A DNA stretch of 64,000 nt from Candidatus Uhrbacteria bacterium (GTDB lineage Bacteria > Patescibacteriota > Patescibacteriia > GWA2-47-26): assembly GCA_016187515.1 (NCBI GenBank), contig JACPJN010000006.1, positions 192,856 to 256,855 on the forward strand. Reading direction: 5' to 3'. The position numbers and the translations under genes were made by a program. This document shows, piece after piece, positions 1 to 64,000 of the stretch (positions are counted from its first letter, which is position 1; each line of letters starts with the position of its first letter). Under the pieces are notes generated by a model that was not told the DNA's origin, did not search any database, and saw only the letters and a list, made by a program, of their open reading frames with translations.

Positions 1-1590
1 CGCCATGATCTCATCCCCGTTTACCAGCGCTTTCGGACTGATTTGCTTTTTCTCAATTGCCGCGCGCATCCGTTCAATACGCGCGATCATGCCGCGCAGA
101 TTGGAAAGATCCGGTTGAGCCGTGACCAGGTCACCGGTCGCAGTGGCCTGGTCGTAAGCGCGCGGAATTGCTGCCGACCCGTCGCAAAAAGCCAGCCGGA
201 GCAATTCCGGTCCCGGGTGTTTCGGATTGAAAAAATATTTCTCCACGGTTGACGCCTTGAGATCCTCCGGATCGCTGTGCAAAAGTAAGAGATGCGAATT
301 TATCAGCCAGTGCAGTTTATCATAATCCACGTGGAGCAACCCTTCTTCCATAATGGAAAGGGTGAGCCGCCGCGCGATCTCGCGCGCCAGTCCGGCGCCG
401 ACCTCGGCATGCTCGTCAAATCTAATTCTATCCACCCCATCGTTTTCCGGGGTCTTGAGCATGGGCGGCTTGCCAACATCATGAAAAAGAATGGCCATGA
501 TGAGGAGGGCGTTGTAATGCGGATCGACCCCTCCCCGCGCCCCTCCCACAAGGGGAGGGGAATTTTGCTCAATTCCCTCCCCCTGGATGGGGGAGGTTAG
601 GAGGGGGTGGCCAAACAATCTCACATATTCCTCCGACCCCAATGCTTCAAGCGCGAGGCGCGTATGCGTCCAAACATCTCCTTCGCTATGATATTCCTCG
701 GGCTGGGGGCATCCTTTCATTTTCAAAAGTTCGGGCATCAGCGCCTCAAACGCGCCGGAAACATCATATAAATCAAACGCGCGTACCGGATCGGCGTAAA
801 AAGCGCGGGTCAGTTCGCGGCTAACCACCTCGCGCGGCGCGACAAACTCGGCTAGCGGAGAAAGTATCGGCCGCGGCGCGTCAGCGCGTTTATCGTTTAT
901 CCGCGGCATTACCGCTTTAAGCGCGTCCAGGGTTGCCCCTTCCGCGGAAAACCCCAGCTCGCAGGCAAACCGCAGCGCGCGCAACATTCTAGTATAATCC
1001 TCCTCAAACCGCGCTTTGGCATCGCCAACAGCTCGCACTACACGCGCCTCAATGTCTTTCATACCACCATACGGATCCACGGTTAAACCAATTTCTAATT
1101 TCGAATTCCTGCCCCGCACCGAGCTTTGCTCTGGTGCGTTGGGTCTAATCTCTAATCTCAACGCAACTGCATTTATCGTAAAATCCCTCCGCCCCAAATC
1201 TTCCTCAATCGGCAACCCATGATCCGACTGCACCTCCACATCCCGATACCCGCCGGTTCCCCAAGCATGCTCGGTACGCGGTAGCGCCACATCAAAGGCC
1301 TCCAGCCCGCTGGCTTTAAACTCCTCATACCCTTCGTCCGGAATAAATTTGTACACGCCGAAATTACGGCCTACTAAATTAACAATCCCCACGGTGCCCA
1401 AAAACTCCTGCAAATGCCGCGCCTGCACTCCGCGCACCACAAAATCATAGTCCTTGGTCGGCCGCGAAAGCGCCGCGTCCCGCACCGCTCCGCCAACCAA
1501 AAAAATCTCGGCGCTCGGATGCGCTTCAAGAAGTTTTTTAATCCATGAAAAATATGGATGTTCAAGAGTGGTGTGCAATGTTTCAAACAT
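1..1590 (-). CDS. cca: CCA-adding tRNA nucleotidyltransferase (NTase head plus HD domain). The C-terminal end runs off the window start.
   Basis: Minus-strand translation from the ATG at 1588-1590 reads MFETLHTTLEHPYFSWIKKLLEAHPSAEIFLVGGAVRDAALSRPTKDYDFVV (the GG..RD nucleotidyltransferase motif). An HD motif (LLIMAILFHDVGKP) follows. The frame stays open to position 1. It carries two in-frame repeat insertions (near 1090-1130 and 526-610). Confidence 0.7.
   Translation of the reverse strand, partial: MFETLHTTLEHPYFSWIKKLLEAHPSAEIFLVGGAVRDAALSRPTKDYDFVVRGVQARHLQEFLGTVGIVNLVGRNFGVYKFIPDEGYEEFKASGLEAFDVALPRTEHAWGTGGYRDVEVQSDHGLPIEEDLGRRDFTINAVALRLEIRPNAPEQSSVRGRNSKLEIGLTVDPYGGMKDIEARVVRAVGDAKARFEEDYTRMLRALRFACELGFSAEGATLDALKAVMPRINDKRADAPRPILSPLAEFVAPREVVSRELTRAFYADPVRAFDLYDVSGAFEALMPELLKMKGCPQPEEYHSEGDVWTHTRLALEALGSEEYVRLFGHPLLTSPIQGEGIEQNSPPLVGGARGGVDPHYNALLIMAILFHDVGKPPMLKTPENDGVDRIRFDEHAEVGAGLAREIARRLTLSIMEEGLLHVDYDKLHWLINSHLLLLHSDPEDLKASTVEKYFFNPKHPGPELLRLAFCDGSAAIPRAYDQATATGDLVTAQPDLSNLRGMIARIERMRAAIEKKQISPKALVNGDEIMA
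526..610. repeat. GC-rich palindromic element inserted in-frame in cca
   Basis: It contains ccctccccgcgcccctcccacaaggggaggggaa ... ccctccccctggatgggggagg. On the coding strand it translates to ...SPIQGEGIEQNSPPLVGGARGG.... Confidence 0.6.
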
Positions 1591-1600
1591 GGGATCAAAA

Positions 1601-1674
1601 TGCGAGCGCCTGGACTCGAACCAGGAACCGCCAAGGTATAAGCTTGGAGCTCTAACCAATTGAGCTACGCTCGC
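1601..1674 (-). tRNA. tRNA-Ile with anticodon UAU. No CCA is encoded.
   Basis: The reverse complement folds as a cloverleaf: acceptor GCGAGCG, D-arm GCTC/GAGC, anticodon stem CCAAG/CTTGG with loop CTTATAC (anticodon TAT), T-arm CCTGG-TTCGAGT-CCAGG, discriminator A. Confidence 0.7.
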
Positions 1675-1797
1675 ATGTTTCACCATCCTACCGCATGGAT
1701 GGGAAAAATTCAAGTGTAAAAAAGCCAGCGTGTACCGTACCCGCGAGGGGTTGGGTAAAACGCCGGCGGACTTGGCTGAACTTGACTGAAGGAGCGC

Positions 1798-2244
1798 TTA
1801 CTGCGCCGCGGCCACTTGTTCGAAGCGGGGCTTGATCGCCTTCGCGAACCACGGATTCGCTTCGGCGTACTCGTAGATGATCTGGCCACAGCGCGCCTGC
1901 TTGCCCAAGTTGCTCAAGAGCAGCGCGTCGCTGTCGTGGTAGCGGTCGACAATGACGCGCAGAATGACCCAGACCATGAAACTGGCCATGATTCCTCCAG
2001 TCGCGGCAAGCGCCATGGACTTGAGGAAGCCCAGATTCGGGAGGTAGTGCAAGACGATGGGCATCATCCCGACAACACCGCAAGCAACCAAGAACATGAT
2101 GGACATGCCGAGGGTTATCTCCCTGTCGTGCATCGCCTTGATGCACCGCAGGGTCTCGCGCACGAGCGTGCGTTCGGTTTCCGGCAAGTCGTCCACGCGG
2201 ACGGTGATCGTACGTGGACCAGTACTGGTGCCCAAAAACAGCAT
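1798..2244 (-). CDS. hypothetical small membrane protein (two predicted TM helices)
   Basis: A 148-aa ORF with hydrophobic stretches (IMFLVACGVVGMMPIVL, ALAATGGIMASFMVWVIL). The overlapping + strand ORF 1816-2502 looks like a GC-rich antisense artefact. Confidence 0.4.
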   Translation of the reverse strand: MLFLGTSTGPRTITVRVDDLPETERTLVRETLRCIKAMHDREITLGMSIMFLVACGVVGMMPIVLHYLPNLGFLKSMALAATGGIMASFMVWVILRVIVDRYHDSDALLLSNLGKQARCGQIIYEYAEANPWFAKAIKPRFEQVAAAQ

Positions 2245-2342
2245 GGCGTTCTCCTTTGCGGTTTCCCGCGTTTGGTCGTCAAGCTGGCCCTGACGACTGT
2301 CTTCTTTATACAGGATTTGGGTTTTTATGTCAAGCGTTTGAT

Positions 2343-2383
2343 TAAAAACAAAAACACTCCGACCACGGTCGGAGTGTTTTTGG
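2343..2383. terminator. Bidirectional rho-independent terminator hairpin just downstream of tRNA-Val
   Basis: A perfect stem ctccgacc-acg-ggtcggag (2357-2375) is flanked by tgtttttgg on the + strand and by tgtttttgttttt on the minus strand. Confidence 0.5.
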
Positions 2384-2455
2384 TGCGCGATGAAGGGATC
2401 GAACCTTCGGCCTTTCCCATGTCAAGGGAATGCTCTACCACTGAGCTAATCGCGC
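2384..2455 (-). tRNA. tRNA-Val with anticodon GAC
   Basis: The reverse complement reads GCGCGAT-TA-GCTC-AGTGGTA-GAGC-A-TTCCC-TTGACAT-GGGAA-AGGCC-GAAGG-TTCGATC-CCTTC-ATCGCGC-A. The anticodon loop TTGACAT gives GAC. Confidence 0.8.
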
Positions 2456-2600
2456 AAAAATTTCGTCATCCCGAGCGGAGCCGAGCCCGATGTGAGGCAT
2501 AGTCGAGGGATCTCACACCCCGCATACTTGTACCGTGTGAGATTTCTCCACTTCGCCCCGATTGCGATCGGGGCTTCGGTCGAAATGACGAGGTGGAAAG
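2456..2600. repeat. Structured ~145-nt element with terminal inverted repeats (tttcgtcatcc ... gaaatgacgagg) and two internal hairpins
   Basis: The termini tcgtcat/atgacga pair. The internal stems are gtgtgagat/atctcacac and ccccgat-tgc-gatcgggg. It shares the 'gtcatccc' start with the element at 41165-41228. Confidence 0.3.
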
Positions 2601-2629
2601 GATGGCAGAAATAGTATAGTGTATTCTTA

Positions 2630-3793
2630 TCAATGCGGCAAGAGTTTTAGCATGCCGTTGAGTTTGTCGACGACTTCGCGTTCGGCCGAGATGAGTGTGT
2701 GATTCAAAAGGCAGTAGTTGGTCATGGACGGGGAGGTGGAAAGCATTTGCCAGGGAAGCGCATGCACCCCGTCATGGCGGGTGGATTTTTTTGTGGCCAG
2801 CATGACGCAAATTTTGCCCTCGCTCTCTTCGTGGATAAGCGCTACAAGCGACGCCTCGGGCGAAGTAAAAATCAGTTCTTCAATGACGTCCGGCAGTTCA
2901 CGCACATCCCCGCCGCTCTCCAGAATTTCCCGCATGGTTAAGGTTGACCAGGTGAGTTTTGTAAACGGGTCGTGTTTCAGGTGCGCCAGCGCGCGGCCCC
3001 ACAGCCGCAAAGAGGCCAATGAACGCGAGCGGAAAATATTTTTCATAATCTCCTCGCGGCGGGCGCCCAACTGAATAAGCTCCGCGGCCAGCTTCAGCGT
3101 ATTGGGCGTGGTGGCGGGATGTTTAAAGCCGCCGGTTTTCAAAAATATCGCGGCAAAAAGATTAGTGGCGATCTGCTCGTCAAAATGCGGTCCGCCGATT
3201 TTTTTGAACAGCTCGGCCAGAATCTCTCCGGTGGCCGAAGCGTTCATCTCAACCAGATTAATCTGCCCGTACTGCTCATTTTGAGCGTGGTGATCAATGT
3301 TCAAAATGGGGGTCTGGTAAAAAAGATCCGCGTGGTCTTCAAAAAGTTTTCCCAGCGCCGGAAGATCCGGCGTATCCAGGGTAACCACCGTGTCATAAGG
3401 ATACGCTTGCCGGTGAATCGACAGATCTTCCGCGCGAACCGCGCCAGAGGCGGGGGTCAGATAAATTTCCAGCGCCCCCTTTTTCAATCCGTAACTCCAC
3501 TCCTTGATGGGGGCGCTTTCCGTATTGATGCGGACCGTATACCGGCTGTCGCGCGAAATTTCCGGACGAACCATTTGAATGTGCGGAAGAAACGCAAAAC
3601 GCGCGGACGGACTAAACCCGTCCGAGACCACTTCCACTTTCTTGCCCAGTTTATCCAAATACCGATACAAGGCCAGCGCGCTTCCCAGCGCGTCGCCGGA
3701 TTCTTTGCTTTGCGCGTTAAACGGAAACGCAATCAGCGTCCGGTCTGATTCGGAAAGCCGCTGGGAGATTTGTTGCAGTATTTCTTGAGCCAT
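2630..3793 (-). CDS. DHH-family phosphoesterase (NrnA-like oligoribonuclease/pAp phosphatase)
   Basis: It has the DHH motif NIDHHAQN and a GGxxH-like region. I place the start at MAQEILQQ (3793) rather than the ORF-track start, because the latter lies inside the upstream repeat array. Confidence 0.65.
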   Translation of the reverse strand: MAQEILQQISQRLSESDRTLIAFPFNAQSKESGDALGSALALYRYLDKLGKKVEVVSDGFSPSARFAFLPHIQMVRPEISRDSRYTVRINTESAPIKEWSYGLKKGALEIYLTPASGAVRAEDLSIHRQAYPYDTVVTLDTPDLPALGKLFEDHADLFYQTPILNIDHHAQNEQYGQINLVEMNASATGEILAELFKKIGGPHFDEQIATNLFAAIFLKTGGFKHPATTPNTLKLAAELIQLGARREEIMKNIFRSRSLASLRLWGRALAHLKHDPFTKLTWSTLTMREILESGGDVRELPDVIEELIFTSPEASLVALIHEESEGKICVMLATKKSTRHDGVHALPWQMLSTSPSMTNYCLLNHTLISAEREVVDKLNGMLKLLPH

Positions 3794-3799
3794 AGGATT

Positions 3800-3885
3800 G
3801 TTGATTGAGTAAATCAAGTAAATCAAGCGAGACAAGTAAATCAAGGGCATGATTTACACTTGATTTACCTGCTTTACTTCAATAC
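3800..3885. repeat. Array of direct and inverted 10-nt repeats (gtaaatcaag / cttgatttac) immediately upstream of the DHH gene start
   Basis: It reads gtaaatcaag gtaaatcaag cgagacaa gtaaatcaag ggcatga tttacacttgatttac. That is four direct copies plus inverted copies. Confidence 0.5.
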
Positions 3886-4043
3886 TTCAAAATCAAAGTA
3901 CTATACTCGCCTACCGTTTTTCCGTCAAGGGTGCGCCTGTTGACAATATAATGACCGTCTTCTTTTTTTGACATTAAAAAACCGGCCCAGTCGCGTGCGA
4001 CTGCGCCGGGTAGAACGGAAGATGCGCCGGATTGCCGTCAGTC

Positions 4044-4418
4044 CTAGCCGTCCTCAATCGCCTGCGCAAAAGCGGTACCCACCCCGGACGGAACAGCCAG
4101 CACCCCAAACCGCATGATTCTGAATATGGCCGGCGAAGGACGGTTGGGCAGGGTCACCTGAAAACAGTGGCCTTCCTGCACCCGCAAGAGTTCCCAAAGC
4201 CGGTAAGCCGCGGCGTACGGACTCACGGTATTGCCCAGCACGCCGGCGCGCAGGCGAAACGGGTCGGTCTCGCTCCCCGTGCCTTCCACCATCCCCAGAT
4301 TCGGACAATACTGCCGCGCTTGTTCAATTTCTTGATACGGATTAAAGATGGGCCTGATCTGTCCGCTGTCGTCGTTGGAGATCGCGATTGCCGGCGGAAT
4401 GATTCCTTGGATCCTCAT
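4044..4418 (-). CDS. hypothetical protein
   Basis: A 124-aa ORF of mixed composition. The overlapping + ORF 4032-4445 is Arg/Pro-rich and looks like an artefact. Confidence 0.3.
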   Translation of the reverse strand: MRIQGIIPPAIAISNDDSGQIRPIFNPYQEIEQARQYCPNLGMVEGTGSETDPFRLRAGVLGNTVSPYAAAYRLWELLRVQEGHCFQVTLPNRPSPAIFRIMRFGVLAVPSGVGTAFAQAIEDG

Positions 4419-4460
4419 GGGTTATCCTCCTTACTGCCACCATAGCACCAGCCGCTCCGC

Positions 4461-4489
4461 TTGTCAAGGCCAAAAAAACCGGATATTAT
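4461..4489 (+). promoter_or_regulatory. sigma70-like promoter for valS: TTGTCA, 17 nt, TATTAT
   Basis: ttgtca sits at 4461-4466, then a 17-nt spacer, then tattat at 4484-4489. That is about 12 nt upstream of the valS ATG at 4502. Confidence 0.4.
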
Positions 4490-4501
4490 AGATGAATCAT
4501 T

Positions 4502-6982
4502 ATGTCCAAAGAAATTCCAAAGCAATACAACGCCTCCGAGCATGAGGATTCCATATATAAAATGTGGGAGGCCTCCGGCGCGTTTACGCCAGAGGCGGCA
4601 AAGAGCATAGGGCGTATAGCAAAGAGTAGGAACCCTAAGCCCTCAGCTCTAAGCTCTAAGCCATTTTGTATCATCATGCCTCCGCCCAATGCCAACGGCG
4701 CTTTGCATATTGGCCATGCCTTTGAAGTCGCCTTGCACGATCTTTTGGTGCGCTACCACCGCATGCGTGGCGATAAAACTCTTTGGCTTCCCGGCGCGGA
4801 TCATGCCGGCTTTGAGACCCAAGTGGTGTATGATAAAAAACTGGAAAAGGAGGGCCGTAATCGCTTCAAAATACCGCGAGAAGAATTGTGGCAAGAAATC
4901 TGGAACTTTACGCAAGAAAATAAAAAAACCATGGAGGGACAGCTGCGCAAACTCGGCGCCTCTTGTGATTGGTCGCGCGAAAAATTTACCCTTGATCCTG
5001 ATATAATTAAAACTGTTTATGCGACGTTCAACCAGCTCTATGTCGATGGGCTTGTCTATCGCGATAACCGCATTGTGAATTGGTGCACAAAGCATCAAAC
5101 CACTCTTTCAGATCTTGAAATAAAGCACGTTGAGCGCAAAGACCCGCTTTATTACATCAAATACGGTCCAGTAACTTTGGCCACAGTGCGTCTGGAAACA
5201 AAATTTGGCGATACCGCAGTGGCGGTACACCCGAAAGATAAGCGATATAAAAATTTAATCGGCAAGGAGATCGAGATCAAAACGTTACTTGGCCTGACAA
5301 AAATCAAAGTCATTGGCGATAAGGCGGTTGATCCGGAATTTGGAACCGGTGCGGTAAAAGTAACGCCGGCGCATGATCCGAATGATTTTGAAATGTGGAA
5401 AAGGCATGAACAAGAAATTCCAGGACCAAAATCGGTTATTGATCAATATGGTCGCATGGAACTTGTAAGCCGCTGGCCGGACAATCCGGCTGCGAAAAAA
5501 TACCATGGCATGAAGGTGCTGGAGGCACGTAACGCTATGGAGAAAGACATGCAGGAGCAAGGATTGATGAACAAAATTGATTCGGAGTATGTACATAGCG
5601 TTGCGACCTGCTATAAATGCGGCAACATTGTGGAGCCAAGAATTTTACCACAATGGTATGTCCGCATGACGGCTCCGCCGTCAGCGGGAAATCACAAATC
5701 ACAAATCACAAATCACAAATCTCTGCGCGATATTGCAGTTGAGGCGGTAAGGAAAGGCGAAATTAAAATTATTCCGAAACGATTTGAAAAAATCTTCATG
5801 CATTGGATGAAAAACTTGCGCGACTGGAATATCAGCCGTCAAATCGTGTGGGGCATTCGGATTCCGGCGTGGTATCGGTCTACGGTTCCTCCCCTTAGGG
5901 TAAGGGGAAGCGAGGAGGGGTTACGAGACGTTCATAACCCACCCCAATCCTCCCACGCCTTTTGGGAGGGAGAAACGGAAATTTATGTAGGCGCCAAACC
6001 ACCAAAAGGCGAGGGTTGGATCCAAGATCCGGATGTCTTTGATACTTGGTTTTCCTCCGGCCAGTGGCCATTTGCTACTCTTGGCTATCCGCATGGCAAA
6101 GATTTCAAAGAATTTTACCCGACCGATGTCATGGGGCCGGCGTACGAAATTCTTTTCTTCTGGGTGGCGCGGATGATTATGCTTGGTCTTTATCGCACCG
6201 GAAAAATTCCTTTCAAAACCGTGTTTCTCCACGGTTTAGTACGCGATAAGGACCGACAAAAAATGTCCAAATCTAAAGGAAACGTGATTGACCCTTTGGG
6301 AGTTGCGGATTTATATGGCACGGATGCCGTGCGTATGGCGCTCGTTTCTGGAACGGCTCCGGGTAATGATCCGACCATTTCCGAGGAAAAAATAAAAGGC
6401 TACCGTAATTTCGCAAACAAAATCTGGAACGCGAGTCGGTTTGTGCTGATGAATCTCGACCCGCTTTTTGTCATTCCGAGCGAAGTCGAGGAATCTCACA
6501 TGATGAAACACGGCAAGCGCATGGCAGGGCAAGGTGTGAGATCTCTCACTGGCGTTCGAGATGACATTGTGTTGAGCGCAGCCGACAAAAAAATCCTCAA
6601 AGAACTAGAGGCCATGGCCAAAAAAGTAACCCGCCATTTGGATAAATTTGAATTTCATCTTGCGGGAGAAACTCTCTACCACTATTTCTGGCATACCTTT
6701 GCGGATAAGATTATTGAGCAAATGAAACCGCGGCTACAGGGAGAGACCCCTCCTAACCTCCCCTCCGAGAGGGGAGGAAACGAATCACTTTCTCCCCCTG
6801 CCCGAGGGGGAGTTAGAGGGGGTGGGAGCGATCGTCTCACCGCCCAATATATCCTCTACACCTGTCTGACCACCTCCCTCAAGCTCCTCCACCCCTTCAT
6901 GCCGTTTGTTACGGAGGCGGTGTGGCAACAATTACAGCACAAAAAGAAAACCATGCTTATTACCGAATCTTGGCCGGTATGA
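4502..6982 (+). CDS. valS: valyl-tRNA synthetase
   Basis: The class I HIGH motif reads PPPNANGALHIGHAF, and KMSKSKGN is present. The gene carries one heptamer repeat insertion at 5688-5722 and two palindromic insertions at 5888-5975 and 6746-6827. Confidence 0.85.
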   Translation: MSKEIPKQYNASEHEDSIYKMWEASGAFTPEAAKSIGRIAKSRNPKPSALSSKPFCIIMPPPNANGALHIGHAFEVALHDLLVRYHRMRGDKTLWLPGADHAGFETQVVYDKKLEKEGRNRFKIPREELWQEIWNFTQENKKTMEGQLRKLGASCDWSREKFTLDPDIIKTVYATFNQLYVDGLVYRDNRIVNWCTKHQTTLSDLEIKHVERKDPLYYIKYGPVTLATVRLETKFGDTAVAVHPKDKRYKNLIGKEIEIKTLLGLTKIKVIGDKAVDPEFGTGAVKVTPAHDPNDFEMWKRHEQEIPGPKSVIDQYGRMELVSRWPDNPAAKKYHGMKVLEARNAMEKDMQEQGLMNKIDSEYVHSVATCYKCGNIVEPRILPQWYVRMTAPPSAGNHKSQITNHKSLRDIAVEAVRKGEIKIIPKRFEKIFMHWMKNLRDWNISRQIVWGIRIPAWYRSTVPPLRVRGSEEGLRDVHNPPQSSHAFWEGETEIYVGAKPPKGEGWIQDPDVFDTWFSSGQWPFATLGYPHGKDFKEFYPTDVMGPAYEILFFWVARMIMLGLYRTGKIPFKTVFLHGLVRDKDRQKMSKSKGNVIDPLGVADLYGTDAVRMALVSGTAPGNDPTISEEKIKGYRNFANKIWNASRFVLMNLDPLFVIPSEVEESHMMKHGKRMAGQGVRSLTGVRDDIVLSAADKKILKELEAMAKKVTRHLDKFEFHLAGETLYHYFWHTFADKIIEQMKPRLQGETPPNLPSERGGNESLSPPARGGVRGGGSDRLTAQYILYTCLTTSLKLLHPFMPFVTEAVWQQLQHKKKTMLITESWPV
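5888..5975. repeat. Palindromic element (ccccttagggtaagggg / ggggttacg type) in-frame in valS
   Basis: It translates to PPLRVRGSEEGLRDVHNPPQSSHAFWEGE. Confidence 0.6.
6746..6827. repeat. Palindromic element (cccctcc..ggagggg type) in-frame in valS
   Basis: It translates to ETPPNLPSERGGNESLSPPARGGVRGGGSD. Confidence 0.6.
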
Positions 6983-7824
6983 CCCCGCTTCGCACGTTTC
7001 TCACAATCGCTAGAGCATTGGCCAAAAGCCCCATGCATTTTTGGGATGAACAGGACCAAAAGACGTTACTCAAAGAAACCGATGACGCGGCCAAGCGACT
7101 GCTCAAAACATTGGAACAAAAAGACCTTAAAGATACACAGGCGTATAAGCATTTAGACGTGCTTGAAAAATCAGTTACGGAAAAAGAAATTGATGAGCTT
7201 GCTTTTTCGCAAGCCCTGGCGAATTTAGTGGAAGTATACCGCCAATCCCCGCCCACTGAAAATTTGCAAGAATTGCTGGAAGAAATCAACCCGTATGTCA
7301 TCAAGGCCAAACAGCGCGTGCTGGAATATCACATTGCGCTGGAGCAGCTTAGGAAAAAAAGCAAAAAAATGAGCGAGGAGGAAAAGCTCAAAAGCGATCG
7401 GGAAACCATTAAAAATGTGGGGGTATTCTATGTGCTGGAATACACCTTACAGGTACTTTGGGAATTTGCACACATTCCAGATGAAGATAAGAAAAAACTC
7501 CTGACTGAAGGGCTCAAAACCAAAGCGGGGAATTTGCCGGCCTACTTGCCGCTGGAAGACACCTTTCGCAAAGAGCTCTGCTACAAAATGTTTGATGAGG
7601 ATTTACGGGATAAATTACTCCACGCATTTTACGAATTGGAAGAAGTGTTATATAGTGAGGATCTGAAGGCAATCGGAGGCGCGCTCAAAGCATTCCATCT
7701 TGAATTACTCAAGGCCTTTCAATCCAAAGGCATGCAAACCTACAAAGCCGTGGCCTACGCGCCGTTTGGGAATGATGTGAGTGTGGAGGAATTGGTTAAG
7801 AAAATTGAGACGGTCAAGGTCTAA
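6979..7824 (+). CDS. hypothetical helical protein
   Basis: Its ATG at 6979 overlaps the valS TGA at 6980-6982 (an ATGA overlap). The protein is Lys/Glu-rich with predicted coiled coil. Confidence 0.5.
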   Translation: MTPLRTFLTIARALAKSPMHFWDEQDQKTLLKETDDAAKRLLKTLEQKDLKDTQAYKHLDVLEKSVTEKEIDELAFSQALANLVEVYRQSPPTENLQELLEEINPYVIKAKQRVLEYHIALEQLRKKSKKMSEEEKLKSDRETIKNVGVFYVLEYTLQVLWEFAHIPDEDKKKLLTEGLKTKAGNLPAYLPLEDTFRKELCYKMFDEDLRDKLLHAFYELEEVLYSEDLKAIGGALKAFHLELLKAFQSKGMQTYKAVAYAPFGNDVSVEELVKKIETVKV

Positions 7825-8070
7825 AAGGAACGGAAAAATACTATCCCTATATTGCATCCAAAGAGCTTAATCTGCAGATTTTGCCAAAATAAAATACAGC
7901 CCCTACTCCCTTGCGGGAGACGCCACCATGAAGGCGACTAGTCAGGGCTGTATCAATTCCACTATCACCATACCATAAGATACAATATCTGTCAAGACAA
8001 CGGTGGGGATAAGTCATGCATAGCAACAATATGATAACGCAATAACTTAATAACCAAATAACTCATCAAT

Positions 8071-8946
8071 ATGCCAACCCCGGGAGACGAGAAAAAACCA
8101 AAGCAAGAAAGACCTCAAGGACCAGAGACGCTGGAGGAGGCCGCGGCGCGCGCGGCCGGAGTAGCGCGGGCGGGAAGGGAAAAAGCGGCTGGAGCGGCGC
8201 TGGCGGAGGCGGAAAAAGCATGGGATCCAGACAAATTTCTCGCACAATTGACGAGTTATCAAGACAACCCTCAATTACCAGATTACGAAGAGAAGATGGA
8301 CGCGCTTGGAGATCAATTTCAGGAATTTGGGGAGCAGTACGCAGATCGTTGGCAGGAAATGATAGAGCAGGGATTGGGCGGAACGCCGGAAATGGTTGCT
8401 GTACTTCGAGAAAAACTTCGAGGAAAGTTGCTGGTAGATCTTGGAGGCGGATACACGCTTGGAGATGGCCCAAGAGGTATTATGCAGTCAATCATGCAAG
8501 ATGTGGCGCTGGAGCTTGGAGTTAAGGATTATGTGAATGTTGATCGCCATTTTACCAAACGAAGGGTATCCGCATTTTTTAATCCTACAGATGTGACGAG
8601 GAGACTTGGCATTGAACAGCCAAGAGGGATGCATGCGCTTTATGTGCAAGCAGATATGCTCGCTTTCCTTGCGCATATGCAGAGCGAGACTCCAAATTTA
8701 ACAATCGCGCTAAATGGTATTGATTCATTTGTGATTCCTGATCGGGCGCGCTTTGGCCGCGGTGATTCATATTTTCAAATGCTTGTGAAGGAGATCGCTC
8801 GTGTACTACCCAAAGGTGGAGTAGTGCTGACCCAAGGATCTGAAGACGCAACAAAGTATTTTGATGATGCTGTATTTGAAGCAGCGCCAGGATACTCAAA
8901 AGAAAAAGGTGCGATGTTTGAAGGGCAGGTGTGGGTAAAAAAATAA
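8071..8946 (+). CDS. hypothetical protein, paralog A. It has a shared N-terminal module and a possible Rossmann-like GGG motif (LLVDLGGGYTLGDG).
   Basis: The N-terminal ~45 aa (MPTPGDEKKPKQERPQGPETLEEAAARAAG...AALAEAEKA) and about 30 nt of upstream sequence are shared with the 9050 gene. Confidence 0.5.
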   Translation: MPTPGDEKKPKQERPQGPETLEEAAARAAGVARAGREKAAGAALAEAEKAWDPDKFLAQLTSYQDNPQLPDYEEKMDALGDQFQEFGEQYADRWQEMIEQGLGGTPEMVAVLREKLRGKLLVDLGGGYTLGDGPRGIMQSIMQDVALELGVKDYVNVDRHFTKRRVSAFFNPTDVTRRLGIEQPRGMHALYVQADMLAFLAHMQSETPNLTIALNGIDSFVIPDRARFGRGDSYFQMLVKEIARVLPKGGVVLTQGSEDATKYFDDAVFEAAPGYSKEKGAMFEGQVWVKK

Positions 8947-9049
8947 ATCATCTATGATATAGCGGTGTCGTGATATGCAATTTAAGAGGATGTATTTGAT
9001 TACCTGGATCCAGCGGGCTGCGATCCATAACTAATAATAACTCACCAAT

Positions 9050-10054
9050 ATGCCAACCCCAAAAGGCGAGAAAAAACCAACACCAGAACAGCCCAAAGGG
9101 CCAGAAACGCCGGAGGAAGTTGCGGTGCGCGTGGCGGGCGCAGTGCAGGCAGGAAAAGAAAAATCCGCCGCCGCGGCGCTGGCAGGGGCGGAGACCGAAG
9201 CACCGACGGCAGAGCGTGCTGAACAAGATCCTGCGGCGCAAGCCCGCGAGATTGCTCAAAAGTATCTTGACACAATTCCGGAGGCGGACAGAAAACTTAC
9301 TGACCCCAAACAGGTTGAAACTTTATTGTATGTCCTTGAAAGTACTTACACCCCTCCGGGCAGTCAACTATTTGCAAATGTAGATAGGCTCGGGAATATG
9401 CCTACACGTGCACGAGAAGCTTTTTTTAAAAAAGATGTTAAAGGGCTGGCGCAAGCATGGCGAGATTATGCTGACGATCCTGTTGGTGTTGCTAAAGAAG
9501 CCGATAAATTGAGGCAGATTGGCGCAAGTACTCTTCCGGAGTCGGTGCGCACAGCGCTACTCTCTATCATTTTGAAAGAGGGGGATCATTCCGTGGTTGA
9601 GATGGCAAAAGATGCCGCGGCAGCATTGGAGCAGACTGGTGATCTGGGAGCGTTAAAATCATTGAGGGAAAAATATCTCACACCTGAAGTATTCAAGGCG
9701 ACTTCCTTGCGGCAAGACGTTGCCCGTGAACTTCTTAAGGGGTTGTATCCGGATTTAATGCAACGTGAAGAAGTGGCATTCTTTGAGGAAATGAGTAGTT
9801 TGCCTGATGAAAAATCATCTGATAAAAACACCGTCGTGGCCATGGTCGAACGGTATGGGCAATTATTGGGTGATGCACCACTATCGGAGCGGGCTAGTGA
9901 TGAGTTAGAGGGTGCAATAAATCCGCAGGACGTCATCACTAAGATACAGGACGGTAGTATCCCAGAGCATGCTCTTGGGGCCGTTATTTCTGCGCTTCAA
10001 GTAGAAGCACGGTCCAAAATTGCTCAAAAAGCAACCTCGGCGGAGAAGAAGTAA
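9050..10054 (+). CDS. hypothetical protein, paralog B (shared N-terminal module, different C-terminal domain)
   Basis: It begins MPTPKGEKKPTPEQPKGPETPEEVAVRVAG...AALAGAE. The conserved upstream sequence is ataactaataataactcaccaatATG. Confidence 0.5.
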   Translation: MPTPKGEKKPTPEQPKGPETPEEVAVRVAGAVQAGKEKSAAAALAGAETEAPTAERAEQDPAAQAREIAQKYLDTIPEADRKLTDPKQVETLLYVLESTYTPPGSQLFANVDRLGNMPTRAREAFFKKDVKGLAQAWRDYADDPVGVAKEADKLRQIGASTLPESVRTALLSIILKEGDHSVVEMAKDAAAALEQTGDLGALKSLREKYLTPEVFKATSLRQDVARELLKGLYPDLMQREEVAFFEEMSSLPDEKSSDKNTVVAMVERYGQLLGDAPLSERASDELEGAINPQDVITKIQDGSIPEHALGAVISALQVEARSKIAQKATSAEKK

Positions 10055-10086
10055 CAGGTAATCGCCAACTCTTTACTAATTTGCAG

Positions 10087-10240
10087 TTGTACTATAAAAT
10101 AGTTGTATATGCCCCGTAGTAGAAGTTCGACAGCGACTGTTTCACTGCGGTGCATAGCACGAAATACCCTTCAGGGAGGTTATTCCCTGGAATAAACATT
10201 AACCCTTAAGTTCCAGTCGAACTTTCACTACGGGGTATGC
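10087..10240. repeat. Long near-perfect inverted repeat (19 of 20 bp arms) enclosing about 90 nt. It may be a structured RNA or the termini of a miniature element.
   Basis: The left arm is ccccgtagtagaagttcgac (10111-10130). The right arm is gtcgaactttcactacgggg. The middle contains the hairpin agggaggttattccctgg. Confidence 0.45.
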
Positions 10241-10479
10241 ACACTAACGAAACACTGCGCGGACGACTCCGCACCCCTAAAGAAGTAGAACTTGAAAAAG
10301 AATTAAACCTCCCTATCGGAAGCGAGGTAAGTATTAACATTATCTCGACAGCACCTTCTACAAGTGCGGCATTTATCCGTTTTAAGCGCGCCGTAGGGAG
10401 CTGGAAAGATATTCCAGAAGATTTTATCAAGCGTGTCTATGCCGATCGCCACTTCAGCACCCGCCGGGAACCCCAGTAG
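10237..10479 (+). CDS. putative AbrB/SpoVT(MazE/VapB)-like antitoxin remnant
   Basis: The segment ELNLPIGSEVSINIIS resembles the swapped-hairpin AbrB-type antitoxin core. It sits immediately upstream of the VapC fragment. This is a weak call. Confidence 0.25.
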   Translation: MHTNETLRGRLRTPKEVELEKELNLPIGSEVSINIISTAPSTSAAFIRFKRAVGSWKDIPEDFIKRVYADRHFSTRREPQ

Positions 10480-10487
10480 ACAATTTC

Positions 10488-10592
10488 GATTTACTTATAG
10501 GTTGTACCGCGCTTGTGTACAATCTTATTTTATTGACCAACAATCGAAAACATTACGAACTTATTGAGGGATTGCATATTGAATCTTTAGAA
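10488..10592 (+). pseudogene. VapC (PIN-domain toxin) C-terminal fragment
   Basis: It translates to [37 protein letters not shown], which is the typical VapC C-terminus (LIAATAL...LVTNN.KHF..I.GL). The N-terminal catalytic part is missing. Confidence 0.45.
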
Positions 10593-10596
10593 AATC

Positions 10597-10704
10597 CTTA
10601 AACTTCTCCACCCTTTCATGCCCTTTGTTACGGAGGCGGTGTGGCAGCGAATGCCCCACGCCCAAAAATCCATGCTCATAGTTGAGAAATGGCCAAAAAT
10701 GTGA
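10597..10704 (+). pseudogene. Duplicated 3' fragment of valS
   Basis: It encodes ...[34 protein letters not shown]. The real valS C-terminus at 6870-6982 reads [34 protein letters not shown]. The two are about 75% identical at nucleotide level over about 100 nt. Confidence 0.6.
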
Positions 10705-10758
10705 TACAATATGGAAGTCAACCACGAACTACTACATGCGAATATACACGAAATTTAA

Positions 10759-11941
10759 TATGCAACCGACAAAACAACAACTTGATGAACTACTGACGCG
10801 GGGAGTCGCGGAAGTGATTGACCGTGAACATCTTAAGGCGCGCCTGCTTAAAGGCGAGAAGTTGCGCCTCAAGCTTGGTATTGATCCGACTGGGCCGGAT
10901 TTGCATATTGGGCATGCGGTGGTACTTTGGAAATTACGCGCGTTTCAGGAACTCGGACATCAAGTTATAATTGTGGTCGGCGATTTTACCGCCACGATCG
11001 GCGATCCTTCCGGACATGATAAAATGCGCGAACCGCTCACGCCCGCGCAAATCAAAAAAAATCTTACTACCTTTAAAAAACAAGCGCTCATGGTGCTTGA
11101 CCCGAAACGCACCGAGTTTGCGCCGCAGACCAAATGGTTTGATAAAATGACACCCCAGGACATCATGGGCCTTACCACGCACTTCTCGGCATGGCGCATT
11201 CTTGAACGAGATCTTTTTGAAAGGCGGAAAAAAATGGGCGAGGAATTGAGTTTGCTGGAACTATTCTATCCCGTATTTCAGGCCTATGATTCCGTGGCCA
11301 TCAAGGCCGAGGTAGAATTCGGCGGAACTGATCAGACCTTTAATCTCTTACAAGGCCGGAAGATCCAACCACACTTTGGCCAAAAACCACAAGATATCTT
11401 CACGATGCAACTTCTTGAAGGCCTTGACGGTCGCAAAATGAGCAAGACCTACGGCAACACGGTAAACCTACTTGATGCTCCGGAAGAAAAATACGGAAAA
11501 ATCATGTCGTTGCGGGATGATCTAATGGTAAAATACTTTGCGCTTTGCACACGTCTGCCTTTGGATGAAATAACGCGCATCTTAAAGCAGAATCCCCGCG
11601 ACGCCAAAATGCGCTTGGCGCGAGAAATTGTGGCGCTATACCATGGAGCGAAAGCCGCGCAGAGGGCAGAGGATCAATTCGTGCGGACGTTTCAGAAGCA
11701 TGAAATTCCAAGCGAGATAAGCGAGATAAGGATTAAGGATCAAGTATTGAACATTGTTGAACTGTTGGTGAAAGCGAAGCTGGCGGAAAGCAAAGGTGAT
11801 GCCCGCCGAGTAGTTGAACAAGGCGGGGTGCAGGTGGATGGAAAAGTTGTCAAAGATCCCAACGCCGAAATCAAACTCGGGAAGCAAGGCGTGCTTCTCC
11901 AAAAAGGCAAACGGCATTTTGTGCGAGTGTATGGTGCTTAA
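10759..11941 (+). CDS. tyrS: tyrosyl-tRNA synthetase with C-terminal S4 domain
   Basis: HIGH motif (GIDPTGPDLHIGHAV), KMSKT, and an S4-like C-terminus. I place the start at MQPTKQQLDELL (10759). Confidence 0.85.
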
Positions 11942-13817
11942 TCAGGCACGAAAAGACATCCTAGCGATTCTCAATAAGGCGGGGGTTGCGGCAACGCCCG
12001 CTGATCTTGTCTTTCCGCCAGATCCGCAGATGGGCGATCTGTCGTTGCCGCTTTTTGCGCTGGCCAAGGAGCGGAAAATTGCGCCGGGGGCGCTGGCGCA
12101 GGAATTGGCACGGACATTGAAACCGGCCGGACTGGTGGAGCGCCTTGAGGCCGCTGGGCCGTACCTTAATTTTCGGCTGAAGCGGGGGGAAGTGGCTAAA
12201 ATGATGCTCACCCTCCCCTCAATCCCCTCCCGTCAAGGGAGGGGAAGCAAAACAAAATCCCCCTCCCCTAGTGGGAGGGGTCAGGGGAGGGGGAATCAGC
12301 GCATCATGATGGAAATGGTTTCTCCCAACAACAACAAACCTCTCCACCTCGGACACTTGCGCAATGCGTTTTTGGGCGAATCAGTCGCCCGTCTGCTTGA
12401 ATCGCAAGGCGCAAAAATTATTCGTACCTGTCTTTTTAACGATCGCGGACTGGCGATTGCCAAAGCCATGCTCGCCTACAAACTTTGGGGCCCGCCAAAC
12501 TTTCCATCAACAAAGGATAAAGTTAAGCGGGTAAACCAAAGTCTGCCAGAAAAGGGAGACCACTATGTGGTGCAGTGGTATGTGTTATTTGAGCAAAGAG
12601 CAAAGAGCAAAGAGCAAAGTGATTTACAAAAACAAGCCGAGGAATTGGTGCGCCTTTGGGAAGCCGGCGACAAAGAAACTCTCGCGCTTTGGAAAAAAAT
12701 GGCTGGCTGGGCGCTGGACGGCATCAATGAAACACTCAAGCGGATTGAAATTAAATTCAACACTATCTATTATGAGAGTGAGCTTTGGAAACAAGGGAAA
12801 AAAGTGGTTGAGCAAGGATTAAAAAAGGGTATTTTTAAAAAAGACGAGAGCGGGGCGGTGCTGGTGGAATTTGACTCACCCTCACCCCAACCCTCTCCCA
12901 TCAAGGGAGAGGGAGTAATCGGCAATCCCCCTCCCCTGGTGGGAGGGGTAAGGGGAGGGGGTTTACCCCCAAAAGTTCTTTTGCGCTCCGATGGCACGGC
13001 AATCTATGCCACGAGCGACCTAGCGCTTACCCCGGAAAAATTTAGAAAATATAAACTTTCGCATTCAATCTGGTGCGTGGGGCAGGAACAGGATCTTTAT
13101 TTGAAACAGCTTTTTGCAATTTTTAAACTGCTCAATTACAAATGGTCTGATTCCTGCGAACATTTAACCTACGGGCACGTCGCGCTTCCGGAAGGGCGCA
13201 TGAAAACGCGGGAGGGAACTGTGGTGGAAGCCGATAATCTTTTGGATGAACTTCACGAACTCGCCCGCAAAGAAACGCAAAAACGGCATAAAGGCCTTGG
13301 GCGCGAAAACCTGCATGCCCGAGCTGAAACAATCGCGCAGGCCGCGGTGCGCTATCATCTTTTGCGCGTTGACCCGAAATCCGGAATCCAATTTGACCCG
13401 CAACAATCACTCGCCTTTACCGGCGACACCGGGCCGTATCTGCTTTACACGTATGCGAGGATTGCAAGCATACTCCGGAAGGCGGAAACTAGAAATTTGA
13501 AATTAGAAACTAGAAAATCTAAATCACCAATCACTAATTTCCAATTTCCAATTTCGCAAAATGAGTGGACACTCATTTTGCTTCTTGCCCGCTTTCCGGA
13601 AATCATTACGCAGGCCACCAAAGATCGCGACCCATCCCATCTTGCAAAATATCTCTATAAACTTGCTCAACAATTTTCTGATTTTTACGAAAACTCGCCA
13701 ATTCTCAAATCCGCCGAACCCATCCGCTCCTTCCGCCTGGCCCTTATTTCCGCCATTCAAAAAACTCTTAAACATGGTCTGCACCTTTTGACCATTGAAA
13801 CGGTGGAGGAGATGTGA
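11931..13817 (+). CDS. argS: arginyl-tRNA synthetase
   Basis: The HIGH-like motif reads PNNNKPLHLGHLRN. The ATG at 11931 overlaps the tyrS end by 11 nt. It carries heptamer repeats at 12588-12620 and 13486-13550, and palindromic insertions at 12210-12297 and 12878-12965. Confidence 0.85.
   Translation: MVLNQARKDILAILNKAGVAATPADLVFPPDPQMGDLSLPLFALAKERKIAPGALAQELARTLKPAGLVERLEAAGPYLNFRLKRGEVAKMMLTLPSIPSRQGRGSKTKSPSPSGRGQGRGNQRIMMEMVSPNNNKPLHLGHLRNAFLGESVARLLESQGAKIIRTCLFNDRGLAIAKAMLAYKLWGPPNFPSTKDKVKRVNQSLPEKGDHYVVQWYVLFEQRAKSKEQSDLQKQAEELVRLWEAGDKETLALWKKMAGWALDGINETLKRIEIKFNTIYYESELWKQGKKVVEQGLKKGIFKKDESGAVLVEFDSPSPQPSPIKGEGVIGNPPPLVGGVRGGGLPPKVLLRSDGTAIYATSDLALTPEKFRKYKLSHSIWCVGQEQDLYLKQLFAIFKLLNYKWSDSCEHLTYGHVALPEGRMKTREGTVVEADNLLDELHELARKETQKRHKGLGRENLHARAETIAQAAVRYHLLRVDPKSGIQFDPQQSLAFTGDTGPYLLYTYARIASILRKAETRNLKLETRKSKSPITNFQFPISQNEWTLILLLARFPEIITQATKDRDPSHLAKYLYKLAQQFSDFYENSPILKSAEPIRSFRLALISAIQKTLKHGLHLLTIETVEEM
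12210..12297. repeat. Palindromic element in-frame in argS
   Basis: The sequence caccctcccctcaatcccctcccgtcaagggaggggaag...ccccctcccctagtgggaggggtcaggggaggggg translates to LTLPSIPSRQGRGSKTKSPSPSGRGQGRGN. Confidence 0.6.
12878..12965. repeat. Palindromic element in-frame in argS (second)
   Basis: It translates to SPSPQPSPIKGEGVIGNPPPLVGGVRGGGL. Confidence 0.6.
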
Positions 13818-13974
13818 CATAACACGAAATAGACACAGATCGTTAACGAATGAATCACAAATTAAAATAAAAAGAAAGGGAGTAACCTTCGGACAAAACC
13901 TTAGGCGTGCCCCTTCATCGTGATATCTAAACTATACCATAAGCCCTCCTGCTCTGTCAAGGGGCTCTAAACGC

Positions 13975-15225
13975 ATGCATATTGCCATTGACGCTCGAAT
14001 GTATGGAACCGCCCAGCGCGGGATTGGACGGTATTTGATGAAGTTGATTGAGGGGTTGGAGGAAATTGAAATTGCTCCCACCCCTCCGAACCTCCCTTCG
14101 GGCAGGGGAGGAAATTTGTACACCATTTTTTTACGCCGTGAAAATTTTGACGAATACCAGCCGCGCAATCCCAATTTCAAAAAAGCGCTTTGGAACGCGC
14201 CCTGGTACGGCTTGAAAGAGCAAATCAATTTCAAACAACTCACTGCTGTGAACTGTGAACCGATGGCTGTGAACTCAATATACCATTTCCCCCATTGGAA
14301 TGTCCCCCTTTTATTCCGCCAGCCATTTGTGGTAACTATCCATGACCTGGAACTTTTCTCATCCAATCGCACACGGGAGAATACAACGCGCGGACGACTT
14401 ATCTACTGGTTGAAATTTCAGGCCTTCAAAATAATTTTCCGCCATGCCGTACTGGCCGCCCGCGGAATCATTGTGCCGAGCAATTATGCGCGCGAGCAGC
14501 TTTTAGATCTGTATCCGCAGGCGCGGAAAAAAGTACGGGTGATCTACGAAGCACCCGCTTTAGTCAACAGTTCACAGTCAACAGTTCACAGTAAACCAAA
14601 GCAAGCCGTGAACCGTGAACCGCTGACTGATGACTACGTCTTGTACGTTGGCGCCGCCTATCCGCATAAAAATCTTCCCCGCCTATTTGAGGCGTGGAAG
14701 ATCGTACACGCGCAATTACCTGACTACAAACTTGTACTGGTCGGCCGGGAGGATTGGTTTTGGAAAAAACTAAAAGCACAGTGGGGGCATAACCCCTCCC
14801 ATCCTCCCCTTACCTTAAGGGGAGGAGACGATCGCGACCCACCTCTTAAGGTAAGAGGGGGGAGGGGGAGTTATGGCCAACAAAACGACATTATCTTTTA
14901 TGGCGAAACTACGGACGCCGAACTTACCGCCCTTTACCAAAACGCCGCCCTCCTGGTGCAGCCCTCGCTCACGGAAGGATTTTCTCTCCCTCCGCTTGAA
15001 GCGCTTGCCCACGGCACGCCGGTCGCGGTTTCCGACATCCCGGTACACCGCGAAATTCTAGGCCAAGCCGCGGCCTATTTTGATCCGAAAAATCCCGCCG
15101 CCATTGCTAACGTGATTATTCATACCCTGCGTAACCCGATAATCGCTAAGCTGCCGCGTACCTATTCTTGGCGCGAAAATGCCCAACAAACTCGGGCGCT
15201 GTACGAAACCGTCAAGATTGTGTAA
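13975..15225 (+). CDS. glycosyltransferase family 1 (GT4)
   Basis: The C-terminus has the E-x7-E region EGFSLPPLEALAHGTPV. There are palindromic insertions at 14088-14124 and 14788-14876. Confidence 0.7.
   Translation: MHIAIDARMYGTAQRGIGRYLMKLIEGLEEIEIAPTPPNLPSGRGGNLYTIFLRRENFDEYQPRNPNFKKALWNAPWYGLKEQINFKQLTAVNCEPMAVNSIYHFPHWNVPLLFRQPFVVTIHDLELFSSNRTRENTTRGRLIYWLKFQAFKIIFRHAVLAARGIIVPSNYAREQLLDLYPQARKKVRVIYEAPALVNSSQSTVHSKPKQAVNREPLTDDYVLYVGAAYPHKNLPRLFEAWKIVHAQLPDYKLVLVGREDWFWKKLKAQWGHNPSHPPLTLRGGDDRDPPLKVRGGRGSYGQQNDIIFYGETTDAELTALYQNAALLVQPSLTEGFSLPPLEALAHGTPVAVSDIPVHREILGQAAAYFDPKNPAAIANVIIHTLRNPIIAKLPRTYSWRENAQQTRALYETVKIV
14788..14876. repeat. Palindromic element in-frame in the glycosyltransferase gene (a smaller copy lies at 14088-14124)
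   Basis: The sequence cataacccctcccatcctccccttaccttaaggggagga...cttaaggtaagaggggggagggggagttatgg translates to HNPSHPPLTLRGGDDRDPPLKVRGGRGS. Confidence 0.6.
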
Positions 15226-15234
15226 GATAATCAC

Positions 15235-17478
15235 ATGCCCCGCAAAAAGGACGCGCAAAAACCCATCCCGTTATCAATCAATCCGCAGCAAGGCGAATCC
15301 TCGCCCCATTTGTTGAATTTGCGCTCCGCTTCCGCGGAGCAGCCGGTCTCCCATCCGAAAGCCGCCAATCGAACCCTGGAGGAAACCCTGGCCGATTTTG
15401 ATGATCGCTTGAAAGATGTGCCGGACTTGCTGAAAACCCGCGTTAAAAGCGCCTCGTCATCTTGGCAGCAATCCGTAGACGCCTTATTGGAACGCGCTTC
15501 ATCCTGGTCAAAAATAGCCCAGACCCGAATTGGTGAACAGGCCTCCTTGACCCGCAAGAAAATACGCAAAAAAGTCGCGGCCCCGCTGCTGCCCGGCCTC
15601 ACGACCGGGGTTTCCCAGTTTATCTTTATTTTTGCCATGGTCGCGCTGATCACCATTCCGCTCCAGGCCCTGCTGTTATACCGCGCCATCCAAAAAACCC
15701 AGTCCTCCCTGACCCAAAACCTAACCAACATCCGAAGCGAGGGTCTGGCCCTCCAAAACGCCCTGGAGAATAAACATTTTCAAGAACTGCCCCGCTCGCT
15801 TGCCGCAATTCTGGACAACCTGCGTAAGATGCGCAAAACCGCGGATCAACTCGGCCCCCTGCGCCTGCTGCTCCCGCCTCGGCTGCAGACCGACTACGCG
15901 CTGCTGCGCCTTAGCGAACTGACCCTGGCCTCGGTAACCCCCATCGCCGCCCAAACCCAAGACCTGGCTGACGGCCGGATTAGTTCCCCGACCCTCATTA
16001 ATAATATCCATCAAGAATTGGAAACGCTGCGGAAGAATCTTCGGCAAAAACGCGCTCCCGCGGCGCTAACCGGACTGACGGGATTAGTGGAAGCGGGACT
16101 GGCGCGGGCCGCTGATCTTTCCGCCGTCGTCTCCTATTTGGCCGGGTCACCGGAACCGCGGCGCCTGCTGCTGATTTTTCAAAACCCCCGCGAGCTGCGG
16201 GCCACCGGAGGATTTGCCGGTTCTTTCGCTTTGCTTACCGTGCGCGGCGGGATGATCGAGTCAATTGCGGCGCCGGAAGGCGGAACTTATGCCATTTCCG
16301 GCCAGCTCCCCTTACAACTCATCAGCCCCCAACCCCTGCACCTGATTAATCCGCGCTTCGAATTTCAAGATGCCAACTGGTGGCCCCATTTCCCTACCTC
16401 GGCGGCCAAAATCGCGGACCTGTTTCAGGCCTCCGGCGGCCCCACCGTTGACGCGGTTATCGCGATTACCGCGACCGTTGGCGAAGAACTTTTGCGTCTG
16501 CACGGCCCCCTTAAAGGCGCCGAGGGAAACCTGGACGCGGAACATTTTATTGATACGCTTCAGGAGGTCATTGCGAAAGATCGAGTCCTGGACCCCCGGG
16601 CCCCTAAAAAAGTTATTACCAAACTGCTCCCCGCGATGGTGGAAGTTGTTAAAAACAATCTTGCCAAACGTCCTTCTGAACTGGCTTCTACGACGCTAAA
16701 ACTGCTGGCGAAAAAAGATATCCAGCTCTGGGCCCGTGATGAAGAAATCCAAGCCGCGGTACGCCGGCTCGGCTGGACCGGAGAGTTGCATGCCGCCCCG
16801 GGAGATTATCTGGCTGTGATTACTTCCAACGTCGGGGGGGGGAAAACCGATAACGTGGTCAAAGAGGAAATTGAACAGGAGGCCACGATCTTATCCAGCG
16901 GCGTGATCCGGAAAAATTTGCGAATCAAACGCGTCCATCAAGGTGAGCGGGGCAGCGCGAAAACCGGTTTTCGGAACGTCGCGTACTTGCGCGTGTATGT
17001 TCCCGCGTTCTCGCGGCTGATCAAAGCCGAGGGTAATCGCCCGCCGCCGGCTTTCGCGTTTGAGACCCCGGCCAATACCCTGACCCCGGATCCGGATATC
17101 CGCGCCGCCGAATCAGCGATCTTTAAGGATCCCCAAAGCGGCGTGGAGATCTGGGACGAGCAGGGAAAAACTGTTTTCGGGCTTTGGCTCACGGTTGACC
17201 CAGGGGAAACCGCGCAAGCCACGCTCAATTTTGAGGTTCCGCTTCATAAAAATAATCAGACCATCCCCCCCTTTGCGAAGGGGGGGGCCATCCCTTACGC
17301 GCTGTTGATCGAACCGCAAGCCGGCAAAACTCCGCTCTTCAAAAGCGCCATCCAACTCGAGGAGACACTCCGCCCCCTCACGGTTACGGGTCCGGGCGCC
17401 TGGAGCGCGGCCGGTTGGACCTTTGAAGGCCCGCTGGACAAGAATATCCTGGTTGGCAGCATCCTCCAAACTTTATGA
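15235..17478 (+). CDS. DUF4012-like membrane-anchored protein (envelope-associated)
   Basis: One N-terminal TM helix. Motifs RELRATGGFAGSFALL and DANWWPHFPT are characteristic of DUF4012. There is a poly-G/C hairpin insertion at 17264-17298. Confidence 0.5.
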   Translation: MPRKKDAQKPIPLSINPQQGESSPHLLNLRSASAEQPVSHPKAANRTLEETLADFDDRLKDVPDLLKTRVKSASSSWQQSVDALLERASSWSKIAQTRIGEQASLTRKKIRKKVAAPLLPGLTTGVSQFIFIFAMVALITIPLQALLLYRAIQKTQSSLTQNLTNIRSEGLALQNALENKHFQELPRSLAAILDNLRKMRKTADQLGPLRLLLPPRLQTDYALLRLSELTLASVTPIAAQTQDLADGRISSPTLINNIHQELETLRKNLRQKRAPAALTGLTGLVEAGLARAADLSAVVSYLAGSPEPRRLLLIFQNPRELRATGGFAGSFALLTVRGGMIESIAAPEGGTYAISGQLPLQLISPQPLHLINPRFEFQDANWWPHFPTSAAKIADLFQASGGPTVDAVIAITATVGEELLRLHGPLKGAEGNLDAEHFIDTLQEVIAKDRVLDPRAPKKVITKLLPAMVEVVKNNLAKRPSELASTTLKLLAKKDIQLWARDEEIQAAVRRLGWTGELHAAPGDYLAVITSNVGGGKTDNVVKEEIEQEATILSSGVIRKNLRIKRVHQGERGSAKTGFRNVAYLRVYVPAFSRLIKAEGNRPPPAFAFETPANTLTPDPDIRAAESAIFKDPQSGVEIWDEQGKTVFGLWLTVDPGETAQATLNFEVPLHKNNQTIPPFAKGGAIPYALLIEPQAGKTPLFKSAIQLEETLRPLTVTGPGAWSAAGWTFEGPLDKNILVGSILQTL

Positions 17479-19253
17479 AGTACCGACCCTATTTTTCCGG
17501 ACGCGTACTCGACAAAGAGCTGCGTACTTTATTTGAAGAAAAGGGTAAACTTCCGGATATGTCCCATCTTGAACGTAAGCGCCATCGGCGCGTCATCCGC
17601 CTCCTGACGGGATTGGTCATTTTTTTTGCGCTGCTGACGGGCGCCTCTTGGGCCGGATTTTTCCTGTTCGGACCGCGCGGAAGCGGCGGAGAAGCCGCGC
17701 TCGAATTTAAGGGTCCGGAGGCGGTGGTCGCCGGAGTTCCGGTTGATCTTAAAGTCCATTACAAAAATCTGGACCGCGACCCGCTGGCTTTTGCCAATCT
17801 GGCCCTGCGGACTCCGGAACAGCTGTTTATCGAGCGTACCGAACCCGCGCCGACTAAAGATCGGCTGCGCTGGGAATTTGGAACGCTAAATCCGCGCTAT
17901 TCCGGAGCAATAAACCTGCGGGTTATCCCCTATGGAATTCAGGAAGAGCGCGTTGAGCTTACCGGCGTACTTTCTTACAAACCCGCCAACTTTAACGCGG
18001 AATTTCAAACTTCCGCCGCGCATATCTTCACGATCCGAGCCATCCCGCTTAATATCGCCTTGGATGGGCCAACCGCGGCCTCCCCGGGACAGCCGGCAAA
18101 ATTTGAAATTAAAGTCCGCAACCATACTGATGAAACGCTTACGGGACTGCGCGCGACGCTCTTATCTCCGGCCGCGTTTCTAATCGCCCCGTCAAAAGAA
18201 GAATCCGGGGCCGGTACTTTGGAGCTCGGCGCTCTTGAAGCGGGCCAGGAAAAAGAGTTTTCTTTTGAGGGAACTTTCCTGAATAACGCGCAAGGGCCCC
18301 AGGAATTTACCTTACGGTTGGAAATCAAACGCCAAGACGCGCTTTTCCCGGTTGGCGAGCTTAAACATACGGTTGAACTAGCCGCTTTACCGTTACAGCT
18401 GGAAACGCTGATCAATGAGACGCCGGATCTGGGGTGGATCCGCCTTAATCAGCCCATGCACCTGCGCGTAACTTTGAAAAACTCGGACAAAGATCCGCTA
18501 AAAGAAGGCCGGATCAAGGTGGCCGTCTCCGGGGACGTTATCGAATGGAAGCAGGCCCAAGCCGAAGACGGCAGTATCAGCCAGGACTCCCAAACCATTA
18601 CCTTCCCTCCGGCCGGATCGCTCAACTTCTTACCCGGCGAGGTCTATGAATTTAAAGCCCTGCTCCCGTTAAAACCGCAATCGACCCGCACGGCTTCGCC
18701 TTTTATCGAGATCGCGACCGACTTAAACTACGGATCAACGGTAATAAAGACCCCGGCGAAAAAAATTACTGTGGCTTCCGACCTGGCCATCTTGGGCGAA
18801 GCCCGCTACTTTAGCGGAGACGGAAAACCCGCCGGTTCCGGACCGCTGCCGCCAAAAGTCGGCGAGGAAACCCGGTATGAACTTCGGTTCCGGCTGAAAA
18901 ATACCTTCCACGATCTTGATCGTTTGGCAGTTTCCGCGCGACTCCCGGAGGGAGCGCGCTTCATCGCCCCGGCCGCCGTACAGTCCGGACGGCTGCGCTT
19001 TGAAGAATCCTCTCGCGAGATCCGTTGGGAAATTCCCCGCCTGCCGGTGACCACCCCGGAACTTACCGCCGGATTTAGCGTGGGGGTTACTCCAACCGAG
19101 CAAGATCGCGGTAGGATAATTCCGCTTTTGGGAGTAATCCGCGCCGAGGCGCTCGACAGCATTTCCCAAGTTAATTTTTCCGCCGACGCTCCGCCGGTTT
19201 CCTCGCTCCTTGAGGCCGACCCTTTTGGAAGTGGCAAAGGCGTGGTACAATGA
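17475..19253 (+). CDS. hypothetical membrane-anchored protein with repeated beta-rich (CARDB/DUF11-like) segments
   Basis: ATGA overlap with the upstream gene. It has an N-terminal TM helix followed by repeated G-x-x-x-F/Y-x-V motif blocks. Confidence 0.5.
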   Translation: MKYRPYFSGRVLDKELRTLFEEKGKLPDMSHLERKRHRRVIRLLTGLVIFFALLTGASWAGFFLFGPRGSGGEAALEFKGPEAVVAGVPVDLKVHYKNLDRDPLAFANLALRTPEQLFIERTEPAPTKDRLRWEFGTLNPRYSGAINLRVIPYGIQEERVELTGVLSYKPANFNAEFQTSAAHIFTIRAIPLNIALDGPTAASPGQPAKFEIKVRNHTDETLTGLRATLLSPAAFLIAPSKEESGAGTLELGALEAGQEKEFSFEGTFLNNAQGPQEFTLRLEIKRQDALFPVGELKHTVELAALPLQLETLINETPDLGWIRLNQPMHLRVTLKNSDKDPLKEGRIKVAVSGDVIEWKQAQAEDGSISQDSQTITFPPAGSLNFLPGEVYEFKALLPLKPQSTRTASPFIEIATDLNYGSTVIKTPAKKITVASDLAILGEARYFSGDGKPAGSGPLPPKVGEETRYELRFRLKNTFHDLDRLAVSARLPEGARFIAPAAVQSGRLRFEESSREIRWEIPRLPVTTPELTAGFSVGVTPTEQDRGRIIPLLGVIRAEALDSISQVNFSADAPPVSSLLEADPFGSGKGVVQ

Positions 19254-19364
19254 TCGTCCGGAATCAGGAAGTATGAATCAGAAAGTATGGGTTGAGTTGG
19301 TTGAAATGACGATCAAAGGCCCTAATTCGTAATTCATCATTCATAATTCGTTCAAACAAAAGCT

Positions 19365-21770
19365 ATGCCGACGCCAAAGACAAAACGAACTTCTAAAAAA
19401 CCGTCATCAACAACCGCGGCGGCCGTTACCGCGTCAAGCGCGCTCTGGCACTATGAGCACCAGCCGGAAACCTACCAGCCGGAAGCCGGCGATCCTGCCG
19501 ACAACCGCGCTCAAAGCGTCCCCATCAGCCCGACTGTAAATCACCAAACCCCGGATCGCTTATCAAAATCCTCAATCTGGCTTAAACTGCAGGCCCTGGC
19601 GATCTTCCTTTTTCCTTTCCTGGTCTGGCCCGGGAGCAGCTCGCCTTTGGAATTTTCCAAACAAACCTACCTGGCCATCCTGGTGGGGTTTACCCTGCTT
19701 GCGGTCCTAATTGACTCTTGGAAAAAACAATCCTTTAGCATCCTGGTCCGCCATCCGTTTTTATTTACCGGATTTACGGTTCTGGTCCTGGCCGCGGTCA
19801 GCGCGTCCCGTTCCGGACTGGCCGCGCTGGGAGTATGGGGATACGGCGGGACCGAATCGCTCTCGCTTATTTCTCTCGGACTGCTCGGACTTTGGACCCT
19901 GCTTATCTTTCATACCGCGCGCCGGTCAAAACGGCTGATCGTAAACGCGCTGATCGCTTCCGGCAGTATCTTGAGTTTAGTTACGCTGCTTGCTCTGCTG
20001 GGTCTGAATCTCTACCGCTTCATGCCCACATCCGGATTTAATCCGGCCGGAACCACTACCGCGGCTCTGTTAGTCGGCCTTGGCGCGCTGATTTTAGCCC
20101 TGGGTCTATGGCTAAACCGCCAATCGAAAAAATCCGCCATTATCTACGCGCTGGCGATAGTTCCGCCGCTGATCTTGCTTTTGGGCAGCGGATTCCGCGC
20201 GCCGCTTATCGCCGCCGCCTCCGGCTTGCTGGTGCTACTGATCATCCAGGCGCGCGCGGGAGTCAAATCCCCGGCCCGGCTCACGGTCCTGCTTCTTGGC
20301 CTGATTATCGCCGTGGTTCTGGCGATTTGGCCATTGACTGCTTTCCTGCCCACCCCCTTGGAAATCGGGCCATCTCACCCTGAAACTTTGTCCATCGCCA
20401 AACAAGCACTTGCTGTCCATCCCATACTGGGATCCGGGCCCGCCAGCTTTTCCGCGAATTACTTGCAGTTCCGCTCGTTACCGATTCTTCAAACCCCTTT
20501 CTGGAATGTCTCCTTTGATTGGGGTTCTTCGGCAATCTTGACGGCGCTTACCAACCTGGGCCTCCTGGGCGGCGGACTGCTCGTCATCTCCCTCCTTGCA
20601 GTGCTGATTTGGCACGGAGCCAAATTCTTCCTTGATAAATCCGGAGCCAGACCCGCGGATTATTCCGGAGCGCTGCTGGCCTCCGGAGCGGCCCTGCTTA
20701 CGGCCTTCGCGCTTTCGCCAATGTTATTTGCTCCGCAATTCTTCTTGGCCACGATCTTGGGGCTCATGCTTTCAATTTCCGCGCGTCCATTCAGCATCGC
20801 TCCCCCAAAGGCCGCCGCTTCAATTATAATGCCCGCCGTGGGAGCAATTGCCATCTTACTTATCGTTGGACTTTTTATCGGCCAGGGTCGGCGGGTTTTC
20901 GCCGAGGCGTTGGCGGTCCAGGGCGTGCGCCTCGCCCAAGAAAACCCGGCCGAAGCCCAGCTGAAAATTGCTCGCGCGCTTCGCCTGGACCGGCGGAATG
21001 ATTCTTATCTGCGGATGCTTACTGAACTGCAAAGGAGTATTCTAAACCAAAAATTAAACGCGGCCTCTGCCAGTCCGGACCAGCAAAACCTCGTTTCCGA
21101 AATTCGCGCGATCGCCGACGGAGCGCTGCAGACCGCTGAAGCCGGAACCGAGTTGGCTCCGCGCAATGTCTTAAACTGGGCAACGCTTGGCAACGTTTAT
21201 CTGGAGATCAGTCCGATTACCAGCGGGGCCTCCGCGGCCGCCGCAGCGGCCTTTGCCAAAGCGCTGGAGCTCTCCCCCGCTGATCCGTCACTGCTCGTCA
21301 ATCTGGGTATCGCGCGCGCGCTGGAGGCGCGCGCCGCGCCGGATTCGGAAAAACAAAAAAACGAGGAAGAGGCGACCAAGTCGCTACTTCGGGCCGCGGA
21401 GATCCGTCCGAACTTCCCGTTCGCGCATCTTGAACTGGCGCGGCTTTACGCGTCTTTGAATAAGACCGACGAAGCGATCACGGCCTATCGTAACGCGGAG
21501 ACCCTCGTCCCCCAAGACGCCGCGCTGCGCTATGAAGTCGGGTTATTCTTGCTGCAAAAAGATCGCCAAGACGAGGCGCGCGCGCAACTGGAGGCCGCTA
21601 TCGCGATTTCCGCCAATTTCTCCAACGCCCGCTGGTTTCTGGCGCAAATTCTGGAAGAGGAAGAAGATCTAAGCGGCGCGCTGGAACAAATCCGAAAAGT
21701 CCTTGAACTCAATCCGGAAAACGAACAAGCCAAAGACCGGCTAGTAAAACTCCAGGAGAAGATAAAATAA
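19365..21770 (+). CDS. O-antigen ligase (Wzy_C)-like polytopic membrane protein with C-terminal TPR repeats
   Basis: About 12 TM segments, then TPR-like repeats (YRNAETLVPQDAALRYEVGLFLLQ...). Confidence 0.6.
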   Translation: MPTPKTKRTSKKPSSTTAAAVTASSALWHYEHQPETYQPEAGDPADNRAQSVPISPTVNHQTPDRLSKSSIWLKLQALAIFLFPFLVWPGSSSPLEFSKQTYLAILVGFTLLAVLIDSWKKQSFSILVRHPFLFTGFTVLVLAAVSASRSGLAALGVWGYGGTESLSLISLGLLGLWTLLIFHTARRSKRLIVNALIASGSILSLVTLLALLGLNLYRFMPTSGFNPAGTTTAALLVGLGALILALGLWLNRQSKKSAIIYALAIVPPLILLLGSGFRAPLIAAASGLLVLLIIQARAGVKSPARLTVLLLGLIIAVVLAIWPLTAFLPTPLEIGPSHPETLSIAKQALAVHPILGSGPASFSANYLQFRSLPILQTPFWNVSFDWGSSAILTALTNLGLLGGGLLVISLLAVLIWHGAKFFLDKSGARPADYSGALLASGAALLTAFALSPMLFAPQFFLATILGLMLSISARPFSIAPPKAAASIIMPAVGAIAILLIVGLFIGQGRRVFAEALAVQGVRLAQENPAEAQLKIARALRLDRRNDSYLRMLTELQRSILNQKLNAASASPDQQNLVSEIRAIADGALQTAEAGTELAPRNVLNWATLGNVYLEISPITSGASAAAAAAFAKALELSPADPSLLVNLGIARALEARAAPDSEKQKNEEEATKSLLRAAEIRPNFPFAHLELARLYASLNKTDEAITAYRNAETLVPQDAALRYEVGLFLLQKDRQDEARAQLEAAIAISANFSNARWFLAQILEEEEDLSGALEQIRKVLELNPENEQAKDRLVKLQEKIK

Positions 21771-21793
21771 GATATTGGGAATTGAGGATTAGG

Positions 21794-21826
21794 AAACGGC
21801 TCACCCGGCCGGGTGAGCCGTTTTTC
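21794..21826 (+). terminator. rho-independent terminator
   Basis: A perfect 24-nt palindrome cggctcacccggccgggtgagccg is followed by ttttt. Confidence 0.6.
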
Positions 21827-21909
21827 AGTTTTGGCGGCAAATTCTTTGAAAATAAGGAAGAGGGCCTCACACGTAAGTATGAAAGCCCTCAATGGACGAA
21901 CCCTGGGAC

Positions 21910-22365
21910 TCATCGTCGGATTGCAATGAGCGATGCGCCGATGATAGCGAGTACCACGCCCAGAAACGACCAACCGTCGGTCTTCACAGAATTGAAATAG
22001 TTGGGTGCCCACCGCGACAGCAAGGCAGCGACGAGGAACACTCCAACGCTTGCTACATTGGCAATCGCGACTGGCAAACCGGGATTCGGAGCACCGGCTA
22101 CCGCACGGAATAGCAGAATGTTAGCGATTGCTCCGATGGTGAGACCGATCAGCAGTATTGCCAGCACAAGTTTCCCGGAGGGCACGATTGTGCTCAACGA
22201 CGAACCCCCGAAAAGCACGGACGTGATAGCAATTCCTAAGAAATACCAAATCAGAAACACATCTGGTTTAATCTGATAGTTCCGGTCGAAAAATCCGATG
22301 GCGAGCCACGCGGGTACGAGACACAACATGGCAACCACAGATTGTCCAAGCCAATTTCCGCTCAT
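21910..22365 (-). CDS. hypothetical membrane protein (about 4 TM)
   Basis: A 151-aa hydrophobic ORF. Local GC is higher than in neighbouring housekeeping genes. Confidence 0.5.
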   Translation of the reverse strand: MSGNWLGQSVVAMLCLVPAWLAIGFFDRNYQIKPDVFLIWYFLGIAITSVLFGGSSLSTIVPSGKLVLAILLIGLTIGAIANILLFRAVAGAPNPGLPVAIANVASVGVFLVAALLSRWAPNYFNSVKTDGWSFLGVVLAIIGASLIAIRR

Positions 22366-22646
22366 TATGGTAGCCCTCCTTTCAAGGTACAGTTTGATTC
22401 CACTTGGGCACGGTACCCAAGTTTACTCACAATGTAGCATAACTCATCCAATACGTCAATGAGCGGCGCATTGCCGCTCATTGAAAGAAATCAATATAAA
22501 AAAATTTCTTTTCCTAAAGTATGGTTCAAGCCGATATTTTTCGCCAGGTTCTTTGGTAGTTTTTATCGGTGCGGCTCCACCGCCTTCCCAAATTTTCGCG
22601 GGGGGGATTTTTTCGGAAAAATGCGTTCGGACTAATTCAAGAATAC

Positions 22647-22692
22647 TGCTCCCAGTAGGAATCGAACCTACATCCTAGGATCCGGAATCCTA
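22647..22692 (-). pseudogene. tRNA-Arg(CCG) 3' fragment (anticodon arm, T-arm and acceptor 3' strand only)
   Basis: The reverse complement reads TAGGA-TTCCGGA-TCCTA GGAT GTAGG-TTCGATT-CCTAC TGGGAGCA. No matching 5' acceptor strand is present. Its sequence differs from the intact tRNA-Arg at 23483-23554. Confidence 0.5.
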
Positions 22693-22713
22693 CTTTATGC
22701 CTTGATGCTCTTA

Positions 22714-22748
22714 TACTCATTTTAGGTGCGATCGCAAATAAATGAGTA
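22714..22748. repeat. 35-nt hairpin repeat, copy 1 (tactcattttaggtgcgatcgcaaataaatgagta)
   Basis: A perfect 9-bp stem tactcattt/aaatgagta with an internal gcgatcgc palindrome. Identical copies lie at 38495-38529 and 39188-39222. Confidence 0.6.
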
Positions 22749-22877
22749 TGGCATAAACCAAGGAAAAGGAATTGGGGTGTAAGAATTCCAAAGGAGAACG
22801 CCATGATTTTAGAAAAAACGAGAGCCCCGAGCGGAAATGAATTCCACAAGGGGCTCGTGATGGGAACCGCGCTCCTG

Positions 22878-23285
22878 TCACATGAACAGGTGAACGATCC
22901 ATCCGAAAAAAAGAGCGAGCGACGGCTTCACAACGGACATCGCGGTTCCTTCCGCGATTTTCTCGCCGAAGCTCTTTTCTTCTTTCTTGCAGTCGTGCAT
23001 ATGGTAGGTGAGGTATCTCACCACCATGGCGATGCCGATTGCCGGAACGATGTGCAGCGCGGACGCGCCGAAGGTCGGAACCACGAACCAACCCCACAGC
23101 ACGCTCAAGGCGTAGCCGTTGAAGATGGAGCTGAAGAACATCAGGACCCCGATCCCGACGATACTGCCGAGAACAGCCTTTGCAGTCATGTTTACCTCCT
23201 CAAGGTACTGAATTACCACGATTCCCTCGTGGCGAGGCGTACCGGATTCCATGGCTCTTGCCAGTATTCCGATGCCGTTAAGCAT
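22878..23285 (-). CDS. hypothetical membrane protein (3-4 TM)
   Basis: A 135-aa ORF lying between the two tRNA-Arg-derived direct repeats. Confidence 0.5.
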   Translation of the reverse strand: MLNGIGILARAMESGTPRHEGIVVIQYLEEVNMTAKAVLGSIVGIGVLMFFSSIFNGYALSVLWGWFVVPTFGASALHIVPAIGIAMVVRYLTYHMHDCKKEEKSFGEKIAEGTAMSVVKPSLALFFGWIVHLFM

Positions 23286-23382
23286 AGCATATTACGGGTT
23301 GTATGTCAAGCCCAAAACAAAAACCAGCATTTCTGCTGTTTTATGACCTAAATCTTATGAATTCAATACCGCACCATTCCAT

Positions 23383-23399
23383 TGCTCCCAGTAGGAATC
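23383..23399 (-). repeat. Second copy of the tRNA-fragment 3' end (tgctcccagtaggaatc)
   Basis: A 17-nt exact direct repeat of 22647-22663. Confidence 0.4.
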
Positions 23400-23482
23400 T
23401 CCGCCCGAGGCGCCCGCCCGCCTTGGGAGGGGATGCGCCTTTGGCGCAGAACCGCCCAGGATCCGCCCCGCGCTTTTTCTTT

Positions 23483-23554
23483 GCGCCCACGAGGAATTGA
23501 ACCTCGATCACAGGTTCCGGAAACCTGTACTTTATCCATTAAGCTATGGGCGCA
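23483..23554 (-). tRNA. tRNA-Arg with anticodon CCG
   Basis: The reverse complement reads GCGCCCA-TA-GCTT-AATGGATA-AAGT-A-CAGGT-TTCCGGA-ACCTG-TGAT-CGAGG-TTCAATT-CCTCG-TGGGCGC-A. Confidence 0.8.
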
Positions 23555-23634
23555 CAGGAAAGGTGCGGGGTATCCATTGTCCGCCGGAGGCGGATCAGCC
23601 TTTGGCTGAAACTATAGGAGCATGCCGATGACAA

Positions 23635-24672
23635 CTAAAAAATGTTTCTTCCAAGCCGATATACCATATACCAAAACTGGCTCAAGGGCAAGTCAAAAGT
23701 GCCGGGGTAGTTCACGACCTTGCCGCCGAATCCCATTTTGAACCGCGTCATGCCAGACCAATCGCGCACACCCTCACCCCCGCCCTCTCCCATCGAGGGA
23801 GAGGGAGAGTGAATGCCCCAGAAATCGTAAAACTTGTACCCTTCTTTTTTCACCTCCTGCATAATTTGCCAATGCAAAGCATACGGTCCCATCAATGCGC
23901 GATGTGCGTAGGAGGAGGCGCCGTGCAAATACGTGGCCGTGTCGCCAAAATATCCTACCATCGCCGCGGCAAGAGGAGTGGAGTCGGAGTAGGCGATGTG
24001 GAGGCGCATATGCATGCGATTGGATATTGGAGATTGGATATTGGATATTTGTTCCGAATCTCGAATCTCTAATCTCGAATCTCCCAGTATCTCCAGTATC
24101 TTCTCATAATACCCCCGCTCATGCGTCCGAAACTTATCGCGCTTCGCGGTTTCTTCAAGCAGCTTCCAAAATTTTTCAAAGTCATCTCGAATCTCTAATC
24201 TCGAATCTCTAATCTCGACGCCTCGCCGCAAGGCGAGACGTATGTTGTATCGCGTCTTTTCATGCATCGCAGCAAGCAGTTCTTCTTCGGATTGCGCAAG
24301 ATCAATGAGCAGCGTCTGCATGGGACTTACCGACTTTGTAGGACGGAGGACGGAGGACGGAGGACGGAGTTTTTGCAGTGGTTCCATACGCACAAATATC
24401 GCTCCATGTTTTTTTGCTTTTTCTATAATTCCATCGATTAGCGTCCCGCGCGGAATAAACCAATACTTCTTACCAAACGGCAGCGGCAGCTCAATCACTT
24501 GCGCCGCACTGTGAACTGCTGACTGTGAACTATTGACTAATCTGTACACTTGCCGTCCTACAGATTCCTGAAACTCCCCCCACTCCCACGACTGCAAAAA
24601 AATTCCCGCTTGGCTTGGCCTGGAAAGTAGGGATCCGTTCCAAATTTTTGGATCATTGGCCTCAACTAACAT
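23635..24672 (-). CDS. FemAB-family peptidoglycan interpeptide-bridge aminoacyltransferase
   Basis: FemAB-like segments KTRYNIRLALRRG, YLHGASSYAHR and YDFWGI. It is riddled with simple-repeat insertions (RLEIRD twice, DGGRS etc.). I place the start at MLVEAN. Confidence 0.6.
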   Translation of the reverse strand: MLVEANDPKIWNGSLLSRPSQAGIFLQSWEWGEFQESVGRQVYRLVNSSQSAVHSAAQVIELPLPFGKKYWFIPRGTLIDGIIEKAKKHGAIFVRMEPLQKLRPPSSVLRPTKSVSPMQTLLIDLAQSEEELLAAMHEKTRYNIRLALRRGVEIRDSRLEIRDDFEKFWKLLEETAKRDKFRTHERGYYEKILEILGDSRLEIRDSEQISNIQSPISNRMHMRLHIAYSDSTPLAAAMVGYFGDTATYLHGASSYAHRALMGPYALHWQIMQEVKKEGYKFYDFWGIHSPSPSMGEGGGEGVRDWSGMTRFKMGFGGKVVNYPGTFDLPLSQFWYMVYRLGRNIF

Positions 24673-24676
24673 ATAA

Positions 24677-24907
24677 TCACATATTTTCCAACAGTTCAAA
24701 ATATCTATCCCTACTCATCCTTGCAGTCCGCAAACAGTTCTTAATAATGAAAACAGGGATCTCGTCATAGGTCGGGATTACCACCGGCCTTAAGATCCCT
24801 AGTTTGGTAAGCACAATATGGCTTCCTTCTTGGCGCACTATGGTAAATCCATCCTGCTCAAAAACACGCACAAGTTTTTTGTAATGCAATGCAACAATCT
24901 TCGGCAC
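24677..24907 (-). CDS. hicA: HicA-family mRNA interferase toxin
   Basis: KKLVRVFEQDGFTIVRQEGSHIVL....IPTY.DEIPVFIIKNCLRTARM matches the HicA/YcfA consensus. Confidence 0.6.
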   Translation of the reverse strand: MPKIVALHYKKLVRVFEQDGFTIVRQEGSHIVLTKLGILRPVVIPTYDEIPVFIIKNCLRTARMSRDRYFELLENM

Positions 24908-24919
24908 ACTGCTTGCAGA

Positions 24920-25222
24920 TTATGAAACCGCAACACTCATCTTCTCAATCGCAAGTATCTCCGGAGCTCGCCATCCTTCCACACTGCGCACATAGCCGGA
25001 CTCCTCAAGAATATCGCGGAGCGTTCCCATGCGTTCAGCTTCATCAACAAAAAGTCCCATCGCTTCGCGCAGATTCTTACGTGCCTCATCAATGGTATTT
25101 CCCATGCTTGAAACGTCTAATTCCGGCGCCCAAGCCACAAAATGTCCGCCATCCCTCCATATTTCAGTGGTGAAATTAATTGCCGCATTCATATTATCGT
25201 ATTTTACCATCACCTTTTCCAA
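24920..25222 (-). CDS. hicB: HicB-family antitoxin
   Basis: The HicB N-domain pattern reads Y...E.W..DGGHFVAWAPELDVSSMGNTIDEARKNLREAM. It lies immediately upstream of hicA with a 12-nt gap. Confidence 0.6.
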   Translation of the reverse strand: MEKVMVKYDNMNAAINFTTEIWRDGGHFVAWAPELDVSSMGNTIDEARKNLREAMGLFVDEAERMGTLRDILEESGYVRSVEGWRAPEILAIEKMSVAVS

Positions 25223-25230
25223 ATGTCAAA

Positions 25231-25785
25231 CTAGCGTTTCCCCAAGATCTTGAGCGCGGCTTTGATTTTGTCCTCTGTACTTTCCGCCTCACCCACAGAT
25301 TGCAACGCTTCGCTGGCCTCGCGCTGAGAATATCCTAAGCGACGAAGTGCGTCAATGGCTTCTTCGGTGAACTGTGAACTGATGTCTGATGTCTCAATCG
25401 TTCCTTTGAGCTCCAGCACGATTTTTTGCGCGGTTTTCTTGCCAACTCCGGATACGGTGGAGAGCAATCCCGCGTCTCCCCGTGAGATAGCGTCCCGCAC
25501 TCGCTCCGCCCCGAGCGACAGTACATGCAAACCCATCCGCGGACCAACGCCCGAGACCCGCATTAAATCATCAAACAGCGCGTGCTCTTGCCGCGTTAAA
25601 AATCCAAACAACTCGCGCTTGTCATCGCGAATATATTCATGTGTGTAAAGCTCAACTTCTTGTCCGACCTTCAACCGCTCCGCCGCGGGAGCCGGCATAA
25701 ACACTTCATAACCCACATTATCAATCACGACGACAGCTCCGTCTTTTTGCAAAAATTTCACTTGGCCCTTGAGATAAGAGATCAT
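25231..25785 (-). CDS. ruvA: Holliday junction branch-migration complex subunit RuvA
   Basis: MISYLKGQV...LTRQEHALFDDLMRVSGVGPRMGLHVLS gives the HhH motifs. The protein is 184 aa. Confidence 0.8.
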   Translation of the reverse strand: MISYLKGQVKFLQKDGAVVVIDNVGYEVFMPAPAAERLKVGQEVELYTHEYIRDDKRELFGFLTRQEHALFDDLMRVSGVGPRMGLHVLSLGAERVRDAISRGDAGLLSTVSGVGKKTAQKIVLELKGTIETSDISSQFTEEAIDALRRLGYSQREASEALQSVGEAESTEDKIKAALKILGKR

Positions 25786-25813
25786 AAAGCGGTCACCTAC
25801 AAATTAGATTGTA

Positions 25814-28800
25814 TCATACCTTTCTCATTCCCACCCATATTTTATTGTTGTTTTCAAGGGGGATTTCGTATGACCAGGACATCTCTTGCGGCGCGTTTAC
25901 AAGTTTCACCGCGCGGGCCAGGACTGCTTTGCGCAGTTGTTTTTGATATTCTTTGACAACACCCCTCACCCCGCCCTCACCCGGCCTTTCGGCCACCCTC
26001 TCCCGCGGGGAGAGGGGAGGGTGAGGGTTCATGATTGCAATCAGTATGTCCACCTTGTCGGACGGCGTCAGTCCTGCGGCTTTGCGCGCGTCGTTGATCA
26101 GGCGCGTAAGTTCGCGAGCGAGGCCTTCTTTTTTAAGTTCCGGGGTGAGTTCGGTATTGAGTGAGACGGTGAGATTGCCGTCGGTTTTAGTGATCCAGCC
26201 GCCCCCTCCCCTCGCCCCTCCCACCAAGGGAGGGGAATTTCCAATCGTTTCCTCCCCCGCGACAGTCTCCCTCTCCCCCTGTGGGAGAGGGTTGGGGTGA
26301 GGGGTGGAGGATTTAGGAGGGGGGACAATCGTCACCTCCCTCACATTCACCTCCTCCGCAATTAATTGTAGCAAAACATCGCGATTCGCACTTTCTAATT
26401 TCCAATTTCCAATTTCCAATTTCCCCAATGGTTGTCTCACCTTCAACTTCGCTTCCGCCCGCGCCGCGTGCGCCAGCTCCACCACCTTACGCGCCGCGCT
26501 CATCTCTTCAAGCAGCGCCGTATCAATTTTTGCTTTCTTGAGTTTTGGCCAGTCGGATAAGTGAACGGATATTGGATGATTGGATGATTGGATGATTGGT
26601 GATTCATTGTCTTTTCGAATCTCTAATCTCGAATCTCTAATCTCCCGATACACATGCTCCGCCAAAAACGGCATAAATGGGGCAAGCACTTGCGACAGAG
26701 TATGTAGAACGTAGCGGGTAGTGAGTAAGGCGACGCGCTTCTCGCTTTTCTTTCCCTTAAAACGATCACGACTGCGGCGAAGATACCATTGGGAGAGATC
26801 AGCGATAAAATCCTGTATGGGCCGGCTGGCCTCGGATAATTTATATGCCTCCATATTCTCGGTCACCTCCTGAATCAGTTGATGCAACCGTGCGGCAATC
26901 CATTTGTCCAATATATGTTTAGAATTTGGAATTTTGAGTTTGGAGTTTGTTTGGGATTTGGGATTTGGAATTTGGAATTTTTCGTCTTGTGGTGCGTACA
27001 ATTTATAAAACTCCACCACATTCAAAAGCATGCTGACTACTTTATTATACATCTCGCGCACGCCTGCCTCCGAGAAATTTAAATTCTCCGCGTGCATGAC
27101 CGGAGAAGTCGCAAAGTAATAACGCAAGGCATCCGCGCCATACTTATTTATTACCGCCTCCGGTTCCGGATAATTTTTAAGGCGCTTGGCCATTTTTTTG
27201 CCATCTTCCGCCAGCACAATGCCATTGACAATCACGTTTTGAAACGCCGGCACGACTTTGCCAATCGGGATAGCTGGCGTTTTGCCGCGGGTAAGCGCCA
27301 CGGCTAGCACATGAAGCGTATAAAACCAGCCGCGGGTTTGATCCTGTCCTTCAGCAATAAACTCCGCTGGAAACGCCGCCTCAAACCGATCCTTATTTTC
27401 AAACGGATAGTGCATTTGCCCGTAGGGCATGCTTCCGGACTCAAACCAGCAATCTAATACTTCCGGAATGCGCTTCATTGTTCCTCCGCACTGCTTACAA
27501 GGAAAAGTTAATTCATCAACAATATGTTTATGCAAATCACCCACTGATTTCTCCACCAATTTTTCCAACTCTGCCACAGAACCGACAACGATAATGTTTT
27601 GACATTTGGAATTTGAATTTTGTTTGTCATTTGTAATTTGTAATTTGTAATTTCCGGTTTGGCATCGCCAAACCGGCAGCGGCGTTCCCCAAAAACGATT
27701 GCGTGAAATCGCCCAGTCGCGCGCGCCTTCAAGCCATTTGCCAAAACGCCCTTCCTTAATATACTCCGGCACCCAATTCGTCTTTTTATTGGCTGAAAGC
27801 AAAAGCTTTTTTAATTCGGTCACGCGCACAAACCAGCTGGAGGTTGCGTAATTCAAAAGCGGGGTATCACAGCGCCAGCAATGCGGATAGCTATGCGTGA
27901 TTGGCTCTGCGCGAAACAATTTGCCGCTTCCGCGCAGCCATTCTACAATTTTTTCATCTGTGGCGCCGGGATTGTCTTTGGGCTTAACTTCCCAACCCTT
28001 GAAATCCGCGACCTCCTCCTTAAAGCGGCCGTCCATACCCACATGCTGAACCAGCGGAATTTTTTGCTTTTGTCCAACCTGATAATCATTCTCGCCAAAA
28101 GCCGGCGCAATATGCACAACACCCGTACCATCTTCGGTCGTAACAAAATCTCCGGCCACCACCCGAAACGCGCGCTCGGTATCTTTATAGTATGGAAATA
28201 ATGCTTCGTATTTTAGCCCAACCAAGTCCTTGCCTTTAAGCTCTTTTACCACCTCGTATCCTCCACCAAGCATGGAAAGTCGCGCTTTGGCCAGAATGTA
28301 GTATTCGTCACCATTCGTAACCCCCCTATCCCCCCTTACCCTAAGGGGGGAATTTTCTGCGGCTCCCTCCCTTAAAGTAAGGGAGGGCTGGGGTGGGTTA
28401 TGAATCTTCACCACCACATAATCAACATCCGGATTTACCGCCAGAAGGACATTCCCCGGCAATGTCCATGGGGTTGTCGTCCAAGCCAGAAGATAAGTTG
28501 GTAAGTTGTAAGTTGTAAGTTGTAACTTACTACTTACTTGCTTACTACTTACAACTCGGAATTTCACGGTCACCGCCTTCTCTTTTACATCTTTATAGCC
28601 CATCGTTACTTCAAAATTTGAAAGCGGAGTTCCACAACGCGGACAAATATGCATGGCCTTGTATCCTTCATAAATCAACCCTTGTTTCCAAAGTTCCTTA
28701 AACACCCACCACACGCTTTCCATGTACGAAAGATCCATGGTTTTGTAGTCGCGCTCCATATCCACCCAGCGTCCAATGCGGCGGATTGTCTTTTTCCACT

Positions 28801-29173
28801 CTTCCACATAAGTCAGCACGGCCGCGCGGCAGGCCTCGTTGAATTTGGTTACCCCACAGACCTCAATCGCCTGGCGACTTGATAAATTTAAGTTCTTTTC
28901 CACGATATTTTCAACCGGAAGCCCATGGCAGTCCCAGCCCCATTTGCGCTCCACGCGATACCCGCGCATTGTCCAAAACCGCGGCACAATATCTTTCATC
29001 AGCGAAGCGACAATATGCCCGTAGTGCGGAAGGCCGGTGGCAAACGGCGGGCCGTCGTAAAACACAAAATCGCCGCGGGGCGCGGGTTTTTCCAGTGATT
29101 TCTCAAACACGTGGTGCTCGTCCCAGTATTTGAGTATTTCCTCTTCAATTTCGGGAAATTTTGGTTGAGCCAT
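25814..29173 (-). CDS. ileS: isoleucyl-tRNA synthetase
   Basis: HIGH motif (PHYGHIV) and KMAKRLKN (KMSKS). It carries at least 6 tandem-repeat insertions and 3 palindromic insertions. I place the start at MAQPKFPEIEE. Confidence 0.85.
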   Translation of the reverse strand: MAQPKFPEIEEEILKYWDEHHVFEKSLEKPAPRGDFVFYDGPPFATGLPHYGHIVASLMKDIVPRFWTMRGYRVERKWGWDCHGLPVENIVEKNLNLSSRQAIEVCGVTKFNEACRAAVLTYVEEWKKTIRRIGRWVDMERDYKTMDLSYMESVWWVFKELWKQGLIYEGYKAMHICPRCGTPLSNFEVTMGYKDVKEKAVTVKFRVVSSKQVSSKLQLTTYNLPTYLLAWTTTPWTLPGNVLLAVNPDVDYVVVKIHNPPQPSLTLREGAAENSPLRVRGDRGVTNGDEYYILAKARLSMLGGGYEVVKELKGKDLVGLKYEALFPYYKDTERAFRVVAGDFVTTEDGTGVVHIAPAFGENDYQVGQKQKIPLVQHVGMDGRFKEEVADFKGWEVKPKDNPGATDEKIVEWLRGSGKLFRAEPITHSYPHCWRCDTPLLNYATSSWFVRVTELKKLLLSANKKTNWVPEYIKEGRFGKWLEGARDWAISRNRFWGTPLPVWRCQTGNYKLQITNDKQNSNSKCQNIIVVGSVAELEKLVEKSVGDLHKHIVDELTFPCKQCGGTMKRIPEVLDCWFESGSMPYGQMHYPFENKDRFEAAFPAEFIAEGQDQTRGWFYTLHVLAVALTRGKTPAIPIGKVVPAFQNVIVNGIVLAEDGKKMAKRLKNYPEPEAVINKYGADALRYYFATSPVMHAENLNFSEAGVREMYNKVVSMLLNVVEFYKLYAPQDEKFQIPNPKSQTNSKLKIPNSKHILDKWIAARLHQLIQEVTENMEAYKLSEASRPIQDFIADLSQWYLRRSRDRFKGKKSEKRVALLTTRYVLHTLSQVLAPFMPFLAEHVYREIRDSRLEIRKDNESPIIQSSNHPISVHLSDWPKLKKAKIDTALLEEMSAARKVVELAHAARAEAKLKVRQPLGKLEIGNWKLESANRDVLLQLIAEEVNVREVTIVPPPKSSTPHPNPLPQGERETVAGEETIGNSPPLVGGARGGGGWITKTDGNLTVSLNTELTPELKKEGLARELTRLINDARKAAGLTPSDKVDILIAIMNPHPPLSPRERVAERPGEGGVRGVVKEYQKQLRKAVLARAVKLVNAPQEMSWSYEIPLENNNKIWVGMRKV
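26200..26326. repeat. Largest palindromic element (~125 nt) in-frame in ileS. Further copies lie at 25961-26030 and 28318-28402.
   Basis: It contains ccccctcccctcgcccctcccaccaagggaggggaa...ctccctctccccctgtgggagagggttggggtgaggggtgg. Confidence 0.6.
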
Positions 29174-29240
29174 AACGAGAAACAGTGTATCGCATTTATC
29201 TGCTTTTTGCAATCGCTCGGTCGTGGTATACTGTGGAGAT

Positions 29241-29759
29241 ATGAAACCAACCATTTACCTCGGCGGGGATCATGCCGCGTTTGAGCTGAAGGAAAAAATC
29301 ACGGCGTATTTGAAAACGCGCGGCTATATAGTGCGCGATTTCGGGCCGCACACGTATGATCCGGATGATGATTACCCGGATTTTGTGATTCCAATGGCCA
29401 AAGCAGTTGGGCGCGCAGGACCCCTCCTTAATCCTCCCCTTAAAAAGGGGAGGAAAAAAGTTGAGGTACGCGGCATGGCGCTTGGCGGATCCGGTATCGG
29501 CGAATGCATCGCGGCCAACAAAGTAAAAGGGGTACGCGCGGTGCGCGCGTGGGATAAAGTCAGCGCAAAGATGAGTAGATGGCACAATGATACCAATGTG
29601 CTTTGTCTTGGCGGCGGGAAAACCATGGACAAAACGCAAAACGTCGGCCTCACCTTTGCCCAAGCCAAACCAATTATCGACACTTGGCTGACCACTCCCT
29701 TCTCCAACGCCCCGCGACATGTACGGAGATTGAAAAAAATCTCAAGGATTGATAAATAA
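29241..29759 (+). CDS. rpiB: ribose-5-phosphate isomerase B
   Basis: IYLGGDHAAFELKEKI...DDYPDF...GGSGIGECIAANKVKGVRA...RWHNDTNVLCLGG matches the RpiB/LacAB family. It is divergent from ileS. There is a palindromic insertion at 29421-29458. Confidence 0.75.
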   Translation: MKPTIYLGGDHAAFELKEKITAYLKTRGYIVRDFGPHTYDPDDDYPDFVIPMAKAVGRAGPLLNPPLKKGRKKVEVRGMALGGSGIGECIAANKVKGVRAVRAWDKVSAKMSRWHNDTNVLCLGGGKTMDKTQNVGLTFAQAKPIIDTWLTTPFSNAPRHVRRLKKISRIDK

Positions 29760-29773
29760 CTCATCATCACGAT

Positions 29774-29959
29774 ATGGAAAATAAAAAACCTACAAATGTG
29801 TACGATGAAGAATATGATAAGATAATAAGAAATTTTTACGCAAAACGGGAAGCAATGTTCCGGGAACTTATCTCGATCATACATGGCAAACAAATGCTCA
29901 CCGACACTGAAGTCCAGCACATCATCACCATGGAACCCTTCCCGCAGTTAAGCGTATAA
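29774..29959 (+). CDS. hypothetical small protein
   Basis: A 61-aa ORF with no homology recognised. Confidence 0.25.
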   Translation: MENKKPTNVYDEEYDKIIRNFYAKREAMFRELISIIHGKQMLTDTEVQHIITMEPFPQLSV

Positions 29960-30019
29960 AATTTTACTCTCGCAATAAAACCCGCCCGTTGAAGGCGATT
30001 TTTGTTTTTAAAATAATAA

Positions 30020-30500
30020 GCGCCCGGATGACCGTGAAGTCAGAGCCGGGACGCGGAAAGTAACGCGAGGGATTGTTGCGGCATTGGTACTCCCCCTAGA
30101 GAGAATTGGCACCGCATTTCCTTTGTACATGCCAAACGACGAATCGGTCATTGACCCCCGGTTTTGACCCGGACAGTTGTGCGTCTATTCTGCACCACCT
30201 TATACAGCGCCGCAAGGCAGGGTACCGACCTATGGCCTCTTCATCCGATAGTGGTGTCGCGGACGGAAAGCGATCGCGCACGCATCCCTCGACTCTGGGT
30301 CCAAACAACAGCATCTCGCGGCAATTGCTACTGCTACAATACGCTGAAGCGTGACTGATACAATACGCGGGGAGACACTCCTCCTGCCAAAGTTTTCGAA
30401 GCAGCTTTTTCCAGAGTCTTTCCCAAAGGCGCATGGGTCCTCCTGTTTATGGTAGCCCCTTGTTCATTATTTTGCCAAGTTTTCGACAATTTGTCAAGGG
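30020..30500. ncRNA. candidate structured non-coding RNA (identity unresolved)
   Basis: About 480 nt with no credible ORF. It is GC-rich with many long-range complementary segments (for example gagggat/atccctc, and gtgcag-aatag-acgcac as a hairpin). In minus-strand reading there are patches resembling bacterial RNase P RNA (CCATAGG, TAAGGTG..GTGCAGAATAGACGCAC, CCCGGCTCTGAC). Confidence 0.2.
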
Positions 30501-30561
30501 CGGGGTACAATGGAAGCATTCGTGAGTTATTCGTCTCTTATTTGTGAGTTATTTGTGTTTT

Positions 30562-31308
30562 ATGAAAGAAATAATCCCCACCATTCTTGTGCAAGATCGT
30601 TTGGAGTTTGAACGGCGGCTTGGTATAATGGAGGGGAAGATTCCGGTTGCGCAGATGGATATTATGGATGGGAAGTTCGTTAAAAACACCACCTTTTCCG
30701 ACCCGAAAATCGCCGCGCGCTACCAAGTGGACTATGAGTTGGATTTGATGGTGGCCGATCCTGGGCCGGTGCTGGAGAAGTGGCACGACACCCTCCCCCC
30801 CGCCCGTGGCGAGGCTCGCCTTTGGCGGCAGCCCCCTCCCATTAAGGGAGGGGGAAAAGTGGTACGAGCGTTTGTGCATGCCGAGATAAAAAAACCTCTG
30901 GCGTCGCTTCTTGAAAAAATAAAATCGTACGGCTGGGAAGCCGGGATTGCGCTCAATCCGGATACAGGGTGGGAAGTGGTGGAGCCGTATATCGCTCGTA
31001 ACCCCTCCCGACCTCCCCTTACCCTAAGGGGAGGAGAAACTGTGGACTCCATACTTTTTATGACGGTCTATCCCGGGCAAAACGGCGCGGCGTTTCAGCC
31101 GAAAGTAATTCCGAAGATTACGCAGTTTCATAAAGCGTATCCAAAGATAATAATTGAGGTGGACGGCGGAGTAAACGAGAAGACCTTACCCCGCCTACTC
31201 ACGGCCGGCGTTACTCGTTTTGCGGTTGGCAGTGCGATATGGTCCGCGCCGGATCCCGTTGGAGAATATAAAAAACTTTTTCAATTAACAAATAACTCAC
31301 TAATATAA
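30562..31308 (+). CDS. rpe: ribulose-phosphate 3-epimerase
   Basis: It has DIMDGKFV and the end-motif VDGGVN. There are two palindromic insertions at 30790-30858 and 30999-31038. The leader carries 11-nt repeats. Confidence 0.75.
   Translation: MKEIIPTILVQDRLEFERRLGIMEGKIPVAQMDIMDGKFVKNTTFSDPKIAARYQVDYELDLMVADPGPVLEKWHDTLPPARGEARLWRQPPPIKGGGKVVRAFVHAEIKKPLASLLEKIKSYGWEAGIALNPDTGWEVVEPYIARNPSRPPLTLRGGETVDSILFMTVYPGQNGAAFQPKVIPKITQFHKAYPKIIIEVDGGVNEKTLPRLLTAGVTRFAVGSAIWSAPDPVGEYKKLFQLTNNSLI
30790..30858. repeat. Palindromic element in-frame in rpe (second copy at 30999-31038)
   Basis: ccctcccccccgcccgtggcgaggctcgcctttggcggcagccccctcccattaagggagggggaa. Confidence 0.55.
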
Positions 31309-31377
31309 ACGAATGACCCACCTATAGGAATTCGTGAGCCATACGTCTTCTTATTCGTGAACCATTCGTCAATTCAA

Positions 31378-31470
31378 TATGAAGAAATTATTTTGGATCC
31401 TCATTGGTCTCGTGATTGCGCTGACGGTGGTAATTCTGGTGCTTGCCTTGGTCGCGGCGCTTCGCGCTTA
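31378..31470 (+). CDS. putative 30-aa single-TM peptide
   Basis: MKKLFWILIGLVIALTVVILVLALVAALRA*. It is flanked on both sides by attcgtgag repeat arrays. Confidence 0.3.
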
Positions 31471-31568
31471 AACACAAATAGCTCACGAATAGAAACGAAT
31501 AGCTCACGGATATATTCGTGCGCCATTCGTAATTTGTGAGTTATTTGTAACCAATTCGTGAGCTATTC

Positions 31569-32432
31569 GTGCATATGCATATTCATGACGATAAGATCAA
31601 GGAGTTAGAAGAGAAAGCTCTCCAGGTGCGCGAGCTTATCATTGATATGCTTGTCGCGGCGGGCTCCGGCCATTCGGCCGGCCCCTTGGACATGGCCGAC
31701 ATTTTTGTCGCGCTATATTTTCATATTCTGCACCATGATCCGAAAAACCCGGACTGGCCCGAACGCGACCGGCTGATTTTATCCTGCGGCCATATTTGTC
31801 CGGTGCGTTATGCAACTATGGCGCTCGCGGGATATTTTCCAATTGAAGAATTAAAGACGCTGCGCAAGTTCGGCACGCGCCTGCAAGGGCACCCGGAACG
31901 CCTGCGTCTTCCCGGATCCGAGACCACTTCCGGCCCGCTTGGCGCCGGACTGGCACAATCCTGCGGCCTGGCCTACGCCGCGCGTATGGACGGCAAGACC
32001 TGGCGTACTTATTGCATTACCTCGGACGGCGAGCATGAAGCCGGATTGCATTGGGAAGCCGTGCTGTGGGCCGGAAAATATAAACTTTCTAATTTGACGT
32101 GCATTGTAGACCGCAATACCATTCAAATTGACGGCGGGACCGAGGAGATCATGCCGCTTGAACCCCTGCGCGCCAAATACGAGGCCTTTAATTGGCATGT
32201 GCTGGAAGTCGGCGGGCACAATCTGGAACAATTTGTTGACGCGGTGGAAGAAGCCAAATCCATTTTGGAAAAACCCACGGTCATCATCGCGCACACCATC
32301 CCCGGCCGCGGCGTTTCGTTCATGGAGAAAAAATTCGAATGGCACGGGATCCCGCCGAATAAAGAACAAGCGGCCCAGGCATTGCGTGAACTACGCACTC
32401 TTGGAGGTAAGATTACTTCGGAGCACGAGTGA
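31569..32432 (+). CDS. tkt: transketolase, N-terminal (TPP-binding) subunit
   Basis: GSGHSAGPLDMADIFVALYF...GHPE....TTSGPLGAGL matches Transketolase_N. This is the split form. Confidence 0.8.
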   Translation: MHMHIHDDKIKELEEKALQVRELIIDMLVAAGSGHSAGPLDMADIFVALYFHILHHDPKNPDWPERDRLILSCGHICPVRYATMALAGYFPIEELKTLRKFGTRLQGHPERLRLPGSETTSGPLGAGLAQSCGLAYAARMDGKTWRTYCITSDGEHEAGLHWEAVLWAGKYKLSNLTCIVDRNTIQIDGGTEEIMPLEPLRAKYEAFNWHVLEVGGHNLEQFVDAVEEAKSILEKPTVIIAHTIPGRGVSFMEKKFEWHGIPPNKEQAAQALRELRTLGGKITSEHE

Positions 32433-32482
32433 TATTTGACTAATGGCTCACAAATGCGTAACAAATAGCTCACGAATAACAA

Positions 32483-32911
32483 ATGAAAGACGAATTACTC
32501 ACAAATAAAGTGCTGCATGCGGAATTATCGTACAAATTCGTTTCACTGGCAATTGAAGTCAGTAAAAAGTATGGCTATCTTCATAAAGAACAAGTGTATC
32601 AAAAAGTTATGGAGGAGTTGCTCGCTAAAAATGGTATTCCTTTCATCGCCCAGCCAAGGATTAATGTGCATTCGCTCGATACGGGTAAATCTTTAGCGGT
32701 ATATGTTCCGGACATATTAGTAGATCAAAAGATCATCGTAGAACTCAAGGCATTGCCATTTGTTCCTAAACCGCAGATTAACAAGTTAGAACAATATCTA
32801 AAAACATCCCGCTATGAGGTCGCTTATATGGTAAACTTCGGCACGCCAAAAGCACAGATTGTCAGAAGAATTTATACCAATGATCGAAAACCATTTGTGA
32901 GCCATTTGTAA
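32483..32911 (+). CDS. GxxExxY-family protein (PD-(D/E)xK-like)
   Basis: ELSYKFVSLAIEV...YGYLHKEQVYQKVMEEL...IIVELKAL...VNFG matches the GxxExxY family. It is inserted between the two tkt halves. Confidence 0.7.
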   Translation: MKDELLTNKVLHAELSYKFVSLAIEVSKKYGYLHKEQVYQKVMEELLAKNGIPFIAQPRINVHSLDTGKSLAVYVPDILVDQKIIVELKALPFVPKPQINKLEQYLKTSRYEVAYMVNFGTPKAQIVRRIYTNDRKPFVSHL

Positions 32912-32934
32912 TTATTCGTGAGTAATTTGTCACT

Positions 32935-33927
32935 ATGCCGGTAAGCCAAACTGCTAAATTAGTGCCCACACTGTTTGACACCCAGTCCCTCAAACAAGTA
33001 CCCACCAGAGATGGCTACGGTCTTGGCATAGTTGAAGCCGGAAAGGAAAACCCCAACGTCGTCGTGCTTTGCGCGGATCTTACCGAATCCACGCGGAATT
33101 TGGAATTTAAAAAACAATTTCCCGACCGGTTTATCCAGTGCGGGGTGCATGAGCAATTTCTGGCTGCCGCCGGAGCCGGGCTTGCGCTGGCCGGAAAAAT
33201 TCCGTTTATCTCCTCGTATGCGATGTTTTGCCCGGGCCGCGCCTGGGAACAAATCCGCACCAACATTTGTCTTAATGAGGTAAATGTCAAAATCGCCGGG
33301 GCCCACGCCGGGGTCTCCGTCGGCCCGGATGGCGCAACGCATCAAGCCATTGAGGATATCGCGATCATGCGCCCGATTCCCAATATGCAGATTATCGTGC
33401 CCTGTGATATGATTGAGACGCGCAAAGCCACACTCGCTGCCGCGAAACTCCCCGGCCCTTTCTACGTGCGCTTCGCGCGCGAAAAGTCGCCGGTTTTTAC
33501 AACCGAAGAAACGCCTTTTGAATTCGGGAAGGCCACGGTGTTTCACGATGGGAGCGACGTGGCAATTGTGGCCTGTGGACCGCTTGTCCATGAAGCAATG
33601 CTTGCCGCGCGAGAACTGGAAAAAAGGAAAATCTCCGCGCGGGTCATCAACTCGCACACTGTAAAACCCCTTGATGAAGACACAATACTAGCCGTGGCAG
33701 AAGAATGCGGCGCAATCGTTACAGTAGAAGAGCACCAAATCACCGGCGGACTGGGCGGGGCGATTGCAGAGTTTCTGGTCAAACACGCGCCAGTGCCGAT
33801 CGAAATGATCGGTATCCAAAACTTATTCGGCCAAAGTGGAAACCCTCGGGAACTTTTAGAACATTACGAACTCACCGCCCCGCATATCGTAGAATCCTGC
33901 CTAAGAGTACTGGCAAGGAAAAAATAA
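32935..33927 (+). CDS. tkt: transketolase, C-terminal (pyrimidine-binding) subunit
   Basis: ...CGVHEQFLAAAGAGLALAGKIPFISSYAMF...GPDGATHQAIEDIA matches Transket_pyr plus the C-terminal domain. Confidence 0.8.
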   Translation: MPVSQTAKLVPTLFDTQSLKQVPTRDGYGLGIVEAGKENPNVVVLCADLTESTRNLEFKKQFPDRFIQCGVHEQFLAAAGAGLALAGKIPFISSYAMFCPGRAWEQIRTNICLNEVNVKIAGAHAGVSVGPDGATHQAIEDIAIMRPIPNMQIIVPCDMIETRKATLAAAKLPGPFYVRFAREKSPVFTTEETPFEFGKATVFHDGSDVAIVACGPLVHEAMLAARELEKRKISARVINSHTVKPLDEDTILAVAEECGAIVTVEEHQITGGLGGAIAEFLVKHAPVPIEMIGIQNLFGQSGNPRELLEHYELTAPHIVESCLRVLARKK

Positions 33928-34061
33928 CCCTCTCTTTAACATACCTTATGGCCTTCCACCCCAAACCCTCCCGTCCAACGGCTTTTCTTTTTCCGCCCTT
34001 GCGCGCGCCGGAGGAAAAAGGCGATTTTCGCCAAGAAATTTCCTGGCGCATCTTTCGCATC

Positions 34062-34661
34062 ATGGCCGAATTTATTGACGGTTTTCAGTTTTTGGCCGAC
34101 CTTAAAAAAGAAGTAAGTTTTTTCGGCTCCGCGCGGTTCAAGCCGTCCAACAAGCACTACCGCGAAGCGGAGAAACTCGCGCGGATGCTCGGCAAAGCCG
34201 GATTTACCGTAATTACCGGCGGCGGTCCGGGAGTGATGGAGGCGGCGAACAAGGGGGCAATTGAAACCGGCGCGGAGTCGGTCGGACTGAATATTCAGCT
34301 CCCGAAAGAACAGCGGGTTAACCGGTATGTAAAGCATGGCATTGGTTTCCATTATTTTTTTACCAGAAAAGTTATGCTCTCGGCTTCGGCGCAGGCCTAC
34401 GTATTCTTTCCCGGCGGATTTGGAACGCTTGATGAAATGTTTGAACTCATTACGCTTATTGAAACGGAAAAAGCCGAGCGCATCCCTATTGTACTTATCG
34501 GCAAGGATTACTGGAGCGGACTGCTTAGCTGGATTGAAGAACAAGTATATAAAAAACACCACGCGATAGAAAGGGGAGACATGAAAATTTACACGCTGGT
34601 GGACTCGGTGGAGGAGGCGTATGAGATTGTGGTGAAGTCAAAAGAACGAGCGTATTTCTAG
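34062..34661 (+). CDS. LOG-family protein (cytokinin riboside 5'-monophosphate phosphoribohydrolase-like)
   Basis: SFFGSAR....VITGGGPGVMEAANKGA...PGGFGTLDEMFE is the TIGR00730 signature. The ORF-track start at 33705 overlaps tktC by 220 nt and is rejected. An alternative start is 33948. Confidence 0.7.
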   Translation: MAEFIDGFQFLADLKKEVSFFGSARFKPSNKHYREAEKLARMLGKAGFTVITGGGPGVMEAANKGAIETGAESVGLNIQLPKEQRVNRYVKHGIGFHYFFTRKVMLSASAQAYVFFPGGFGTLDEMFELITLIETEKAERIPIVLIGKDYWSGLLSWIEEQVYKKHHAIERGDMKIYTLVDSVEEAYEIVVKSKERAYF

Positions 34662-34677
34662 TGATGAATCATGAATT

Positions 34678-35067
34678 ATGAATCAAGAATCAAGGGGATT
34701 GAAATCGTTTACTGATCTCAATGCATGGAAAGAAGGACATGCACTCGTTCTACAAATTTACAAAACAACAAAGGCCTGGCCGAAAGAGGAAGTGTTTGGA
34801 CTAATAAGCCAGATACGTCGCTGTGCAGTATCAATTACTTCCAACATTGCCGAGGGTTTTAGCAGACAATCGTATAAAGAAAAAGTACAGTTTTACGCAA
34901 TCGCACTCGGATCAGTCACCGAACTTCAAAACCAACTCCTGATCGCGAAAGATGTGGGGTACATCGCTATTGACAATTTCAACACAATTGCACAACAGTC
35001 AATCAAGGTACACAAAATTATCAATGGTCTGGTCAAAAGCTCAAAATCCATGATTCATAATTCGTGA
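34678..35067 (+). CDS. four-helix-bundle protein of the '23S rRNA intervening-sequence protein' family (TIGR02436)
   Basis: ...AWKEGHALVLQIYKTTKAWPKEEVFGLISQIRRCAVSITSNIAEGFSRQS.KE...F. It is bracketed by tgattcat/atgaatca repeats at 34663-34700 and 35043-35083. Confidence 0.75.
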   Translation: MNQESRGLKSFTDLNAWKEGHALVLQIYKTTKAWPKEEVFGLISQIRRCAVSITSNIAEGFSRQSYKEKVQFYAIALGSVTELQNQLLIAKDVGYIAIDNFNTIAQQSIKVHKIINGLVKSSKSMIHNS

Positions 35068-35083
35068 TTCTTGATTCATCAAT

Positions 35084-36061
35084 ATGCTCAATCTCCTCTC
35101 CATTGGCGACATTAAACTGGATACTTTTGTAGTAGTACCGGAAACCTCCAGTTTTTGTAAACTGCAAATGCCGGAGTATTTGCTTTGCTTTAATTATGGC
35201 GAGAAAATTCCGGTCGGCGCGGTGGAATCGCAAATCGCCGGAAGCGCGCCAAACGTCGCGGTCGGACTTTCGCGATTAGGGTTTAAGACCAGTGTATTTA
35301 GCTTTATGGGACAAGACGGCATTCATAAGCTCGCGCTCGATGTGCTTAAAAAGGAAAAAGTGGACGCGCGTCTGATTAAGACCTTAACGGGCGCGAAAAG
35401 CAGTTTTTCCGCGGTGTTAAACTATAAAGGAGAAAAGACCATTTTGGCCTCGCACATTTCATACCCTTACGCCCTTCCGAAGCGCTTGCCGCAAATGGAA
35501 TGGATGTACGTGTGTGAAATGGGACATAATTACAAACGGCTTTACCGTGAAGCGGCGCGCTGCGCAAAAAATAGGCCGCTAAAAATCGGGTTTAACCCGG
35601 GCGCTATTCAAATTATGGAACGCGATAAAGCGCTTTATGAGCTGATCGCGCAAACCGAGGTGTTGTTTGTTAATGTTGGCGAAGCGCACGCCATCTTAAA
35701 ACAAGAACGCCAACCCCTGCCCATTGAGCGCGTCGCGTCAGAATTGTATAAAATGGGGCCAAAAATTATCGTCATTACCGACGGCCGCAAAGGCGCCTAC
35801 GCCTTTGACGGGAACCAGCTGGATTTCTGCCCAGTATTTCCTTCCAAGCGCGTGGAGGCAACCGGCGCCGGAGATGCCTTTGCAACCGGCTATCTTGGGG
35901 CGCTGATGCGCAAGATTGGCCATCGGGAAGCGCTGCGCTGGGGCGCGGCCAACGGGGCGTCGGTGGTCGGTTTTGTCGGGCCGCAACCCGGACTTTTGAC
36001 CCTTCCGCAGATGCGCGCGACTTTGCGCAAGCACGCGAATATAAAAGCCGTGAAAAGGTAA
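35084..36061 (+). CDS. PfkB-family carbohydrate kinase
   Basis: Ribokinase-like fold with the C-terminal GAGDAFATGYL motif. Confidence 0.7.
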   Translation: MLNLLSIGDIKLDTFVVVPETSSFCKLQMPEYLLCFNYGEKIPVGAVESQIAGSAPNVAVGLSRLGFKTSVFSFMGQDGIHKLALDVLKKEKVDARLIKTLTGAKSSFSAVLNYKGEKTILASHISYPYALPKRLPQMEWMYVCEMGHNYKRLYREAARCAKNRPLKIGFNPGAIQIMERDKALYELIAQTEVLFVNVGEAHAILKQERQPLPIERVASELYKMGPKIIVITDGRKGAYAFDGNQLDFCPVFPSKRVEATGAGDAFATGYLGALMRKIGHREALRWGAANGASVVGFVGPQPGLLTLPQMRATLRKHANIKAVKR

Positions 36062-36104
36062 AAAAATTGACACCGCCCATGCATATATAGTATGCTACGG
36101 GTAT

Positions 36105-36374
36105 ATGGCCCACACCAATCTTATCTCGCAAATCAGCACCGCACGCTTAAGCCGTGATCTTGAAGAGATTGATCGGCTGCTGCATCGTATTAAAAAACAT
36201 ATTGACACTTTGCCGCCTCACACTGCAGACGCTAACCTATCCAGCGTATGGAAACGCACTGCCGGTATTATTTCCCAGGAACGTGCCGAGGAAATTATTG
36301 CGTCAATCGCCCAATCGCGTAAGAAGTGGAGTGATAATTCCGCAAGAATAGAACAGATGTGGCATTCCGAATAA
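36105..36374 (+). CDS. hypothetical small protein
   Basis: An 89-aa ORF. There is a TTGACA...TAGTAT-like promoter upstream at about 36066-36095. Confidence 0.35.
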   Translation: MAHTNLISQISTARLSRDLEEIDRLLHRIKKHIDTLPPHTADANLSSVWKRTAGIISQERAEEIIASIAQSRKKWSDNSARIEQMWHSE

Positions 36375-36465
36375 TCATAAGCTATGAGCTTTCATTACCA
36401 AAAACCTCCGTGATTTCAAAGATATTCCTGATCTCGTGGTCCGGGATCATTTTTAGCGTCCTCTC

Positions 36466-37356
36466 ATGGTAATGTCCCTGCACTCCACACTTATCCGTGC
36501 CGCGAAAGAAAAATGGGCCGTACCGCATTTTAATGTCGGCGACTTTGAGCAGTTTCGCGGGGTGTGTGAAGCGGCGGCAAAGTTGCGCGCGCCGGTCATG
36601 ATCGGCACTTCCGAAGGCGAACGCGATTTTTTAGGTCTGCCCCAGTCGGTCGCGCTGGTAAAGGCGTTCCGCGATCAGCTGCATCTGCCTATTTTTCTTA
36701 ATGCTGATCATACCCGAAGTGTACGGGCCGCCAAAGCGGCCATTGACGCCGGGTACGACAGTATCCATATTGACCTTTCGCGAGAGCCGTGGAACACGAA
36801 CCTTAAGGGTACGCGAGAAATAGTGCGCTACGCGCGTGAAAAATGTAAAAGGAAAAATGTAAAATGTAAAATTAGTGTTGAAGGCGAATTGGGCTACATT
36901 GTAACTGAATCATCAAAAGTGTATAAAAAGAAAATTTTGGTTGACCCTTCCACCTTTACAAAGCCGGAGGAGGCAAAAAAATTTGTGCGGCTTACCGGAG
37001 TTGATCGTTTTGCGCCGGCGGTTGGAAATTTGCACGGCATCGCCGCAAACAAACCAAAACTTGACTTTGTACTTATAAAAAAACTACGCGGTATAATTCC
37101 GATGAATGTCGCGCTGGTGCTTCACGGCGGATCCGGAAATAGTCCGGCGGCGTTTAAAAAAGCGATCAAGCTCGGTATCAACAATATCCACATTTCCACC
37201 GAACTGCGCATCGCGTATGTGAAATCCGAACACGCCTCGCTCCATCGCCAAAAAAACGAACTCGCCCCGTACAAACTCGCCGCGCCGGTAGTTGAGGCCG
37301 TGCGCAAAAAAGCCGAATATTTTATTAGATTGTTCGGGGCCTATAATAAAGCATAG
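36466..37356 (+). CDS. fba: class II fructose/tagatose-bisphosphate aldolase
   Basis: ...PHFNVGDFEQ....LNADHT....HGGSG. An in-frame repeat aaaatgtaaaa sits at 36838-36870. Confidence 0.75.
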   Translation: MVMSLHSTLIRAAKEKWAVPHFNVGDFEQFRGVCEAAAKLRAPVMIGTSEGERDFLGLPQSVALVKAFRDQLHLPIFLNADHTRSVRAAKAAIDAGYDSIHIDLSREPWNTNLKGTREIVRYAREKCKRKNVKCKISVEGELGYIVTESSKVYKKKILVDPSTFTKPEEAKKFVRLTGVDRFAPAVGNLHGIAANKPKLDFVLIKKLRGIIPMNVALVLHGGSGNSPAAFKKAIKLGINNIHISTELRIAYVKSEHASLHRQKNELAPYKLAAPVVEAVRKKAEYFIRLFGAYNKA

Positions 37357-37357
37357 T

Positions 37358-38443
37358 ATGTTTGATGTCATTACAATAGGAAGCGCGACCCGCGACGTGT
37401 TTTTGTTTGTCCAAGCGCTTCATCCGCATCGGGAATCAGACGCGGTAAGTAAAATTGAGGCCTGTCTTCCCTTCGGCGCTAAAATTGATATTGAACGCCT
37501 TGCTTTTGATACCGGCGGAGGAGCAACCAACAGCGCCGCGACGTTTGCGCGGCTGGGAAAATTTGAAGTTGCGGCGCTCACGCGCATAGGACAAGACAGC
37601 CGCGGACAAAGTATTTTAAAAGTGCTTCACGCCGACAACATTGATACTTCGTTGGTGCAAGTCACCAATAAAGATCATACCGCTTATTCTTCAATCCTTT
37701 CTCCAACCCACGCGCATAGTGAGCGCACGATTTTGGTCTATCGCGGGGCATCCTCATGCATTGAGAGCAGTAAAATTCCGTGGACTAAACTGCGTGCCAA
37801 ATGGTTTTATATATCTTCGCTTGGCGGCGATCTGTTACTTTTAAAGAAACTTATCGACCATGCTCGAAGGATAAAAGCTCAAGTCGCCTGGAATCCCGGC
37901 GGTCAAGAACTCTCCAAACTCACCCCTCCCCTTAGGTTAAGGGGAGGTTGGGAGGGGTTACGACAATCAATTGACTTCCTCATCCTCAACCGTGAAGAAG
38001 CCGCAAAACTCACTGGAAAAAAATTCGATGACACCAAAGGATTGCTTCGCGCGCTGGCGCGTACTACACACATCGCAGTCATGACCGACGGCCCTAAAGG
38101 CGCGTATGCCATCGTAGGTTCACAGTCATCAGTTCACAGTTCACAGTATCGTAATTCAAAAACTAATTACCCAATTACCAAATTACCTAATCACCAAACG
38201 GCCTACTTCGTCCCCTCTGTCGGCCACAAACCGGAAAATCTCACCGGCGCCGGTGACGCTTTCGGTTCCGGCTTTGTAACCGGCTGGATCAAAAGCCGCG
38301 GCGATATCAAATACGCCTTACGCTTGGCTTCGTTCAATGCTGACAGTGTAGTCCAACACGTCGGCGCGAAAAACGGAATTCTTGAGAAAATTCCTTCCGC
38401 AAAGCAGCTGCAAAAGTTGCCCGTAAAGACACTGCACATTTAG
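37358..38443 (+). CDS. PfkB-family sugar kinase (second copy)
   Basis: I place the start at MFDVITIGSATRDV. The C-terminus has a GAGDAF motif. There is a palindromic insertion at 37921-37962 and tandem repeats at 38120-38200. Confidence 0.65.
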   Translation: MFDVITIGSATRDVFLFVQALHPHRESDAVSKIEACLPFGAKIDIERLAFDTGGGATNSAATFARLGKFEVAALTRIGQDSRGQSILKVLHADNIDTSLVQVTNKDHTAYSSILSPTHAHSERTILVYRGASSCIESSKIPWTKLRAKWFYISSLGGDLLLLKKLIDHARRIKAQVAWNPGGQELSKLTPPLRLRGGWEGLRQSIDFLILNREEAAKLTGKKFDDTKGLLRALARTTHIAVMTDGPKGAYAIVGSQSSVHSSQYRNSKTNYPITKLPNHQTAYFVPSVGHKPENLTGAGDAFGSGFVTGWIKSRGDIKYALRLASFNADSVVQHVGAKNGILEKIPSAKQLQKLPVKTLHI

Positions 38444-38494
38444 CACCCCATTTCAAATATCCCATCCAGAAGACAACCTGGAAAGATTATGCTA

Positions 38495-38529
38495 TACTCA
38501 TTTTAGGTGCGATCGCAAATAAATGAGTA
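38495..38529. repeat. 35-nt hairpin repeat, copy 2
   Basis: Identical to 22714-22748. It overlaps the 5' end and leader of the PaaX-like gene. Confidence 0.6.
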
Positions 38530-39130
38530 TGAGAAAGCGCGTACGCGAGTGAGTATGAAATCAAAATTTAGACAATTTCAAATCGTCTTGCTGCAAATCT
38601 ACGCCGGATATCGCGAGCTTGATCATGCGCTTGCCTCATACAATCCGCGCAGCCACACACCTGGCTGGGATGCCACCGGCTATGCAGAGGACGCGCGCAA
38701 ATATGCAAAGCGGGATATAAAGCGACTCCATCGCCATATTGATTATCTCAAACGAGTCGGCTATGTAGAGCGCGTCCAAGAAGGTGAGGAGCAACTCTTG
38801 AAATTAACGGCCAAAGGCAAATACGAACTTCTTCGTTTGCGCTTTGTTGAACACCTGATGCAACAAAAGAAAGAGTTATGGGATCGCAAATGGTGGATCG
38901 TGATTTTTGATATTCCGGAACAAATGAAAAAGTACCGCAATTTTTTCCGCCTCCTTCTCAAAAAGAATGGTTTTAAAATGGTTCAGCGCTCGGTATGGAT
39001 CACGCCCTACAATCCGCGACCTTACATTAATGATCTTTTAGTATACCTTCGCCTTTCTAAATACTTCGAAATCATTGAAGCCGACTGCGATCGTTGTAGC
39101 CCAGCGCTTTTTAAAAAATTCAAACCGTAA
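38507..39130 (+). CDS. PaaX-like transcriptional regulator: N-terminal winged HTH plus a PaaX_C-type C-terminal domain
   Basis: The wHTH region reads IDYLKRVGYVERVQEGEEQLLKLTAKG. The C-terminal part WDRKWWIVIFDIPEQMKKYRNFFRLLLKKNGFKMVQRSVWITP follows the PaaX C-domain pattern (W.G.W.L...IPE...R..L...L...GF..L...VW). The true start may be MKSKF at 38557. Confidence 0.5.
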   Translation: MRSQINEYEKARTRVSMKSKFRQFQIVLLQIYAGYRELDHALASYNPRSHTPGWDATGYAEDARKYAKRDIKRLHRHIDYLKRVGYVERVQEGEEQLLKLTAKGKYELLRLRFVEHLMQQKKELWDRKWWIVIFDIPEQMKKYRNFFRLLLKKNGFKMVQRSVWITPYNPRPYINDLLVYLRLSKYFEIIEADCDRCSPALFKKFKP

Positions 39131-39187
39131 ACAATATCTGCATAAGGACACCGCTTATACCCCTGCTAAAAGAAGCGAAAATCTCTG

Positions 39188-39222
39188 TACTCATTTTAGG
39201 TGCGATCGCAAATAAATGAGTA
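39188..39222. repeat. 35-nt hairpin repeat, copy 3
   Basis: Identical to the other two copies. It lies 58 nt after the PaaX-like stop. Confidence 0.6.
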
Positions 39223-39287
39223 TGCAATGAACAATGGTGAAAGATAATTTAGGGTAGTGAACTACGGACATTAAGAAGATTCCTCAC

Positions 39288-39321
39288 AAAAAAAGAAGCC
39301 CCGCGACGGATGCCGCGAGGC
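39288..39321 (-). terminator. rho-independent terminator of the GC-rich minus-strand ORF
   Basis: The minus strand reads gcctcgcggcatccgtcgcggggc followed by ttcttttttt. Confidence 0.45.
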
Positions 39322-39422
39322 CGGGATGCGCGTCCTTCGACGTGGCAGGAGCCACAGAAGTAAAGGGCTTATCCGCCATTATGGCAGGCGGATCATTTGG
39401 AAGGTGCTGTGGAACTCTTGGG

Positions 39423-39935
39423 CTACTCGCGCTTGAGCGGATGATGCATGATGGCCGGATCCAGTTCCAGGATGCGTCGCCCTACGTCCGCTTCATCCAG
39501 CTCGCCTCGAACGAGCGCGGCCTGTACATCCGGACGGATCTCGGCAACGGTTTCGGCAATTTCCGCCATGGTCGGTTCCGACTCTTCACCGGTGAGGATT
39601 CCTTCGCCGTTTCTCGTCGAAATGTTGTACTGCCCTTCGAGATACAGCGTGAACGAGATGTGGACGCCATCGATCGCAAGGATGCACAGTTCGAACTCCC
39701 ACACGGTGCCCAAGTTGTCCTCGGAGCTGAGGCCGTTGATCACGCCCACGATCTCGCGCTCGTTGCTGTCCTCGTCGATCGCCGAGAAAACGACGGGGTG
39801 GCGGACGAAACGGTTAGGATCGTCGAGTGGACGTGATCTGTATTTCAGGCAACATTCCGTTACCGTATCACGCCGGTAGGTGAGACTGAGTTCAAGGTCA
39901 CGACGCGACGGACCACGAGTGATTTGCAGTGCCAT
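39423..39935 (-). CDS. hypothetical acidic protein on a GC-rich (~58%) insert
   Basis: A 170-aa ORF preceded by a strong Shine-Dalgarno (gtaaGGAGGtgccgtATG) and followed by its own terminator. Its composition is distinct from its neighbours. Confidence 0.55.
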   Translation of the reverse strand: MALQITRGPSRRDLELSLTYRRDTVTECCLKYRSRPLDDPNRFVRHPVVFSAIDEDSNEREIVGVINGLSSEDNLGTVWEFELCILAIDGVHISFTLYLEGQYNISTRNGEGILTGEESEPTMAEIAETVAEIRPDVQAALVRGELDEADVGRRILELDPAIMHHPLKRE

Positions 39936-40063
39936 ACGGCACCTCCTTACAGAACGCTCCCTGAGTTAGTGCAGGAAGCAAACACCCTGAGCACGGCCTG
40001 AAAGCCGCGCCGACCTGACCATACGGCCAGGAATTCTGTGTGTATAGTAGCATACCTTTTCCA

Positions 40064-40092
40064 TTGTGTCAAGAGGCGGAGCGTGGTAGAAT
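40064..40092 (+). promoter_or_regulatory. sigma70-like promoter: TTGTGT, 17 nt, TAGAAT
   Basis: It is followed by atttgtgag repeats in the leader before the ATG at 40137. Confidence 0.35.
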
Positions 40093-40136
40093 ATTTGTGA
40101 GTAATTTGTCTTTAATTCGTGAGCTATTTGTGCAAT

Positions 40137-41162
40137 ATGCCCAAAGTATTTATCACCCGCCAGATTCCGGATCAAGGAATTAAGATGCTGAAAGATAAAA
40201 AATATTCCGTGTCGGTTTATCCAAAGGATGAAATTATTCCGCGCGCGGCGCTTTTGAAAGGCGTAAAGGGGGTAGATGCGCTATTGCCGATTCTTACTGA
40301 CCACATTGATGCCGAGGTGCTGGAAGCGGCTGGAGCACAACTGAAGATTATAGCCAACTATGCCATTGGCACTGACAACATTGACCTTCAAGCGTGTCAA
40401 AAGCGCAAAATACTGGTTACGAATGCTCCGGGTCCGGAAATCGTGCAGTCCGTGGCCGAGCACACGTTTGCCCTGATGCTGGCGCTCGCGCACCGGATCG
40501 TGGAAGCCGATAAATTCACGCGCGCCGGTAAGTATCGCGGCTGGGGTCCGCAGATTTTACTGGGTACTGATGTCTATGGTAAGACCTTGGGCATTGTTGG
40601 GCTTGGCCGCATCGGGTTTGCCGTAGCTGATCGCGCCGTTAAAGGATTTGGCATGCAAATAATCTATCACGATAAGGAGCGCGATTTAAAGTTTGAGAGA
40701 GATTTTTCCGCCTACGGCGGATCCGCCTCGGGCGGAGAGAAACAATATGGCGCGCGCTTTGTAGATTTATCCACCCTTCTGAAACAAGCTGACTTTGTCT
40801 CGCTCCATGTGCCGTTTTTGCCTTCCACGCGGCATCTCATTTCCACACGTGAGCTCGCGCTCATGAAACCAACCGCGTTTTTGATTAACACCGCGCGCGG
40901 CCCGATTGTGGACGAAAAAGCGCTCCTGCAAGCGTTAGAGAAAAAGCAAATTGCCGGCGCGGCGCTGGATGTATTTGAGTGCGAGCCGTCAATTGATTGC
41001 GATATCAGCGATCACCTTGAACTTAAAAGCTTCGATAATGTAATTTTGACTCCGCACACGGCCTCGGCCACCGTTGAAACCCGCCAAGCCATGAGCGCGA
41101 CCGCGGCGCAAAACATCATCGCGGCGCTGGAAGGGGAAACCCCGTCCAATTTAGTAAAGTGA
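40137..41162 (+). CDS. D-isomer-specific 2-hydroxyacid dehydrogenase (glyoxylate/hydroxypyruvate reductase-like)
   Basis: NAD-binding GLGRIGFAVADRA. Catalytic His/Glu/Arg region ...RGPIVDEKAL...LTPHTAS. Confidence 0.75.
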   Translation: MPKVFITRQIPDQGIKMLKDKKYSVSVYPKDEIIPRAALLKGVKGVDALLPILTDHIDAEVLEAAGAQLKIIANYAIGTDNIDLQACQKRKILVTNAPGPEIVQSVAEHTFALMLALAHRIVEADKFTRAGKYRGWGPQILLGTDVYGKTLGIVGLGRIGFAVADRAVKGFGMQIIYHDKERDLKFERDFSAYGGSASGGEKQYGARFVDLSTLLKQADFVSLHVPFLPSTRHLISTRELALMKPTAFLINTARGPIVDEKALLQALEKKQIAGAALDVFECEPSIDCDISDHLELKSFDNVILTPHTASATVETRQAMSATAAQNIIAALEGETPSNLVK

Positions 41163-41164
41163 CA

Positions 41165-41228
41165 CACTCGTGTCATCCCCGACCTGATCGGGGGTCCATG
41201 GATTCCCGCTTCCGCGGGAATGACAATA
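41165..41228. repeat. Double-hairpin element gtcatccccgacctgatcgggggtcc..ttcccgcttccgcgggaa
   Basis: Two perfect stems: cccgatc/gatcggg-like and ttcccgc-ttc-cgcgggaa. It has 'gtcatccc' in common with 2456-2600. Confidence 0.3.
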
Positions 41229-41230
41229 TT

Positions 41231-41554
41231 ATGACTCGCTTTACCATCACCTGTTTTTGCGGTCGAAAACATATAAAATTCCGCTCTCCAAAAAATTATA
41301 GCGCCGGGGTTATTGCTCGGCTCTATTGTTCATCATGTTCAAAAAAAGCGCCTCGGGAGGCGCTGATCATCGAAGTAACTGGTCTTTACGAGTACGACGG
41401 CCGCTACGCGATTACGTGGAATCCGGCGATACTGGCGGCGCTTGATCCCCAATACCGCGCCCGTCCGCGCTGGAAGGAAGATTTTTTCGGGAAAAGAAAA
41501 CTCATCTTTGACTTTATCCCGCCCGGCGCGCGGGGTGTTTTTAGAGTGGGATAG
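41231..41554 (+). CDS. hypothetical Cys-containing (zinc-ribbon-like) protein
   Basis: The sequence MTRFTITCFCGRKHIKF...LYCSSCSKK has the pattern C..C....C..C. Confidence 0.4.
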   Translation: MTRFTITCFCGRKHIKFRSPKNYSAGVIARLYCSSCSKKAPREALIIEVTGLYEYDGRYAITWNPAILAALDPQYRARPRWKEDFFGKRKLIFDFIPPGARGVFRVG

Positions 41555-42383
41555 TCATCCCATCGTAGGCAATCGCCACCTTAGCGGTGAGGTTTTGTTT
41601 TCTGCAATACTCCGCAACTACGCGGGCGGCTTCGGGATACGGAGGATAATTGTGGCTAATTTGAGTTAAGTAGAGCTTCTTTACGCGCAGCCGATCCGCC
41701 AAAGCAATGGTCTCATCTAAAGTGAAATGCGTCGGGAAATGAGTATCAAACCAGAAACAGCCATCCAACACGGCATGTTCGGCCCCGGCAATAAACCGCT
41801 CGGCAGCTTGTGGCACACTTTTAATGTCGCTGGCATAGACAAGTTTATCACCGATCCGATAGCCAAGGGTTGGAAAGCCGGGTTGTGCGCTGTGCTCCAC
41901 GCGAAATGGCATAACCTCCAAACCAAATACCTTGAGTGCGTGTCCGGCGGTAATTTTTTGAATCGTCATCCACGGCTTAGTATCTTCCAGAATGAGGCGC
42001 AGACGGCGCCAGGTCCCCTCTTCCACATACAGCGTAGCCGGATGTTTTTGCTTGCGTAAAATATCATCCAAATCAAAAAGACCCCCGACAGCGTCGCTAT
42101 GCGCATGGGTCAAAAACAGCGCGTCCACCTGGTAGGTTTTGAAACGCTCCAGCTGGCGCAGAACATCCGGGGAAGCGTCAAAAAGTATTTGCTTGCCATC
42201 CACCCTCAAAAGCGCCGAACTGCGGCTCCGCCGCGAGCGGCTCCCGTCCTTGCGGGCATCCGTACACACCCGACACTGACAATATATCCGCGGAATCGGT
42301 GAAGCCGGCCCGGTACCGAAAAGGGTAAGTTGCGTTGATCCCGCGCCTTTCTTGGACAAATTAAAATGAGATTTATTCAGCAT
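41541..42383 (-). CDS. MBL-fold metallo-hydrolase (PhnP-like)
   Basis: LTLFGTG.....LFDASPD....LFLTHAHSDAVGGL gives the HxHxDH-type motif. Confidence 0.65.
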   Translation of the reverse strand: MLNKSHFNLSKKGAGSTQLTLFGTGPASPIPRIYCQCRVCTDARKDGSRSRRSRSSALLRVDGKQILFDASPDVLRQLERFKTYQVDALFLTHAHSDAVGGLFDLDDILRKQKHPATLYVEEGTWRRLRLILEDTKPWMTIQKITAGHALKVFGLEVMPFRVEHSAQPGFPTLGYRIGDKLVYASDIKSVPQAAERFIAGAEHAVLDGCFWFDTHFPTHFTLDETIALADRLRVKKLYLTQISHNYPPYPEAARVVAEYCRKQNLTAKVAIAYDGMTIPL

Positions 42384-42515
42384 AAATATTTTTAGAATTT
42401 ATCTAGATAACCTATAAGTCAAACTGAATTAGTGGCGCAAAGCGCCAAAGTCCAAGTAAGGCGCGGGATTGACATAATGGATTATTCATGGTACCATAAC
42501 TTCCACAACATAAAA

Positions 42516-42591
42516 GGGCCCGTAGTTCACTCGGTAGAACGTCTCATTTGCAATGAGAAGGTAGGCGGTTCGAATCCGCCCGGGTCCACCA
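42516..42591 (+). tRNA. tRNA-Ala with anticodon UGC. CCA is encoded.
   Basis: GGGCCCG-TA-GTTC-ACTCGGTA-GAAC-G-TCTCA-TTTGCAA-TGAGA-AGGTA-GGCGG-TTCGAAT-CCGCC-CGGGTCC-A-CCA. The G3:U70 identity pair is present. Confidence 0.85.
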
Positions 42592-42604
42592 TAAGCTATC
42601 TTCT

Positions 42605-42919
42605 ATGCCTCGTGATAGATTCCCTCATTCGCAATCCGATACACAACCACCCGGTGACGCTCAACGCTTATCGGGAGAAAATCCTATGGCAGAGCAGCGA
42701 AGATTACGCAGCATGTATACCGACTTGTTGGAACGAATCCAATTAACCAAGGCACGGCTTAGCGGTAAGCGGCAAGCGCTTAAAGATGATCCGCAGGCCT
42801 TGAGAGAGATTGATGACCAGCTCGCGGCGGCGCAGGATATTGAAAAACGCGTGGAAGATAATTTAAAACAACTTGGCTCCGATTCTCTCTACGGAGAATC
42901 AGATCTTCGTCCAAATTAG
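42605..42919 (+). CDS. hypothetical coiled-coil protein
   Basis: A 104-aa ORF. A likely internal start is MAEQRRLRS. Confidence 0.35.
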   Translation: MPRDRFPHSQSDTQPPGDAQRLSGENPMAEQRRLRSMYTDLLERIQLTKARLSGKRQALKDDPQALREIDDQLAAAQDIEKRVEDNLKQLGSDSLYGESDLRPN

Positions 42920-42922
42920 CGC

Positions 42923-44326
42923 TCAAAGCAATTTTTTCTGCGCGGCTTTTTCTTGCTCATCAAAAATATTTACCACCCCGTACTCGCCGTCATAACCGGG
43001 CGGATCGATTTTAACTTTTCCATCGCGCACTCTTTTTATTGCTTCCGCCAGGCGCGGCGAGGCAATAGCCGCGATCTCTTGCGGCAGTAGATTCAAAAGT
43101 AAATTCAGCTCTGTCCCCGCTTTCGCGACTAAATCCCAATACACTTTCTTCACGCTTTTCGCGCTTCTTCCTTTTACTCCTTCGGCTTCGGCAATAATTT
43201 TATCCAGTTCAATAAGCGGCCAAAATTGCGGGTGCGCGAGCGGAACACGGCCGGCTGGCTCATTGGCCAACTCCTCCACGCGCGAAAGCACGCCGACGGT
43301 TACGAGTTTTTTGCATTTCGGACAAATGCCGCCTAACTTCTTGGTTTCTTTAGGATGCAAGCACGCTTTACACGCGCGATGGCCGTCATAATGATAACGG
43401 CCTTCGTCGGGAATGAACTCCAGAGTGCCGGACATCCGCAATCCGCCCCCTCCCCTAACCCCTCCCACCGAGGGAGGGGGATCCTTTTTTACTCCCTCTC
43501 CCTTTATGGGAGAGGGCTGGGGTGAGGGTGGTTGCGTCAACTTCGCAGGTGCAGCATTGCGTATCGCCTCCATGATGGCATCGTACGACAGCGCACTCTC
43601 GCTTCCCTCAAACACGGTTGCCTCTCTTCCCAGGTTTGGCAATGAGTGAGCATCGGCAAAAGAGACCAGCGCCACGCGGTCAAGTTCGCGCACGCGCCAG
43701 CACATTGGCGGATCGGCGGACAGCCCGGTTTCAATGGCAAAAATATGCGGAGTCAATTCTTCAAAACACTCTTTAATGGAATCAAACCCGGAATTGGATC
43801 CGAAGATCGCAAACCAAGGAGTAAAAGCATGCGCCGGGATCATCACATTGCGCGGGTCAATCCCTAAAATAATTTTCAACAGCTCTTTTGAGCTCATGCC
43901 GATGATGGCGCGCCCATCTGATCCTAGTTTGCACCCGCGCGTGAGTAGCGCGGCATTTATTTCCCCCGCCACCTTTATCGAAGGCGCGTAAATACAATGA
44001 TGCACCCTTCTCACTTTGCGTGCACCTTGAGAGTAAATACACGCCAGCTCCGTGCCCAGCATGAAAAGCGTGGGCTTTTTAGGCAGAGGAATTGGCGGGG
44101 GCGAGGTTGGCGCGCCTCCATCCCGCAACACATACAAGCTCTCTCGGCCGCTCGGAACTAACTTTTCCTTGATCTCCTCAAACCATTTTGTATGCGTAAA
44201 GTCGCCGGCAGAAACAATATCCACGCCTTTAACCCGGCACCAGGCGTCGATATTTTCAAGGGTAAGCGCCGGTGAACACGCGCGGGCGTATTTTGAATGC
44301 GTGTGGAGATCGGCAATGAATCGCAT
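42923..44326 (-). CDS. PHP-domain nuclease, Endonuclease Q-like, with a C-terminal Zn-ribbon
   Basis: N-terminal MRFIADLHTHSKYARA (PHP His motif). C-terminal CKACLHPKETKKLGGICPKCKK. There is a large palindromic insertion at 43444-43533. Confidence 0.45.
   Translation of the reverse strand: MRFIADLHTHSKYARACSPALTLENIDAWCRVKGVDIVSAGDFTHTKWFEEIKEKLVPSGRESLYVLRDGGAPTSPPPIPLPKKPTLFMLGTELACIYSQGARKVRRVHHCIYAPSIKVAGEINAALLTRGCKLGSDGRAIIGMSSKELLKIILGIDPRNVMIPAHAFTPWFAIFGSNSGFDSIKECFEELTPHIFAIETGLSADPPMCWRVRELDRVALVSFADAHSLPNLGREATVFEGSESALSYDAIMEAIRNAAPAKLTQPPSPQPSPIKGEGVKKDPPPSVGGVRGGGGLRMSGTLEFIPDEGRYHYDGHRACKACLHPKETKKLGGICPKCKKLVTVGVLSRVEELANEPAGRVPLAHPQFWPLIELDKIIAEAEGVKGRSAKSVKKVYWDLVAKAGTELNLLLNLLPQEIAAIASPRLAEAIKRVRDGKVKIDPPGYDGEYGVVNIFDEQEKAAQKKLL
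43444..43533. repeat. Palindromic element in-frame in the EndoQ-like gene
   Basis: The sequence ccgccccctcccctaacccctcccaccgagggaggggg...ccctctccctttatgggagagggctggggtgagggtgg encodes PSPQPSPIKGEGVKKDPPPSVGGVRGGGG on the minus strand. Confidence 0.6.
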
Positions 44327-44338
44327 AATTCTAGAACG

Positions 44339-45103
44339 CTACAATCCTCTCTCCCCCGGCCCAACATACTCCGCCTCCTCCTCCGTAAGCCGGCGCAAAC
44401 CGTTTTTACTCATCATTTCCTCGTAAATATGGGCGACCAGCCCGGGCACACGTCCAACAATGAAAAAACCTTTGGCCACTTTCCAATCAAATCCCATATC
44501 CGAGATGATGGCGCCCATGGCGCCGTCCACATTCAGCGGAAGTTTTTTTGAAGAAATCGCATTGATCTCCTCGCTCGCCTTCCGGGCAAACGCGCAGTGC
44601 TGCCCATAAAATCCGGTTTCCTTCGCAATCTCAAACAACGCTTCAGAGCGCGGATCATGGTCTAAAATTTTATGCCCATATCCGGGAATACGAATTTTTT
44701 CCTTGCGCAGGCGCGCGACCAGCCCGGCCGCATCCGGCTCGCTGGCGTGCTCTTGAAAAAATTTCGCCGCGTCTTCAATCGCGCTGCCGTGGAGCGTTCC
44801 CATCGCAAGAATCCCGGCCGCCAGCGCGGTATGCAAACTGTTGCCGGTGGAGACCACCGTGCGCGCGGTCATGGCCGAAGACACTCCGATCCCGTGATCA
44901 ATCGCGGCGGTAAACAAGGCATTCATCATCCGCGTTTCCCTGGCCTTTGGCAACTCTCCTTTAAGTACCAAAAAAATCACTTCCACAAAACTTTTTTCGC
45001 GGATAAGCTCTTTAAGATCATATCCATAAATTAACTCTTTTCCGTCTTGGACGTGACTGATGGCTGTGCTCCATTGCATAATTGTAAAATTTTTACGCGC
45101 CAT
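44339..45103 (-). CDS. citrate-synthase-like small protein (citryl-CoA lyase-type)
   Basis: A 254-aa protein with the citrate synthase signature region IPGYGHKIL and the catalytic His/Asp context. Its size matches CCL, the AclA C-domain homologue. Confidence 0.55.
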   Translation of the reverse strand: MARKNFTIMQWSTAISHVQDGKELIYGYDLKELIREKSFVEVIFLVLKGELPKARETRMMNALFTAAIDHGIGVSSAMTARTVVSTGNSLHTALAAGILAMGTLHGSAIEDAAKFFQEHASEPDAAGLVARLRKEKIRIPGYGHKILDHDPRSEALFEIAKETGFYGQHCAFARKASEEINAISSKKLPLNVDGAMGAIISDMGFDWKVAKGFFIVGRVPGLVAHIYEEMMSKNGLRRLTEEEAEYVGPGERGL

Positions 45104-45116
45104 TACGCGCTGCGCT

Positions 45117-46013
45117 TCATGAATAATCCTTTACCAACTCGGCCAATTGTTCATATTGTTCCGCGATCATCACCCCCGCATCGGCCAGCGCTTTTTCTTT
45201 TTCGGCCGCGCCGCGCCCGCGCTCCACAATCGCTCCGGCATGTCCGATATTCATCCCGACCGGCAGCGCGCTGGCGAATTTGCCCCCCACATACACTGCC
45301 AGCGGTTTGGTAAATTCTTTATTTTTCAGCATATCCACGATCTCAAACTCATAACTTCCGCCATGCTCGCCGAAAATTACGACGGCCTTGGTTGAATCAT
45401 CTTTCGCAAATAATCGCAGCAGATCTTTGTAGGTCGTGCCCAGGAGTAAATCTCCTCCCACATGCACCGCCGCGCTTTGCCCCATCCCGGCGCGCCGCAC
45501 TTGCCAGGCCACTTCATTGGTCATCCCGCCGGAACGCGAAATAATGCCAATGCTTCCGGGCGTAAAAATCTCGTCCGTAAGATTTTTCGGCCCGCCGACC
45601 ACCCCGATGCGTCCGACGCCCGGCACAATGTAGCCAAGCGATGCCGGACCAATTATCTGAATTCCTTTTCCCTTGGCCGCGGCAAAACAATAGGCGGTAT
45701 CTTGAATGGGAATTCTCTCGACAATCACATTAATTTGCGGAATATTATTTTCTATTGCTTCCAGTATAGCAGATTTGGCGGCAAATGGCGGCACGTAGAT
45801 CGCACTCACCTCCACACCCCCTAGAATATCCACGGCCTCTTGGACTGAATTGAACACTGGCTTGCCTAAAACGGTCTCCCCGCCTTTTCCCGGACGCACG
45901 CCGCCAACCACCCTGGTTCCATACTCCAGCATCGCCGCCGCCGCCTTCTGCCCTTCTTTGCCGGTAATGCCTTGGATCAGCACTTTTGTATCATTGTCTA
46001 TCAAAATCCCCAT
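45117..46013 (-). CDS. succinyl-CoA synthetase alpha-like (CoA-binding) subunit (SucD/CcsB/AclA-N-like)
   Basis: VLIQGITGKEGQ, SRSGGMTNE, and the phospho-His loop GHAGAIV. Confidence 0.75.
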   Translation of the reverse strand: MGILIDNDTKVLIQGITGKEGQKAAAAMLEYGTRVVGGVRPGKGGETVLGKPVFNSVQEAVDILGGVEVSAIYVPPFAAKSAILEAIENNIPQINVIVERIPIQDTAYCFAAAKGKGIQIIGPASLGYIVPGVGRIGVVGGPKNLTDEIFTPGSIGIISRSGGMTNEVAWQVRRAGMGQSAAVHVGGDLLLGTTYKDLLRLFAKDDSTKAVVIFGEHGGSYEFEIVDMLKNKEFTKPLAVYVGGKFASALPVGMNIGHAGAIVERGRGAAEKEKALADAGVMIAEQYEQLAELVKDYS

Positions 46014-46059
46014 ACCTGTGCTTAATTTCTCAATGCTAATGACTTAATTATCAAATTAC

Positions 46060-47211
46060 TTAATTACTATGAGCTACCATCTCCGTCAGAACTTTTGCCG
46101 TCTCGGACATGCTGATTTCCTTTCCGAACAGTTTCATCTTGAGATTATTGCGTTTCGCGCACGCTTTGAGAAGCGCCAGGCCTTCTTTTTCATACGGCCC
46201 CGCGCGGCGCGCCACAATCGGATACGCCGGTCTTATTTCATCAAGCGCGTCCGCAATTCCTTGAAACGTGTCTTTCACGCTGGTAAAATTCGCAACCCCG
46301 CCGGCGATCCAAAGTCCGCGCAGGCCCGGCTTGGAAAGCACAATTTTTGCAAGCGCGTATACTTTTTCCCGCGGAGGATTGCCGGAATACTCGGTATAGT
46401 TGGCGGCCTGAAGTCCATGCTTTTCAAGCGCGTCCATATTCGCAATGCTGGCCCCGCCGCCGGAAAACAAAATCGCGATATCGCCGTCCATTTCAAGGTA
46501 CTTTCCGGCGGTACCGCGGTACCACGCCTCGCCTTCATCTATTTTCTTAACCTCCACTTCCCGTTTAGTGGGCAAACGTCCCAGCATGGTGCGCGGCGGA
46601 AAATTCTTCCATTCTTCATGGCGAAACCACGCGTCATCATCCAGCGCCACTTTCGCGTCGGCCGCGATCCAGCGGCCGTCTTTTGTCTTGACCAGTGGAT
46701 TAATCTCCGCCAGCCGAGCGTCTTCTTTTAAAAAACAATTCCACAATTCTTGCGCGCAAGGTACATCCACAGCAAGGCGATCACTCTTAATGCTTAATTC
46801 ATAATTCTTAATTCTTTCTCTCGGCACCTCTTCAATATCCACCCCGCCCTCTTCACTATAGATCAACACCGGCGCTTTCGCGCTGGTATCATAAGTAATG
46901 GAAACATAATGCTCCTGCGCAATATCTAATTTCTCTTCAATGCGCACCGCGGCAACATATTGCCCGCGGAGGTTTACGGAAAGTAATTCCTCCGCCGCCT
47001 GCCTCACTTCTTCTTCAGAAGAACAAAAACGAATTCCCGCGTTTTTCCCGCGCTTCCCGGAGAGCACTTGCGCTTTGGCCACCACCTCTTTTATCCCCAA
47101 CTCCTGATATTTACGAACCGGCTCCTCGCCGCGGTGAATACACAAACCCCGGGGAATCTTTATCCCGTGTTTTTGAAATAATTTTTTTCCTTCACATTCG
47201 TACAGGTTCAT
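46060..47211 (-). CDS. succinyl-CoA synthetase beta-like ATP-grasp subunit (SucC/CcsA/AclB-like)
   Basis: MNLYECEGKKLFQKHGIKIP...ATP-grasp....GGGASIANMD. I place the start at the MNLYE methionine. Confidence 0.65.
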   Translation of the reverse strand: MNLYECEGKKLFQKHGIKIPRGLCIHRGEEPVRKYQELGIKEVVAKAQVLSGKRGKNAGIRFCSSEEEVRQAAEELLSVNLRGQYVAAVRIEEKLDIAQEHYVSITYDTSAKAPVLIYSEEGGVDIEEVPRERIKNYELSIKSDRLAVDVPCAQELWNCFLKEDARLAEINPLVKTKDGRWIAADAKVALDDDAWFRHEEWKNFPPRTMLGRLPTKREVEVKKIDEGEAWYRGTAGKYLEMDGDIAILFSGGGASIANMDALEKHGLQAANYTEYSGNPPREKVYALAKIVLSKPGLRGLWIAGGVANFTSVKDTFQGIADALDEIRPAYPIVARRAGPYEKEGLALLKACAKRNNLKMKLFGKEISMSETAKVLTEMVAHSN

Positions 47212-47275
47212 AATTGGTAGTCCTCTCAATGTTCGTGCTTTTTCGTGTTCAAGTTCGTGTTCAAGGTTCGTGGCC

Positions 47276-47614
47276 CTACAACTCCATCCGAAACGCCGCG
47301 CCGTACTTTTTCAAGCCCAGCCGCTCATACAGCTTCTGCACTTTCGGACGCGAATCGCGACTGGTGGCGACTATTTTATAACACCCCCGCGCTTTTGCTT
47401 CTTCAACCGCCGCGCGTATTAACTGTGTACCAATACCCTTTCCACGATAGGACTCCTCTATAAATACATCTTCAAGTAATCCGTACGGCTGGTCATGCAA
47501 ATCGTTGGTAATCAGAAAAAGATAGGCGCGTCCAAACGCGCGCGCGCCTTCCTTGACCACGATTTTAATCGCGTAACTTTGCCGGGTTTCTTTTTCGATT
47601 TGCGTTTCAGACAT
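47276..47614 (-). CDS. GNAT-family N-acetyltransferase
   Basis: The acetyl-CoA binding motif A reads RGKGIGTQLIRAAVEEAKARG. Confidence 0.7.
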   Translation of the reverse strand: MSETQIEKETRQSYAIKIVVKEGARAFGRAYLFLITNDLHDQPYGLLEDVFIEESYRGKGIGTQLIRAAVEEAKARGCYKIVATSRDSRPKVQKLYERLGLKKYGAAFRMEL

Positions 47615-47617
47615 ACG

Positions 47618-48580
47618 CTAAACCGCAAGGTAATCCTTTAAAAACGGGCCGAGTTTTTTCGGATCTCCGCCGCCGCCTTCTTTTTCAAAATCAGCGCCCA
47701 GAACTGCTTTGGCTTTCACATTATCCTTATCTCTAACCATTGGCCTCCAGCGCTTCTTTTCCAATTCCCTTTTTTCCGGCGCGGAAAATTCATGGGTACT
47801 ATAGATGACCGCATCAAGAGGGCGGGGCAGATACTTCTGCAGTTGCGCGGCAAAATCACTTAACTTCTCCGGCCCGGTCTCTCCGTCCGCTTCATAGCAG
47901 CTGCCAATTATATACACGAGTTTTGCCTTGGAATACGCCAAGGCCTGCGCCGCTCCGCCAACCAGCATATTGGGAATAATACTGGTATATAAACTTCCGG
48001 GACCAAAACAGATGTAATCCGCGGACTCAATAACCTGTTTGGCATCTTTGGTGATTGCCGCTTCCGGTTCCAGCCAGGCCTTGACAATTTTTTTTGAACG
48101 ATCGTACTGCGGAACATCAATTTCGGCCTCGCCTTTGATGACCTCTCCGCTTGCCAGCTCCACGCACAAATCCGTCAAATCCATACTTACCGGATAAACG
48201 CGGCCGACCGCCTCTACGGCCTGCTCCAGCGCGCGCACCGCGTCCGTTATTGTTCCATACTTTCCGCCAAGCGCCAAAAAGAGATTGCCAAGATTATGCT
48301 GATCTAACGCGCCGGCATCGGCAAATCGATTTTTATAAAAAATGCTTTTCAGCAGCGCGTAGTCATAGCGCGATAAACTCAAAACCGCGCGCATAATATC
48401 GCCGGTCGGAATTACCCGCAGCTCACGGCGCAATCTGCCGGACGAACCGCCGGAATCACTGGTTGAAATAACCGCATTAAGTTCAATTTCATCAACCTGC
48501 GGTTTCAGCGCCTGCAAACATACGGCGGTTCCATTCCCTCCGCCGATAACCACAATTCGCTTTTTCGCCTCCTGATTCAT
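47618..48580 (-). CDS. YvcK/CofD-like (UPF0052) gluconeogenesis-factor family protein
   Basis: IVVIGGGNGTAVCLQAL....VISTSDSGGSSGRLRRE...IPTGDIMRAVL. Confidence 0.7.
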   Translation of the reverse strand: MNQEAKKRIVVIGGGNGTAVCLQALKPQVDEIELNAVISTSDSGGSSGRLRRELRVIPTGDIMRAVLSLSRYDYALLKSIFYKNRFADAGALDQHNLGNLFLALGGKYGTITDAVRALEQAVEAVGRVYPVSMDLTDLCVELASGEVIKGEAEIDVPQYDRSKKIVKAWLEPEAAITKDAKQVIESADYICFGPGSLYTSIIPNMLVGGAAQALAYSKAKLVYIIGSCYEADGETGPEKLSDFAAQLQKYLPRPLDAVIYSTHEFSAPEKRELEKKRWRPMVRDKDNVKAKAVLGADFEKEGGGGDPKKLGPFLKDYLAV

Positions 48581-48606
48581 AATTCTTAATTCTTAATTCG
48601 CAATTT

Positions 48607-50463
48607 TTATTCCACCGTCACGCTCTTCGCCAAATTTCTCGGACGATCGACGTCCCGTCCCAGCAAAGCGGCCATATAGTACGCCAACAGCTGCAACGGA
48701 ATGGTGTTGATCAGCGGCGCGGTGAGTTCCATGGTTGGCGGCACATAGATTACATCTTCGCTCAACTCCCGCGCCCAAACATCGCCTTCGGTTGCCACGA
48801 TAATCACGGGCGCCCTTCTGGATCGAATCTCTTCAATATTGCTGCACATTTTAGAGTACATCTGGTCTTGTGTCGCGATCGCCACCACCGGAAAATTTTT
48901 GGAAAGCAGCGCGATCGGGCCATGTTTCATTTCTCCGCCGGGATAGGCCTCGCTGTGAATATAGGAAATCTCTTTGAGTTTGAGCGACCCCTCCAGCGCT
49001 ACGGGAAAATTTATCCCTCGTCCGAGGTACAGCGCGTGTTCGATGCCTTTATACTTTTGGGCAATACGCTCAATGTCGCCGCCGCGGGACAAAATTGTTT
49101 CAATCTGGCCCGGGGCCTTGGTAATTGCCTGAAGCAGCCGCTGGCCGGTTGCCACCGTGACTCTTCTTAGTCGTCCAAACTGCAGCGCGTATAAAAGCAG
49201 TACCGCGACCATATTGGTATAGGCCTTAGTGGACGCGACCGCAATCTCCGGACCAGCGTGGATATAGGTCCCGCCATCGGATTCCCGCGCGATAGTGGAT
49301 CCGATAACATTCACGATACCGCGGACGTACGCGCCCTTGCGCTTTGCTTCGCGCAGCGCCGCGAGCGTATCCGCGGTCTCTCCGGATTGCGACACCGCAA
49401 ACACGAGCGTATGTTGGTCAACAATCGGATCGCGATAGCGAAATTCGCTGCCCACATCAATTTCGGCCGGTATTCCCGCTAACCGCTCAAAAGCATACTT
49501 GCCAACCATCGCGGCGTAGGAAGCCGTACCGCAGGCGATCAGCGATACGCGCTTAACTGCCCGCATTTCATCTTCGCTCATATTCAGTCCGCCCAGATGC
49601 GCGGCGCCTTCTTCCATATTAAAACGGCCCCGAATCGCGTCTTTGAGCACGGTGGGCTGATCAAAAATTTCTTTAAGCATAAAGTGCGGATACCCTTGTT
49701 TTTGCGCTTGCTCATCATTCCAGTCCAGCTCTTCAATATGCTTATCCACGATCGCGCTTTTCAGATTCACCACCGGCAGACGATCACGAAACACCGTCGC
49801 GATTTCCCCGTCATTCAAAAATATGACGCGCTTGGTATAGGGCAGCATGGGGGTGGCGTCACTGGCAATAAAATGTTCGCCATCGCCGACCCCGATCACC
49901 AATGGACTTCCTAAACGCGCGGCAACAATCTCGTCCGGGTGCGCGCGGTGCATGACTGCCAAACCATAAGTTCCGCACGCATGCTGAAGCGCGGAGCTTA
50001 CCGCGGCGCGTAAATCCCCTTTATAATGAGTTTCAATAAGATGCGCGAGAATTTCCGAATCGGTTTTGGATTGCAGCGCGTGTCTTTCACCAAGACGCGC
50101 GCGAATCTCGCGATAATTTTCAATAATGCCGTTGTGCACCAGCATCAGGTCGCCCGTGCAGTCCGTATGCGGGTGCGCGTTTTCTTCGGTAATCCAGCCG
50201 TGAGTGGCCCAGCGGGTGTGCGCGATGCCCAGGGTGCCGCCAGTCAATTTGCCGCCTTGCCGCACCCGTTCATCCAGCGCGTCAATTCTACCCACGCTGC
50301 GCACGCGCTCCAGCACTGGACTACTATACTCTAAATTCTGCTTTCTAGATTCTAAGATGGCGACTCCCGCGCTGTCATACCCGCGATATTCAAGACGGCG
50401 CAGGCCTTGGAGTAAAATCGGCAGAGCCGGCTGCTTCCCAATATATCCTACAATCCCGCACAT
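48607..50463 (-). CDS. glmS: glutamine--fructose-6-phosphate aminotransferase
   Basis: MCGIVGYIG at the N-terminus (Ntn Cys1), two SIS domains, and C-terminal ...SVTVE. Confidence 0.85.
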   Translation of the reverse strand: MCGIVGYIGKQPALPILLQGLRRLEYRGYDSAGVAILESRKQNLEYSSPVLERVRSVGRIDALDERVRQGGKLTGGTLGIAHTRWATHGWITEENAHPHTDCTGDLMLVHNGIIENYREIRARLGERHALQSKTDSEILAHLIETHYKGDLRAAVSSALQHACGTYGLAVMHRAHPDEIVAARLGSPLVIGVGDGEHFIASDATPMLPYTKRVIFLNDGEIATVFRDRLPVVNLKSAIVDKHIEELDWNDEQAQKQGYPHFMLKEIFDQPTVLKDAIRGRFNMEEGAAHLGGLNMSEDEMRAVKRVSLIACGTASYAAMVGKYAFERLAGIPAEIDVGSEFRYRDPIVDQHTLVFAVSQSGETADTLAALREAKRKGAYVRGIVNVIGSTIARESDGGTYIHAGPEIAVASTKAYTNMVAVLLLYALQFGRLRRVTVATGQRLLQAITKAPGQIETILSRGGDIERIAQKYKGIEHALYLGRGINFPVALEGSLKLKEISYIHSEAYPGGEMKHGPIALLSKNFPVVAIATQDQMYSKMCSNIEEIRSRRAPVIIVATEGDVWARELSEDVIYVPPTMELTAPLINTIPLQLLAYYMAALLGRDVDRPRNLAKSVTVE

Positions 50464-50570
50464 AAATTCTGGCTTAGGGAACTGTCGGCAACAGCCCCTT
50501 GAACAAACGAGGGGGCGCGGGAATTACACGCGCCCCATTCCAACTACTCGATGATAAAGAAACTCTGTAC

Positions 50571-51548
50571 TTATCCCTCCACGCTGCGCCCGATCAAATG
50601 AGCAATCACCCCAGCGAGCTTTCGCGGAGAATGGCGAACCAGCGGCGGTTCCGAAAGGTAGTCGCCGCCTCGCAGGGTACGGCCTTCCAGCCGCGCAAGA
50701 TCGCCGGCCGGGATCGGGTAAGCGCGATCCTCTTGGGCATACTGTTCTGCGCGCTGCTCATCCAGAACGCCGGTATTATAGAGGACGCAATCAATGCGAT
50801 TCTTCAGATACTGCTCCAGTGTATCCACCAGTTCAGGCACGGTAAAACCGTCGGTCTGGCCTTTCGTGGTCACCAGATTACAAACGGCGATAATCCGCGC
50901 TCTACTTTCCGCGATGGCCGCTACGACCCCGCCCACGAGCAGGACCGGCACCACGCTGGAGAACAAATCTCCCGGACAGAGAATAATGTAATCCGCGCGG
51001 CGAATCGCCTCGGCTGCCGCGCCCAGCATCAGCGCGTTTGGTTTGAGCCATACTTCCCGAATCCGGTCATGGTCGCCAAGCATACCGCGCAGTTCGTCAA
51101 ACTGCGCTTCCCCATGGATCTCGGCTCCGTCAAGAGAACGTCCATGGAGGGTAATACTTCCGACGGTCACCGGCAGGACGTGGCATTCCGGGGAAATCTG
51201 CAAGATTTGTTCCAGATACGCGATCGCCTCCAAAAAACTGCCGGTGGTCTGGTGCAAAACAGTGAGCAGCCAGTTACCCGCGTTGTCGCCTTCCAAAGAT
51301 CCGCCGGCAAAGCGATGACGAAGCAGGGTGCGCGCGGAATCGCCCGGAAGGCCAGAGAGCGCCAGCAAACACTGGAGCACATCCCCGGGCGGAAGCGCGC
51401 CGTACTTGTCGCGCAAGCGTCCGGAACTGCCTCCGGAATCGGCCATGGAAACAATGGCCGTAACGTCCACGCCGGCAATGAGCTTACAGGCGCACAACGT
51501 CATGTAGTGGCCGGTACCGCCTCCCAGCGTGACGACTTTCGCATTCAT
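50571..51548 (-). CDS. YvcK/CofD-like family protein (second paralog)
   Basis: VVTLGGGTGHYMTLCA...VSMADSGGSSGRLRDKYGALPPGDVLQCLLAL. Confidence 0.65.
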   Translation of the reverse strand: MNAKVVTLGGGTGHYMTLCACKLIAGVDVTAIVSMADSGGSSGRLRDKYGALPPGDVLQCLLALSGLPGDSARTLLRHRFAGGSLEGDNAGNWLLTVLHQTTGSFLEAIAYLEQILQISPECHVLPVTVGSITLHGRSLDGAEIHGEAQFDELRGMLGDHDRIREVWLKPNALMLGAAAEAIRRADYIILCPGDLFSSVVPVLLVGGVVAAIAESRARIIAVCNLVTTKGQTDGFTVPELVDTLEQYLKNRIDCVLYNTGVLDEQRAEQYAQEDRAYPIPAGDLARLEGRTLRGGDYLSEPPLVRHSPRKLAGVIAHLIGRSVEG

Positions 51549-51889
51549 GATTTCAGCCCTCCCTGATTGTGCTGGCGCGGACCATCTTCGGCCTGCCGAA
51601 GAAAATCATCGGCACACTCCCGCGCCCAACGATTCACGTGGTCTTTTCTTGCGCCAACTCGGAAAGCAAATCCGCACCCTTCATCTCCGGGTACCAGATT
51701 GCTCTTGCATACCCAGAAACGCGATCCCAAACGGCGTACCGTAATCATCTCGCGATCGCGGGCAAGGTAGCAGCAGCAGACCGGACAAGAACGCTGGGGC
51801 CGTCCGTTGAGTAATTTCCCCGTTACGCTAATGGTCCCCAGTAGCGGTAGGTATGACCCCCGCACCGGTTTTAGCGGTGTTTTTGGCAA
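51545..51889 (-). CDS. hypothetical Cys-rich protein
   Basis: 114 aa with CPVCCC....VCK....GCGF. There is a 4-nt overlap with the downstream YvcK-like gene. Confidence 0.35.
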   Translation of the reverse strand: MPKTPLKPVRGSYLPLLGTISVTGKLLNGRPQRSCPVCCCYLARDREMITVRRLGSRFWVCKSNLVPGDEGCGFAFRVGARKDHVNRWARECADDFLRQAEDGPRQHNQGGLKS

Positions 51890-51948
51890 GGTGCGATTAC
51901 CTCCTTAATCCGTGTCTCGCTAACGCCTTGCGTCAGCGCGACACGGAT

Positions 51949-52761
51949 TCAAATAGGCAACCGGCGGGTATGCCAGCGCGCCAGCTCGTCAATCTTATCC
52001 TGCATGATTTTTTCCGCGATTTGCAGCTGCTCCGGCGTATTGATTCCCAGCGCTTCCTGGGGATTTTCAAGCTGGATATCCCTGACCAGCCGCCCCTCCC
52101 TAAGCGCCAGATCCACCAAATCAGTCAGATAATATTCATGCTGAACATTTTCGCGCGACAACTTGGGAAGCGCCGACCAAAGCCAGCCGGCGCGGAAAAT
52201 ATAATAGCCCGGATTTACTTCGGTAATCGCGCGCTCGGAAGACGCGGCCTCTTTTTTCTCAACAATCGCAACCAGCTCTTCTTTCGGCCCCCGGATAATC
52301 CGGCCATAACATTCAAAAAGATTAAACCAGTCGTCAAAATGCGGCAAGCGCAGCGTGGCTAAAGTCAGATCGGCTCCGCTTTGCAAATGATTGACCACCA
52401 ATTCATCTATGGTGCGCGCGGAAACCAGCGGGTGATCGCCGTAAAGTACCAGGATATGATCGTACTTAAGCAATTTTTCCTTTGCCGAAAGAACGGCGTG
52501 GCCGGTTCCCAGTTGAACTTCTTGTATCGCGTAATCGCAGACCGGACCGATCCGATCGCGAATAACGTACAGATCCGGCGCGATGACGATAACCGGCTTG
52601 GTCGCCACCACGCTCTCTTTCAAGCTTTCAATCAGATATTGCAAAAGCGGTTTTCCCAAAAGGGGAATCAAAACCTTGGGCTGATCGATAGTCGCGTTAA
52701 GCCGCTTGCCCTTTCCCGCGGCCAGGATCACAATGCCGATATTCTTCAAAGGGTCAACCAT
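51949..52761 (-). CDS. sugar-1-phosphate nucleotidyltransferase (GlmU N-domain-like) without an acetyltransferase domain
   Basis: The G-rich NTP-transferase loop reads GIVILAAGKGKRLN. The ORF is 270 aa with no left-handed beta-helix repeats. Confidence 0.65.
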   Translation of the reverse strand: MVDPLKNIGIVILAAGKGKRLNATIDQPKVLIPLLGKPLLQYLIESLKESVVATKPVIVIAPDLYVIRDRIGPVCDYAIQEVQLGTGHAVLSAKEKLLKYDHILVLYGDHPLVSARTIDELVVNHLQSGADLTLATLRLPHFDDWFNLFECYGRIIRGPKEELVAIVEKKEAASSERAITEVNPGYYIFRAGWLWSALPKLSRENVQHEYYLTDLVDLALREGRLVRDIQLENPQEALGINTPEQLQIAEKIMQDKIDELARWHTRRLPI

Positions 52762-53486
52762 AATTTTTCAAAGACCATCCGGTGCGCATGGGCAATGTTA
52801 GGATCTTCTACCACCACGCCCAAAGGCGTGGACGCGCTATCAATACTGATATGCGCGGTTTTCGGACCATAGATTAAAGTATAGGCCGGAGAGCCGCCGT
52901 CTTTGGTCAGCCACTTGCGTTCCGACAAAGGATGTTCTTTGCCGCCCTCGCCTAAAGCGATCACTTTGACAATAATGCCGCGCTTGATTCGCTCGCGGGT
53001 AAAATTTGGAAAACTTTTATGAAGAAAATCTCGCAGATTCGCCGAAGAGTACACATAGTATTCTTTCTGCTTTTCTTTGCTCATGGTGGCCAGCACTCCT
53101 TGAAGGATATTTTTTACACCCGGGAATCCTTCGTAGTAGCGCGCCACGGGCTTGCCGCCACCGCGGTTGTACATGGATTGGAGTTCGGGGATAATCGTTT
53201 GGATACTCTGTCGCAGCCGGCTCAATTCTTCAAGGCGTCCATCTAAGTGCCGTTCCAATTTCAAAGGATCCTCGGCAAAAAAGTACTGATGCTTTTCTTT
53301 GTGGTGATAAACTACCAATCCTTGCTTCATCAAATGCTTCAAAATGTCGTAAGTGGTGCCGCGATTGATGCCGGTGGCCTGCGCGATCTTGCGCACCGGA
53401 GAGGGCCCCAGCGAAAGCAAAATCAAATACACCCGAATATCTTTTTCGTCAAAACCGAGTTTTTTGAGAATTTGGACAATGTCCAT
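52746..53486 (-). CDS. TrmB-family sugar-responsive transcriptional regulator
   Basis: N-terminal wHTH (LGFDEKDIRVYLILLSLGPSPVRKIAQATGINRGTTYDILKHL) plus the TrmB C-domain. Confidence 0.65.
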   Translation of the reverse strand: MDIVQILKKLGFDEKDIRVYLILLSLGPSPVRKIAQATGINRGTTYDILKHLMKQGLVVYHHKEKHQYFFAEDPLKLERHLDGRLEELSRLRQSIQTIIPELQSMYNRGGGKPVARYYEGFPGVKNILQGVLATMSKEKQKEYYVYSSANLRDFLHKSFPNFTRERIKRGIIVKVIALGEGGKEHPLSERKWLTKDGGSPAYTLIYGPKTAHISIDSASTPLGVVVEDPNIAHAHRMVFEKLWLTL

Positions 53487-53655
53487 AGCGATTGGAAATT
53501 GGATGATTCGAAGATTGGGAGATTAGCAATTAGAGCCGTAATTAACAAATTATCCAATTATCTAATCTTCCGCCATAATTGTCAAGAAATTCCCTGCACA
53601 ATCTGTGGATAAGTCAAAAACCGTACAAAATAGGGGTTTATCTAGTATTTTTATG

Positions 53656-54456
53656 TCAGGCGTTTTCAGTCAGAATATTAAATGAAAAATCTACCACAAG
53701 CGGATAGTGATCCGAGGCGCGATTGGTCTTCGCGCTACGAATGACCTGAGCATCAGTAAGGAATGGCGTGATGCTTTTGGAAACAAACATATAGTCCAGC
53801 CGTAACGGAGCCGCATGGGCAGGATCCGTATTTGCCGGGGTCGGCACCGTGGCTACAAACGGCTTGCCAAGCAGGCGCATCACATCGCAGTAGCCGTACT
53901 GCTCAAGAAAAGAGATGCAATCAAATTGCAACGCCGTGTCTCCGAATTTGGTAAGTCCGACCTCGCGAAACCTAGCGAGTAATTCTTCACGATTATACGG
54001 ATCATAAGGCGAAAGAGAATTGAGATCACCCATGATGATGGCGTTGGGGTAGGATGCAAGCAGATTAACAACACGCGTAAGTTCGGCAAGACGATCATGT
54101 TCTGACCTTGGATTAAGATGCATAAGCAAAATCGCAATCTGCCCTATTGGATTACATTGATACACCGAAAGAAGCGCGGAATGCCAAAATCCTTCGCGCA
54201 GTTCCTGCTGGCGCAGCGGCTGGACGCTACTCAACATCGCAAGATCATACCTGGTATTTGATTTAATAAATTGGGAAAAAGTCAGGGCAACACTTTTTGA
54301 AAATTGTTTGAGAATGCGCTCTTTATTAATACCCCATCCTATCACTTCAAGTACACCAAGAATATCCGGGCGGGCTTCGCGCACGGCCGCAACAAGCGCA
54401 TCAAGCCGCCCTTCACCGCCGCGATAAATATTGTAGAGCATGAAATAATGAAGCAT
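53656..54456 (-). CDS. endonuclease/exonuclease/phosphatase (EEP) family protein
   Basis: ...IMGDLNS.... and C-terminal SDHYPLVVDF. Confidence 0.65.
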   Translation of the reverse strand: MLHYFMLYNIYRGGEGRLDALVAAVREARPDILGVLEVIGWGINKERILKQFSKSVALTFSQFIKSNTRYDLAMLSSVQPLRQQELREGFWHSALLSVYQCNPIGQIAILLMHLNPRSEHDRLAELTRVVNLLASYPNAIIMGDLNSLSPYDPYNREELLARFREVGLTKFGDTALQFDCISFLEQYGYCDVMRLLGKPFVATVPTPANTDPAHAAPLRLDYMFVSKSITPFLTDAQVIRSAKTNRASDHYPLVVDFSFNILTENA

Positions 54457-54557
54457 ATTATATTGAATATTACTATTTTATCCCCATTTTATCAACACAA
54501 TATCAGTTGACATCTAATCCTTACTAATGATGAAGTACTCAGAGGATCATAGCCCTG

Positions 54558-55469
54558 ATGAAGGAGGATACCGTGAAAGAGCTCCACTGGTCGCGAAACG
54601 TTACCTTTGAACGTCTAGGAGGCATGGTGCGCAAGGTTATGAAACCGTTTCGTCTTTTGTCAGAACATGAGTTGCAAGAACTTGCATCAAGGATCGAGGA
54701 GTTCTACCGTCGTATCACCAGGTGGGGTATCGCGACACCAGCCACACTCTATACGCTAGTAGAACTGATAGAGGAGAAGAGATGTGTAGTTGAGTATGCT
54801 ACGGACGTGGGGGAAGACTGCAACAAGATCCTCCGCAGAAGCCCAGAACGTTTCGTTGAGATAGTGACAGGGATCGTCGTAGGTTCGCTCCCGCTCCTTC
54901 AAACCGATCAAAAAGAGGTTGGGTTCGACTCACATCCTACCAATTGGTGTCGCGATGATGCAGGTAGGTTTACCTACGTCGACTTCAAACCGCCGCGATA
55001 CTACGACGAACAAAGCGCTACTCACTGGGTTGGTTTTCCCCAACCGGAGGATCCCGAGGACGTTCGTATTGGTACCTGGCGCTACTACAGTCGTGAAGGA
55101 ATTCTTCGGAGACTCAACTTCACCTGCGAGAGGTACGGCCCCGGAAAGGGACGAGCGACTATTCTCGACACACTCGACAATACTGATCCAGTCTGTGGCC
55201 GGTGGGCGCGAGAGTACCTTGATTCACTCCCTCCCACTCGCGTGCGGCGCGATCCCTGTCTGTTCCGAAGTGAGGTAGAACGTCTCTCTCCTGATGATAC
55301 CGACGACTTGCGCGAGTTGGCAGTGGTCGCGGTAGAGTTGTTTGATGCGTCATCACAGCTCCTCGAAGAGGTTCTCACACTTTCCCATGTGAGCTATCGC
55401 CGTCCGCGCGCAGATCGTCACGCCGGGTTTGAAAAAGCTCGCGCGCTCCTTCTCCAGCTACACTCCTAA
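54558..55469 (+). CDS. hypothetical protein (GC-richer island)
   Basis: A 303-aa ORF. An alternative GTG start at 54573 is preceded by a canonical AAGGAGG Shine-Dalgarno. No family recognised. Confidence 0.45.
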   Translation: MKEDTVKELHWSRNVTFERLGGMVRKVMKPFRLLSEHELQELASRIEEFYRRITRWGIATPATLYTLVELIEEKRCVVEYATDVGEDCNKILRRSPERFVEIVTGIVVGSLPLLQTDQKEVGFDSHPTNWCRDDAGRFTYVDFKPPRYYDEQSATHWVGFPQPEDPEDVRIGTWRYYSREGILRRLNFTCERYGPGKGRATILDTLDNTDPVCGRWAREYLDSLPPTRVRRDPCLFRSEVERLSPDDTDDLRELAVVAVELFDASSQLLEEVLTLSHVSYRRPRADRHAGFEKARALLLQLHS

Positions 55470-55520
55470 TCGAAGAGAGCTGAACGCCCCCCTACCCACA
55501 ACGGCAGACGGGGCGGTTTT

Positions 55521-56396
55521 TTATGTGGGGCCATGAGTCACAATAAACTGCGTAAGGTGATGAAAATCTTTTGATGAAATACTTGCCTGACCCAGTTTAA
55601 TTTCAGAATGCCAAGTCGGGCCATGAAAATCCGAACCTCCCGTAATAAGCAGCCCTTTACGCTTTACAAATGCTAGCAGAGCCTTGATCTGTGCAGGGGT
55701 ATGGTGTGACGAATACACTTCAAGACCATCAAGGCCGTCATTTCGCAAACGTTCGATAATGTCAAATATACGCTTCATAAAATGCTTATTTTCAGCAGTG
55801 CGTCCCTTGTCTGCGGGGTGAGACAAAATTGCGACACCTCCGGCCCGGTGAATCAATCGAATTGCCTGTTTAGGAGAAAGCATCGTCAAGTCATATGGCG
55901 TCACAAGGCTGCCTTGTTTAGTCAGCATGGCCTTAAATTCGCGAGCACGACGCGGATATCGTTTCACCAGTGCACGATAAATATCAAATTTTACTAACGC
56001 TCCTTTTGGCTTAAATTTACGCAATTCAGCAATGGTTATCCTAATTCCCTCTTGGGCATATAGCCGATCAAGCATCTTTGAGAGGCGACGCTCGTACCCG
56101 TCAATAGTGCGTTTTAGCCCTTGCGCAAGGATAGCGCGTTTGAATGTCTTCGCATAGCCGAGAATATGCAGATTGATTTCATCATAGTTCGTGGTAATTT
56201 CAAGCCCTTCCAGCGTGGTGAGGCCGAATTTTGATGCGGCTCTAAGCGCCGCATCAAAGTGAGCGATGGCATTGTGATCAGTTACGACTACTCCGGCCAG
56301 ACCTTTATTTTTTGCCATACGCATAATTTGAAGAGGCGTATACTCCCCATCGGAAAAAATCGAATGCGCCTGAAGATCAAAACCGCCTTTAATCAT
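55521..56396 (-). CDS. PHP-domain metal-dependent phosphoesterase (TrpH/YciV-like)
   Basis: DLQAHSIFSDGEYTP....TDHN...GGSDFHGP. Confidence 0.65.
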   Translation of the reverse strand: MIKGGFDLQAHSIFSDGEYTPLQIMRMAKNKGLAGVVVTDHNAIAHFDAALRAASKFGLTTLEGLEITTNYDEINLHILGYAKTFKRAILAQGLKRTIDGYERRLSKMLDRLYAQEGIRITIAELRKFKPKGALVKFDIYRALVKRYPRRAREFKAMLTKQGSLVTPYDLTMLSPKQAIRLIHRAGGVAILSHPADKGRTAENKHFMKRIFDIIERLRNDGLDGLEVYSSHHTPAQIKALLAFVKRKGLLITGGSDFHGPTWHSEIKLGQASISSKDFHHLTQFIVTHGPT

Positions 56397-57418
56397 ACAA
56401 TTTTTCTTATCTCTTTAATAATGCGCCGGATGTCATCACCTTGCCTTACTATATCATGATACAGGACAACTTGCCCTTGCGCGCGAGCGAGATTATGGGC
56501 TTGGCGCGAGGGATACCGTTTGGAATCCCACCGAAAATAACAGTCCTCAAAAATATCCCGAACAAATCGAGAAGCAAGTTCAAGCGGAATGAGCTGAAGC
56601 GCTTGAGGAAGCAACTCCCATTCTTCGTCGTTTAAAAAATCTTGCGCGCCCGCACAATATCCTTCAAGCCCGGCTTTAAAATACGGCAGTGAAAAAGTAG
56701 TCATTTCTGCCGATTGCGTTCTTATTTGACACCATGAGCGAAACGCTCCGCCAAGCTCGTAGAGTACATTGTACTGATTTCCACAATCATCAAAATCAAC
56801 CATAGTGCGCGCCATCAGACCATCTTCCGTGAAAATGAAATTGGAAATTTTTGGATCACCGTGATTGATAGTATGGCGGAGCGATTTCGGGAGATCCAGG
56901 GAAGGGAGCACATCAATGACAGGGAGAAGTACTGCGATTTCGGGATCACTATTGCCTGCCGCCGCATGCTGGTATGCTTGAAATAGAGCAGGTATGTTGT
57001 GTTTGATTGGACGGACATGTTTAAATGTATATTCTACTCCCTGCAAGATGCCATGGTAGGTTCCCAAAATCTTTCCGGCTTCATACGCAATCGTGGGTAT
57101 ATCAACAGATTCATATACATGGCCATGAACATAGGTAAAGAGTCGCCAAAATCTAGCACCGTCTGGAACGTAGAGGGACCCGTTGTTGGCATGCACAATC
57201 TCCATCATAAAGCAGCCGTGCAAGCGGAGAAAATTCAATACCGTATTAGTATCCTCCATTACTGCTGGTGAAAAAATTGGGCTCACATGTTGTAAAATAT
57301 ATCTACCACGGGAAGCGTCAACTTTCCAAGTATCATGAATAATACCAGCACTCAGTGACTCAACCGTGTATACCGTACCGATATCGTATGAATGTAGTGT
57401 GCTATATGGTGTTTCCAT
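56393..57418 (-). CDS. phosphotransferase (APH/choline-kinase fold) family kinase
   Basis: It has the Brenner motif INHGDPKISNF and a DFDD metal site. I place the start at METPYS (57418). The longer ORF-track start overlaps the upstream terminator and the HAD gene. Confidence 0.55.
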   Translation of the reverse strand: METPYSTLHSYDIGTVYTVESLSAGIIHDTWKVDASRGRYILQHVSPIFSPAVMEDTNTVLNFLRLHGCFMMEIVHANNGSLYVPDGARFWRLFTYVHGHVYESVDIPTIAYEAGKILGTYHGILQGVEYTFKHVRPIKHNIPALFQAYQHAAAGNSDPEIAVLLPVIDVLPSLDLPKSLRHTINHGDPKISNFIFTEDGLMARTMVDFDDCGNQYNVLYELGGAFRSWCQIRTQSAEMTTFSLPYFKAGLEGYCAGAQDFLNDEEWELLPQALQLIPLELASRFVRDIFEDCYFRWDSKRYPSRQAHNLARAQGQVVLYHDIVRQGDDIRRIIKEIRKIV

Positions 57419-57451
57419 AGTGATTGTCTCTACTCTAGCATATCGGCGCAT

Positions 57452-57478
57452 AAAAAAGAAGGACGCGATAGGCGTCCT
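57452..57478 (-). terminator. rho-independent terminator after the HAD gene
   Basis: The minus strand reads aggacgc-ctatc-gcgtcct followed by tctttttt. Confidence 0.5.
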
Positions 57479-57500
57479 AAAAAGATCAGCGTGGGCGATA

Positions 57501-58376
57501 TCAACTGGCCAAGTAAGTAAGTATCTCCTGGATACCCTCGTGCCCACCACTGCGCGCAACAAACCCACCGCGCCCTTGCACAAGGGTAACTACTTCAGCG
57601 ATGGCACTTGCAAGCGTGCAAGGATATCCCACTGCCGTAAGCAAATCCATGTCGTTACTATCGTCTCCGATCATAGCAACATCTTGAATATTCACTCCTA
57701 GACGCTTCAGCATGAAATTGACTGCATTTCGCTTTCCGCTGGCCGTAGGAAAACATTCTAGGGTTGCACCGTATGTCCACAGCATCGTCAGTCCCACAGG
57801 CAGTTCCCTCTGCCGCAAAGCTTGGTACGCATCATTATCGGGCACAGAGCCGCTCGGAGGCGGATGTATACGAAACGAGGTATCACGCTCTTCAGAATCC
57901 GTGAGAAAACCCTCTGCGCGGAGTACTGCCTCGAAGTCCCATAGTGTTCCTGAACGACTTGGAGGGCTCCCAACCCAAGGCGCCAACAAGGAATGCCATT
58001 CCACATCCCTCGAGCCGTCCGCATGTAAAATTATTCCGCCATGCTCGAGGATTGCAAGGCCGTGGGGAATAATATTGGCAAGGATCCTGTAGTTTTTTGT
58101 CCTCCTACCTGTCACGAGCACCACAGGTATATGACTTGCCTGAAGTGCCTGAAGTCGTGCCACAGTGCCGGTTGCTACAGCACGCGTATTGCCGCATGCG
58201 ATCGTACTGCCATCAACTCGGATGTCCTTATGGACAAGGGTCCCATCAATATCACTAATGAGCAGGCGTATACCCATCAAACTCCTCCTAGTATCCATCC
58301 TAGCACATCTTAAAATACTGTCAACGGATAATTGACAAATTGTACTTCTGAGCGTACTATAAAACATAGCAATCAC
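57501..58376 (-). CDS. HAD-IIB (Cof-type) sugar-phosphate phosphatase
   Basis: Motif I is LLISDIDGTLV. Motif IV is GDDSNDMDLL. Confidence 0.7.
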   Translation of the reverse strand: MIAMFYSTLRSTICQLSVDSILRCARMDTRRSLMGIRLLISDIDGTLVHKDIRVDGSTIACGNTRAVATGTVARLQALQASHIPVVLVTGRRTKNYRILANIIPHGLAILEHGGIILHADGSRDVEWHSLLAPWVGSPPSRSGTLWDFEAVLRAEGFLTDSEERDTSFRIHPPPSGSVPDNDAYQALRQRELPVGLTMLWTYGATLECFPTASGKRNAVNFMLKRLGVNIQDVAMIGDDSNDMDLLTAVGYPCTLASAIAEVVTLVQGRGGFVARSGGHEGIQEILTYLAS

Positions 58377-58384
58377 GACAATCT

Positions 58385-58906
58385 ATGCCAAAAGAACTTA
58401 TTCCAGTAGTGGATAAAAATGATCGAGTGCTCCTATACCTTCCATCGAAACTAATTCACACGCAAGAACTTCGGCATCGAGAAATCGCAGTTTATTTAAT
58501 CAATGCGGCCAAACAAACTTTAGTGCAACAGCGCGACGGGGGCTATCTTGACCATTCGGTTGCCGGACATGTTCGCAAAGGGGAAACTTATCTTCAAGCG
58601 GCACTGCGAGAGATAAAAGAAGAGATACGACTCCGTTTGAAGCCGCGCGATCTTAAACGGCTCGGAAAATTTTATCACCGCACACTTTCACCGCAGAAAG
58701 GATATTACAACGATCGTTTCTTCGCTTTGTATGTGGTACGGCATCACATTGAACTTCAAGATGTTCATATTAATAAACATGAGATGGACGGGCTAGAACC
58801 GATGTCTATCAACAAAATCAAAACCCTGATGAAGGAAAAACCTAAACAGTGTAAGGGCGGCTTTCTCGTCTCTTTTCCTATTTTTTTGAAATACTATAAA
58901 GTATGA
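58385..58906 (+). CDS. Nudix hydrolase
   Basis: The Nudix box reads GHVRKGETYLQAALREIKEEIRL. Confidence 0.7.
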   Translation: MPKELIPVVDKNDRVLLYLPSKLIHTQELRHREIAVYLINAAKQTLVQQRDGGYLDHSVAGHVRKGETYLQAALREIKEEIRLRLKPRDLKRLGKFYHRTLSPQKGYYNDRFFALYVVRHHIELQDVHINKHEMDGLEPMSINKIKTLMKEKPKQCKGGFLVSFPIFLKYYKV

Positions 58907-60078
58907 AATCTCTTATTGTTTTTACCGGCGGGGGGCTGGCGCCGGCGTTAAATCCGACGATCTATGGGGTCGTAACGGCCGCGCGGGAAAAGGGCTGGCG
59001 CGTGCTGGGCGGACTTTACGGTTGGCAATCGCTTTTGGCCGGCGGACGGCATGTAGATTTAACCAATCTCAACATTGAATCGCTTAAAGAAAACGGCGGC
59101 ACGATTTTGCGTTCTTCACGCACCAATCCGTATGCCACCCCGGACGGCGCGGAGCAAGTAAAACGCACCATCCAAGCGCTGGGCATTGACGCAGTAGTCG
59201 CGATCGGCGGCGATGACACCTTGGGCGCCGCGGCAAAACTTGCCGCTGAAGGAATCCCGATTATCGGCATTCCCAAAACCGTGGATAATGATTTGCCCGG
59301 CACTTATTTCACTCCGGGCTTCCCATCTGCCGCATATTATCTGGCCACTTTTGTCAATGAGATCAAACGCGACGCGGCCTACGCGCTGTCGCGAATTTAT
59401 ATAATTGAGGCCATGGGTTTCAAAGCCGGATGGCTAACTTGCGCTGGCGTCCTCGGTGGCGCAGACATCGTTTTGCCGCCAGAGTGGAAAATTTCTTGGA
59501 AACACACGCTTGATCTGCTTTCGCAGCGCTACAAAGACAACGGCAACTTTGCGGTAGTCGTAGTATCGCAAGAAGCGCATTTTGATGAACCGCTCCAAGG
59601 ACTTAGCGAGCAACAACTTGGCGATGAGCATGGTCATGTGCGAAAAAGTTTTATCTGCCTTACTCTGCGCGATAAAATCCGCGCTGATCTGGGCATTGAA
59701 GCCAAAGCGCTCTACCCGGGAAATTATGTGGAAACCGGAAAACCGATTGCGCTTGACCGCGACCTCGCCATCGCGCTTGGCCGCCACGCCGTTGCTCTTA
59801 TTTCGGATGGCGTACAAGGCGTTATGACGCGGATCACGCGGCCAGATCCTGCGCAACTCCATCTCACGGTGGACACTCTGCCTTTTCCAGAACTCGCGCT
59901 CCAAAAGCACCGCCCGCTGGAGCAGGATATGTTTGATATCGAGACCCTGCTGCCTACCAAAGCATTTTTTGACTATATGACTCCGCTGACCGCGGATTTT
60001 ACGCAGTTAGGAGATCCGGATTATCTTGGACTTATGCAAGAAATCACCGCGATTGACAAAAATAAAACCAGGGGTTAG
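58903..60078 (+). CDS. pfkA: 6-phosphofructokinase (PfkA family; ATP or PPi dependent)
   Basis: LIVFTGGGLAPALN...IGGDDTLGAA...GIPKTVDNDL. ATGA overlap with the Nudix gene. Confidence 0.75.
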   Translation: MKSLIVFTGGGLAPALNPTIYGVVTAAREKGWRVLGGLYGWQSLLAGGRHVDLTNLNIESLKENGGTILRSSRTNPYATPDGAEQVKRTIQALGIDAVVAIGGDDTLGAAAKLAAEGIPIIGIPKTVDNDLPGTYFTPGFPSAAYYLATFVNEIKRDAAYALSRIYIIEAMGFKAGWLTCAGVLGGADIVLPPEWKISWKHTLDLLSQRYKDNGNFAVVVVSQEAHFDEPLQGLSEQQLGDEHGHVRKSFICLTLRDKIRADLGIEAKALYPGNYVETGKPIALDRDLAIALGRHAVALISDGVQGVMTRITRPDPAQLHLTVDTLPFPELALQKHRPLEQDMFDIETLLPTKAFFDYMTPLTADFTQLGDPDYLGLMQEITAIDKNKTRG

Positions 60079-60102
60079 GATTAGCAATACAGGAGGTGTA
60101 CT

Positions 60103-61278
60103 TTGTACGGAACTTCAAACGGAGATATCCGAGACGTTATGCGCCGCAAGGTAGTATGTCTTCCTTCCATGAATGTGGAAGTGTCGGCGCCGGTAACCGC
60201 GGCTGAATTTCGGGTCATCCAAGCGCAAAACCCGCGTGGCATACGCCGAGATGCCAAAAATTCGGTGCGCGGGATAGACACCTTTGACGCCCCGATGGAT
60301 CACAGCGGCGGAGTAGGATTCATCATTACCTTGGCTACCGGCGAGAGAGTGAACTTTGTGGCAACCGGTACAACGCCGATTGCTGGCGGCAGTTCATCCA
60401 ATATCGCCCATGCGTTAGTTGCTCTTGACATTCAGGATGTGGGGCTGGTGGGCGCAGTGGGTGACGATGCGCATGGTCGCCATATCATCTCCACCCTGCA
60501 CCAGAGCGGCTTGAGCAAGCTAACGCTTTTCAGGCGTGAGGCAACGGCGACAAGTTTGATACTGCGCGAACCAGACGGAGTCGCTACTTTGTTCGCTTGC
60601 AAACCGCCGTATCATACTTCCCCGGAGATTCTGGCCAAGTTGACCGACGTCTGTCAAGCTGAAGTACTGGTTGTCAGTGGCGTACGTTGGCCGGATTTTC
60701 CCTTGGTGCAGGCGCTTTGGCAGGCAGCTTCGCCACGGGTACGTGCGCTTTCCCCGCATATCAGCTTGGTTGCTGACAGCGACGAAAATCGGCAGCATTG
60801 CCTTGAGCTTTGCAAAAACGCGGACATTGTTCATCTGAATGATGATGAAGCTGCCCACCTTTTCCAGTTGCGTGGAGCGAGTGGGAGAATCGCGTTCCCG
60901 GATGATGATCAGCAAGCCGAGCAAATGATGCGCCAACACGTGGCTCCTTTGGGAGCGCACATTTTCTGCATCACGCGCGGGGAGCGTGGAAGCATCACTT
61001 ACGATAACCAACACAAGCGCGTGGTACTCCAAGCGGTTCCCGAGCGTATTGAGGGCGGTAATCGTGTGGGAGCCGGAGATGTACACCTGACCACGCTTAT
61101 ATACTACCTGTACCTGCGCGGAAGGACTATTGACCTGCTGTCCGCACTTAAAGTTGCGGCGCGGGTGACGGCCGCAAAAATCGCTGCCGGCGATTCGCGT
61201 CCCTGGGCGGGAATTCCGGATTCAGCCACGCGCAAGCCGTGGGTACGCGAAGCCGAGGCGCGAAACAGCGCGTCCTAA
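60103..61278 (+). CDS. PfkB-like carbohydrate kinase (GC-rich)
   Basis: Ribokinase-like with GAGD motif (NRVGAGDVH) near the C-terminus. Local GC is about 58%. Confidence 0.55.
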   Translation: MYGTSNGDIRDVMRRKVVCLPSMNVEVSAPVTAAEFRVIQAQNPRGIRRDAKNSVRGIDTFDAPMDHSGGVGFIITLATGERVNFVATGTTPIAGGSSSNIAHALVALDIQDVGLVGAVGDDAHGRHIISTLHQSGLSKLTLFRREATATSLILREPDGVATLFACKPPYHTSPEILAKLTDVCQAEVLVVSGVRWPDFPLVQALWQAASPRVRALSPHISLVADSDENRQHCLELCKNADIVHLNDDEAAHLFQLRGASGRIAFPDDDQQAEQMMRQHVAPLGAHIFCITRGERGSITYDNQHKRVVLQAVPERIEGGNRVGAGDVHLTTLIYYLYLRGRTIDLLSALKVAARVTAAKIAAGDSRPWAGIPDSATRKPWVREAEARNSAS

Positions 61279-61300
61279 AGTTAGTAAGGAGAACCGCACG

Positions 61301-61330
61301 CTGGCGTAAGGAGAACGCCAGCTTTTTTTA
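61301..61330 (+). terminator. rho-independent terminator
   Basis: gctggcg-taaggagaa-cgccagc followed by ttttttt. Confidence 0.5.
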
Positions 61331-61423
61331 TCGCGTACTTCGGCGTACGCTCTGTGCACGAATCAACGAATGTTCCTACGAATCCAACGAATTTGCTGTG
61401 TACAACAAAAAGCACCCCTGATA

Positions 61424-61543
61424 TGCCGGCATAGCCTACTTTCCCGGGACCGGATTGGGTCCGAGTATCATCGGCCTTGGATGCTTTCACTTCCGTGTTC
61501 GGAATGGGAACGGGTGGGTCACACCGAAATTAAACACCGGCAA
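61424..61543 (-). rRNA. rrf: 5S ribosomal RNA
   Basis: The reverse complement reads TTGCCGGTG...CCGTTCCCATTCCGAACACGGAAGTGAAAGC...GGAAAGTAGGCTATGCCGGCA. Helix I pairs its ends. Confidence 0.75.
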
Positions 61544-61799
61544 ATCTGGGGTGCTTTTTAGTATTGTTGTAAGAGTAATCACATCGCTCGCTCCGCTCGC
61601 TCTGTGTACGAATTACAAATCTTGTACGAATATTACGAATGTTGTCAATTCAAATTCGTAGTATTCGCAACGCCATTCGTTGATTCGTACACAGGAAGCG
61701 CCGGAGGCGCTGAATCCAAATTAGTGCTTCAGTGCTTTTGGATCGATTAGTACCGCTCGGCTCAAACCGTTACCGGTCTTACACCTGCGGCCTATCGCC

Positions 61800-61920
61800 A
61801 GCGCTCCGCGCTGCAAATCCCAAATTACAATTTCCAAATCCCAAACAAATTTTAAATCCCAATTTCTAAATTCCAATTTTGTGATTTGGAATTTATGATT
61901 TGGGTATTGTTTGTAATTTG
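61800..61920 (-). repeat. AT-rich simple-repeat expansion segment inside the 3'-terminal 23S rRNA region (H98 variable region)
   Basis: tttggaat/aatttggg-type repeats are inserted between two conserved blocks: one ending ...ccaataaccaagcacc and one starting ggccgcaggtgtaagaccgg. Confidence 0.5.
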
Positions 61921-62005
61921 GTGCTTGGTTATTGGAATTTCCAGTGCGAAGCACTGGTTTTACCTGGTCATCTCCCAGGGATCCATAAGACCTAATCTTG
62001 AGGAC

Positions 62006-62044
<39 letters not shown>

Positions 62045-62169
62045 AACGCTGCTACCGAGCAATGCCCTTGGTAGAACAACTCGTACACAGGAGGTTCGTG
62101 CCTTTTGGTCCTCTCGTACTGAAAAGGCGCCCTCTCAAGTCTTTACGCCCGCGGCAGATAGGAGACCGA

Positions 62170-62922
62170 CAAATTTGTTATCCGCCTTAGGCGGAGCATG
62201 GACATTTCTGCCATGCTCTGCATGTCGCCATGCAGTTCGGACTATATCTTCTTGTCAACATGGTTGACGAGTTCGACGTATAGTCTCTGAGGGTTTTACT
62301 TTATCTCATCTAGTGGTCGCTTTCGATAGCGACCGGCACCATTCATAGTATATGCAAGTTTGATAATTTTCATCAAACCGTCTTTCCTTCGGTGTTGATT
62401 ATCTGACATCATGCGAACTACTTCCGCAAATATCTGAAAATCTTTTACCTTTTCCGTACACAGTGCATGGGCACGGAAAAAAGGAATAATTTTGGTGAGG
62501 AGATCGTTGCGATCTCGCACCACATATACATAGGTACTGTCTCGTGGATTTGTTGGATGATTTGCCTTCACATATCCGCAACGAAAGAATGAAACAAGCG
62601 CATCAAGCACTCGCCGACTTGATATTCGTTGTGACACATGAAATTCTGGAATAATTTTCCAGCCGGTTGTCATGCGCGGGTCTTTATACGCCGCGATATG
62701 AAAACTCCCTTCCCCATCAACAAAACCAGTTACGTACCATGGTTTTAGACGATAACGTAATCTTCCCTGCTGATTATCTGCACTCAACACTTTTTCACCT
62801 GACATACCTCTATAGTATACCAGGTAGTGTGAGATTCTTCAAACTCCTACTCCTGTTTGGAGTTTTGCCAGAACTTCCAGCATATAGTCGAATTTATAGA
62901 CAGCAAGGTCTTACTGTCTCAC
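62170..62922 (-). mobile_element. group I intron in 23S rRNA (after about U2604, E. coli numbering) carrying a LAGLIDADG homing endonuclease gene
   Basis: The exon junction is GTGAGACAGT|...|TCGGTCTCC. The intron ends in G (caaatttG). A conserved core AAGATATAGTCC sits near its 3' end. Confidence 0.55.
62296..62805 (-). CDS. LAGLIDADG homing endonuclease (intron-encoded)
   Basis: The LAGLIDADG motif reads YVTGFVDGEGSF. The protein is 169 aa. Confidence 0.8.
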   Translation of the reverse strand: MSGEKVLSADNQQGRLRYRLKPWYVTGFVDGEGSFHIAAYKDPRMTTGWKIIPEFHVSQRISSRRVLDALVSFFRCGYVKANHPTNPRDSTYVYVVRDRNDLLTKIIPFFRAHALCTEKVKDFQIFAEVVRMMSDNQHRRKDGLMKIIKLAYTMNGAGRYRKRPLDEIK

Positions 62923-62933
62923 GCATGTATTCC

Positions 62934-63164
<231 letters not shown>

Positions 63165-63177
63165 TGGCGAACAGCCA

Positions 63178-63224
<47 letters not shown>

Positions 63225-63633
63225 TACATTAATCCATAATTTCGTATGGTGCAGACTATATCTTCATCTTGCTCTGGATCGTAGTCCCGCGGACGCGGGA
63301 CATAATCTTCAGTTTGATGTTAGCAAGCGTCGGCGTATTATTCCTCTCCGCCACATGGCGGATATGGAATCTCCCCTTTCGGGTCAGTCGTTACGGGGTC
63401 ATTGTGAACATTTGACACTTGACCTTTGACATTTGACCAACCACTAAAAAGGTTGTCAATTGTCAGGTGTTAGATGTCATTTGTTACAAGCGGACTTCCC
63501 ACGGTATTGCCCTTCCGCTTGAGGCGGAGTCGGGGTTCACCGTTATAAGCCGATTTTATGGTCTCTATCTAACTATTTTGGTTTGACGAAAAAACCAGGA
63601 AACAAATCACTTTGCATGCACCCCGATATGTTA
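63225..63633 (-). mobile_element. group I intron in 23S rRNA at the L2449-equivalent site (no ORF)
   Basis: The exon junction is GGTTTGGCACCT|...|CGATGTCGGCTCATC. The intron is about 409 nt with the AGATATAGTC core element. Confidence 0.55.
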
Positions 63634-64000
63634 AGGTGCCAAACCTCCTCGTCGCTATGGGCGCTTGGAGGAGATCAGCCTGTTATCCCCGGAGTAGCTT
63701 TTATCCGATGAGCTTCAGCGGTCCTATGACCGACTGTCGGATCACTAACTTCTACTTTCGTATCTGCTCGTCTTGTAGGACTTGCAGTTAAGCCAGCTTT
63801 TGCGTTTGCACGTCATGCTCGATTTCCATCCGAGCTAAGCTGACCTTTGTAAACGCCTCCGTTACCTTTTAGGAGGCATCCGCCCCAGACAAACTGCCTA
63901 CCAGGCCCTGTTCCTCGGCGTCGATTCAGGCGCAAAGGTAAGGAGCAAATTATAGAAAGGGTGGTGTTTCATTGTCGCCCGCCTAACTTTTTGGACACCA

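Follow-up and report, generated by a model that had tools for sequence, protein, structure and literature searches.

A probable small island of successive insertions at a tRNA-Arg(CCG) gene in a Candidatus Uhrbacteria genome

Described elements at tRNA genes

The signature used by Islander consists of a tRNA gene, a displaced fragment, and the island between them, and islands shorter than 2 kb or devoid of an integrase are rejected; the att sites in tDNA include an anticodon-centred and a T-stem crossover class, both of which are common (PMC4383910). CIMEs, known from streptococcal ICE families, have lost their integration and transfer genes and kept attL and attR (PMC6323972). At the tycheposon-type tRNA islands of Prochlorococcus, integration occurs repeatedly and newer elements push older ones outward (bioRxiv 10.1101/2020.12.28.424599). 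In the tRNA-dependent lysogeny of actinobacteriophages, the host tRNA is destroyed and the incoming DNA brings a complete tRNA of the same isotype (PMC10865867).

The island described here lies in a 64-kb stretch of DNA (64,000 nt in full, the window) from an uncultured groundwater bacterium, Candidatus Uhrbacteria, where the insert adjoins a tRNA-Arg gene. Patescibacteria (CPR) have tiny genomes; reports of mobile elements in the group are, as far as we know, few, and we know of no described ICEs. The stretch between a FemAB-family gene and a TPR gene is probably a small island formed by successive insertions at one tRNA-Arg(CCG) gene, with all recombinases now lost. A sequence-only reading of the window had already regarded it as an integration scar at a tRNA gene without an integrase, and this is borne out by unoccupied sites in two related loci (L102 and L020), by the mobility of the enclosed gene unit, and by a tRNA fragment that starts at the anticodon stem. 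Such scars are commonplace; what sets this one apart is that the working tRNA lies within the ruins of an older tRNA gene.

Remains of an older tRNA-Arg(CCG) gene

The left anchor of the locus is a conserved FemAB-family gene (23635-24699, minus strand; Pfam FemAB, E 1e-41). Its right anchor is a convergent gene for an 801-aa TPR/O-antigen-ligase-like protein (19365-21770), which is syntenic with L020, L021, and L102 and shares the palindromic terminator at 21794-21823 (an 18-nt perfect palindrome). FemAB followed by tRNA-Arg(CCG) is an order seen in many Patescibacteria, and among the FemAB-containing relative loci fetched, 43 have a tRNA-Arg(CCG), mostly right after FemAB. Toxin-antitoxin pairs have been gained and lost at the FemAB-TPR locus, too. 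In the window, the intact tRNA-Arg(CCG) of the sequence-only reading is confirmed by ARAGORN (23481-23554, minus strand) and by Rfam (68.1 bits at 23482-23553, minus strand); it is called allele W below. The tRNA pieces, allele W, and a 17-nt repeat all lie on the minus strand. In the tRNA sense, the fragment and the 17-mer are therefore downstream of the intact tRNA, not upstream of it as first described.

The 46-nt fragment at 22647-22692 (minus strand) is indeed the 3' part of a tRNA-Arg(CCG), reaching from the anticodon stem to the discriminator (Rfam tRNA model, 27.0 bits, E 0.0083). It comprises the anticodon arm TAGGA-TTCCGGA-TCCTA, the variable loop, the T arm, the acceptor 3' strand, and the discriminator. 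As a functional tRNA it fails, with a score below the gathering score of 29, a missing D arm, and acceptor mismatches, and ARAGORN calls no gene at 22647-22692. Its identity with the resident tRNA-Arg(CCG) of the same FemAB-linked locus in L021 and L102, here termed tRNA*, is 46/46 and stops abruptly at the anticodon stem, with none beyond. With the window's own tRNA, 13 of 17 terminal bases agree, and the anticodon and T stems differ throughout. The fragment had been called foreign, which holds only relative to the present tRNA; its complete identity with the resident allele of relatives indicates that it either constituted the 3' part of the earlier resident allele before its displacement or is an attP copy of that part. 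It is highly improbable that the piece arose by local duplication of the resident tRNA and decayed into a pseudogene, with the 17-nt repeat as a leftover and the enclosed gene incidental. Some support for duplication comes from the tandem tRNA-Arg(CCG) of L085 and the 81%-identical partial tRNA-Val of L014. However, the agreement with the window's tRNA (13/17 terminal bases) falls short of the 46/46 shared with the relatives' allele, identity ends abruptly instead of fading, the flanks are not duplicated, and the enclosed unit is mobile. Judged by the allele comparisons, this reading is largely refuted.

The exact 17-nt repeat reported at 23383-23399 stands as well. The 17-mer, TGCTCCCAGTAGGAATC, has exactly two copies in the 64 kb, at 22647 and 23383, with no additional copies there when up to three mismatches are allowed; shuffled sequences gave a mean of 0.07 matches, and none of 100 shuffles contained two. 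One copy (22647-22663, minus strand) ends the 46-nt tRNA-Arg(CCG) fragment on the attR side, the arrangement of direct repeats left by tRNA-targeting elements. The other (23383-23399, minus strand) corresponds to tRNA* nt 56-72, from mid T-loop to discriminator, and the two copies share no identity past the 17 nt. L020 carries the identical 17-mer at the equivalent place (9296-9312). Across the present tRNA lies a 5' stump of tRNA* (nt 1-12, GCTCCtATAGTT, 11/12 identical; 23611-23622, minus strand), about 13 nt past the FemAB stop, which is the start position of the complete tRNA* in L102; the stump also occurs in L020. By these alignments, the 17-mer at 23383-23399 is the stump left by the 3' end of a gutted tRNA* and forms the insert's repeat on the attL side; it is not the free-standing att repeat that it had been taken for. 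The same comparisons show that the original gene of the clade at this locus was tRNA*, still intact in L102 and L021, and that the window retains three pieces of it, namely nt 1-12, nt 56-72, and the separate 46-nt 3' part.

It is scarcely credible that these similarities are due to chance, since two copies of the 17-mer are far beyond expectation, or to an assembly chimera at a tRNA repeat common to community members. Independent Logan assemblies reproduce the sequence from 23895 to 22721 and from 22648 downstream exactly, and the 17-mer, the stumps, and the cassette recur in four independent assemblies. However, the Logan contigs from four samples all end at 22721, the neighbouring contigs begin at 22648/22647, and the 72 nt at 22649-22720 are covered by no independent contig retrieved; none is on record, either, for the two ORFs that span them. 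Thus, the junction with the 46-nt fragment comes from the NCBI MAG contig alone, and the lack of confirmation by an independent assembly at 22649-22720 counts against the explanation preferred here. Both flanking contigs, on the other hand, belong to the FemAB-TPR locus that is conserved in every relative and must therefore be neighbours.

The occupancy of the tRNA-Arg locus in relatives, a comparison already proposed along with the scar, revealed sites without the insert. In L102, the end of FemAB is followed by 13 nt, the complete tRNA*, the terminator, and then the convergent TPR gene. L020 has a tRNA, a 72-nt spacer, the same 17-mer with the terminator directly after it, and then the TPR gene, and L021 has tRNA*, a 91-aa ORF, and then the TPR gene. 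These relatives lack the 46-nt piece as well as the 103-aa unit, the Y-X block, and the 151-aa gene described below, and from L102 and L020 it follows that about 1.5 kb of the window are inserted DNA.

Allele W differs from tRNA* from end to end. It is enclosed by the 12-nt and the 17-nt stump; there, tRNA* nt 13-55 are replaced by 211 nt holding this complete tRNA-Arg(CCG). Its 57-nt leader (23554-23610, minus strand) includes two hairpins as well as a sequence that complements the trailer. The G+C-rich trailer (23400-23481, minus strand) separates it from the 17-mer and shows no alignment to its 72-nt counterpart in L020. The RNA fold of 23383-23622 has a z of -4.5. Within the nested segment, the flanks of allele W (57 nt and 81 nt) contain no ORF and no shared core at the junctions. 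[quoted passage not shown] Allele W is not a regenerated target composed of an old 5' part and an element-borne 3' part, either. The nested layout, with a new tRNA inside tRNA* stumps, is found in the window, L020, L041, and L042, and the junction reads TAGTT/TC (the stroke marking the breakpoint) in three of the four. Three other origins were rejected. The stumps of the window and L020 are not neutral relics of one ancestral event, because they agree at 28/29 positions and the flanking proteins are only 41-74% identical. A mosaic of an old middle and element-borne ends, produced by successive 3'-type and 5'-type integrations, conflicts with the roughly 11 of 43 positions at which nt 13-55 of allele W differ from tRNA*. 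Cassette exchange at the GTTCRAT boxes shared by the D and T loops fails because the right junction retains no core. At the locus level, tRNA-Arg end fragments of varied lengths, whether from the host's own allele or a different one, border no fewer than 8 of the 43 loci. L085 contains a tandem tRNA-Arg(CCG) pair, and L014 an 81%-identical partial tRNA-Val copy.

Cargo genes and the search for a vehicle

The membrane-protein gene enclosed by the repeats is present as first described, but its annotated length of 135 aa (HYW17_02180) did not hold. Homologues are about 103 aa long and place the start at an internal Met (ATG 23189). The start codon of the 135-aa version (23285-23283) falls within the predicted -10 box (23286-23281), which makes it unlikely that this start is on the transcript. 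The gene for the 103-aa multi-pass membrane protein (22878-23189) is part of a mobile expression unit (22806-23364) that is delimited by blastn matches in other Patescibacteria. The unit also contains an upstream hairpin with a T run (23325-23338) and a predicted promoter TTGACA-17-TATGCT (23281-23309), both found by scan, an RBS GGAGG (23195-23199), and a terminator downstream of the ORF (22812-22856) read from the sequence; all of these lie on the minus strand. There are 132 homologues at E <= 0.001, mostly of 99-113 aa. The protein matches PHROG 2169 (E 4e-14), and 152 viral contigs encode relatives according to an alignment-based search; a search of viral contigs for close relatives returned nothing. 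The sole structural matches of its AlphaFold2 model (pLDDT 85.7) are uncharacterised phage proteins, a PDB fold search was uninformative, and Pfam, NCBIfam, and PADLOC offered no family for this or the 151-aa membrane protein. The 103-aa protein is most likely a phage accessory membrane protein; our guess would be one that, for example, blocks further infection.

In blastn comparisons, the DNA of the 560-nt unit is 88% identical to L100 over 560 nt, 83% to L014, 81% to L017, 78% to L101, and 73% to L013. This range of 73-88% across hosts compares with 35-41% for the FemAB protein (window versus other genomes labelled Sungbacteria). Most copies in other Patescibacteria adjoin other tRNA genes. 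In L014-16, tRNA-Leu(GAG) precedes the unit by 108 nt, and in L101 a tRNA 3' end lies about 200 nt ahead of it; in L017-19, the unit is 1.9 kb from tRNA-Leu(TAG), with a large serine recombinase in between. Identity and position together show that the unit is transferred horizontally among distant lineages and that its usual landing sites adjoin tRNA genes.

On its left, the insert ends in an 18-nt, tRNA-trailer-like motif M (ATGGAATGGTGCGG..., 23365-23382, minus strand), which in L042 and L061, too, comes after 3' fragments of old tRNAs. Its right arm (22693-22805, minus strand) is unique, with a hairpin of 10-bp stem at 22713-22749; no homologue of the arm was found, and the hairpin sequence matched nothing in viral contigs. 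Beyond the 46-nt fragment follows the Y-X block (22497-22648, minus strand), which consists of one arm of a family of inverted repeats of about 95 nt (Y) and an A+T-rich leader (X), and whose outer end (CAGTATTC...) overlaps the final two bases of the fragment. It is 71-77% identical to the Y-X of L017 and L100 and 90% to the Y copy of L042. In L017 and L100, two inverted Y arms of 95 nt, perfect in L017, bracket the 103-aa unit. The 64-kb window has a single Y arm and thus lacks the paired terminal repeats of a MITE-like element; a Y-pattern scan of viral contigs found nothing. The adjacent gene for a 151-aa membrane protein (HYW17_02175; 21910-22365, minus strand; own promoter at 22431-22459) had been placed outside the element. 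The unoccupied sites L020, L102, and L021 lack it, and members of its family (70 homologues) adjoin tRNAs in L106-L109. By this distribution, the 151-aa gene belongs to the island as its second piece of cargo, from a second tRNA-adjacent family of small membrane proteins.

The absence of an integrase, noted from the start, was confirmed. The island ORFs are two small membrane proteins only, with no integrase-like ORF among them, such as the IntI expected beside an integron gene cassette, and no recombinase between or beside the repeats. The ten large ORFs of the window include none, and tblastn of the window with the L017 recombinase gave nothing. The island thus has no tyrosine or serine recombinase of its own and appears to be a decayed or cis-mobilisable remnant of a tRNA-targeting element. 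An integrase-bearing contig with an attP-like tRNA-Arg fragment, which the sequence-only reading had envisaged, did not emerge. Scanning viral contigs with a 22-nt tRNA end yielded only tRNA-Thr genes in phage tRNA arrays, and the metagenome scan with a 29-nt end turned up a single true tRNA* (that of L102) plus three further tRNA-Arg isoacceptors, and neither an attP nor an integrase. A related autonomous element with the same att, as expected for CIMEs, was likewise missing, the viral and metagenome scans returning ordinary tRNA genes or nothing.

Alternatively, the insert might be a live, cis-mobilisable cassette whose 17-nt and 46-nt sites still serve an integrase from another part of the genome or from an incoming element; this enzyme would excise and re-insert the single-gene unit in the manner of CIMEs or integron cassettes. 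We consider this quite unlikely. In its favour, the repeats agree at 17/17 positions, the unit recurs in many contexts as an insulated expression module, the Logan ends at 22721 and 22648/22647 could reflect population polymorphism at the junction, and the integration and transfer genes are gone, while CIMEs by definition keep attL and attR after such losses (PMC6323972). However, the attL side keeps just 17 nt of the tRNA, so that an anticodon-centred site is gone there, and no cognate integrase was found. Moreover, the Logan contigs cross the 17-mer at 23383-23399 unbroken and give no sign of an excised allele at that place.

Proposed history and comparison with known systems

The probable series of insertions would have begun with the Y-X and 151-aa block, which may have arrived directly after tRNA*. 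An integrative element would then have recombined with tRNA*, its attP combining a copy of the 3' half of tRNA*, beginning with the anticodon stem, and the trailer-like M behind it. This would have regenerated tRNA* at the left junction, where now only the 17-mer and M are seen, and the displaced 46-nt 3' part would have ended up at the right junction, beside Y. Most of the element, including its integrase, would subsequently have been deleted, with the self-contained phage-type 103-aa gene staying behind. Finally, DNA with the complete allele W tRNA-Arg(CCG) and its own complementary leader and trailer would have replaced tRNA* nt 13-55, destroying tRNA* and supplying a substitute. This extra step is needed because the intact tRNA is not the expected hybrid of an old 5' half and an element-borne 3' half. 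After such a history, the surviving 0.74 kb would represent an att-flanked, integrase-less remnant. The sharp start of the fragment fits the anticodon-centred att class, and the 17-mer fits the T-stem class. Against this explanation, the viral and metagenome scans revealed no integrase-bearing element with the predicted attP. The 103-aa unit is bounded by its terminators and not by the repeats, and it may thus have arrived in different vehicles each time. The right flank of the 46-nt fragment is the mobile-looking Y instead of plain host DNA, so that the block could be one pre-assembled import.

The whole block might instead have come from a related Patescibacterium with tRNA*, by way of homologous or homology-facilitated illegitimate recombination, with conserved tRNA sequence as anchor, the tRNA pieces as by-products of the joins, and no site-specific integrase. 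The varied lengths of the tRNA-Arg end fragments at 8 or more of the 43 loci, the evident wholesale replacement of the present tRNA, the foreign-looking flank (Y) of the 46-nt piece, and the coming and going of toxin-antitoxin pairs would all agree with such an import. It nevertheless seems unlikely, because the fragment boundaries coincide with both classical integrase crossover positions (anticodon stem and T-loop) and are not random, the repeats are direct with nothing common past them, and two unrelated cargo families recur beside different tRNA species.

Going beyond the successive insertions at this locus, we entertain, only tentatively, the idea that Patescibacteria harbour two linked, undescribed tRNA-centred mobility systems, single-gene cassettes and elements that replace tRNA-Arg(CCG). 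In the first, insulated phage-type membrane-protein cassettes may be moved in trans between tRNA 3' ends, and sometimes may reside within elements with 95-nt inverted repeats beside a large serine recombinase, a family that is reported not to target tRNA genes. In the second, elements may strike tRNA-Arg(CCG) after nt 12, destroy the target, and leave a complete tRNA-Arg(CCG) of their own; the window, L020, L041, and L042, with their nested layout, suggest such a horizontal replacement of tRNA alleles at a fixed breakpoint. At this locus, tRNA genes of Patescibacteria appear as active insertion hot spots where phage-type membrane-protein genes are deposited and kept, and the tRNA gene itself seems replaceable by a foreign allele with the isoacceptor retained. 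If the breakpoint after nt 12 reflects a dedicated enzyme, this would constitute a route for horizontal tRNA replacement, and the att site with its recombinase would offer a genetic handle for organisms that now have none. If there is no such enzyme, the locus is an ordinary decayed island, chiefly useful for the correction of the annotation.

Among the known systems, MITE-like or foldback elements resemble the units of L017 and L100, which lie between two inverted Y arms; unlike these elements, the window has one Y arm, shows no target-site duplication, and has no known Y transposase. With the tDNA islands and prophages detected by Islander, the window shares repeats derived from a tRNA 3' end, unoccupied relatives, and phage-type cargo, and its 46-nt fragment begins at the anticodon stem and its 17-nt one in the T-loop, like the two crossover classes. 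In contrast to such islands, the insert has no integrase and measures only 0.74 kb, and the adjoining tRNA is a different allele inserted into the target instead of a regenerated target. Like CIMEs, the insert is att-flanked, without integration and transfer genes, and has kept its cargo, its mobilisation being hypothetical; it differs in an attL cut to 17 nt, in the lack of a known partner ICE or integrase with the same att, and in its Patescibacterium host. Tycheposon-type islands carry a tyrosine recombinase and a replication module, both absent here, and belong to another lineage, whereas the cargo units of this island are single genes; the two have in common the position beside a tRNA, the proposed build-up by repeated integration with older elements displaced outward by newer ones, the scattered partial tRNAs and degenerate remnants, and a streamlined host genome. 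The nested tRNA differs from tRNA-dependent lysogeny in that there is no prophage, integrase, or common core of about 10 bp at the junctions, and in that both tRNA* ends survive and the middle 43 nt are gone. [quoted passage not shown]

The FemAB-linked tRNA-Arg(CCG) locus and its insert

The locus belongs to a Candidatus Uhrbacteria MAG (contig of 355,817 bp; locus tags HYW17_02175/HYW17_02180), and every feature of the tRNA-Arg finding lies on the minus strand. In the sense of the tRNA, from high to low coordinates, a FemAB-family gene (24699→23635; Pfam E 1e-41) is followed by an intact tRNA-Arg(CCG) (23553→23482), a G+C-rich trailer of 81-82 nt, and the first copy of a 17-mer, GATTCCTACTGGGAGCA (23399→23383). 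Between this copy and a second one, in which a 46-nt 3' fragment of a tRNA-Arg(CCG) ends (22692→22647), lies a small gene equipped with signals of its own. About 280 nt of non-coding DNA then lead to a gene for a 151-aa membrane protein (22365→21910), after which comes the palindromic terminator of a convergent 801-aa TPR/O-antigen-ligase-like gene. The sequence-only reading had recognized the tRNA, the fragment, and the repeat, and all three are real: the tRNA is called as such, the 46-nt piece, which lacks the 5' half, scores 27 bits against the Rfam tRNA model (E 0.008; gathering score 29), and the 17-mer is present in exactly two copies over the 64 kb, a number unchanged at up to 3 mismatches (mean in shuffled sequence, 0.07 matches).

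The order of FemAB and tRNA-Arg(CCG) is conserved across many Patescibacteria. In the metagenome contig L102, the FemAB end (83.5% nucleotide identity to the window) is followed after 13 nt by a complete tRNA-Arg(CCG), here called tRNA*, the terminator, and the TPR gene. The related locus L021 has tRNA* too, preceded by an inserted toxin-antitoxin pair. In L020 (Uhrbacteria 46_47), a tRNA allele of its own is followed by a 72-nt spacer, the identical 17-mer, the terminator, and the TPR gene. The comparison of site occupancy proposed in that reading thus gave a clear result: all three relatives lack the unit between the 17-mers, the 46-nt fragment, the non-coding block behind it, and the 151-aa gene. 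Hence about 1.5 kb of the window (23382→~21850) is inserted DNA, and the 151-aa gene, formerly placed just outside, belongs to the island. The fragment is identical to tRNA* of L102 and L021 at 46 of 46 positions, the identity stopping at the first anticodon-stem base; it derives from the former resident allele and, contrary to the sequence-only reading, is not foreign. The window's own tRNA matches it at 13 of the 17 terminal bases, and both stems differ.

Toxin-antitoxin pairs vary at this locus. The window has HicA and a HicB-like gene between FemAB and RuvA (24677-25222, minus strand), and in L021 a pair of other genes (2696-3312; DUF433-like and PIN-like by eye) separates FemAB from the tRNA. 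In L102, the 3' end of FemAB is also duplicated, and there is a stray tRNA 5' piece, GCCCCCATAGA. A G+C-rich palindromic motif (GGCGGATCCGCC, or CCAGAGGCGGAYCCGCC...GGGCGG) at 23455-23470 and 23576-23600 is also present in the spacers of L025, L030, L042, L061, and L063 and recurs around tRNA-Arg genes in many Patescibacteria. Low-complexity inserts of short DNA repeats, for example ATCTCGAATCTCTAATCTCGAATCTC and G+C-rich CCCTCACCCC runs, are present in frame in the window's FemAB and IleRS genes (23768-23791, 24018-24223, 25959-25982, and others within 25814-29254) and encode peptides such as SRLEIRD and PSPSMGEGGGEG.

The core of the earlier interpretation, an integration scar with a cargo gene and no integrase, holds. 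Neither the island nor ten large ORFs of the window yielded a recombinase, and tblastn with the recombinase of L017 (a JGI contig) found none either; the search for an integrase beside an attP-like fragment in viral and metagenome contigs retrieved no integrase-bearing counterpart. Independent assemblies (Logan contigs) break within the island. Four of them with the small gene, from four sequencing runs, all stop at 22721, and those with the 151-aa gene begin at 22648, 22647, or 22630, at the outer end of a repeat arm (Y, see below). Thus, 72 nt (22649-22720), including most of the 46-nt fragment, were not recovered in independent contigs. Synteny in every relative sets the two contigs side by side, and the breaks may reflect a repeat or a population polymorphism exactly at the junction.

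Small mobile cassettes at tRNA ends

The gene between the repeats, described earlier as encoding 135 aa, really appears to encode 103 aa, judging from its homologues and start signals. Most of the 132 homologues have 99-113 aa and begin at the internal methionine, whose ATG is preceded by a GGAGG box. The -10 box of a predicted promoter (TTGACA-17-TATGCT, 23309→23281) overlaps the start codon of the 135-aa version, so that the transcript probably does not include this start. In the database, HYW17_02180 (22878-23285, 135 aa) probably begins 32 codons too early. With its own promoter, a T-run hairpin 5' of it, and a strong terminator 3' of the ORF, the gene forms an insulated expression unit. 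No family in Pfam, NCBIfam, or PADLOC covers the protein, which matches PHROG 2169 ("membrane protein", moron category; E 4e-14) and has relatives on 152 IMG/VR contigs in an alignment-based scan. On one phage contig the relative lies among early genes, near a RusA-like resolvase. The AlphaFold2 model predicts three long helices (pLDDT 85.7) and found no PDB match; its sole significant structural matches are uncharacterized phage proteins of 90-110 aa.

At the DNA level, the unit (promoter, ORF, and terminators; 23364→22806) matches the JGI contig L100 (88% over 560 nt), L014 from Candidatus Sungbacteria (83%), L017 (81%), L101, a contig beginning with a tRNA 3' end (78%), and L013 (73%). In contrast, FemAB proteins of other genomes labelled Sungbacteria are only 35-41% identical to that of the window. 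The neighbourhood changes between loci and usually includes a tRNA gene, L013 alone having none within 6 kb. The unit lies 108 nt past tRNA-Leu(GAG) in L014-16, about 200 nt past the tRNA 3' end in L101, and 1.9 kb past tRNA-Leu(TAG) in L017-19, where a large serine recombinase (Resolvase, Recombinase, and Zn ribbon) intervenes. These sequence comparisons indicate that the unit is mobile. In L017, perfect 95-nt inverted repeats (arms termed Y; 5677-5771 and 6483-6577) bracket it, and L100 has the same layout. The recombinase gene of L017 (4061-5536, minus strand, within 3987-6580 of JGI 3300013136, Ga0172370_10005042) overlaps the 3' end of tRNA-Leu(TAG); tRNA genes are reportedly not among the targets of serine integrases (PMC4383910). 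The next 3.7 kb of this contig (6600-10350) contain no called genes. Debris of tRNA genes accompanies other tRNAs as well: in L014 (7674-7975 and 5161-5893), a 90-nt partial tRNA-Val(TAC) copy (81% identical) lies 200 nt from the tRNA-Val gene itself, and a LAGLIDADG ORF abuts tRNA-Leu(GAG).

The 151-aa protein represents a second small membrane-protein family in Patescibacteria, with 70 homologues, most of them 148-155 aa long; HYW17_02175 (21910-22365) is annotated with 142 aa. A homologue lies about 175 nt past a tRNA 3' end in L109. Homologues adjoin tRNA-Lys(TTT), with a 25-nt repeat of its 3' end at a distance of about 190 nt (L106 and L107), or a 12-nt duplication of the tRNA-Lys(TTT) 5' end flanking a 110-nt insert (L108). 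In the window, the 46-nt fragment is directly followed by non-coding DNA (22648→22497) that consists of one Y arm, the only one present, and an A+T-rich leader, X. The same Y-X block precedes the 103-aa unit in L017 and L100, and a Y copy with 90% identity forms the end of a different cassette at the same locus of another Uhrbacterium, L042. There (9300-10330; MGEK01000026), a 94-nt direct repeat, composed of CA, a tRNA-trailer-like motif (M), and a leader (X'), flanks a 201-aa gene with an inverted Y arm and then precedes a 315-aa membrane-protein gene. By sequence, this arrangement resembles a cassette array assembled from these shared modules.

The present tRNA within an older tRNA

Compared with L102, the window keeps nt 1-12 of tRNA* (23622→23611; 11 of 12 identical), correctly spaced from the FemAB stop, and retains nt 56-72 as the first 17-mer, which is the stump of a gutted tRNA* and not a plain repeat of the fragment's end. 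In place of the middle 43 nt stand 211 nt comprising a 57-nt leader, the present tRNA, and its trailer. In L020, the same two stumps enclose another tRNA-Arg(CCG) allele, whose leader and trailer show no alignment with those of the window. The stumps could be neutral relics of a single old event, but they are identical at 28 of 29 positions while the flanking proteins are only 41-74% identical, which excludes this explanation. A scan of 44 FemAB-linked tRNA-Arg(CCG) genes revealed the nested layout in four genomes (window, 23383-23622, minus strand; L020, 9122-9312; L041, ~8965-9120; L042, ~9155-9368). The old alleles differ among them; in every case the 5' break comes after nt 11-12, the junction reading TAGTT|TC in three. 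The 3' stump measures 17-18 nt in three loci and 47 nt in L042. In the RNA folds predicted for the units of the window (z = -4.5) and of L020 (z = -6.2), the old acceptor stem forms the closing helix; this closure is expected from the units' origin and is not evidence of function.

Proposed history and known systems

The tRNA pieces and the empty sites are observed directly. As the most likely history, we infer a four-step series of insertion and decay. First, Y-X and the 151-aa gene would have been placed directly after tRNA*. An element whose attP carried the 3' half of tRNA* and the M motif may then have recombined with tRNA*, yielding an attL of tRNA*, M, and the 103-aa unit, and an attR of the right arm, the 46-nt piece, and Y. 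Subsequently, the element would have lost all but the 103-aa unit. Finally, a segment with the present allele, W, would have taken the place of nt 13-55 of tRNA* and left stumps of 12 nt and 17 nt on either side.

In itself, the scar is of an ordinary kind. Above the routine are the small phage-type cassettes that recur at tRNA ends across Patescibacteria and the nested tRNA replacement with its fixed 5' breakpoint. Attachment sites in tRNA genes fall into anticodon-centred and T-stem classes, to which the 46 nt and 17 nt of the window correspond, respectively (PMC4383910), and the outcome fits what is defined as a remnant or CIME-like element (PMC6323972). The nearest described behaviour to the nested tRNA is tRNA-dependent lysogeny; unlike there, this locus retains no prophage, integrase, or common core. 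As a whole, the island is similar to the tRNA islands of Prochlorococcus, which have been described as stacked and decaying.

Follow-up and report, generated by a model that had tools for sequence, protein, structure and literature searches.

What is a PaaX-like regulator gene doing between two identical palindromes, with a third copy of the same sequence far away beside a broken tRNA gene? The question arises in the 64-kb stretch of Candidatus Uhrbacteria DNA analyzed here (the window), where the 35-mer TACTCATTTTAGGTGCGATCGCAAATAAATGAGTA occurs exactly 3 times, always as a plus-strand match with 0 mismatches: copy 1 at 22714-22748, copy 2 at 38495-38529, and copy 3 at 39188-39222, spaced by 15,781 and 693 nt. 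A fourth copy was not found in the window even with 3 mismatches allowed, nor were further copies found in the three public collections scanned, and the chance expectation from 100 shuffles is 0. Exact matching thus confirms the three copies reported in a preliminary description of this DNA, as well as the architecture given there, a 9-bp stem (arms TACTCATTT/AAATGAGTA) with the internal palindrome GCGATCGC. Identity between the copies extends 1-2 nt past the 35-mer ((A/G)TACTCA...GAGTATG) and then ends sharply. Folded as single-stranded DNA, the 35-mer reaches -5.6 kcal/mol (z = -3.2), but a T-run 3′ of the palindrome is absent at all three copies, as had been stated, and intrinsic terminators were rejected on this ground. 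The window is rich in other repeats as well, with many hairpin and heptamer families.

Copies 2 and 3 do flank the PaaX-like gene, but its start had been placed at GTG 38507, with copy 2 overlapping the leader, and this part requires correction. The gene occupies 38555-39130 on the plus strand, starting at an ATG that agrees with the NCBI protein and all orthologues; copy 2 ends 25 nt before this ATG, and copy 3 starts 57 nt past the stop, in the common 3′ region of two convergent genes. The 191-aa product, a winged helix-turn-helix plus a Cas2-like (PaaX_M) domain, matches PF20803 (PaaX_M/Cas2-like, E = 1e-18) and PF09827 (1e-6), and is 100% identical to a Candidatus Uhrbacteria protein that NCBI names “CRISPR-associated endonuclease Cas2.” That name is a domain-level over-annotation: the protein scores 31 bits against TIGR01573 (cutoff 24.5), but the alignment covers the N-terminal half of Cas2 only, fused here to a winged helix. 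Its TIGR02277 score is 29.9 bits, where the cutoff is 264.55, and the PaaX C-terminal domain is absent from the 191 residues. The AF2 model (pLDDT 85.5) has E. coli PaaX (8A39, 1.4e-4) as its closest PDB fold, followed by Rv0674 and then Cas2 structures, and its winged helix is similar to those of AspA, TubR, MarR, and PadR. We propose that the protein is a putative short PaaX-type repressor. The Cas2 Asp (motif FDIPE here, FDLP in Cas2 by alignment) is invariant across 50 family members, which leaves room for a possible catalytic role.

The preliminary description had suggested comparing related genomes for the regulator and the repeats as a unit; the main new result is that each family gene examined is paired with its own palindrome of a shared layout. 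The family members retrieved, all from uncultured bacteria, show 25-73% identity and comprise 11 independent cases (the window, L001, L002/3, L004, L005/7, L006, a second L007 paralogue, L012, L013, L014/15, and L016). In 11 of 11, a palindrome of 30-44 bp stands on both sides of the gene, different in sequence each time and built as arm, ~4 nt, 8-bp palindromic core, ~4 nt, arm, with cores that include GCGATCGC, CCGATCGG, GCGGCCGC, GCTATAGC, GCCATGGC, and GGAATTCC. The downstream copy lies, in all 11 loci, between -25 and +57 nt relative to the stop codon. When 95 long ORFs of these loci were ranked by the longest word common to both flanks, family genes took ranks 2, 3, 6, and 8, with others tied at ranks 9-12 and 13-14. 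Such private flanking spans at least 2 CPR lineages (Uhrbacteria and, through L006 at 35% identity, Portnoybacteria), paralogues in one genome carry different sites, and in most 20-kb loci the sites are found around the family gene only. No description of a gene with private palindromes as a unit was found in the literature searched. The gene and its two private sites would make a self-contained module that recurs across this large protein family of CPR bacteria. Another L007 gene is also bracketed, in its case by an unrelated 94-nt element.

The symmetry of the sites bears on how they are read. In a profile over 23 sites, 91-100% show pairing at the central 5 mirrored positions, only 48-65% at positions 6-8, and 61-87% at positions 9-19, falling to 13-30% from position 22 outwards; several family sites run as perfect palindromes over 32-44 bp and have no loop at all. 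Because the center of the site is always palindromic, recognition of the duplex by a symmetric protein is indicated and not a hairpin, the term used in the preliminary description, which we have dropped. The sites are best read as putative double-stranded operators, neither hairpins nor terminators.

Position agrees with such a role at the regulator's own gene. A promoter-like signal, AAGACA-17-TATACT with an upstream TG, lies at 38470-38498 on the plus strand (a consensus match only); its predicted -10 has 4 nt in common with copy 2, which covers the predicted -10 and transcription start. Across the family the upstream palindrome overlaps promoter-like hexamers, again consensus matches only, in 8 of the 11 loci, with the -35 inside the right arm in 7 and, in the window, the -10 at the left arm; at L002 and L014 the signals are upstream of the palindrome. 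There is a precedent in E. coli PaaX, whose operator is a similarly long split palindrome, TGATTC-N27-GAATCA, and which acts on its own promoter as a repressor through steric hindrance (review PMC9493321). Autoregulation of the regulator gene is supported, and we hold it somewhat more likely than not that the three 35-bp repeats are putative double-stranded palindromic binding sites of a dimeric protein encoded at 38555-39130. Judging from the geometry of the site (9-bp arm, 4-5-nt spacer, 8-bp core, spacer, second arm), the two winged helices of the dimer would read the outer arms, ~26 bp apart center to center, with the Cas2-like dimerization domain positioned over the palindromic core. With copy 2 occupied, the gene should be silenced by its own product, in the manner of PaaX at the Px promoter, to go by position and homology. 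Copy 3 might pair with copy 2 through a ~690-bp repression loop or insulate the gene as a protein roadblock; this is the least-supported step of the scheme, and both roles are conjecture. To our knowledge, an operator right after the regulator's own stop codon is a feature neither of PaaX nor of typical autoregulators. Moreover, since the only sites in most 20-kb loci are those around the gene, a regulator that controls only itself needs another rationale.

Copy 1 at 22714-22748 is a solo site, away from any family gene, and tblastn detected no remnant of a regulator gene within 22000-24000. Its neighborhood is as first described, at the edge of a small island and next to a tRNA-Arg(CCG) 3′ fragment, which alignment and a sub-threshold match of 27 bits place at 22647-22708 on the minus strand. 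The fragment, ~55-60 nt running from the 3′ strand of the D-arm to the acceptor end, comes from a different tRNA than the intact tRNA-Arg(CCG) at 23481-23554. Its last 17 nt recur at 23383-23399, and the 17-nt repeats bound a phage-remnant islet containing copy 1 and a phage “moron”-type membrane-protein gene (22878-23285, minus strand; phrog_2169, E = 4e-14) with a promoter-like signal at 23309-23281. Copy 1 sits between the terminator-like hairpin of this gene, ~65-95 nt away, and the truncated tRNA, 12 nt from its 5′ break. It overlaps no promoter-like signal, the nearest predicted promoter being ~255 nt away, and the remote target proposed for it is not upheld. The operator proposal of the preliminary description thus stands in part: it fits palindromes that are not terminators, that co-vary with the flanked gene, and that at copy 2 lie on a promoter-like signal, but it does not fit copy 1. 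Copy 1 would be a third site of the same specificity, not a promoter operator, and most likely a relic or by-product of a process that copies or moves sites.

Copies 2 and 3 are part of a ~1.7-kb insertion (38444-40115), as judged against two related Uhrbacteria contigs. There, a PfkB kinase is directly followed by a 2-hydroxyacid dehydrogenase with a gap of 75 nt (L009) or 12 nt (L010/L011); L009 733-9482 is colinear with window positions 29169-41159. The insertion holds both copies with the regulator gene between them and, beyond copy 3, the previously noted GC-rich ORF, whose composition was verified (58% GC against 51% for the window). This 170-aa orphan (39423-39935, minus strand) is convergent with the regulator gene; a promoter-like signal of its own lies at 40072-40044, and a terminator-like site at 39322-39297. 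A search of 5.8 billion proteins returned only 2 homologues, and no protein-family match was obtained.

An insertion of this kind raises the possibility, doubtful but carrying appreciable weight, that the palindromes are recombination or cleavage sites of a mobile or selfish cassette made of one site and the gene. The protein, targeted by its winged helix and with its Cas2-like nuclease domain over the core, or else a partner enzyme, would cut or exchange strands within the 8 symmetric bp at the center; a circle or fragment with one site would enter another site and so become flanked by two copies, and solo copies would be empty targets or excision scars. The support is genuine, though indirect. 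The module lies within DNA missing from two syntenic relatives, foreign-looking genes adjoin copies 1 and 3, the Cas2 Asp is invariant in the 50 family members, and the regulator gene has a GC content of 44% in a window of 51%. The flanking copies, non-symmetric spacers included, are identical in the window (35/35) and L016 (36/36) and diverged in L001 (29/30), L005 (27/30), and L002 (34/40), as would a clock begun at insertion; for the two identical pairs, recent copying fits better than selection on contact bases. The asymmetric spacer is oriented to the gene oppositely in the window and in L001/L005, both copies being flipped together. At L012 the two sites are inverted, with the outer 23 nt perfectly identical and the inner arms diverged, as if a perfect palindrome had been split by the element; the L007 paralogue has four sites, whose arms are mosaic; and DNA homology between L001 and L007 sets in precisely where the upstream palindrome has its outer edge. 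Against this, no recombinase or transposase fold occurs in the protein or is encoded beside the module, and we know of no strand-transfer activity for Cas2. Neither a target-site duplication nor an exact empty site was detected at the edges of the palindromes, a second gene outside the flanked unit is included in the insertion, and viral, phage, and plasmid collections contain no relatives. Solo copies number one per 64 kb in the window and zero in three 16-20-kb loci, and in L001 and L005/L007 the module, kept at the same position beside RNase P RNA, is stably inherited.

A role in RNA, with a stem-loop at either end of the mRNA (5′ and 3′) that stabilizes it or is processed by the Cas2-like domain, is improbable. 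The domain has relatives in the VapD and Cas2 ribonucleases, transcription must include the downstream copy, at -25 to +57 nt from the stop, the promoter-like signals at L002 and L014 lie upstream of the palindrome, and arm complementarity survives sequence change. However, in 8 of 11 loci the upstream site contains or is overlain by a predicted promoter and thus would not be transcribed intact; a palindromic center is not needed by a loop, the spacers are often unpaired, and there is no Rfam family match. Still less probable, and in our judgment unlikely, is a generic intergenic repeat (REP-like, terminator, or insulator) that is found around the gene incidentally, in a CPR genome rich in repeats. 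The other repeat families of the window and the 94-nt element of L007 would suit it, but not flanking by private sequences in every family member and in more than one lineage, nor a copy number of just 3 per 64 kb and zero in the public collections. As for a degenerate CRISPR-like mini-array with the Cas2-annotated gene as its “spacer,” the 35-nt length, the partial palindromy, and the NCBI name with its TIGR01573 score are reminiscent of one, but spacings of 693 and 15,781 nt against 30-40 nt effectively refute it, and the half-length Cas2 alignment fused to a winged helix, the variation of site length among family members (26-44 bp), and the position of the upstream copy on the promoter also speak against it.

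Returning to the preferred reading, putative operators of a dimeric, autoregulating protein, partial parallels exist among known systems. With CRISPR-associated Cas2, the protein shares the beta-alpha-beta core (iViFDIPe...QkSVw in the family, IVFFDLP...QKSVY in Cas2), but it has a fused DNA-binding domain, and the repeats form no CRISPR array. REP/RAYT systems (REPINs) likewise have a single-copy gene between lineage-specific short palindromes, with extra solo copies elsewhere; RAYTs, however, are HUH/Y1 transposase homologues, which the window protein is not, and REPs are single-stranded hairpins in tens to hundreds of copies, as opposed to 3 per 64 kb with duplex-type symmetry. The lox, FRT, and dif sites, including pdif modules, resemble the palindromes in length (~34-36 bp), in two inverted arms around an 8-bp center, in having genes between two sites, and in that arms seem to have been exchanged, and orientations flipped, from copy to copy. 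In our case, the module neither contains nor adjoins a gene for a tyrosine or serine recombinase, the center is symmetric, and, because paralogues within a single genome differ in their sites, no single host Xer enzyme could act on all of them. Operator pairs several hundred bp apart with one member at the promoter are familiar from LacI O1/O2, GalR OE/OI, and lambda CI OL/OR, but the auxiliary operators there are weaker and not systematically after the regulator's own stop, and looping here is only proposed. A further parallel is PaaX itself, a phenylacetyl-CoA-responsive repressor known from E. coli and Pseudomonas, which has the same N-terminal winged helix followed by a Cas2-like PaaX_M domain and, in E. 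coli, also a long split palindrome as operator at its own repressed promoter (PMC9493321). The window protein differs in its length (191 aa against ~305-316 aa), in lacking the PaaX_C effector domain, in having no paa genes seen nearby, and in retaining the Cas2 Asp motif, while its site adds an 8-bp palindromic core and is repeated, identically, directly after the gene.

On the best-supported interpretation of the three copies of the 35-mer TACTCATTTTAGGTGCGATCGCAAATAAATGAGTA, two of which enclose a gene, they would be the duplex DNA sites to which the product of that gene, a short dimer of PaaX type with winged-helix and Cas2-like parts, binds as its cognate protein. Exactly three copies occur in the window (22714-22748, 38495-38529, and 39188-39222, here copies 1 to 3), all on the plus strand and with 0 mismatches; no degenerate fourth copy is found in the window at up to 3 mismatches, and shuffled sequence gives none. 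Each copy consists of 9-bp arms with GCGATCGC in the middle, and identity among the copies stops 1-2 nt outside the 35-mer; past the repeat, copies 1 and 3 are no more than weakly similar, over about 20 nt. To this extent the preliminary description, which reported three identical copies with a 9-bp stem and an internal palindrome and held that they were not terminators, was exact. An intrinsic terminator, with a GC-rich stem and a T-run, is ruled out, since no T-run follows any of the three copies and terminator scans call none of them. GCGATCGC itself is found 8 times in the window against 2.5 expected, with 3 of the 8 inside the 35-mers, and a HIP1-type genome-wide signal was rejected on that count. 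Moreover, the pattern CTCATTT-N5-GCGATCGC-N4-AAATGAG has 0 matches in GTDB species genomes, JGI metagenomes, and IMG/VR.

The gene between copies 2 and 3 had been given a GTG start at 38507, but the identical NCBI protein and all orthologues place the true start at the ATG at 38555, so that the gene (38555-39130, plus strand, 44% GC) encodes 191 aa. Its product matches the central Cas2-like domain PaaX_M (Pfam PF20803) over residues 108-178 (E = 1e-18), scoring 67.6 bits where the cutoff is 24. The match to Cas2 is weaker and confined to the first half of that protein (positions 2-39 of 74 in the Pfam model and 3-44 of 96 in TIGR01573), the PaaX equivalog TIGR02277 falls far below its cutoff (29.9 against 264.55 bits), and the C-terminal helical effector domain PaaX_C (PF08223) gives no match, the protein stopping after the Cas2-like domain. 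An AF2 model with 50 family members as input (pLDDT 85.5, with low confidence in the first 40 residues) has helices leading into a beta-hairpin wing at residues 40-84 and, after these, a domain of ferredoxin-like fold, and its best Foldseek matches in the PDB are E. coli PaaX (8A39) and Rv0674, then many Cas2 structures. The N-terminal part of the family profile matches the winged helices of AspA, TubR, MarR, and PadR (E = 2e-4 to 5e-2), and the invariant Asp of FDIPE lines up with the “FDLP” motif of Cas2. In Pfam, NCBIfam, PHROGs, and PADLOC the only matches are of the PaaX_M, Cas2, and winged-helix kinds, with no homology to Y1/HUH transposases. The NCBI name for these proteins, “CRISPR-associated endonuclease Cas2,” is a domain-level over-call.

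The family is large, with 1,919 clusters at 50% identity in a profile search (E <= 1e-10), mostly of 170-230 aa. Protein-based locus scans returned 2 + 2 loci. The neighbors of family genes include a PfkB kinase, a 2-hydroxyacid dehydrogenase, RNase P RNA, HEPN/MNT, and small membrane proteins; no cas genes are among these adjacent genes, and no paa (phenylacetate catabolism) genes are among the neighbors examined. At L014/L015, one of the loci carrying relatives, a HEPN/nucleotidyltransferase (MNT) gene pair (L014 3367-4055, L015 1290-1978) lies directly downstream of a palindrome-flanked family member.

Flanking palindromes, each of its own sequence but of the same architecture, are present in 11 of 11 independent cases in the family. 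At L001 the site CTCAATTATTTGCGATCGCACCTTGTTGAG is on both sides of the gene (29/30 identical), and the same site type recurs at L005/L007 (27/30), where one change betters the pairing of the arms. The L002/L003 site, ATCTCCCATTTATTTTGCGATCGCAAAATAAATGGGAGAT, is a perfect 40-mer whose second copy overlaps the stop codon; at L004 (GTACCATCTATTTCCGATCGGAAATAGATGGTAC) the second copy is cut by the contig end; and at L006, from Portnoybacteria and at 35% identity, the core is GCTATAGC, with a perfect 44-mer downstream. The cores at L012, where the two sites are inverted, at L013, and at L014/15 are ACGATCGT, GCCATGGC, and GCGGCCGC, and L016 has GTCTACAAACCCCTGGAATTCCATAAGTTTGTAGAC on both sides, 36/36 identical. 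A second PaaX-like paralogue at L007 is surrounded by four palindromes with core GCGGCCGC (15258-15294, 15986-16019, 16192-16229, and 16386-16423), the left and right arms of which look like mixtures of one another, as if swapped at the core. When 95 long ORFs of the same loci were ranked as a control by the longest word common to the upstream and downstream flanks, the family genes came out at ranks 2, 3, 6, and 8, with ties at 9-12 and 13-14. L007, from a related Uhrbacteria genome, also has a 94-nt element of the G/C-rich hairpin type that is scattered through the window, and its copies (7319-7412 and 8484-8577, 88% identical) bracket an unrelated 1-kb gene; thus, genes outside the PaaX-like family can also be flanked by repeats in these genomes.

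The anatomy of the sites is clearest when 23 of them are mirrored about their centers. At mirrored positions 1-5, 91-100% of the sites are paired, which defines a core of 8-10 bp; pairing is 48-65% in the spacers at positions 6-8, rises to 61-87% in the arms at positions 9-19, and is at a background of 13-30% from position 22 on. Since the center is always palindromic, and several sites are perfect palindromes without a loop, this pattern is what a protein with two-fold symmetry would leave on duplex DNA and does not fit selection for a hairpin. A long split palindrome is already tied to the PaaX fold: the operator of E. coli PaaX is TGATTC-N27-GAATCA, and by obstructing RNA polymerase the protein represses the promoter of its own gene (review PMC9493321).

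The placement of the sites is consistent with a similar role upstream of the gene. In the window, a consensus match to a promoter (AAGACA-17-TATACT, 38470-38498, plus strand) has its -10 in common with the left arm of copy 2, so that in silico the palindrome covers the predicted -10/+1 of the gene. The upstream site overlaps such promoter-like consensus matches in 8 of 11 loci, seven loci besides the window have a -35-like hexamer in its right arm, and its end is 25-117 nt ahead of the start codon. From this position over promoter-like signals, the upstream copy looks like a putative autoregulatory operator, through which the protein would repress the module gene. The earlier suggestion of an autoregulated operator for a dimeric wHTH protein therefore gains from the symmetry of the sites and the promoter-like overlap, as far as sequence can indicate, but the remote target that went with it does not. 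Relative to the stop codon, the downstream site starts at -25 to +57 nt. In some loci a promoter farther on is directly next to it (that of RNase P RNA at L001/L005); copy 3 of the window lies between two convergent genes. A loop or a roadblock might be the function of this second site, which with the gene and the upstream site would make a discrete module.

Copy 1 is the one for which a remote target had been proposed. No promoter-like signal lies over it, the nearest being about 255 nt away on the minus strand, and 12 nt from it is the break beyond which the 5′ portion of a second tRNA-Arg(CCG) is missing. The copy falls within an islet of 736 bp whose two ends are marked by a 17-nt direct repeat, taken from the 3′ end of that tRNA (22647-22663 and 23383-23399). 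The islet holds a phage “moron”-type membrane-protein gene (phrog_2169; 22878-23285, minus strand) and adjoins an intact tRNA-Arg(CCG) (23481-23554, minus strand). Hence, with no promoter-like signal at copy 1 and a setting of tRNA break and islet, the remote-target reading is unsupported. A canonical phage att duplication was also rejected: the 17-nt repeat is present, but the truncated tRNA is on the wrong side for simple integration and, at only ~70% identity to the intact one, is a different tRNA-Arg(CCG). Neither HMM nor tblastn detects a remnant of the regulator gene near copy 1, and on that ground a decayed module was rejected as well. The islet is a scrambled remnant. Foreign-looking DNA adjoins copy 1 and also copy 3.

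The module itself lies within an insertion. A related Uhrbacteria contig (L009, RIFCSPLOWO2_12_FULL_47_10) is colinear with the window over 29169-41159, about nine genes, and the gap between the PfkB kinase and 2-hydroxyacid dehydrogenase genes is 75 nt there and 12 nt in the related L010/L011. In the window the same gap is 1.7 kb (38444-40115) and contains copy 2, the gene, copy 3, and an orphan gene of 170 aa and 58% GC, convergent with the module gene and with promoter-like and terminator-like signals of its own; its product has two homologues among 5.8 billion proteins, and 8 contigs in Logan runs carry it. The module gene is the sole feature common to the window and the 20-kb L007 locus. 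Between L001 and L007, both of which have the module next to RNase P RNA, DNA similarity sets in precisely where the upstream palindrome has its outer edge.

Several other features of the window deserve mention. Scattered between genes are several hairpin repeat families, rich in G/C and of the CCTCCCCTTAGG..TAAGGGGAGG type, REP-like in look and unrelated to the 35-mer (525-565, 5888-5973, 12209-12293, 12877-12961, 14790-14841, 23769-23811, 26200-26303, 28321-28404, 30996-31046, 37913-37963, and 43444-43530), with 12877-12961 and 43446-43530 forming an 85-nt inverted repeat. There are heptamer-type tandem repeats (AATCTCG, AATTTCC, TGTGAAC, and similar), and a 42-nt motif, ATTTGTGAGTAATTTGTCTTTAATTCGTGAGCTATTTGTG, stands immediately 5′ of three different genes, the 2-hydroxyacid dehydrogenase gene among them; together these occupy 30518-30559, 31532-31573, 40093-40134, 24042-24221, and 26392-26649, among others. 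Two segment pairs about 1-3.7 kb apart (6877-6960 with 10596-10679, and 8057-8213 with 9036-9192) are 77-79% identical, which suggests paralogous genes or domains. The Rfam DUF3800-IX RNA motif scores 51 bits, above its gathering score, at 7889-7954 (minus strand). A LAGLIDADG_1 homing-endonuclease ORF (62296-62805, minus strand) has the 5S rRNA on one side and a partial 23S rRNA match (model positions 2164-2636) on the other, with further coordinates of this region at 61424-61541 and 63593-64000; an intron probably splits the 23S gene, and introns in 23S rRNA genes are common in CPR.

A serious rival to binding sites holds that the module can itself move and that DNA is cut or exchanged at the palindromes; the ends or recombination site of a mobile cassette had been the alternative offered in the preliminary description. 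The insertion speaks for it, as do copies that in some loci are fully identical, nonsymmetric spacers included, and in others show graded divergence. Site orientation flips in concert between lineages, the inverted L012 sites have perfect outer halves, the arms of the L007 paralogue are mosaic, and the Cas2 Asp is retained. Against this, no recombinase and no target-site duplication or exact empty site were found, solo copies are few, and the module is stably inherited beside rnpB in two genomes. Nor were phage or plasmid relatives found: the protein-based scan of viral contigs returned no loci, tblastn gave no match in phage, and its sole plasmid matches were full-length PaaX genes of Streptomyces. 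In its boldest form, palindrome-gene-palindrome would be an unrecognized minimal mobile or selfish CPR element, whose winged-helix/Cas2-domain dimer recognizes a private ~35-bp palindrome and cuts or exchanges DNA in its symmetric 8-bp core, so that the gene could excise, flip, and insert itself again at further copies of the site; we give this a minority chance.

The other alternatives are unlikely. An RNA-level element would draw on the paired arms, but no Rfam family fits the 35-mer at gathering or E <= 1 thresholds. For a generic repeat, the REP/RAYT hallmark is tens to hundreds of dispersed copies, counted per genome; the 64-kb window, part of a 355.8-kb contig of Candidatus Uhrbacteria (CPR/Patescibacteria), has 1 solo copy of the 35-mer. 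As for a CRISPR-like array, CRISPR has a regular succession of repeats and spacers; the three copies here are 15,781 and 693 nt apart, with no others in the window.

PaaX already provides precedents for the protein fold and for autoregulation by way of a long palindrome. In the searchable literature, we found no description of a truncated winged-helix/Cas2-like family in CPR, of a tripartite site with a symmetric 8-bp core, or of a private palindrome that invariably stands on both sides of each gene. Should this rule prove true for the ~1,900 clusters, each member carries its own binding site on both sides of its gene, and hundreds to thousands of repressor-operator pairs would become available for working out a PaaX-type winged-helix recognition code and for orthogonal switches. 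The family may be a major one among the DNA-binding proteins of CPR, organisms with few known regulators, and the misannotation as a CRISPR-associated Cas2 endonuclease, widespread in CPR genomes, would be corrected. There is a minority chance of a new type of mobile element, which would bring a new activity for the Cas2 fold, the first mobile element on a Cas2-type domain, and possibly a living analogue of the pairing of Cas2 with palindromic repeats.

In REP/RAYT (REPIN) systems the flanked gene is a Y1/HUH transposase homologue, and here it has PaaX_M, Cas2, and winged-helix character instead. Integrons are expected to have IntI and attI nearby, and no integrase is seen in the adjacent genes; attC sites, moreover, have R and L boxes and differ between cassettes, whereas the flanking sites here are mutually identical and symmetric. 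Cas2 is a stand-alone fold of about 90-100 aa, while these proteins have half a Cas2 fused to a winged helix. From the PaaX family they are set apart by the missing PaaX_C and paa-gene association, and known PaaX biology does not account for the constant downstream copy of the family modules; what is common to both is the Cas2-like PaaX_M domain and the winged helix.

Follow-up and report, generated by a model that had tools for sequence, protein, structure and literature searches.

The described elements that most closely resemble the locus considered here are the intervening sequences (IVSs) of 23S rRNA. In Coxiella, tandem GACAGAT heptamers are found upstream of the S23p open reading frame (ORF) of the IVS, which has terminal inverted repeats and is excised by RNase III (PMC4990558). 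We analyzed a stretch of 64,000 nucleotides from a Candidatus Uhrbacteria bacterium (hereafter the window), for which a preliminary description had reported arrays of an 11-nt repeat at the start codons of many genes and had proposed for them either a regulatory or a translational role. The explanation we favor, to which we give about an even chance, is that palindromic, IVS-like insertion cassettes have the ATTYGT(GAG) arrays as their arms and that the forward arm is a portable leader that acts independently of a Shine-Dalgarno (SD) sequence. The preliminary description had missed the inverted-repeat cassettes of which the arrays form the arms, and their ties to GxxExxY and IVS-protein genes.

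The 11-nt arrays are real, as had been maintained, and nonrandom: the dimer ATTYGT-N5-ATTYGT, with one mismatch or fewer, was matched 30 times, as compared with 1.71 ± 1.42 times in shuffled sequences, and all 13 exact copies of ATTYGTGAG fall within arrays. Corrected positions of the arrays are given in Table 1; array A runs from 30518 to 30561, the earlier placement at 30507–30550 being off by about 11 nt. Forward arrays do stand directly before start codons, but reverse-complement copies (CTCACRAAT), located directly 3′ of stop codons, had been overlooked; array orientation with respect to start and stop codons is strictly biased. For arrays A, C, E, and F the ATG begins 10–11 nt on from the last ATTYGT core (core at about −11 to −6, with a spacer of 4–5 nt), whereas the last core of array B (31364) is 15 nt upstream of its ATG. 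The 10–11-nt distance was seen for no fewer than 12 independent genes that belong to several lineages of Parcubacteria, and a four-unit arrangement, its unit order kept, recurs across unrelated genes and species; the order in array F is that of reverse-complemented array D. Array copies are 60–90% alike, most genes of the window have no array, and many distinct short-period unit families occupy the gaps of this and related genomes. Searches with the Rfam 15 covariance models returned sub-threshold matches to miRNA hairpins alone for 30400–33000 and no match for the arrays of 15 related loci.

Table 1. Positions of the arrays and associated features within the window
Position	Strand	Feature	Basis
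13835–13862	−	Solo reverse units shortly 3′ of a + strand gene (stop 13817)	Motif scan
19325–19352	+	7-nt ATTCGT/ATTCAT array, 12 nt 5′ of ATG 19365 (TPR protein)	Sequence
30483–30511	+	Promoter-like site TCGACA-17-TACAAT directly 5′ of array A	10/12 match in promoter scan
30518–30561	+	Array A: four forward units, ATTCGTGAGTT ATTCGTCTCTT ATTTGTGAGTT ATTTGTGTTTT, then rpe ATG 30562	Sequence
31286–31315	−	Reverse units (ACAAATAACTCAC...ACGAAT) over the last rpe codons and stop (31306–31308)	Sequence, repeat comparison
31330–31378	+	Array B: forward units, then ATG 31379 of 30-aa transmembrane ORF	Sequence
31471–31512	−	Reverse array directly 3′ of 30-aa ORF stop; 5′ arm of hairpin in gap to tktN	Sequence, fold
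31514–31574	+	Array C: six forward units, 3′ arm of the 30-aa ORF/tktN gap hairpin, then tktN ATG 31575	Sequence, fold
32438–32507	−	Array D: reverse units past tktN stop, into first GxxExxY codons; cassette left arm	Sequence, repeat comparison
32483–32911	+	GxxExxY gene (PF13366/TIGR04256), intact PD...ELK; cargo in cassette loop	Profile search, translation
32892–32934	+	Array E: four forward units, cassette right arm; contains GxxExxY stop, ends at tktC ATG 32935	Sequence, fold
34662–34695	+	Heptamer array (ATGAATC-type), left arm at 23S-rRNA-IVS-protein gene	Fold, flank complementarity z 9.1
34678–35067	+	23S rRNA IVS protein/four-helix-bundle gene (PF05635, TIGR02436)	Profile search
35050–35083	+	Heptamer array (GATTCAT/ATTCGTG-type), right arm, ends at pfkB ATG 35084	Sequence, fold
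40066–40092	+	Promoter-like TTGTGT-17-(TG)GTAGAAT 5′ of array F, kept in L097	By eye; under promoter-scan threshold
40093–40136	+	Array F: four forward units, then 2-hydroxyacid dehydrogenase ATG 40137	Sequence
61340–61395	−	ATTCGT-type array 3′ of 5S rRNA (61424–61541)	Sequence, fold
61596–61700	−	ACGAAT/ATTCGT arrays in 23S–5S spacer	Sequence, fold

The arrays had been said to lie between the promoter and the start codon of many genes. This holds for two of them, A and F; the other four, B to E, lie between cistrons. Array A is a solo arm without a local inverted partner and constitutes the entire 5′ leader of rpe, and array F begins right after the −10 element, promoter and array being kept together in a relative (L097). 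Each intergenic gap of the rpe/30-aa ORF/tktN/tktC operon, meanwhile, contains an inverted pair of arrays. The flanks of rpe, the 30-aa ORF (31379–31471, conserved), and tktN are complementary to each other with z scores of 9–19, as compared with scores near 0 for 10 further genes taken as controls, and the reverse units at the end of rpe share 18 nt, 94% complementary, with array A. A hairpin of −46.1 kcal/mol (z −6.15) is predicted for the 30-aa ORF/tktN gap. Three observations weigh against the cassette interpretation: in mRNA gaps sense folds are no better than antisense folds, with no strand-specific sign of selected RNA pairing; solo forward arms stand behind promoters with no inverted partner, which hairpin insertion alone does not explain; and a stem of −46 kcal/mol ending at an ATG would, if it folds as predicted, block initiation unless processed or melted.

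The cassette between tktN and tktC carries a gene. Its product matches the GxxExxY profiles TIGR04256 (76.4 bits, cut-off 35) and PF13366 (E value 5.5e-22), and the PD...(D/E)XK motif in the translation reads VPDILVDQKIIVELK. Folding of 32425–32950 encloses the ORF in a long-range stem, alike in the minimum-free-energy (MFE) and centroid structures, and its flanks are complementary with a z score of 8.8. The array that had been reported before this gene is indeed there, but in reverse complement and running into the ORF. GxxExxY genes in other contexts, found by protein homology, have CACRRAT-type units on their 5′ side in L103 (before a second GxxExxY copy), L104, L106 (between nusG and rplK), and L107 (upstream of gatB), and ATYYGTG-type units on their 3′ side in L104, L106, and L107, the loci whose 3′ flank is on the contig. 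Matching CACRRAT and ATYYGTG arms also accompany GxxExxY in L035, L048, and L060; three supporting loci were found by searching with the array pattern itself and are a biased sample. Against the cassette interpretation, arrays are absent from one weak GxxExxY homologue (L113), and the repeats at another (L112) are direct rather than inverted.

A sister family with 7-nt units encloses a gene for a "23S rRNA IVS protein" (PF05635, 1.9e-37; TIGR02436, 1.4e-35), which sits between the LOG and pfkB coding genes; folding of 34650–35100 again places the ORF within a long-range stem, MFE and centroid structures agreeing. Inverted heptamer arrays, of yet other sequences, likewise flank the IVS-protein genes of L097 and of a Flavobacteriales contig (L022). 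The repeats that had been related to the 11-nt arrays, before the PfkB kinase gene and at 19325–19352, are present but have a period of 7 rather than 11 nt; the latter array gave no significant hairpin (z 0.42). Also borne out was the presence of ATTCGT-type copies on both sides of the 5S rRNA gene: the array on its 3′ side and the spacer array are predicted to form a stem enclosing 5S (−157.4 kcal/mol, z −9.36, in both MFE and centroid structures). The spacer arrays by themselves are predicted to form a local hairpin (−48.6 kcal/mol, z −6.83), and their 5′ half also pairs with 61340–61395.

The distribution of the cassette at the tktN–tktC junction is patchy. The window, L103, and L035 contain it, and it is absent from L097, in which 4 nt separate the two genes, and from L099 and L100, in which the gap is 1–2 nt; L098 has other ORFs at this position. 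Closer relatives, whose operon genes are 1–6 nt apart, have no arrays, and at this junction other relatives have hairpins built from unrelated repeat units. The cassette is missing from closer relatives (tktC identity 79–85%), whereas the more distant L103 has it, and between L103 and the window GxxExxY is 85% identical as compared with 62% and 67% for the flanking tktN and tktC. Because the fourfold sites of GxxExxY are saturated in this comparison (30%), the shared cassette could, on the sequences, be old and have been lost repeatedly rather than have spread by homing. Comparison of filled and empty junctions showed no target-site duplication, nor could a sharp boundary be seen for the element; since, in addition, copies are no more than 60–90% alike, recent transposition is not demonstrated. 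Drawn from several samples, L001–L006 match the window at 100% identity and exhibit no polymorphism in unit number; unit numbers vary between relatives. As a lead only, we note that the tktN 3′ end in empty sites contains a match to the reverse core ACGAAT, extended to CACGAATAA.

How strongly the forward arm is conserved is seen by comparing leaders with fourfold sites. The 2-hydroxyacid dehydrogenase leader (array F) is identical to that of L097 at 42 of 44 nt, with 39% at fourfold sites of the coding sequence; array B matches L098 at 44 of 49 nt (fourfold sites, 39%); and the dnaJ leaders of L011 and L065 agree at 43 of 44 nt, as compared with 52% at fourfold sites, about 81% in the reverse arm, and 50% in the loop. 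Four-unit arrays precede tsaD as well as dnaJ in other Parcubacteria. Solo arrays lack predicted structure (z −0.76 for array A). The last ATTYGT core in A, C, E, and F, at about −11 to −6, occupies the position at which an SD sequence would be expected. The SD sequence is missing from the array genes, as had been pointed out, but this is lineage-wide and not special to them: SD-like tetramers occur at 7 of 87 starts, 77% of starts have T at −1, and the anti-SD motif is missing in about half of Parcubacteria (PMC9297842). The proposal of an unconventional translation-initiation leader remains plausible for the forward arm, given its predicted lack of structure, its T-ATG context, and its conservation far above that of neutral sites.

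In the model that we favor, tandem CTCACRAAT-type units would make up the left arm of a cassette and tandem ATTYGTGAG-type units its right arm, with a loop between them that is short or holds a small gene (for a GxxExxY PD-(D/E)XK protein or, in the 7-nt family, an IVS protein). Such putatively mobile cassettes would have inserted into the stop/start gaps, 1–6 nt in relatives, of the compact rpe/30-aa ORF/tktN/tktC operon, which would bring the left arm up against a stop codon and the right one up against the next ATG. Co-transcribed with the host genes, the arms would pair in RNA into long stems of the kind predicted around 5S rRNA, and these stems, by analogy with rRNA IVSs, may be cut by RNase III. 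The forward arm, unstructured when alone and with its T-ATG end, would then serve the displaced downstream gene as a portable SD-independent leader, and in consequence would be the most conserved part and would persist in solo form as the whole 5′ leader of rpe and of the 2-hydroxyacid dehydrogenase gene.

The same forward arm could instead be a translation element evolved by the host, a phased, SD-replacing platform for ribosome loading or standby with inverted copies and gene cargo playing a secondary part. On this reading the last core, at −11 to −6, takes the place of the SD sequence, and the units either look like near-cognate U-AUU-YGU start mimics or might base-pair with a 16S tail that has been altered (the 16S rRNA gene is outside the window, the organism's contigs are broken at the rRNA operon, and the related loci contain no 16S rRNA gene). 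The constant distance to the ATG at so many genes, dnaJ and tsaD included, the greater conservation of the forward arm than of the reverse arm, loop, and synonymous sites, its predicted openness, a lineage without SD motifs and rich in T at −1, and the missing anti-SD motif in about half of Parcubacteria all argue for such an element. We nevertheless consider it unlikely: closer relatives translate array-free versions of the same genes, most genes of the window do without an array, other relatives have unrelated units at the tktN–tktC junction, the motif is also found inverted after stop codons and in rRNA spacers, and the leader is predicted to be buried in the hairpin versions. Somewhat more doubtful is that the arrays are host signals for RNA processing or stability, ordinary stems (RNase III sites or 5′–3′ end pairing) that cut polycistronic transcripts and the rRNA precursor, with no selfish or mobile history and with GxxExxY and IVS-protein genes merely tolerating their position inside. 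Partnerless solo arms are conserved, sense folds are not favored over antisense folds in the mRNA gaps, close relatives are patchy for the arrays, and the arms are specifically tied to GxxExxY genes in unrelated contexts, all of which speaks against processing signals, even though the stem of the ATTCGT motif around 5S, the strong hairpins in the 23S–5S spacer and the 30-aa ORF/tktN gap, and the bracketing of several cistrons by complementary arrays count in their favor.

Quite improbable, in our judgment, is a DNA operator whose 11-bp phased direct repeats, arranged as two 22-bp pairs, would be occupied head-to-tail by an OmpR/PhoB- or ArcA-type regulator that represses sugar-phosphate genes from +1 to +45. 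Phasing and layout fit this idea, as does the position of array F behind a −10 element with which it is jointly conserved in L097, but a promoter-like site is lacking 5′ of four of the six arrays, inverted copies lie past stop codons and around 5S in the rRNA operon, orthologous genes of closer relatives are array-free while others have their unrelated-unit hairpins, and no cognate regulator was found. The shared operator of a pentose-phosphate and glycolysis regulon that had been proposed is, moreover, unsupported because dnaJ and tsaD elsewhere carry upstream arrays too, and the sites are neither at the promoters of a coherent gene set nor kept at orthologous genes. Lowest of all we rate the view that the arrays are functionless microsatellites produced by slippage or template switching in the AT-rich spacers of a repair-poor genome. 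The numerous short-period unit families and the differences in unit number between relatives are in keeping with it, but it is largely refuted by conservation, forward arms being 90–98% identical across lineages with saturated fourfold sites, and it is at odds with a four-unit layout of constant order in unrelated genes and species, with the strict orientation bias, and with the lack of length polymorphism among samples.

Finally, we compare the cassettes with known systems. OmpR/PhoB/ArcA-type operators have the same 11-bp periodicity and two to four direct repeats in 22-bp pairs, but the copies here are mostly away from promoters, in both orientations, and also in rRNA spacers, with no known regulator. 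SD-independent leaders (A/U-rich S1-dependent leaders, Kozak-like contexts in Bacteroidota, and the TMV omega repeats) are likewise unstructured and poor in G+C, consist of short direct repeats, and immediately precede the start codon in lineages that do without SD pairing; they differ from the present arrays, whose enhancer role is putative, in lacking a specific conserved 11-nt unit, a four-unit layout, and inverted copies after stops. MITEs and REP-type palindromes are also short, palindromic, noncoding intergenic elements that are co-transcribed with flanking genes and exist as ORF-less beside ORF-bearing copies. The cassettes, however, have no full-length consensus, target-site duplication, near-identical copies, transposase, or RAYT, and their arms are internally repetitive, variable in unit number, and locked in position to stop and start codons. 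Homing-endonuclease genes and other site-specific selfish cassettes resemble them in patchy presence at one junction, in a cargo more conserved than its flanks, and in that the cargo belongs to a nuclease superfamily, its PD...ELK motif being intact; here, though, there is no intron or intein context, any cleavage or defined recognition site would be putative, and saturated synonymous sites leave recent transfer undemonstrated. The 23S rRNA IVSs with S23p ORFs of Coxiella, Leptospira, and Salmonella are inserted in helix 25 or 45 of 23S rRNA, whereas the cassettes sit between protein-coding cistrons (tktN/tktC and LOG/pfkB) and in 5′ leaders, only the related array stems around 5S lying in the rRNA operon. 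The cassettes further differ in that both arms are wholly tandem 7- or 11-nt units, one has a GxxExxY PD-(D/E)XK gene in place of S23p and several have no ORF, and the right arm runs up to the start codon of a host gene. Yet both kinds of element have terminal inverted repeats that pair into a long stem whose loop holds a small ORF, both include the S23p family (PF05635/TIGR02436, here at 34678–35067), both have tandem heptamers directly 5′ of that ORF (ATGAATC here), and both are transcribed within a host RNA from which, as is known for IVSs (PMC4990558) and by analogy may hold here, RNase III excises them.

Repeats with an 11-nt period, which the preliminary description had placed between promoter and start codon, are present and non-random: matches to ATTYGT-N5-ATTYGT with at most one mismatch number 30 in the window, as compared with 1.71 +/- 1.42 in dinucleotide shuffles, and all 13 exact copies of ATTYGTGAG lie within arrays. 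A typical array consists of four 11-nt units in which ATTYGTGAGNN alternates with ATTYGT(CTY/other)NN, and the last core is separated from the ATG by 10-11 nt in the forward arrays A, C, E, and F and by 15 nt in array B (see the table). The coordinates originally assigned to array A were off by about 11 nt, and the placement behind a promoter holds for arrays A and F, the only ones with a promoter-like site upstream. The order of units GAGTA / CTTTM / GAGCT is common to array F and to the reverse complement of array D, the left arm of the GxxExxY cassette described below, and array A is similar to the dnaJ leader of L011, a locus from another lineage of Parcubacteria. Starts tend to be mis-called at the arrays: the gene caller placed the rpe start 27 nt downstream, and ORF finders run on into GTG codons inside arrays.

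Overlooked in the preliminary description were copies of the reverse complement, CTCACRAAT, directly 3' of stop codons at four sites. Thus, in every gap of the series rpe, 30-aa ORF, tktN, and tktC, a reverse array comes first and a forward array second. Between tktN and tktC the two arrays enclose a gene for a GxxExxY protein (PF13366, TIGR04256; PD...ELK intact), for which no sequence relative was found in PDB. A nearby gene for a "23S rRNA IVS protein" (IVP; PF05635/TIGR02436) has inverted heptamer arrays on both sides, at 34662-95 and 35050-83; the unit is 7 nt long in the latter array and in another at 19325-52. The small ORF between rpe and tktN (31379-31471) encodes the hydrophobic sequence MKKLFWILIGLVIALTVVILVLALVAALRA and is conserved in all of the relatives examined (L024, L097, L098, L099, and L100), which argues for a genuine small gene or a leader peptide rather than an artefact of the repeats.

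Coordinates of repeat features in the window
Feature	Position	Context
Array A	30518-30561	ATG at 30562 (rpe)
Array B	31330-31378	ATG at 31379 (30-aa ORF)
Array C	31514-31574	ATG at 31575 (tktN)
Array E	32892-32934	ATG at 32935 (tktC)
Array F	40093-40136	ATG at 40137 (2-hydroxyacid dehydrogenase)
Reverse-complement units	31286-31315	overlap rpe end
Reverse-complement units	31471-31512	after stop codon
Reverse-complement units	32438-32507	after stop codon
Reverse-complement units	13835-13862	after stop codon
CCCCTCC...GGAGGGG palindromes	30790-30860, 31005-31045	in rpe
CCCCTCC...GGAGGGG palindromes	528-606, 6747-6777, 12260-12292, 12928-12960, 14081-14111, 14837-14867, 26205-26235, 43449-43479	elsewhere
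Other short-period leader arrays	8020-8070, 9020-9049	
Other short-period leader arrays	46014-46059, 47230-47275, 53487-53580	minus strand

Predictions leave solo arrays unstructured (z -0.8 to +2.0). The sequence separating the 30-aa ORF from tktN is predicted to form a hairpin of -46.1 kcal/mol (z -6.15), and the 23S-5S spacer a fold of -48.6 kcal/mol (z -6.83). For whole cassettes, by which we mean an inverted pair of arrays with or without an ORF in the loop, MFE and centroid predictions both paired the flanking arrays and looped out the GxxExxY and IVP ORFs, and the 5S rRNA is enclosed by a predicted stem between an upstream ACGAAT half and a downstream ATTCGT array (-157 kcal/mol, z -9.4). 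Complementarity between flanks was significant for five of seven GxxExxY genes and three of four IVP genes, as well as for rpe, the 30-aa ORF, and tktN of the window, and was not significant at 10 other control genes. In the mRNA gaps, a G-U pair test of sense against antisense folding energies gave no consistent sense advantage and hence no strand-specific evidence there of selection for RNA pairing; an argument for RNA-level selection from G-U pairs was accordingly dropped.

Our comparison, which covered some 64 kb from the source genome, a Candidatus Uhrbacteria, together with around 20 related loci, revealed a patchy distribution. Contigs from several samples are 100% identical to the window. 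In two relatives (L099 and L100; tktC 79-80% identical) tktN and tktC are separated by 1-2 nt and ATTYGT arrays are absent, in L097 (tktC 85%) the gap is 4 nt and there is neither a GxxExxY gene nor an rpe array, and in L098 (tktC 83%) the gap holds three unrelated ORFs. A cassette is found at the same junction in L035 and in the more distant L103 (tktN and tktC 62% and 67% identical), whose GxxExxY protein is 85% identical to that of the window. At the junction of the 30-aa ORF with tktN, L098 and L099 have hairpins of other units, and the IVP gene of L097 has inverted GTACGTAG arrays on both flanks.

At the empty tktN-tktC junctions (L097 6690-6716, L099 9985-10003, and L100 9983-10003) tktN ends in ...CACGAATAA(n)ATG. 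The sequence CACGAATAA contains ACGAAT, the core of the reverse arm, recurs at 2018-2028 of L048, just 3' of the tmRNA gene and upstream of a cassette, and is a possible insertion site or seed. In a close relative (L024 541-635) an extra hairpin of CTCGAG/CTCGAC units separates the ATTYGT array from the rpe promoter, suggesting that different array hairpins entered a single leader in succession.

The forward arm is conserved. Array F is identical at 42 of 44 nt between the window and L097, and array B at 44 of 49 nt between the window and L098, as compared with 39% identity at fourfold sites of the coding sequence in each case. Likewise, in the dnaJ leaders of L011 and L065, both from the other lineage of Parcubacteria, the forward arm is identical at 43 of 44 positions, the reverse arm at about 81%, the loop at 50%, and fourfold sites at 52%. 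Identity so far above that of fourfold sites, reverse arm, and loop indicates strong sequence constraint, in excess of what pairing alone would need, and it contradicts a purely neutral origin of the arrays, an explanation that therefore fails.

Public genomes and metagenomes were scanned with a three-unit pattern. Many matches were perfect 11-mer microsatellites of unrelated organisms and were set aside. The scan yielded four-unit arrays of the Parcubacteria type ending at the ATG of genes that include dnaJ and tsaD, and [CACGAAT]n-[ATTCGTG]n hairpins in Desulfatirhabdium, Prevotellaceae, and others. A tblastn search of the first pattern-derived loci with the GxxExxY and IVP proteins of the window gave no match; a local HMM based on 23 homologues detected GxxExxY in L035, L048, L060, and L103. 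Protein homology led to a second copy in L103 and to copies in L104, L106 (in the nusG/rplK gap), and L107 (before gatB). All four have tandem units of the CACRRAT type on the 5' side, and the three with a 3' flank on the contig (L104, L106, and L107) have ATYYGTG-type units there, as do, in the same arrangement, the genes of L048 (after tmRNA) and L060. Three of the supporting loci had been retrieved by the array pattern itself. A copy on a Fusobacteria plasmid fits the arm pattern in part, and a weak homologue in Persicobacter has no arrays. An IVP gene of Flavobacteriales has inverted GAGGTGA heptamers on both flanks.

Among 87 called starts of Uhrbacteria loci (L001 and L097-L101, window genes included), seven have a Shine-Dalgarno-like tetramer. 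T occupies position -1 in 77%, A and G each in 3%, and A occupies position -3 in 47%; the stretch from -14 to -1 is poor in G, and the endings CAAT-ATG and AACT-ATG recur. The anti-Shine-Dalgarno motif is missing in about half of Parcubacteria (PMC9297842). In having no Shine-Dalgarno sequence, the arrays thus follow the norm of the lineage. Other short-period AT-rich arrays, with units ATAACNNN, TAATTAAG, GTTCGTG/CACGAAC, and a CCAATYT hairpin, stand directly before other starts, and repeat-built leaders thus appear to be a general habit of this genome.

The window holds further repeats and insertions. GC-rich palindromes of the form CCCCTCC...GGAGGGG (12 matches versus 0.23 expected) lie mostly within long ORFs; those in rpe constitute two extra in-frame segments, of about 21 aa and about 14 aa, which four relatives lack, the second being also present in L024 and enlarged in L098. 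They are like Rickettsia palindromic elements, which insert in-frame. The 3' part of the 23S rRNA gene is interrupted (61790-61960 and 62150-63590, minus strand), once by a hairpin of low complexity made up of AAATCCCAAAT-type arrays (sense -72.6 versus antisense -62.0 kcal/mol) and once by a larger insertion with a LAGLIDADG_1 homing-endonuclease ORF (62296-62805, PF00961, E 6.5e-20). Contigs of the source organism either stop in the 23S-5S spacer or, where they cover this ORF, are shorter than 1 kb, and the related loci contain no 16S rRNA. The sequence ACTCATTTTAGGTGCGATCGC occurs in three exact copies (0 expected), at 22715-22735 and 39189-39209 within a hairpin TACTCATTT...AAATGAGTA and at 38496-38516, where it overlaps a PaaX_M/Cas2-like gene (38507-39130) at its start. 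At 5691-5720, inside an 826-aa ORF (4502-6982), four ATCACAA heptamers stand in tandem (CACAAAT being the reverse-type core), and positions 7889-7954 (minus strand) match the Rfam DUF3800-IX RNA at 51 bits (gathering threshold 36.8).

The most economical account of the arrays is that they are the arms of palindromic, IVS-like cassettes. Such cassettes would fill the very short spaces that separate stop from start codons in a compact operon and so touch codons of both kinds, and the forward arm would have become, or would always have been, the putative leader of the downstream gene. The data themselves show the anatomy and statistics of the arrays, their predicted stems, their patchy occurrence and conservation, and their link with two gene families; we infer that the cassettes are mobile, by homing or with repeated loss, and that RNase III cleaves the array stems. 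The shared operator of a regulon that had been proposed is not borne out by promoter context, by the set of genes concerned, by orientation, or by orthology. A translation element evolved by the host is possible, as is a host processing signal, and both are compatible with cassettes.

Going further, we entertain as a tentative and, taken with all its steps, rather unlikely scenario that GxxExxY PD-(D/E)XK genes and their tandem CACRRAT/ATYYGTG arms make up a class of homing-type cassettes that has gone unrecognised, to which IVP four-helix-bundle genes with heptamer arms would be a parallel case. The cassettes would reside in host transcripts (rRNA helices, rRNA spacers, and intercistronic junctions), where insertion would be neutralised both by pairing of the arms, leading to excision at the RNA level, and by the right arm, which, as a portable leader independent of a Shine-Dalgarno sequence, would let translation start anew at the displaced downstream gene. 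The hairpins without an ORF and the solo leaders of Parcubacteria, Desulfobacterota, and Bacteroidota would be derivatives. To our knowledge, no function is known for GxxExxY or IVS four-helix-bundle proteins, both very widespread, multi-copy bacterial families. Their occurrence in hairpins with tandem-repeat arms, in protein operons as well as rRNA, raises the testable idea of selfish cassettes, whose arms would be defined nucleic acids that these proteins may recognise. The arrays also offer a natural source of conserved Shine-Dalgarno-independent leaders in a CPR lineage that abandoned Shine-Dalgarno initiation.

Rfam has no family at the arrays (window and 15 loci at gathering thresholds, 30400-33000 at an E-value threshold), and in the literature searched on GxxExxY, PF05635/TIGR02436, CPR intergenic repeats, and palindromic repeats these arrays are not described, the heptamers of the Coxiella IVS alone being relevant. 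DnaA boxes, CRP/LacI half-sites, the NusG TTNTTT pause motif, boxA, iterons, and Tn7-type end repeats are, we presume, partial in their resemblance or unfit in position. Among described systems the 23S rRNA IVS comes closest. It has terminal inverted repeats, carries an S23p ORF within its loop, and is excised by RNase III, and in Coxiella it has tandem GACAGAT heptamers ahead of the ORF (PMC4990558). The elements described here differ from it in lying in mRNA gaps and leaders, in having arms made wholly of tandem units, in carrying GxxExxY cargo, and in adjoining the start codon of a host gene.
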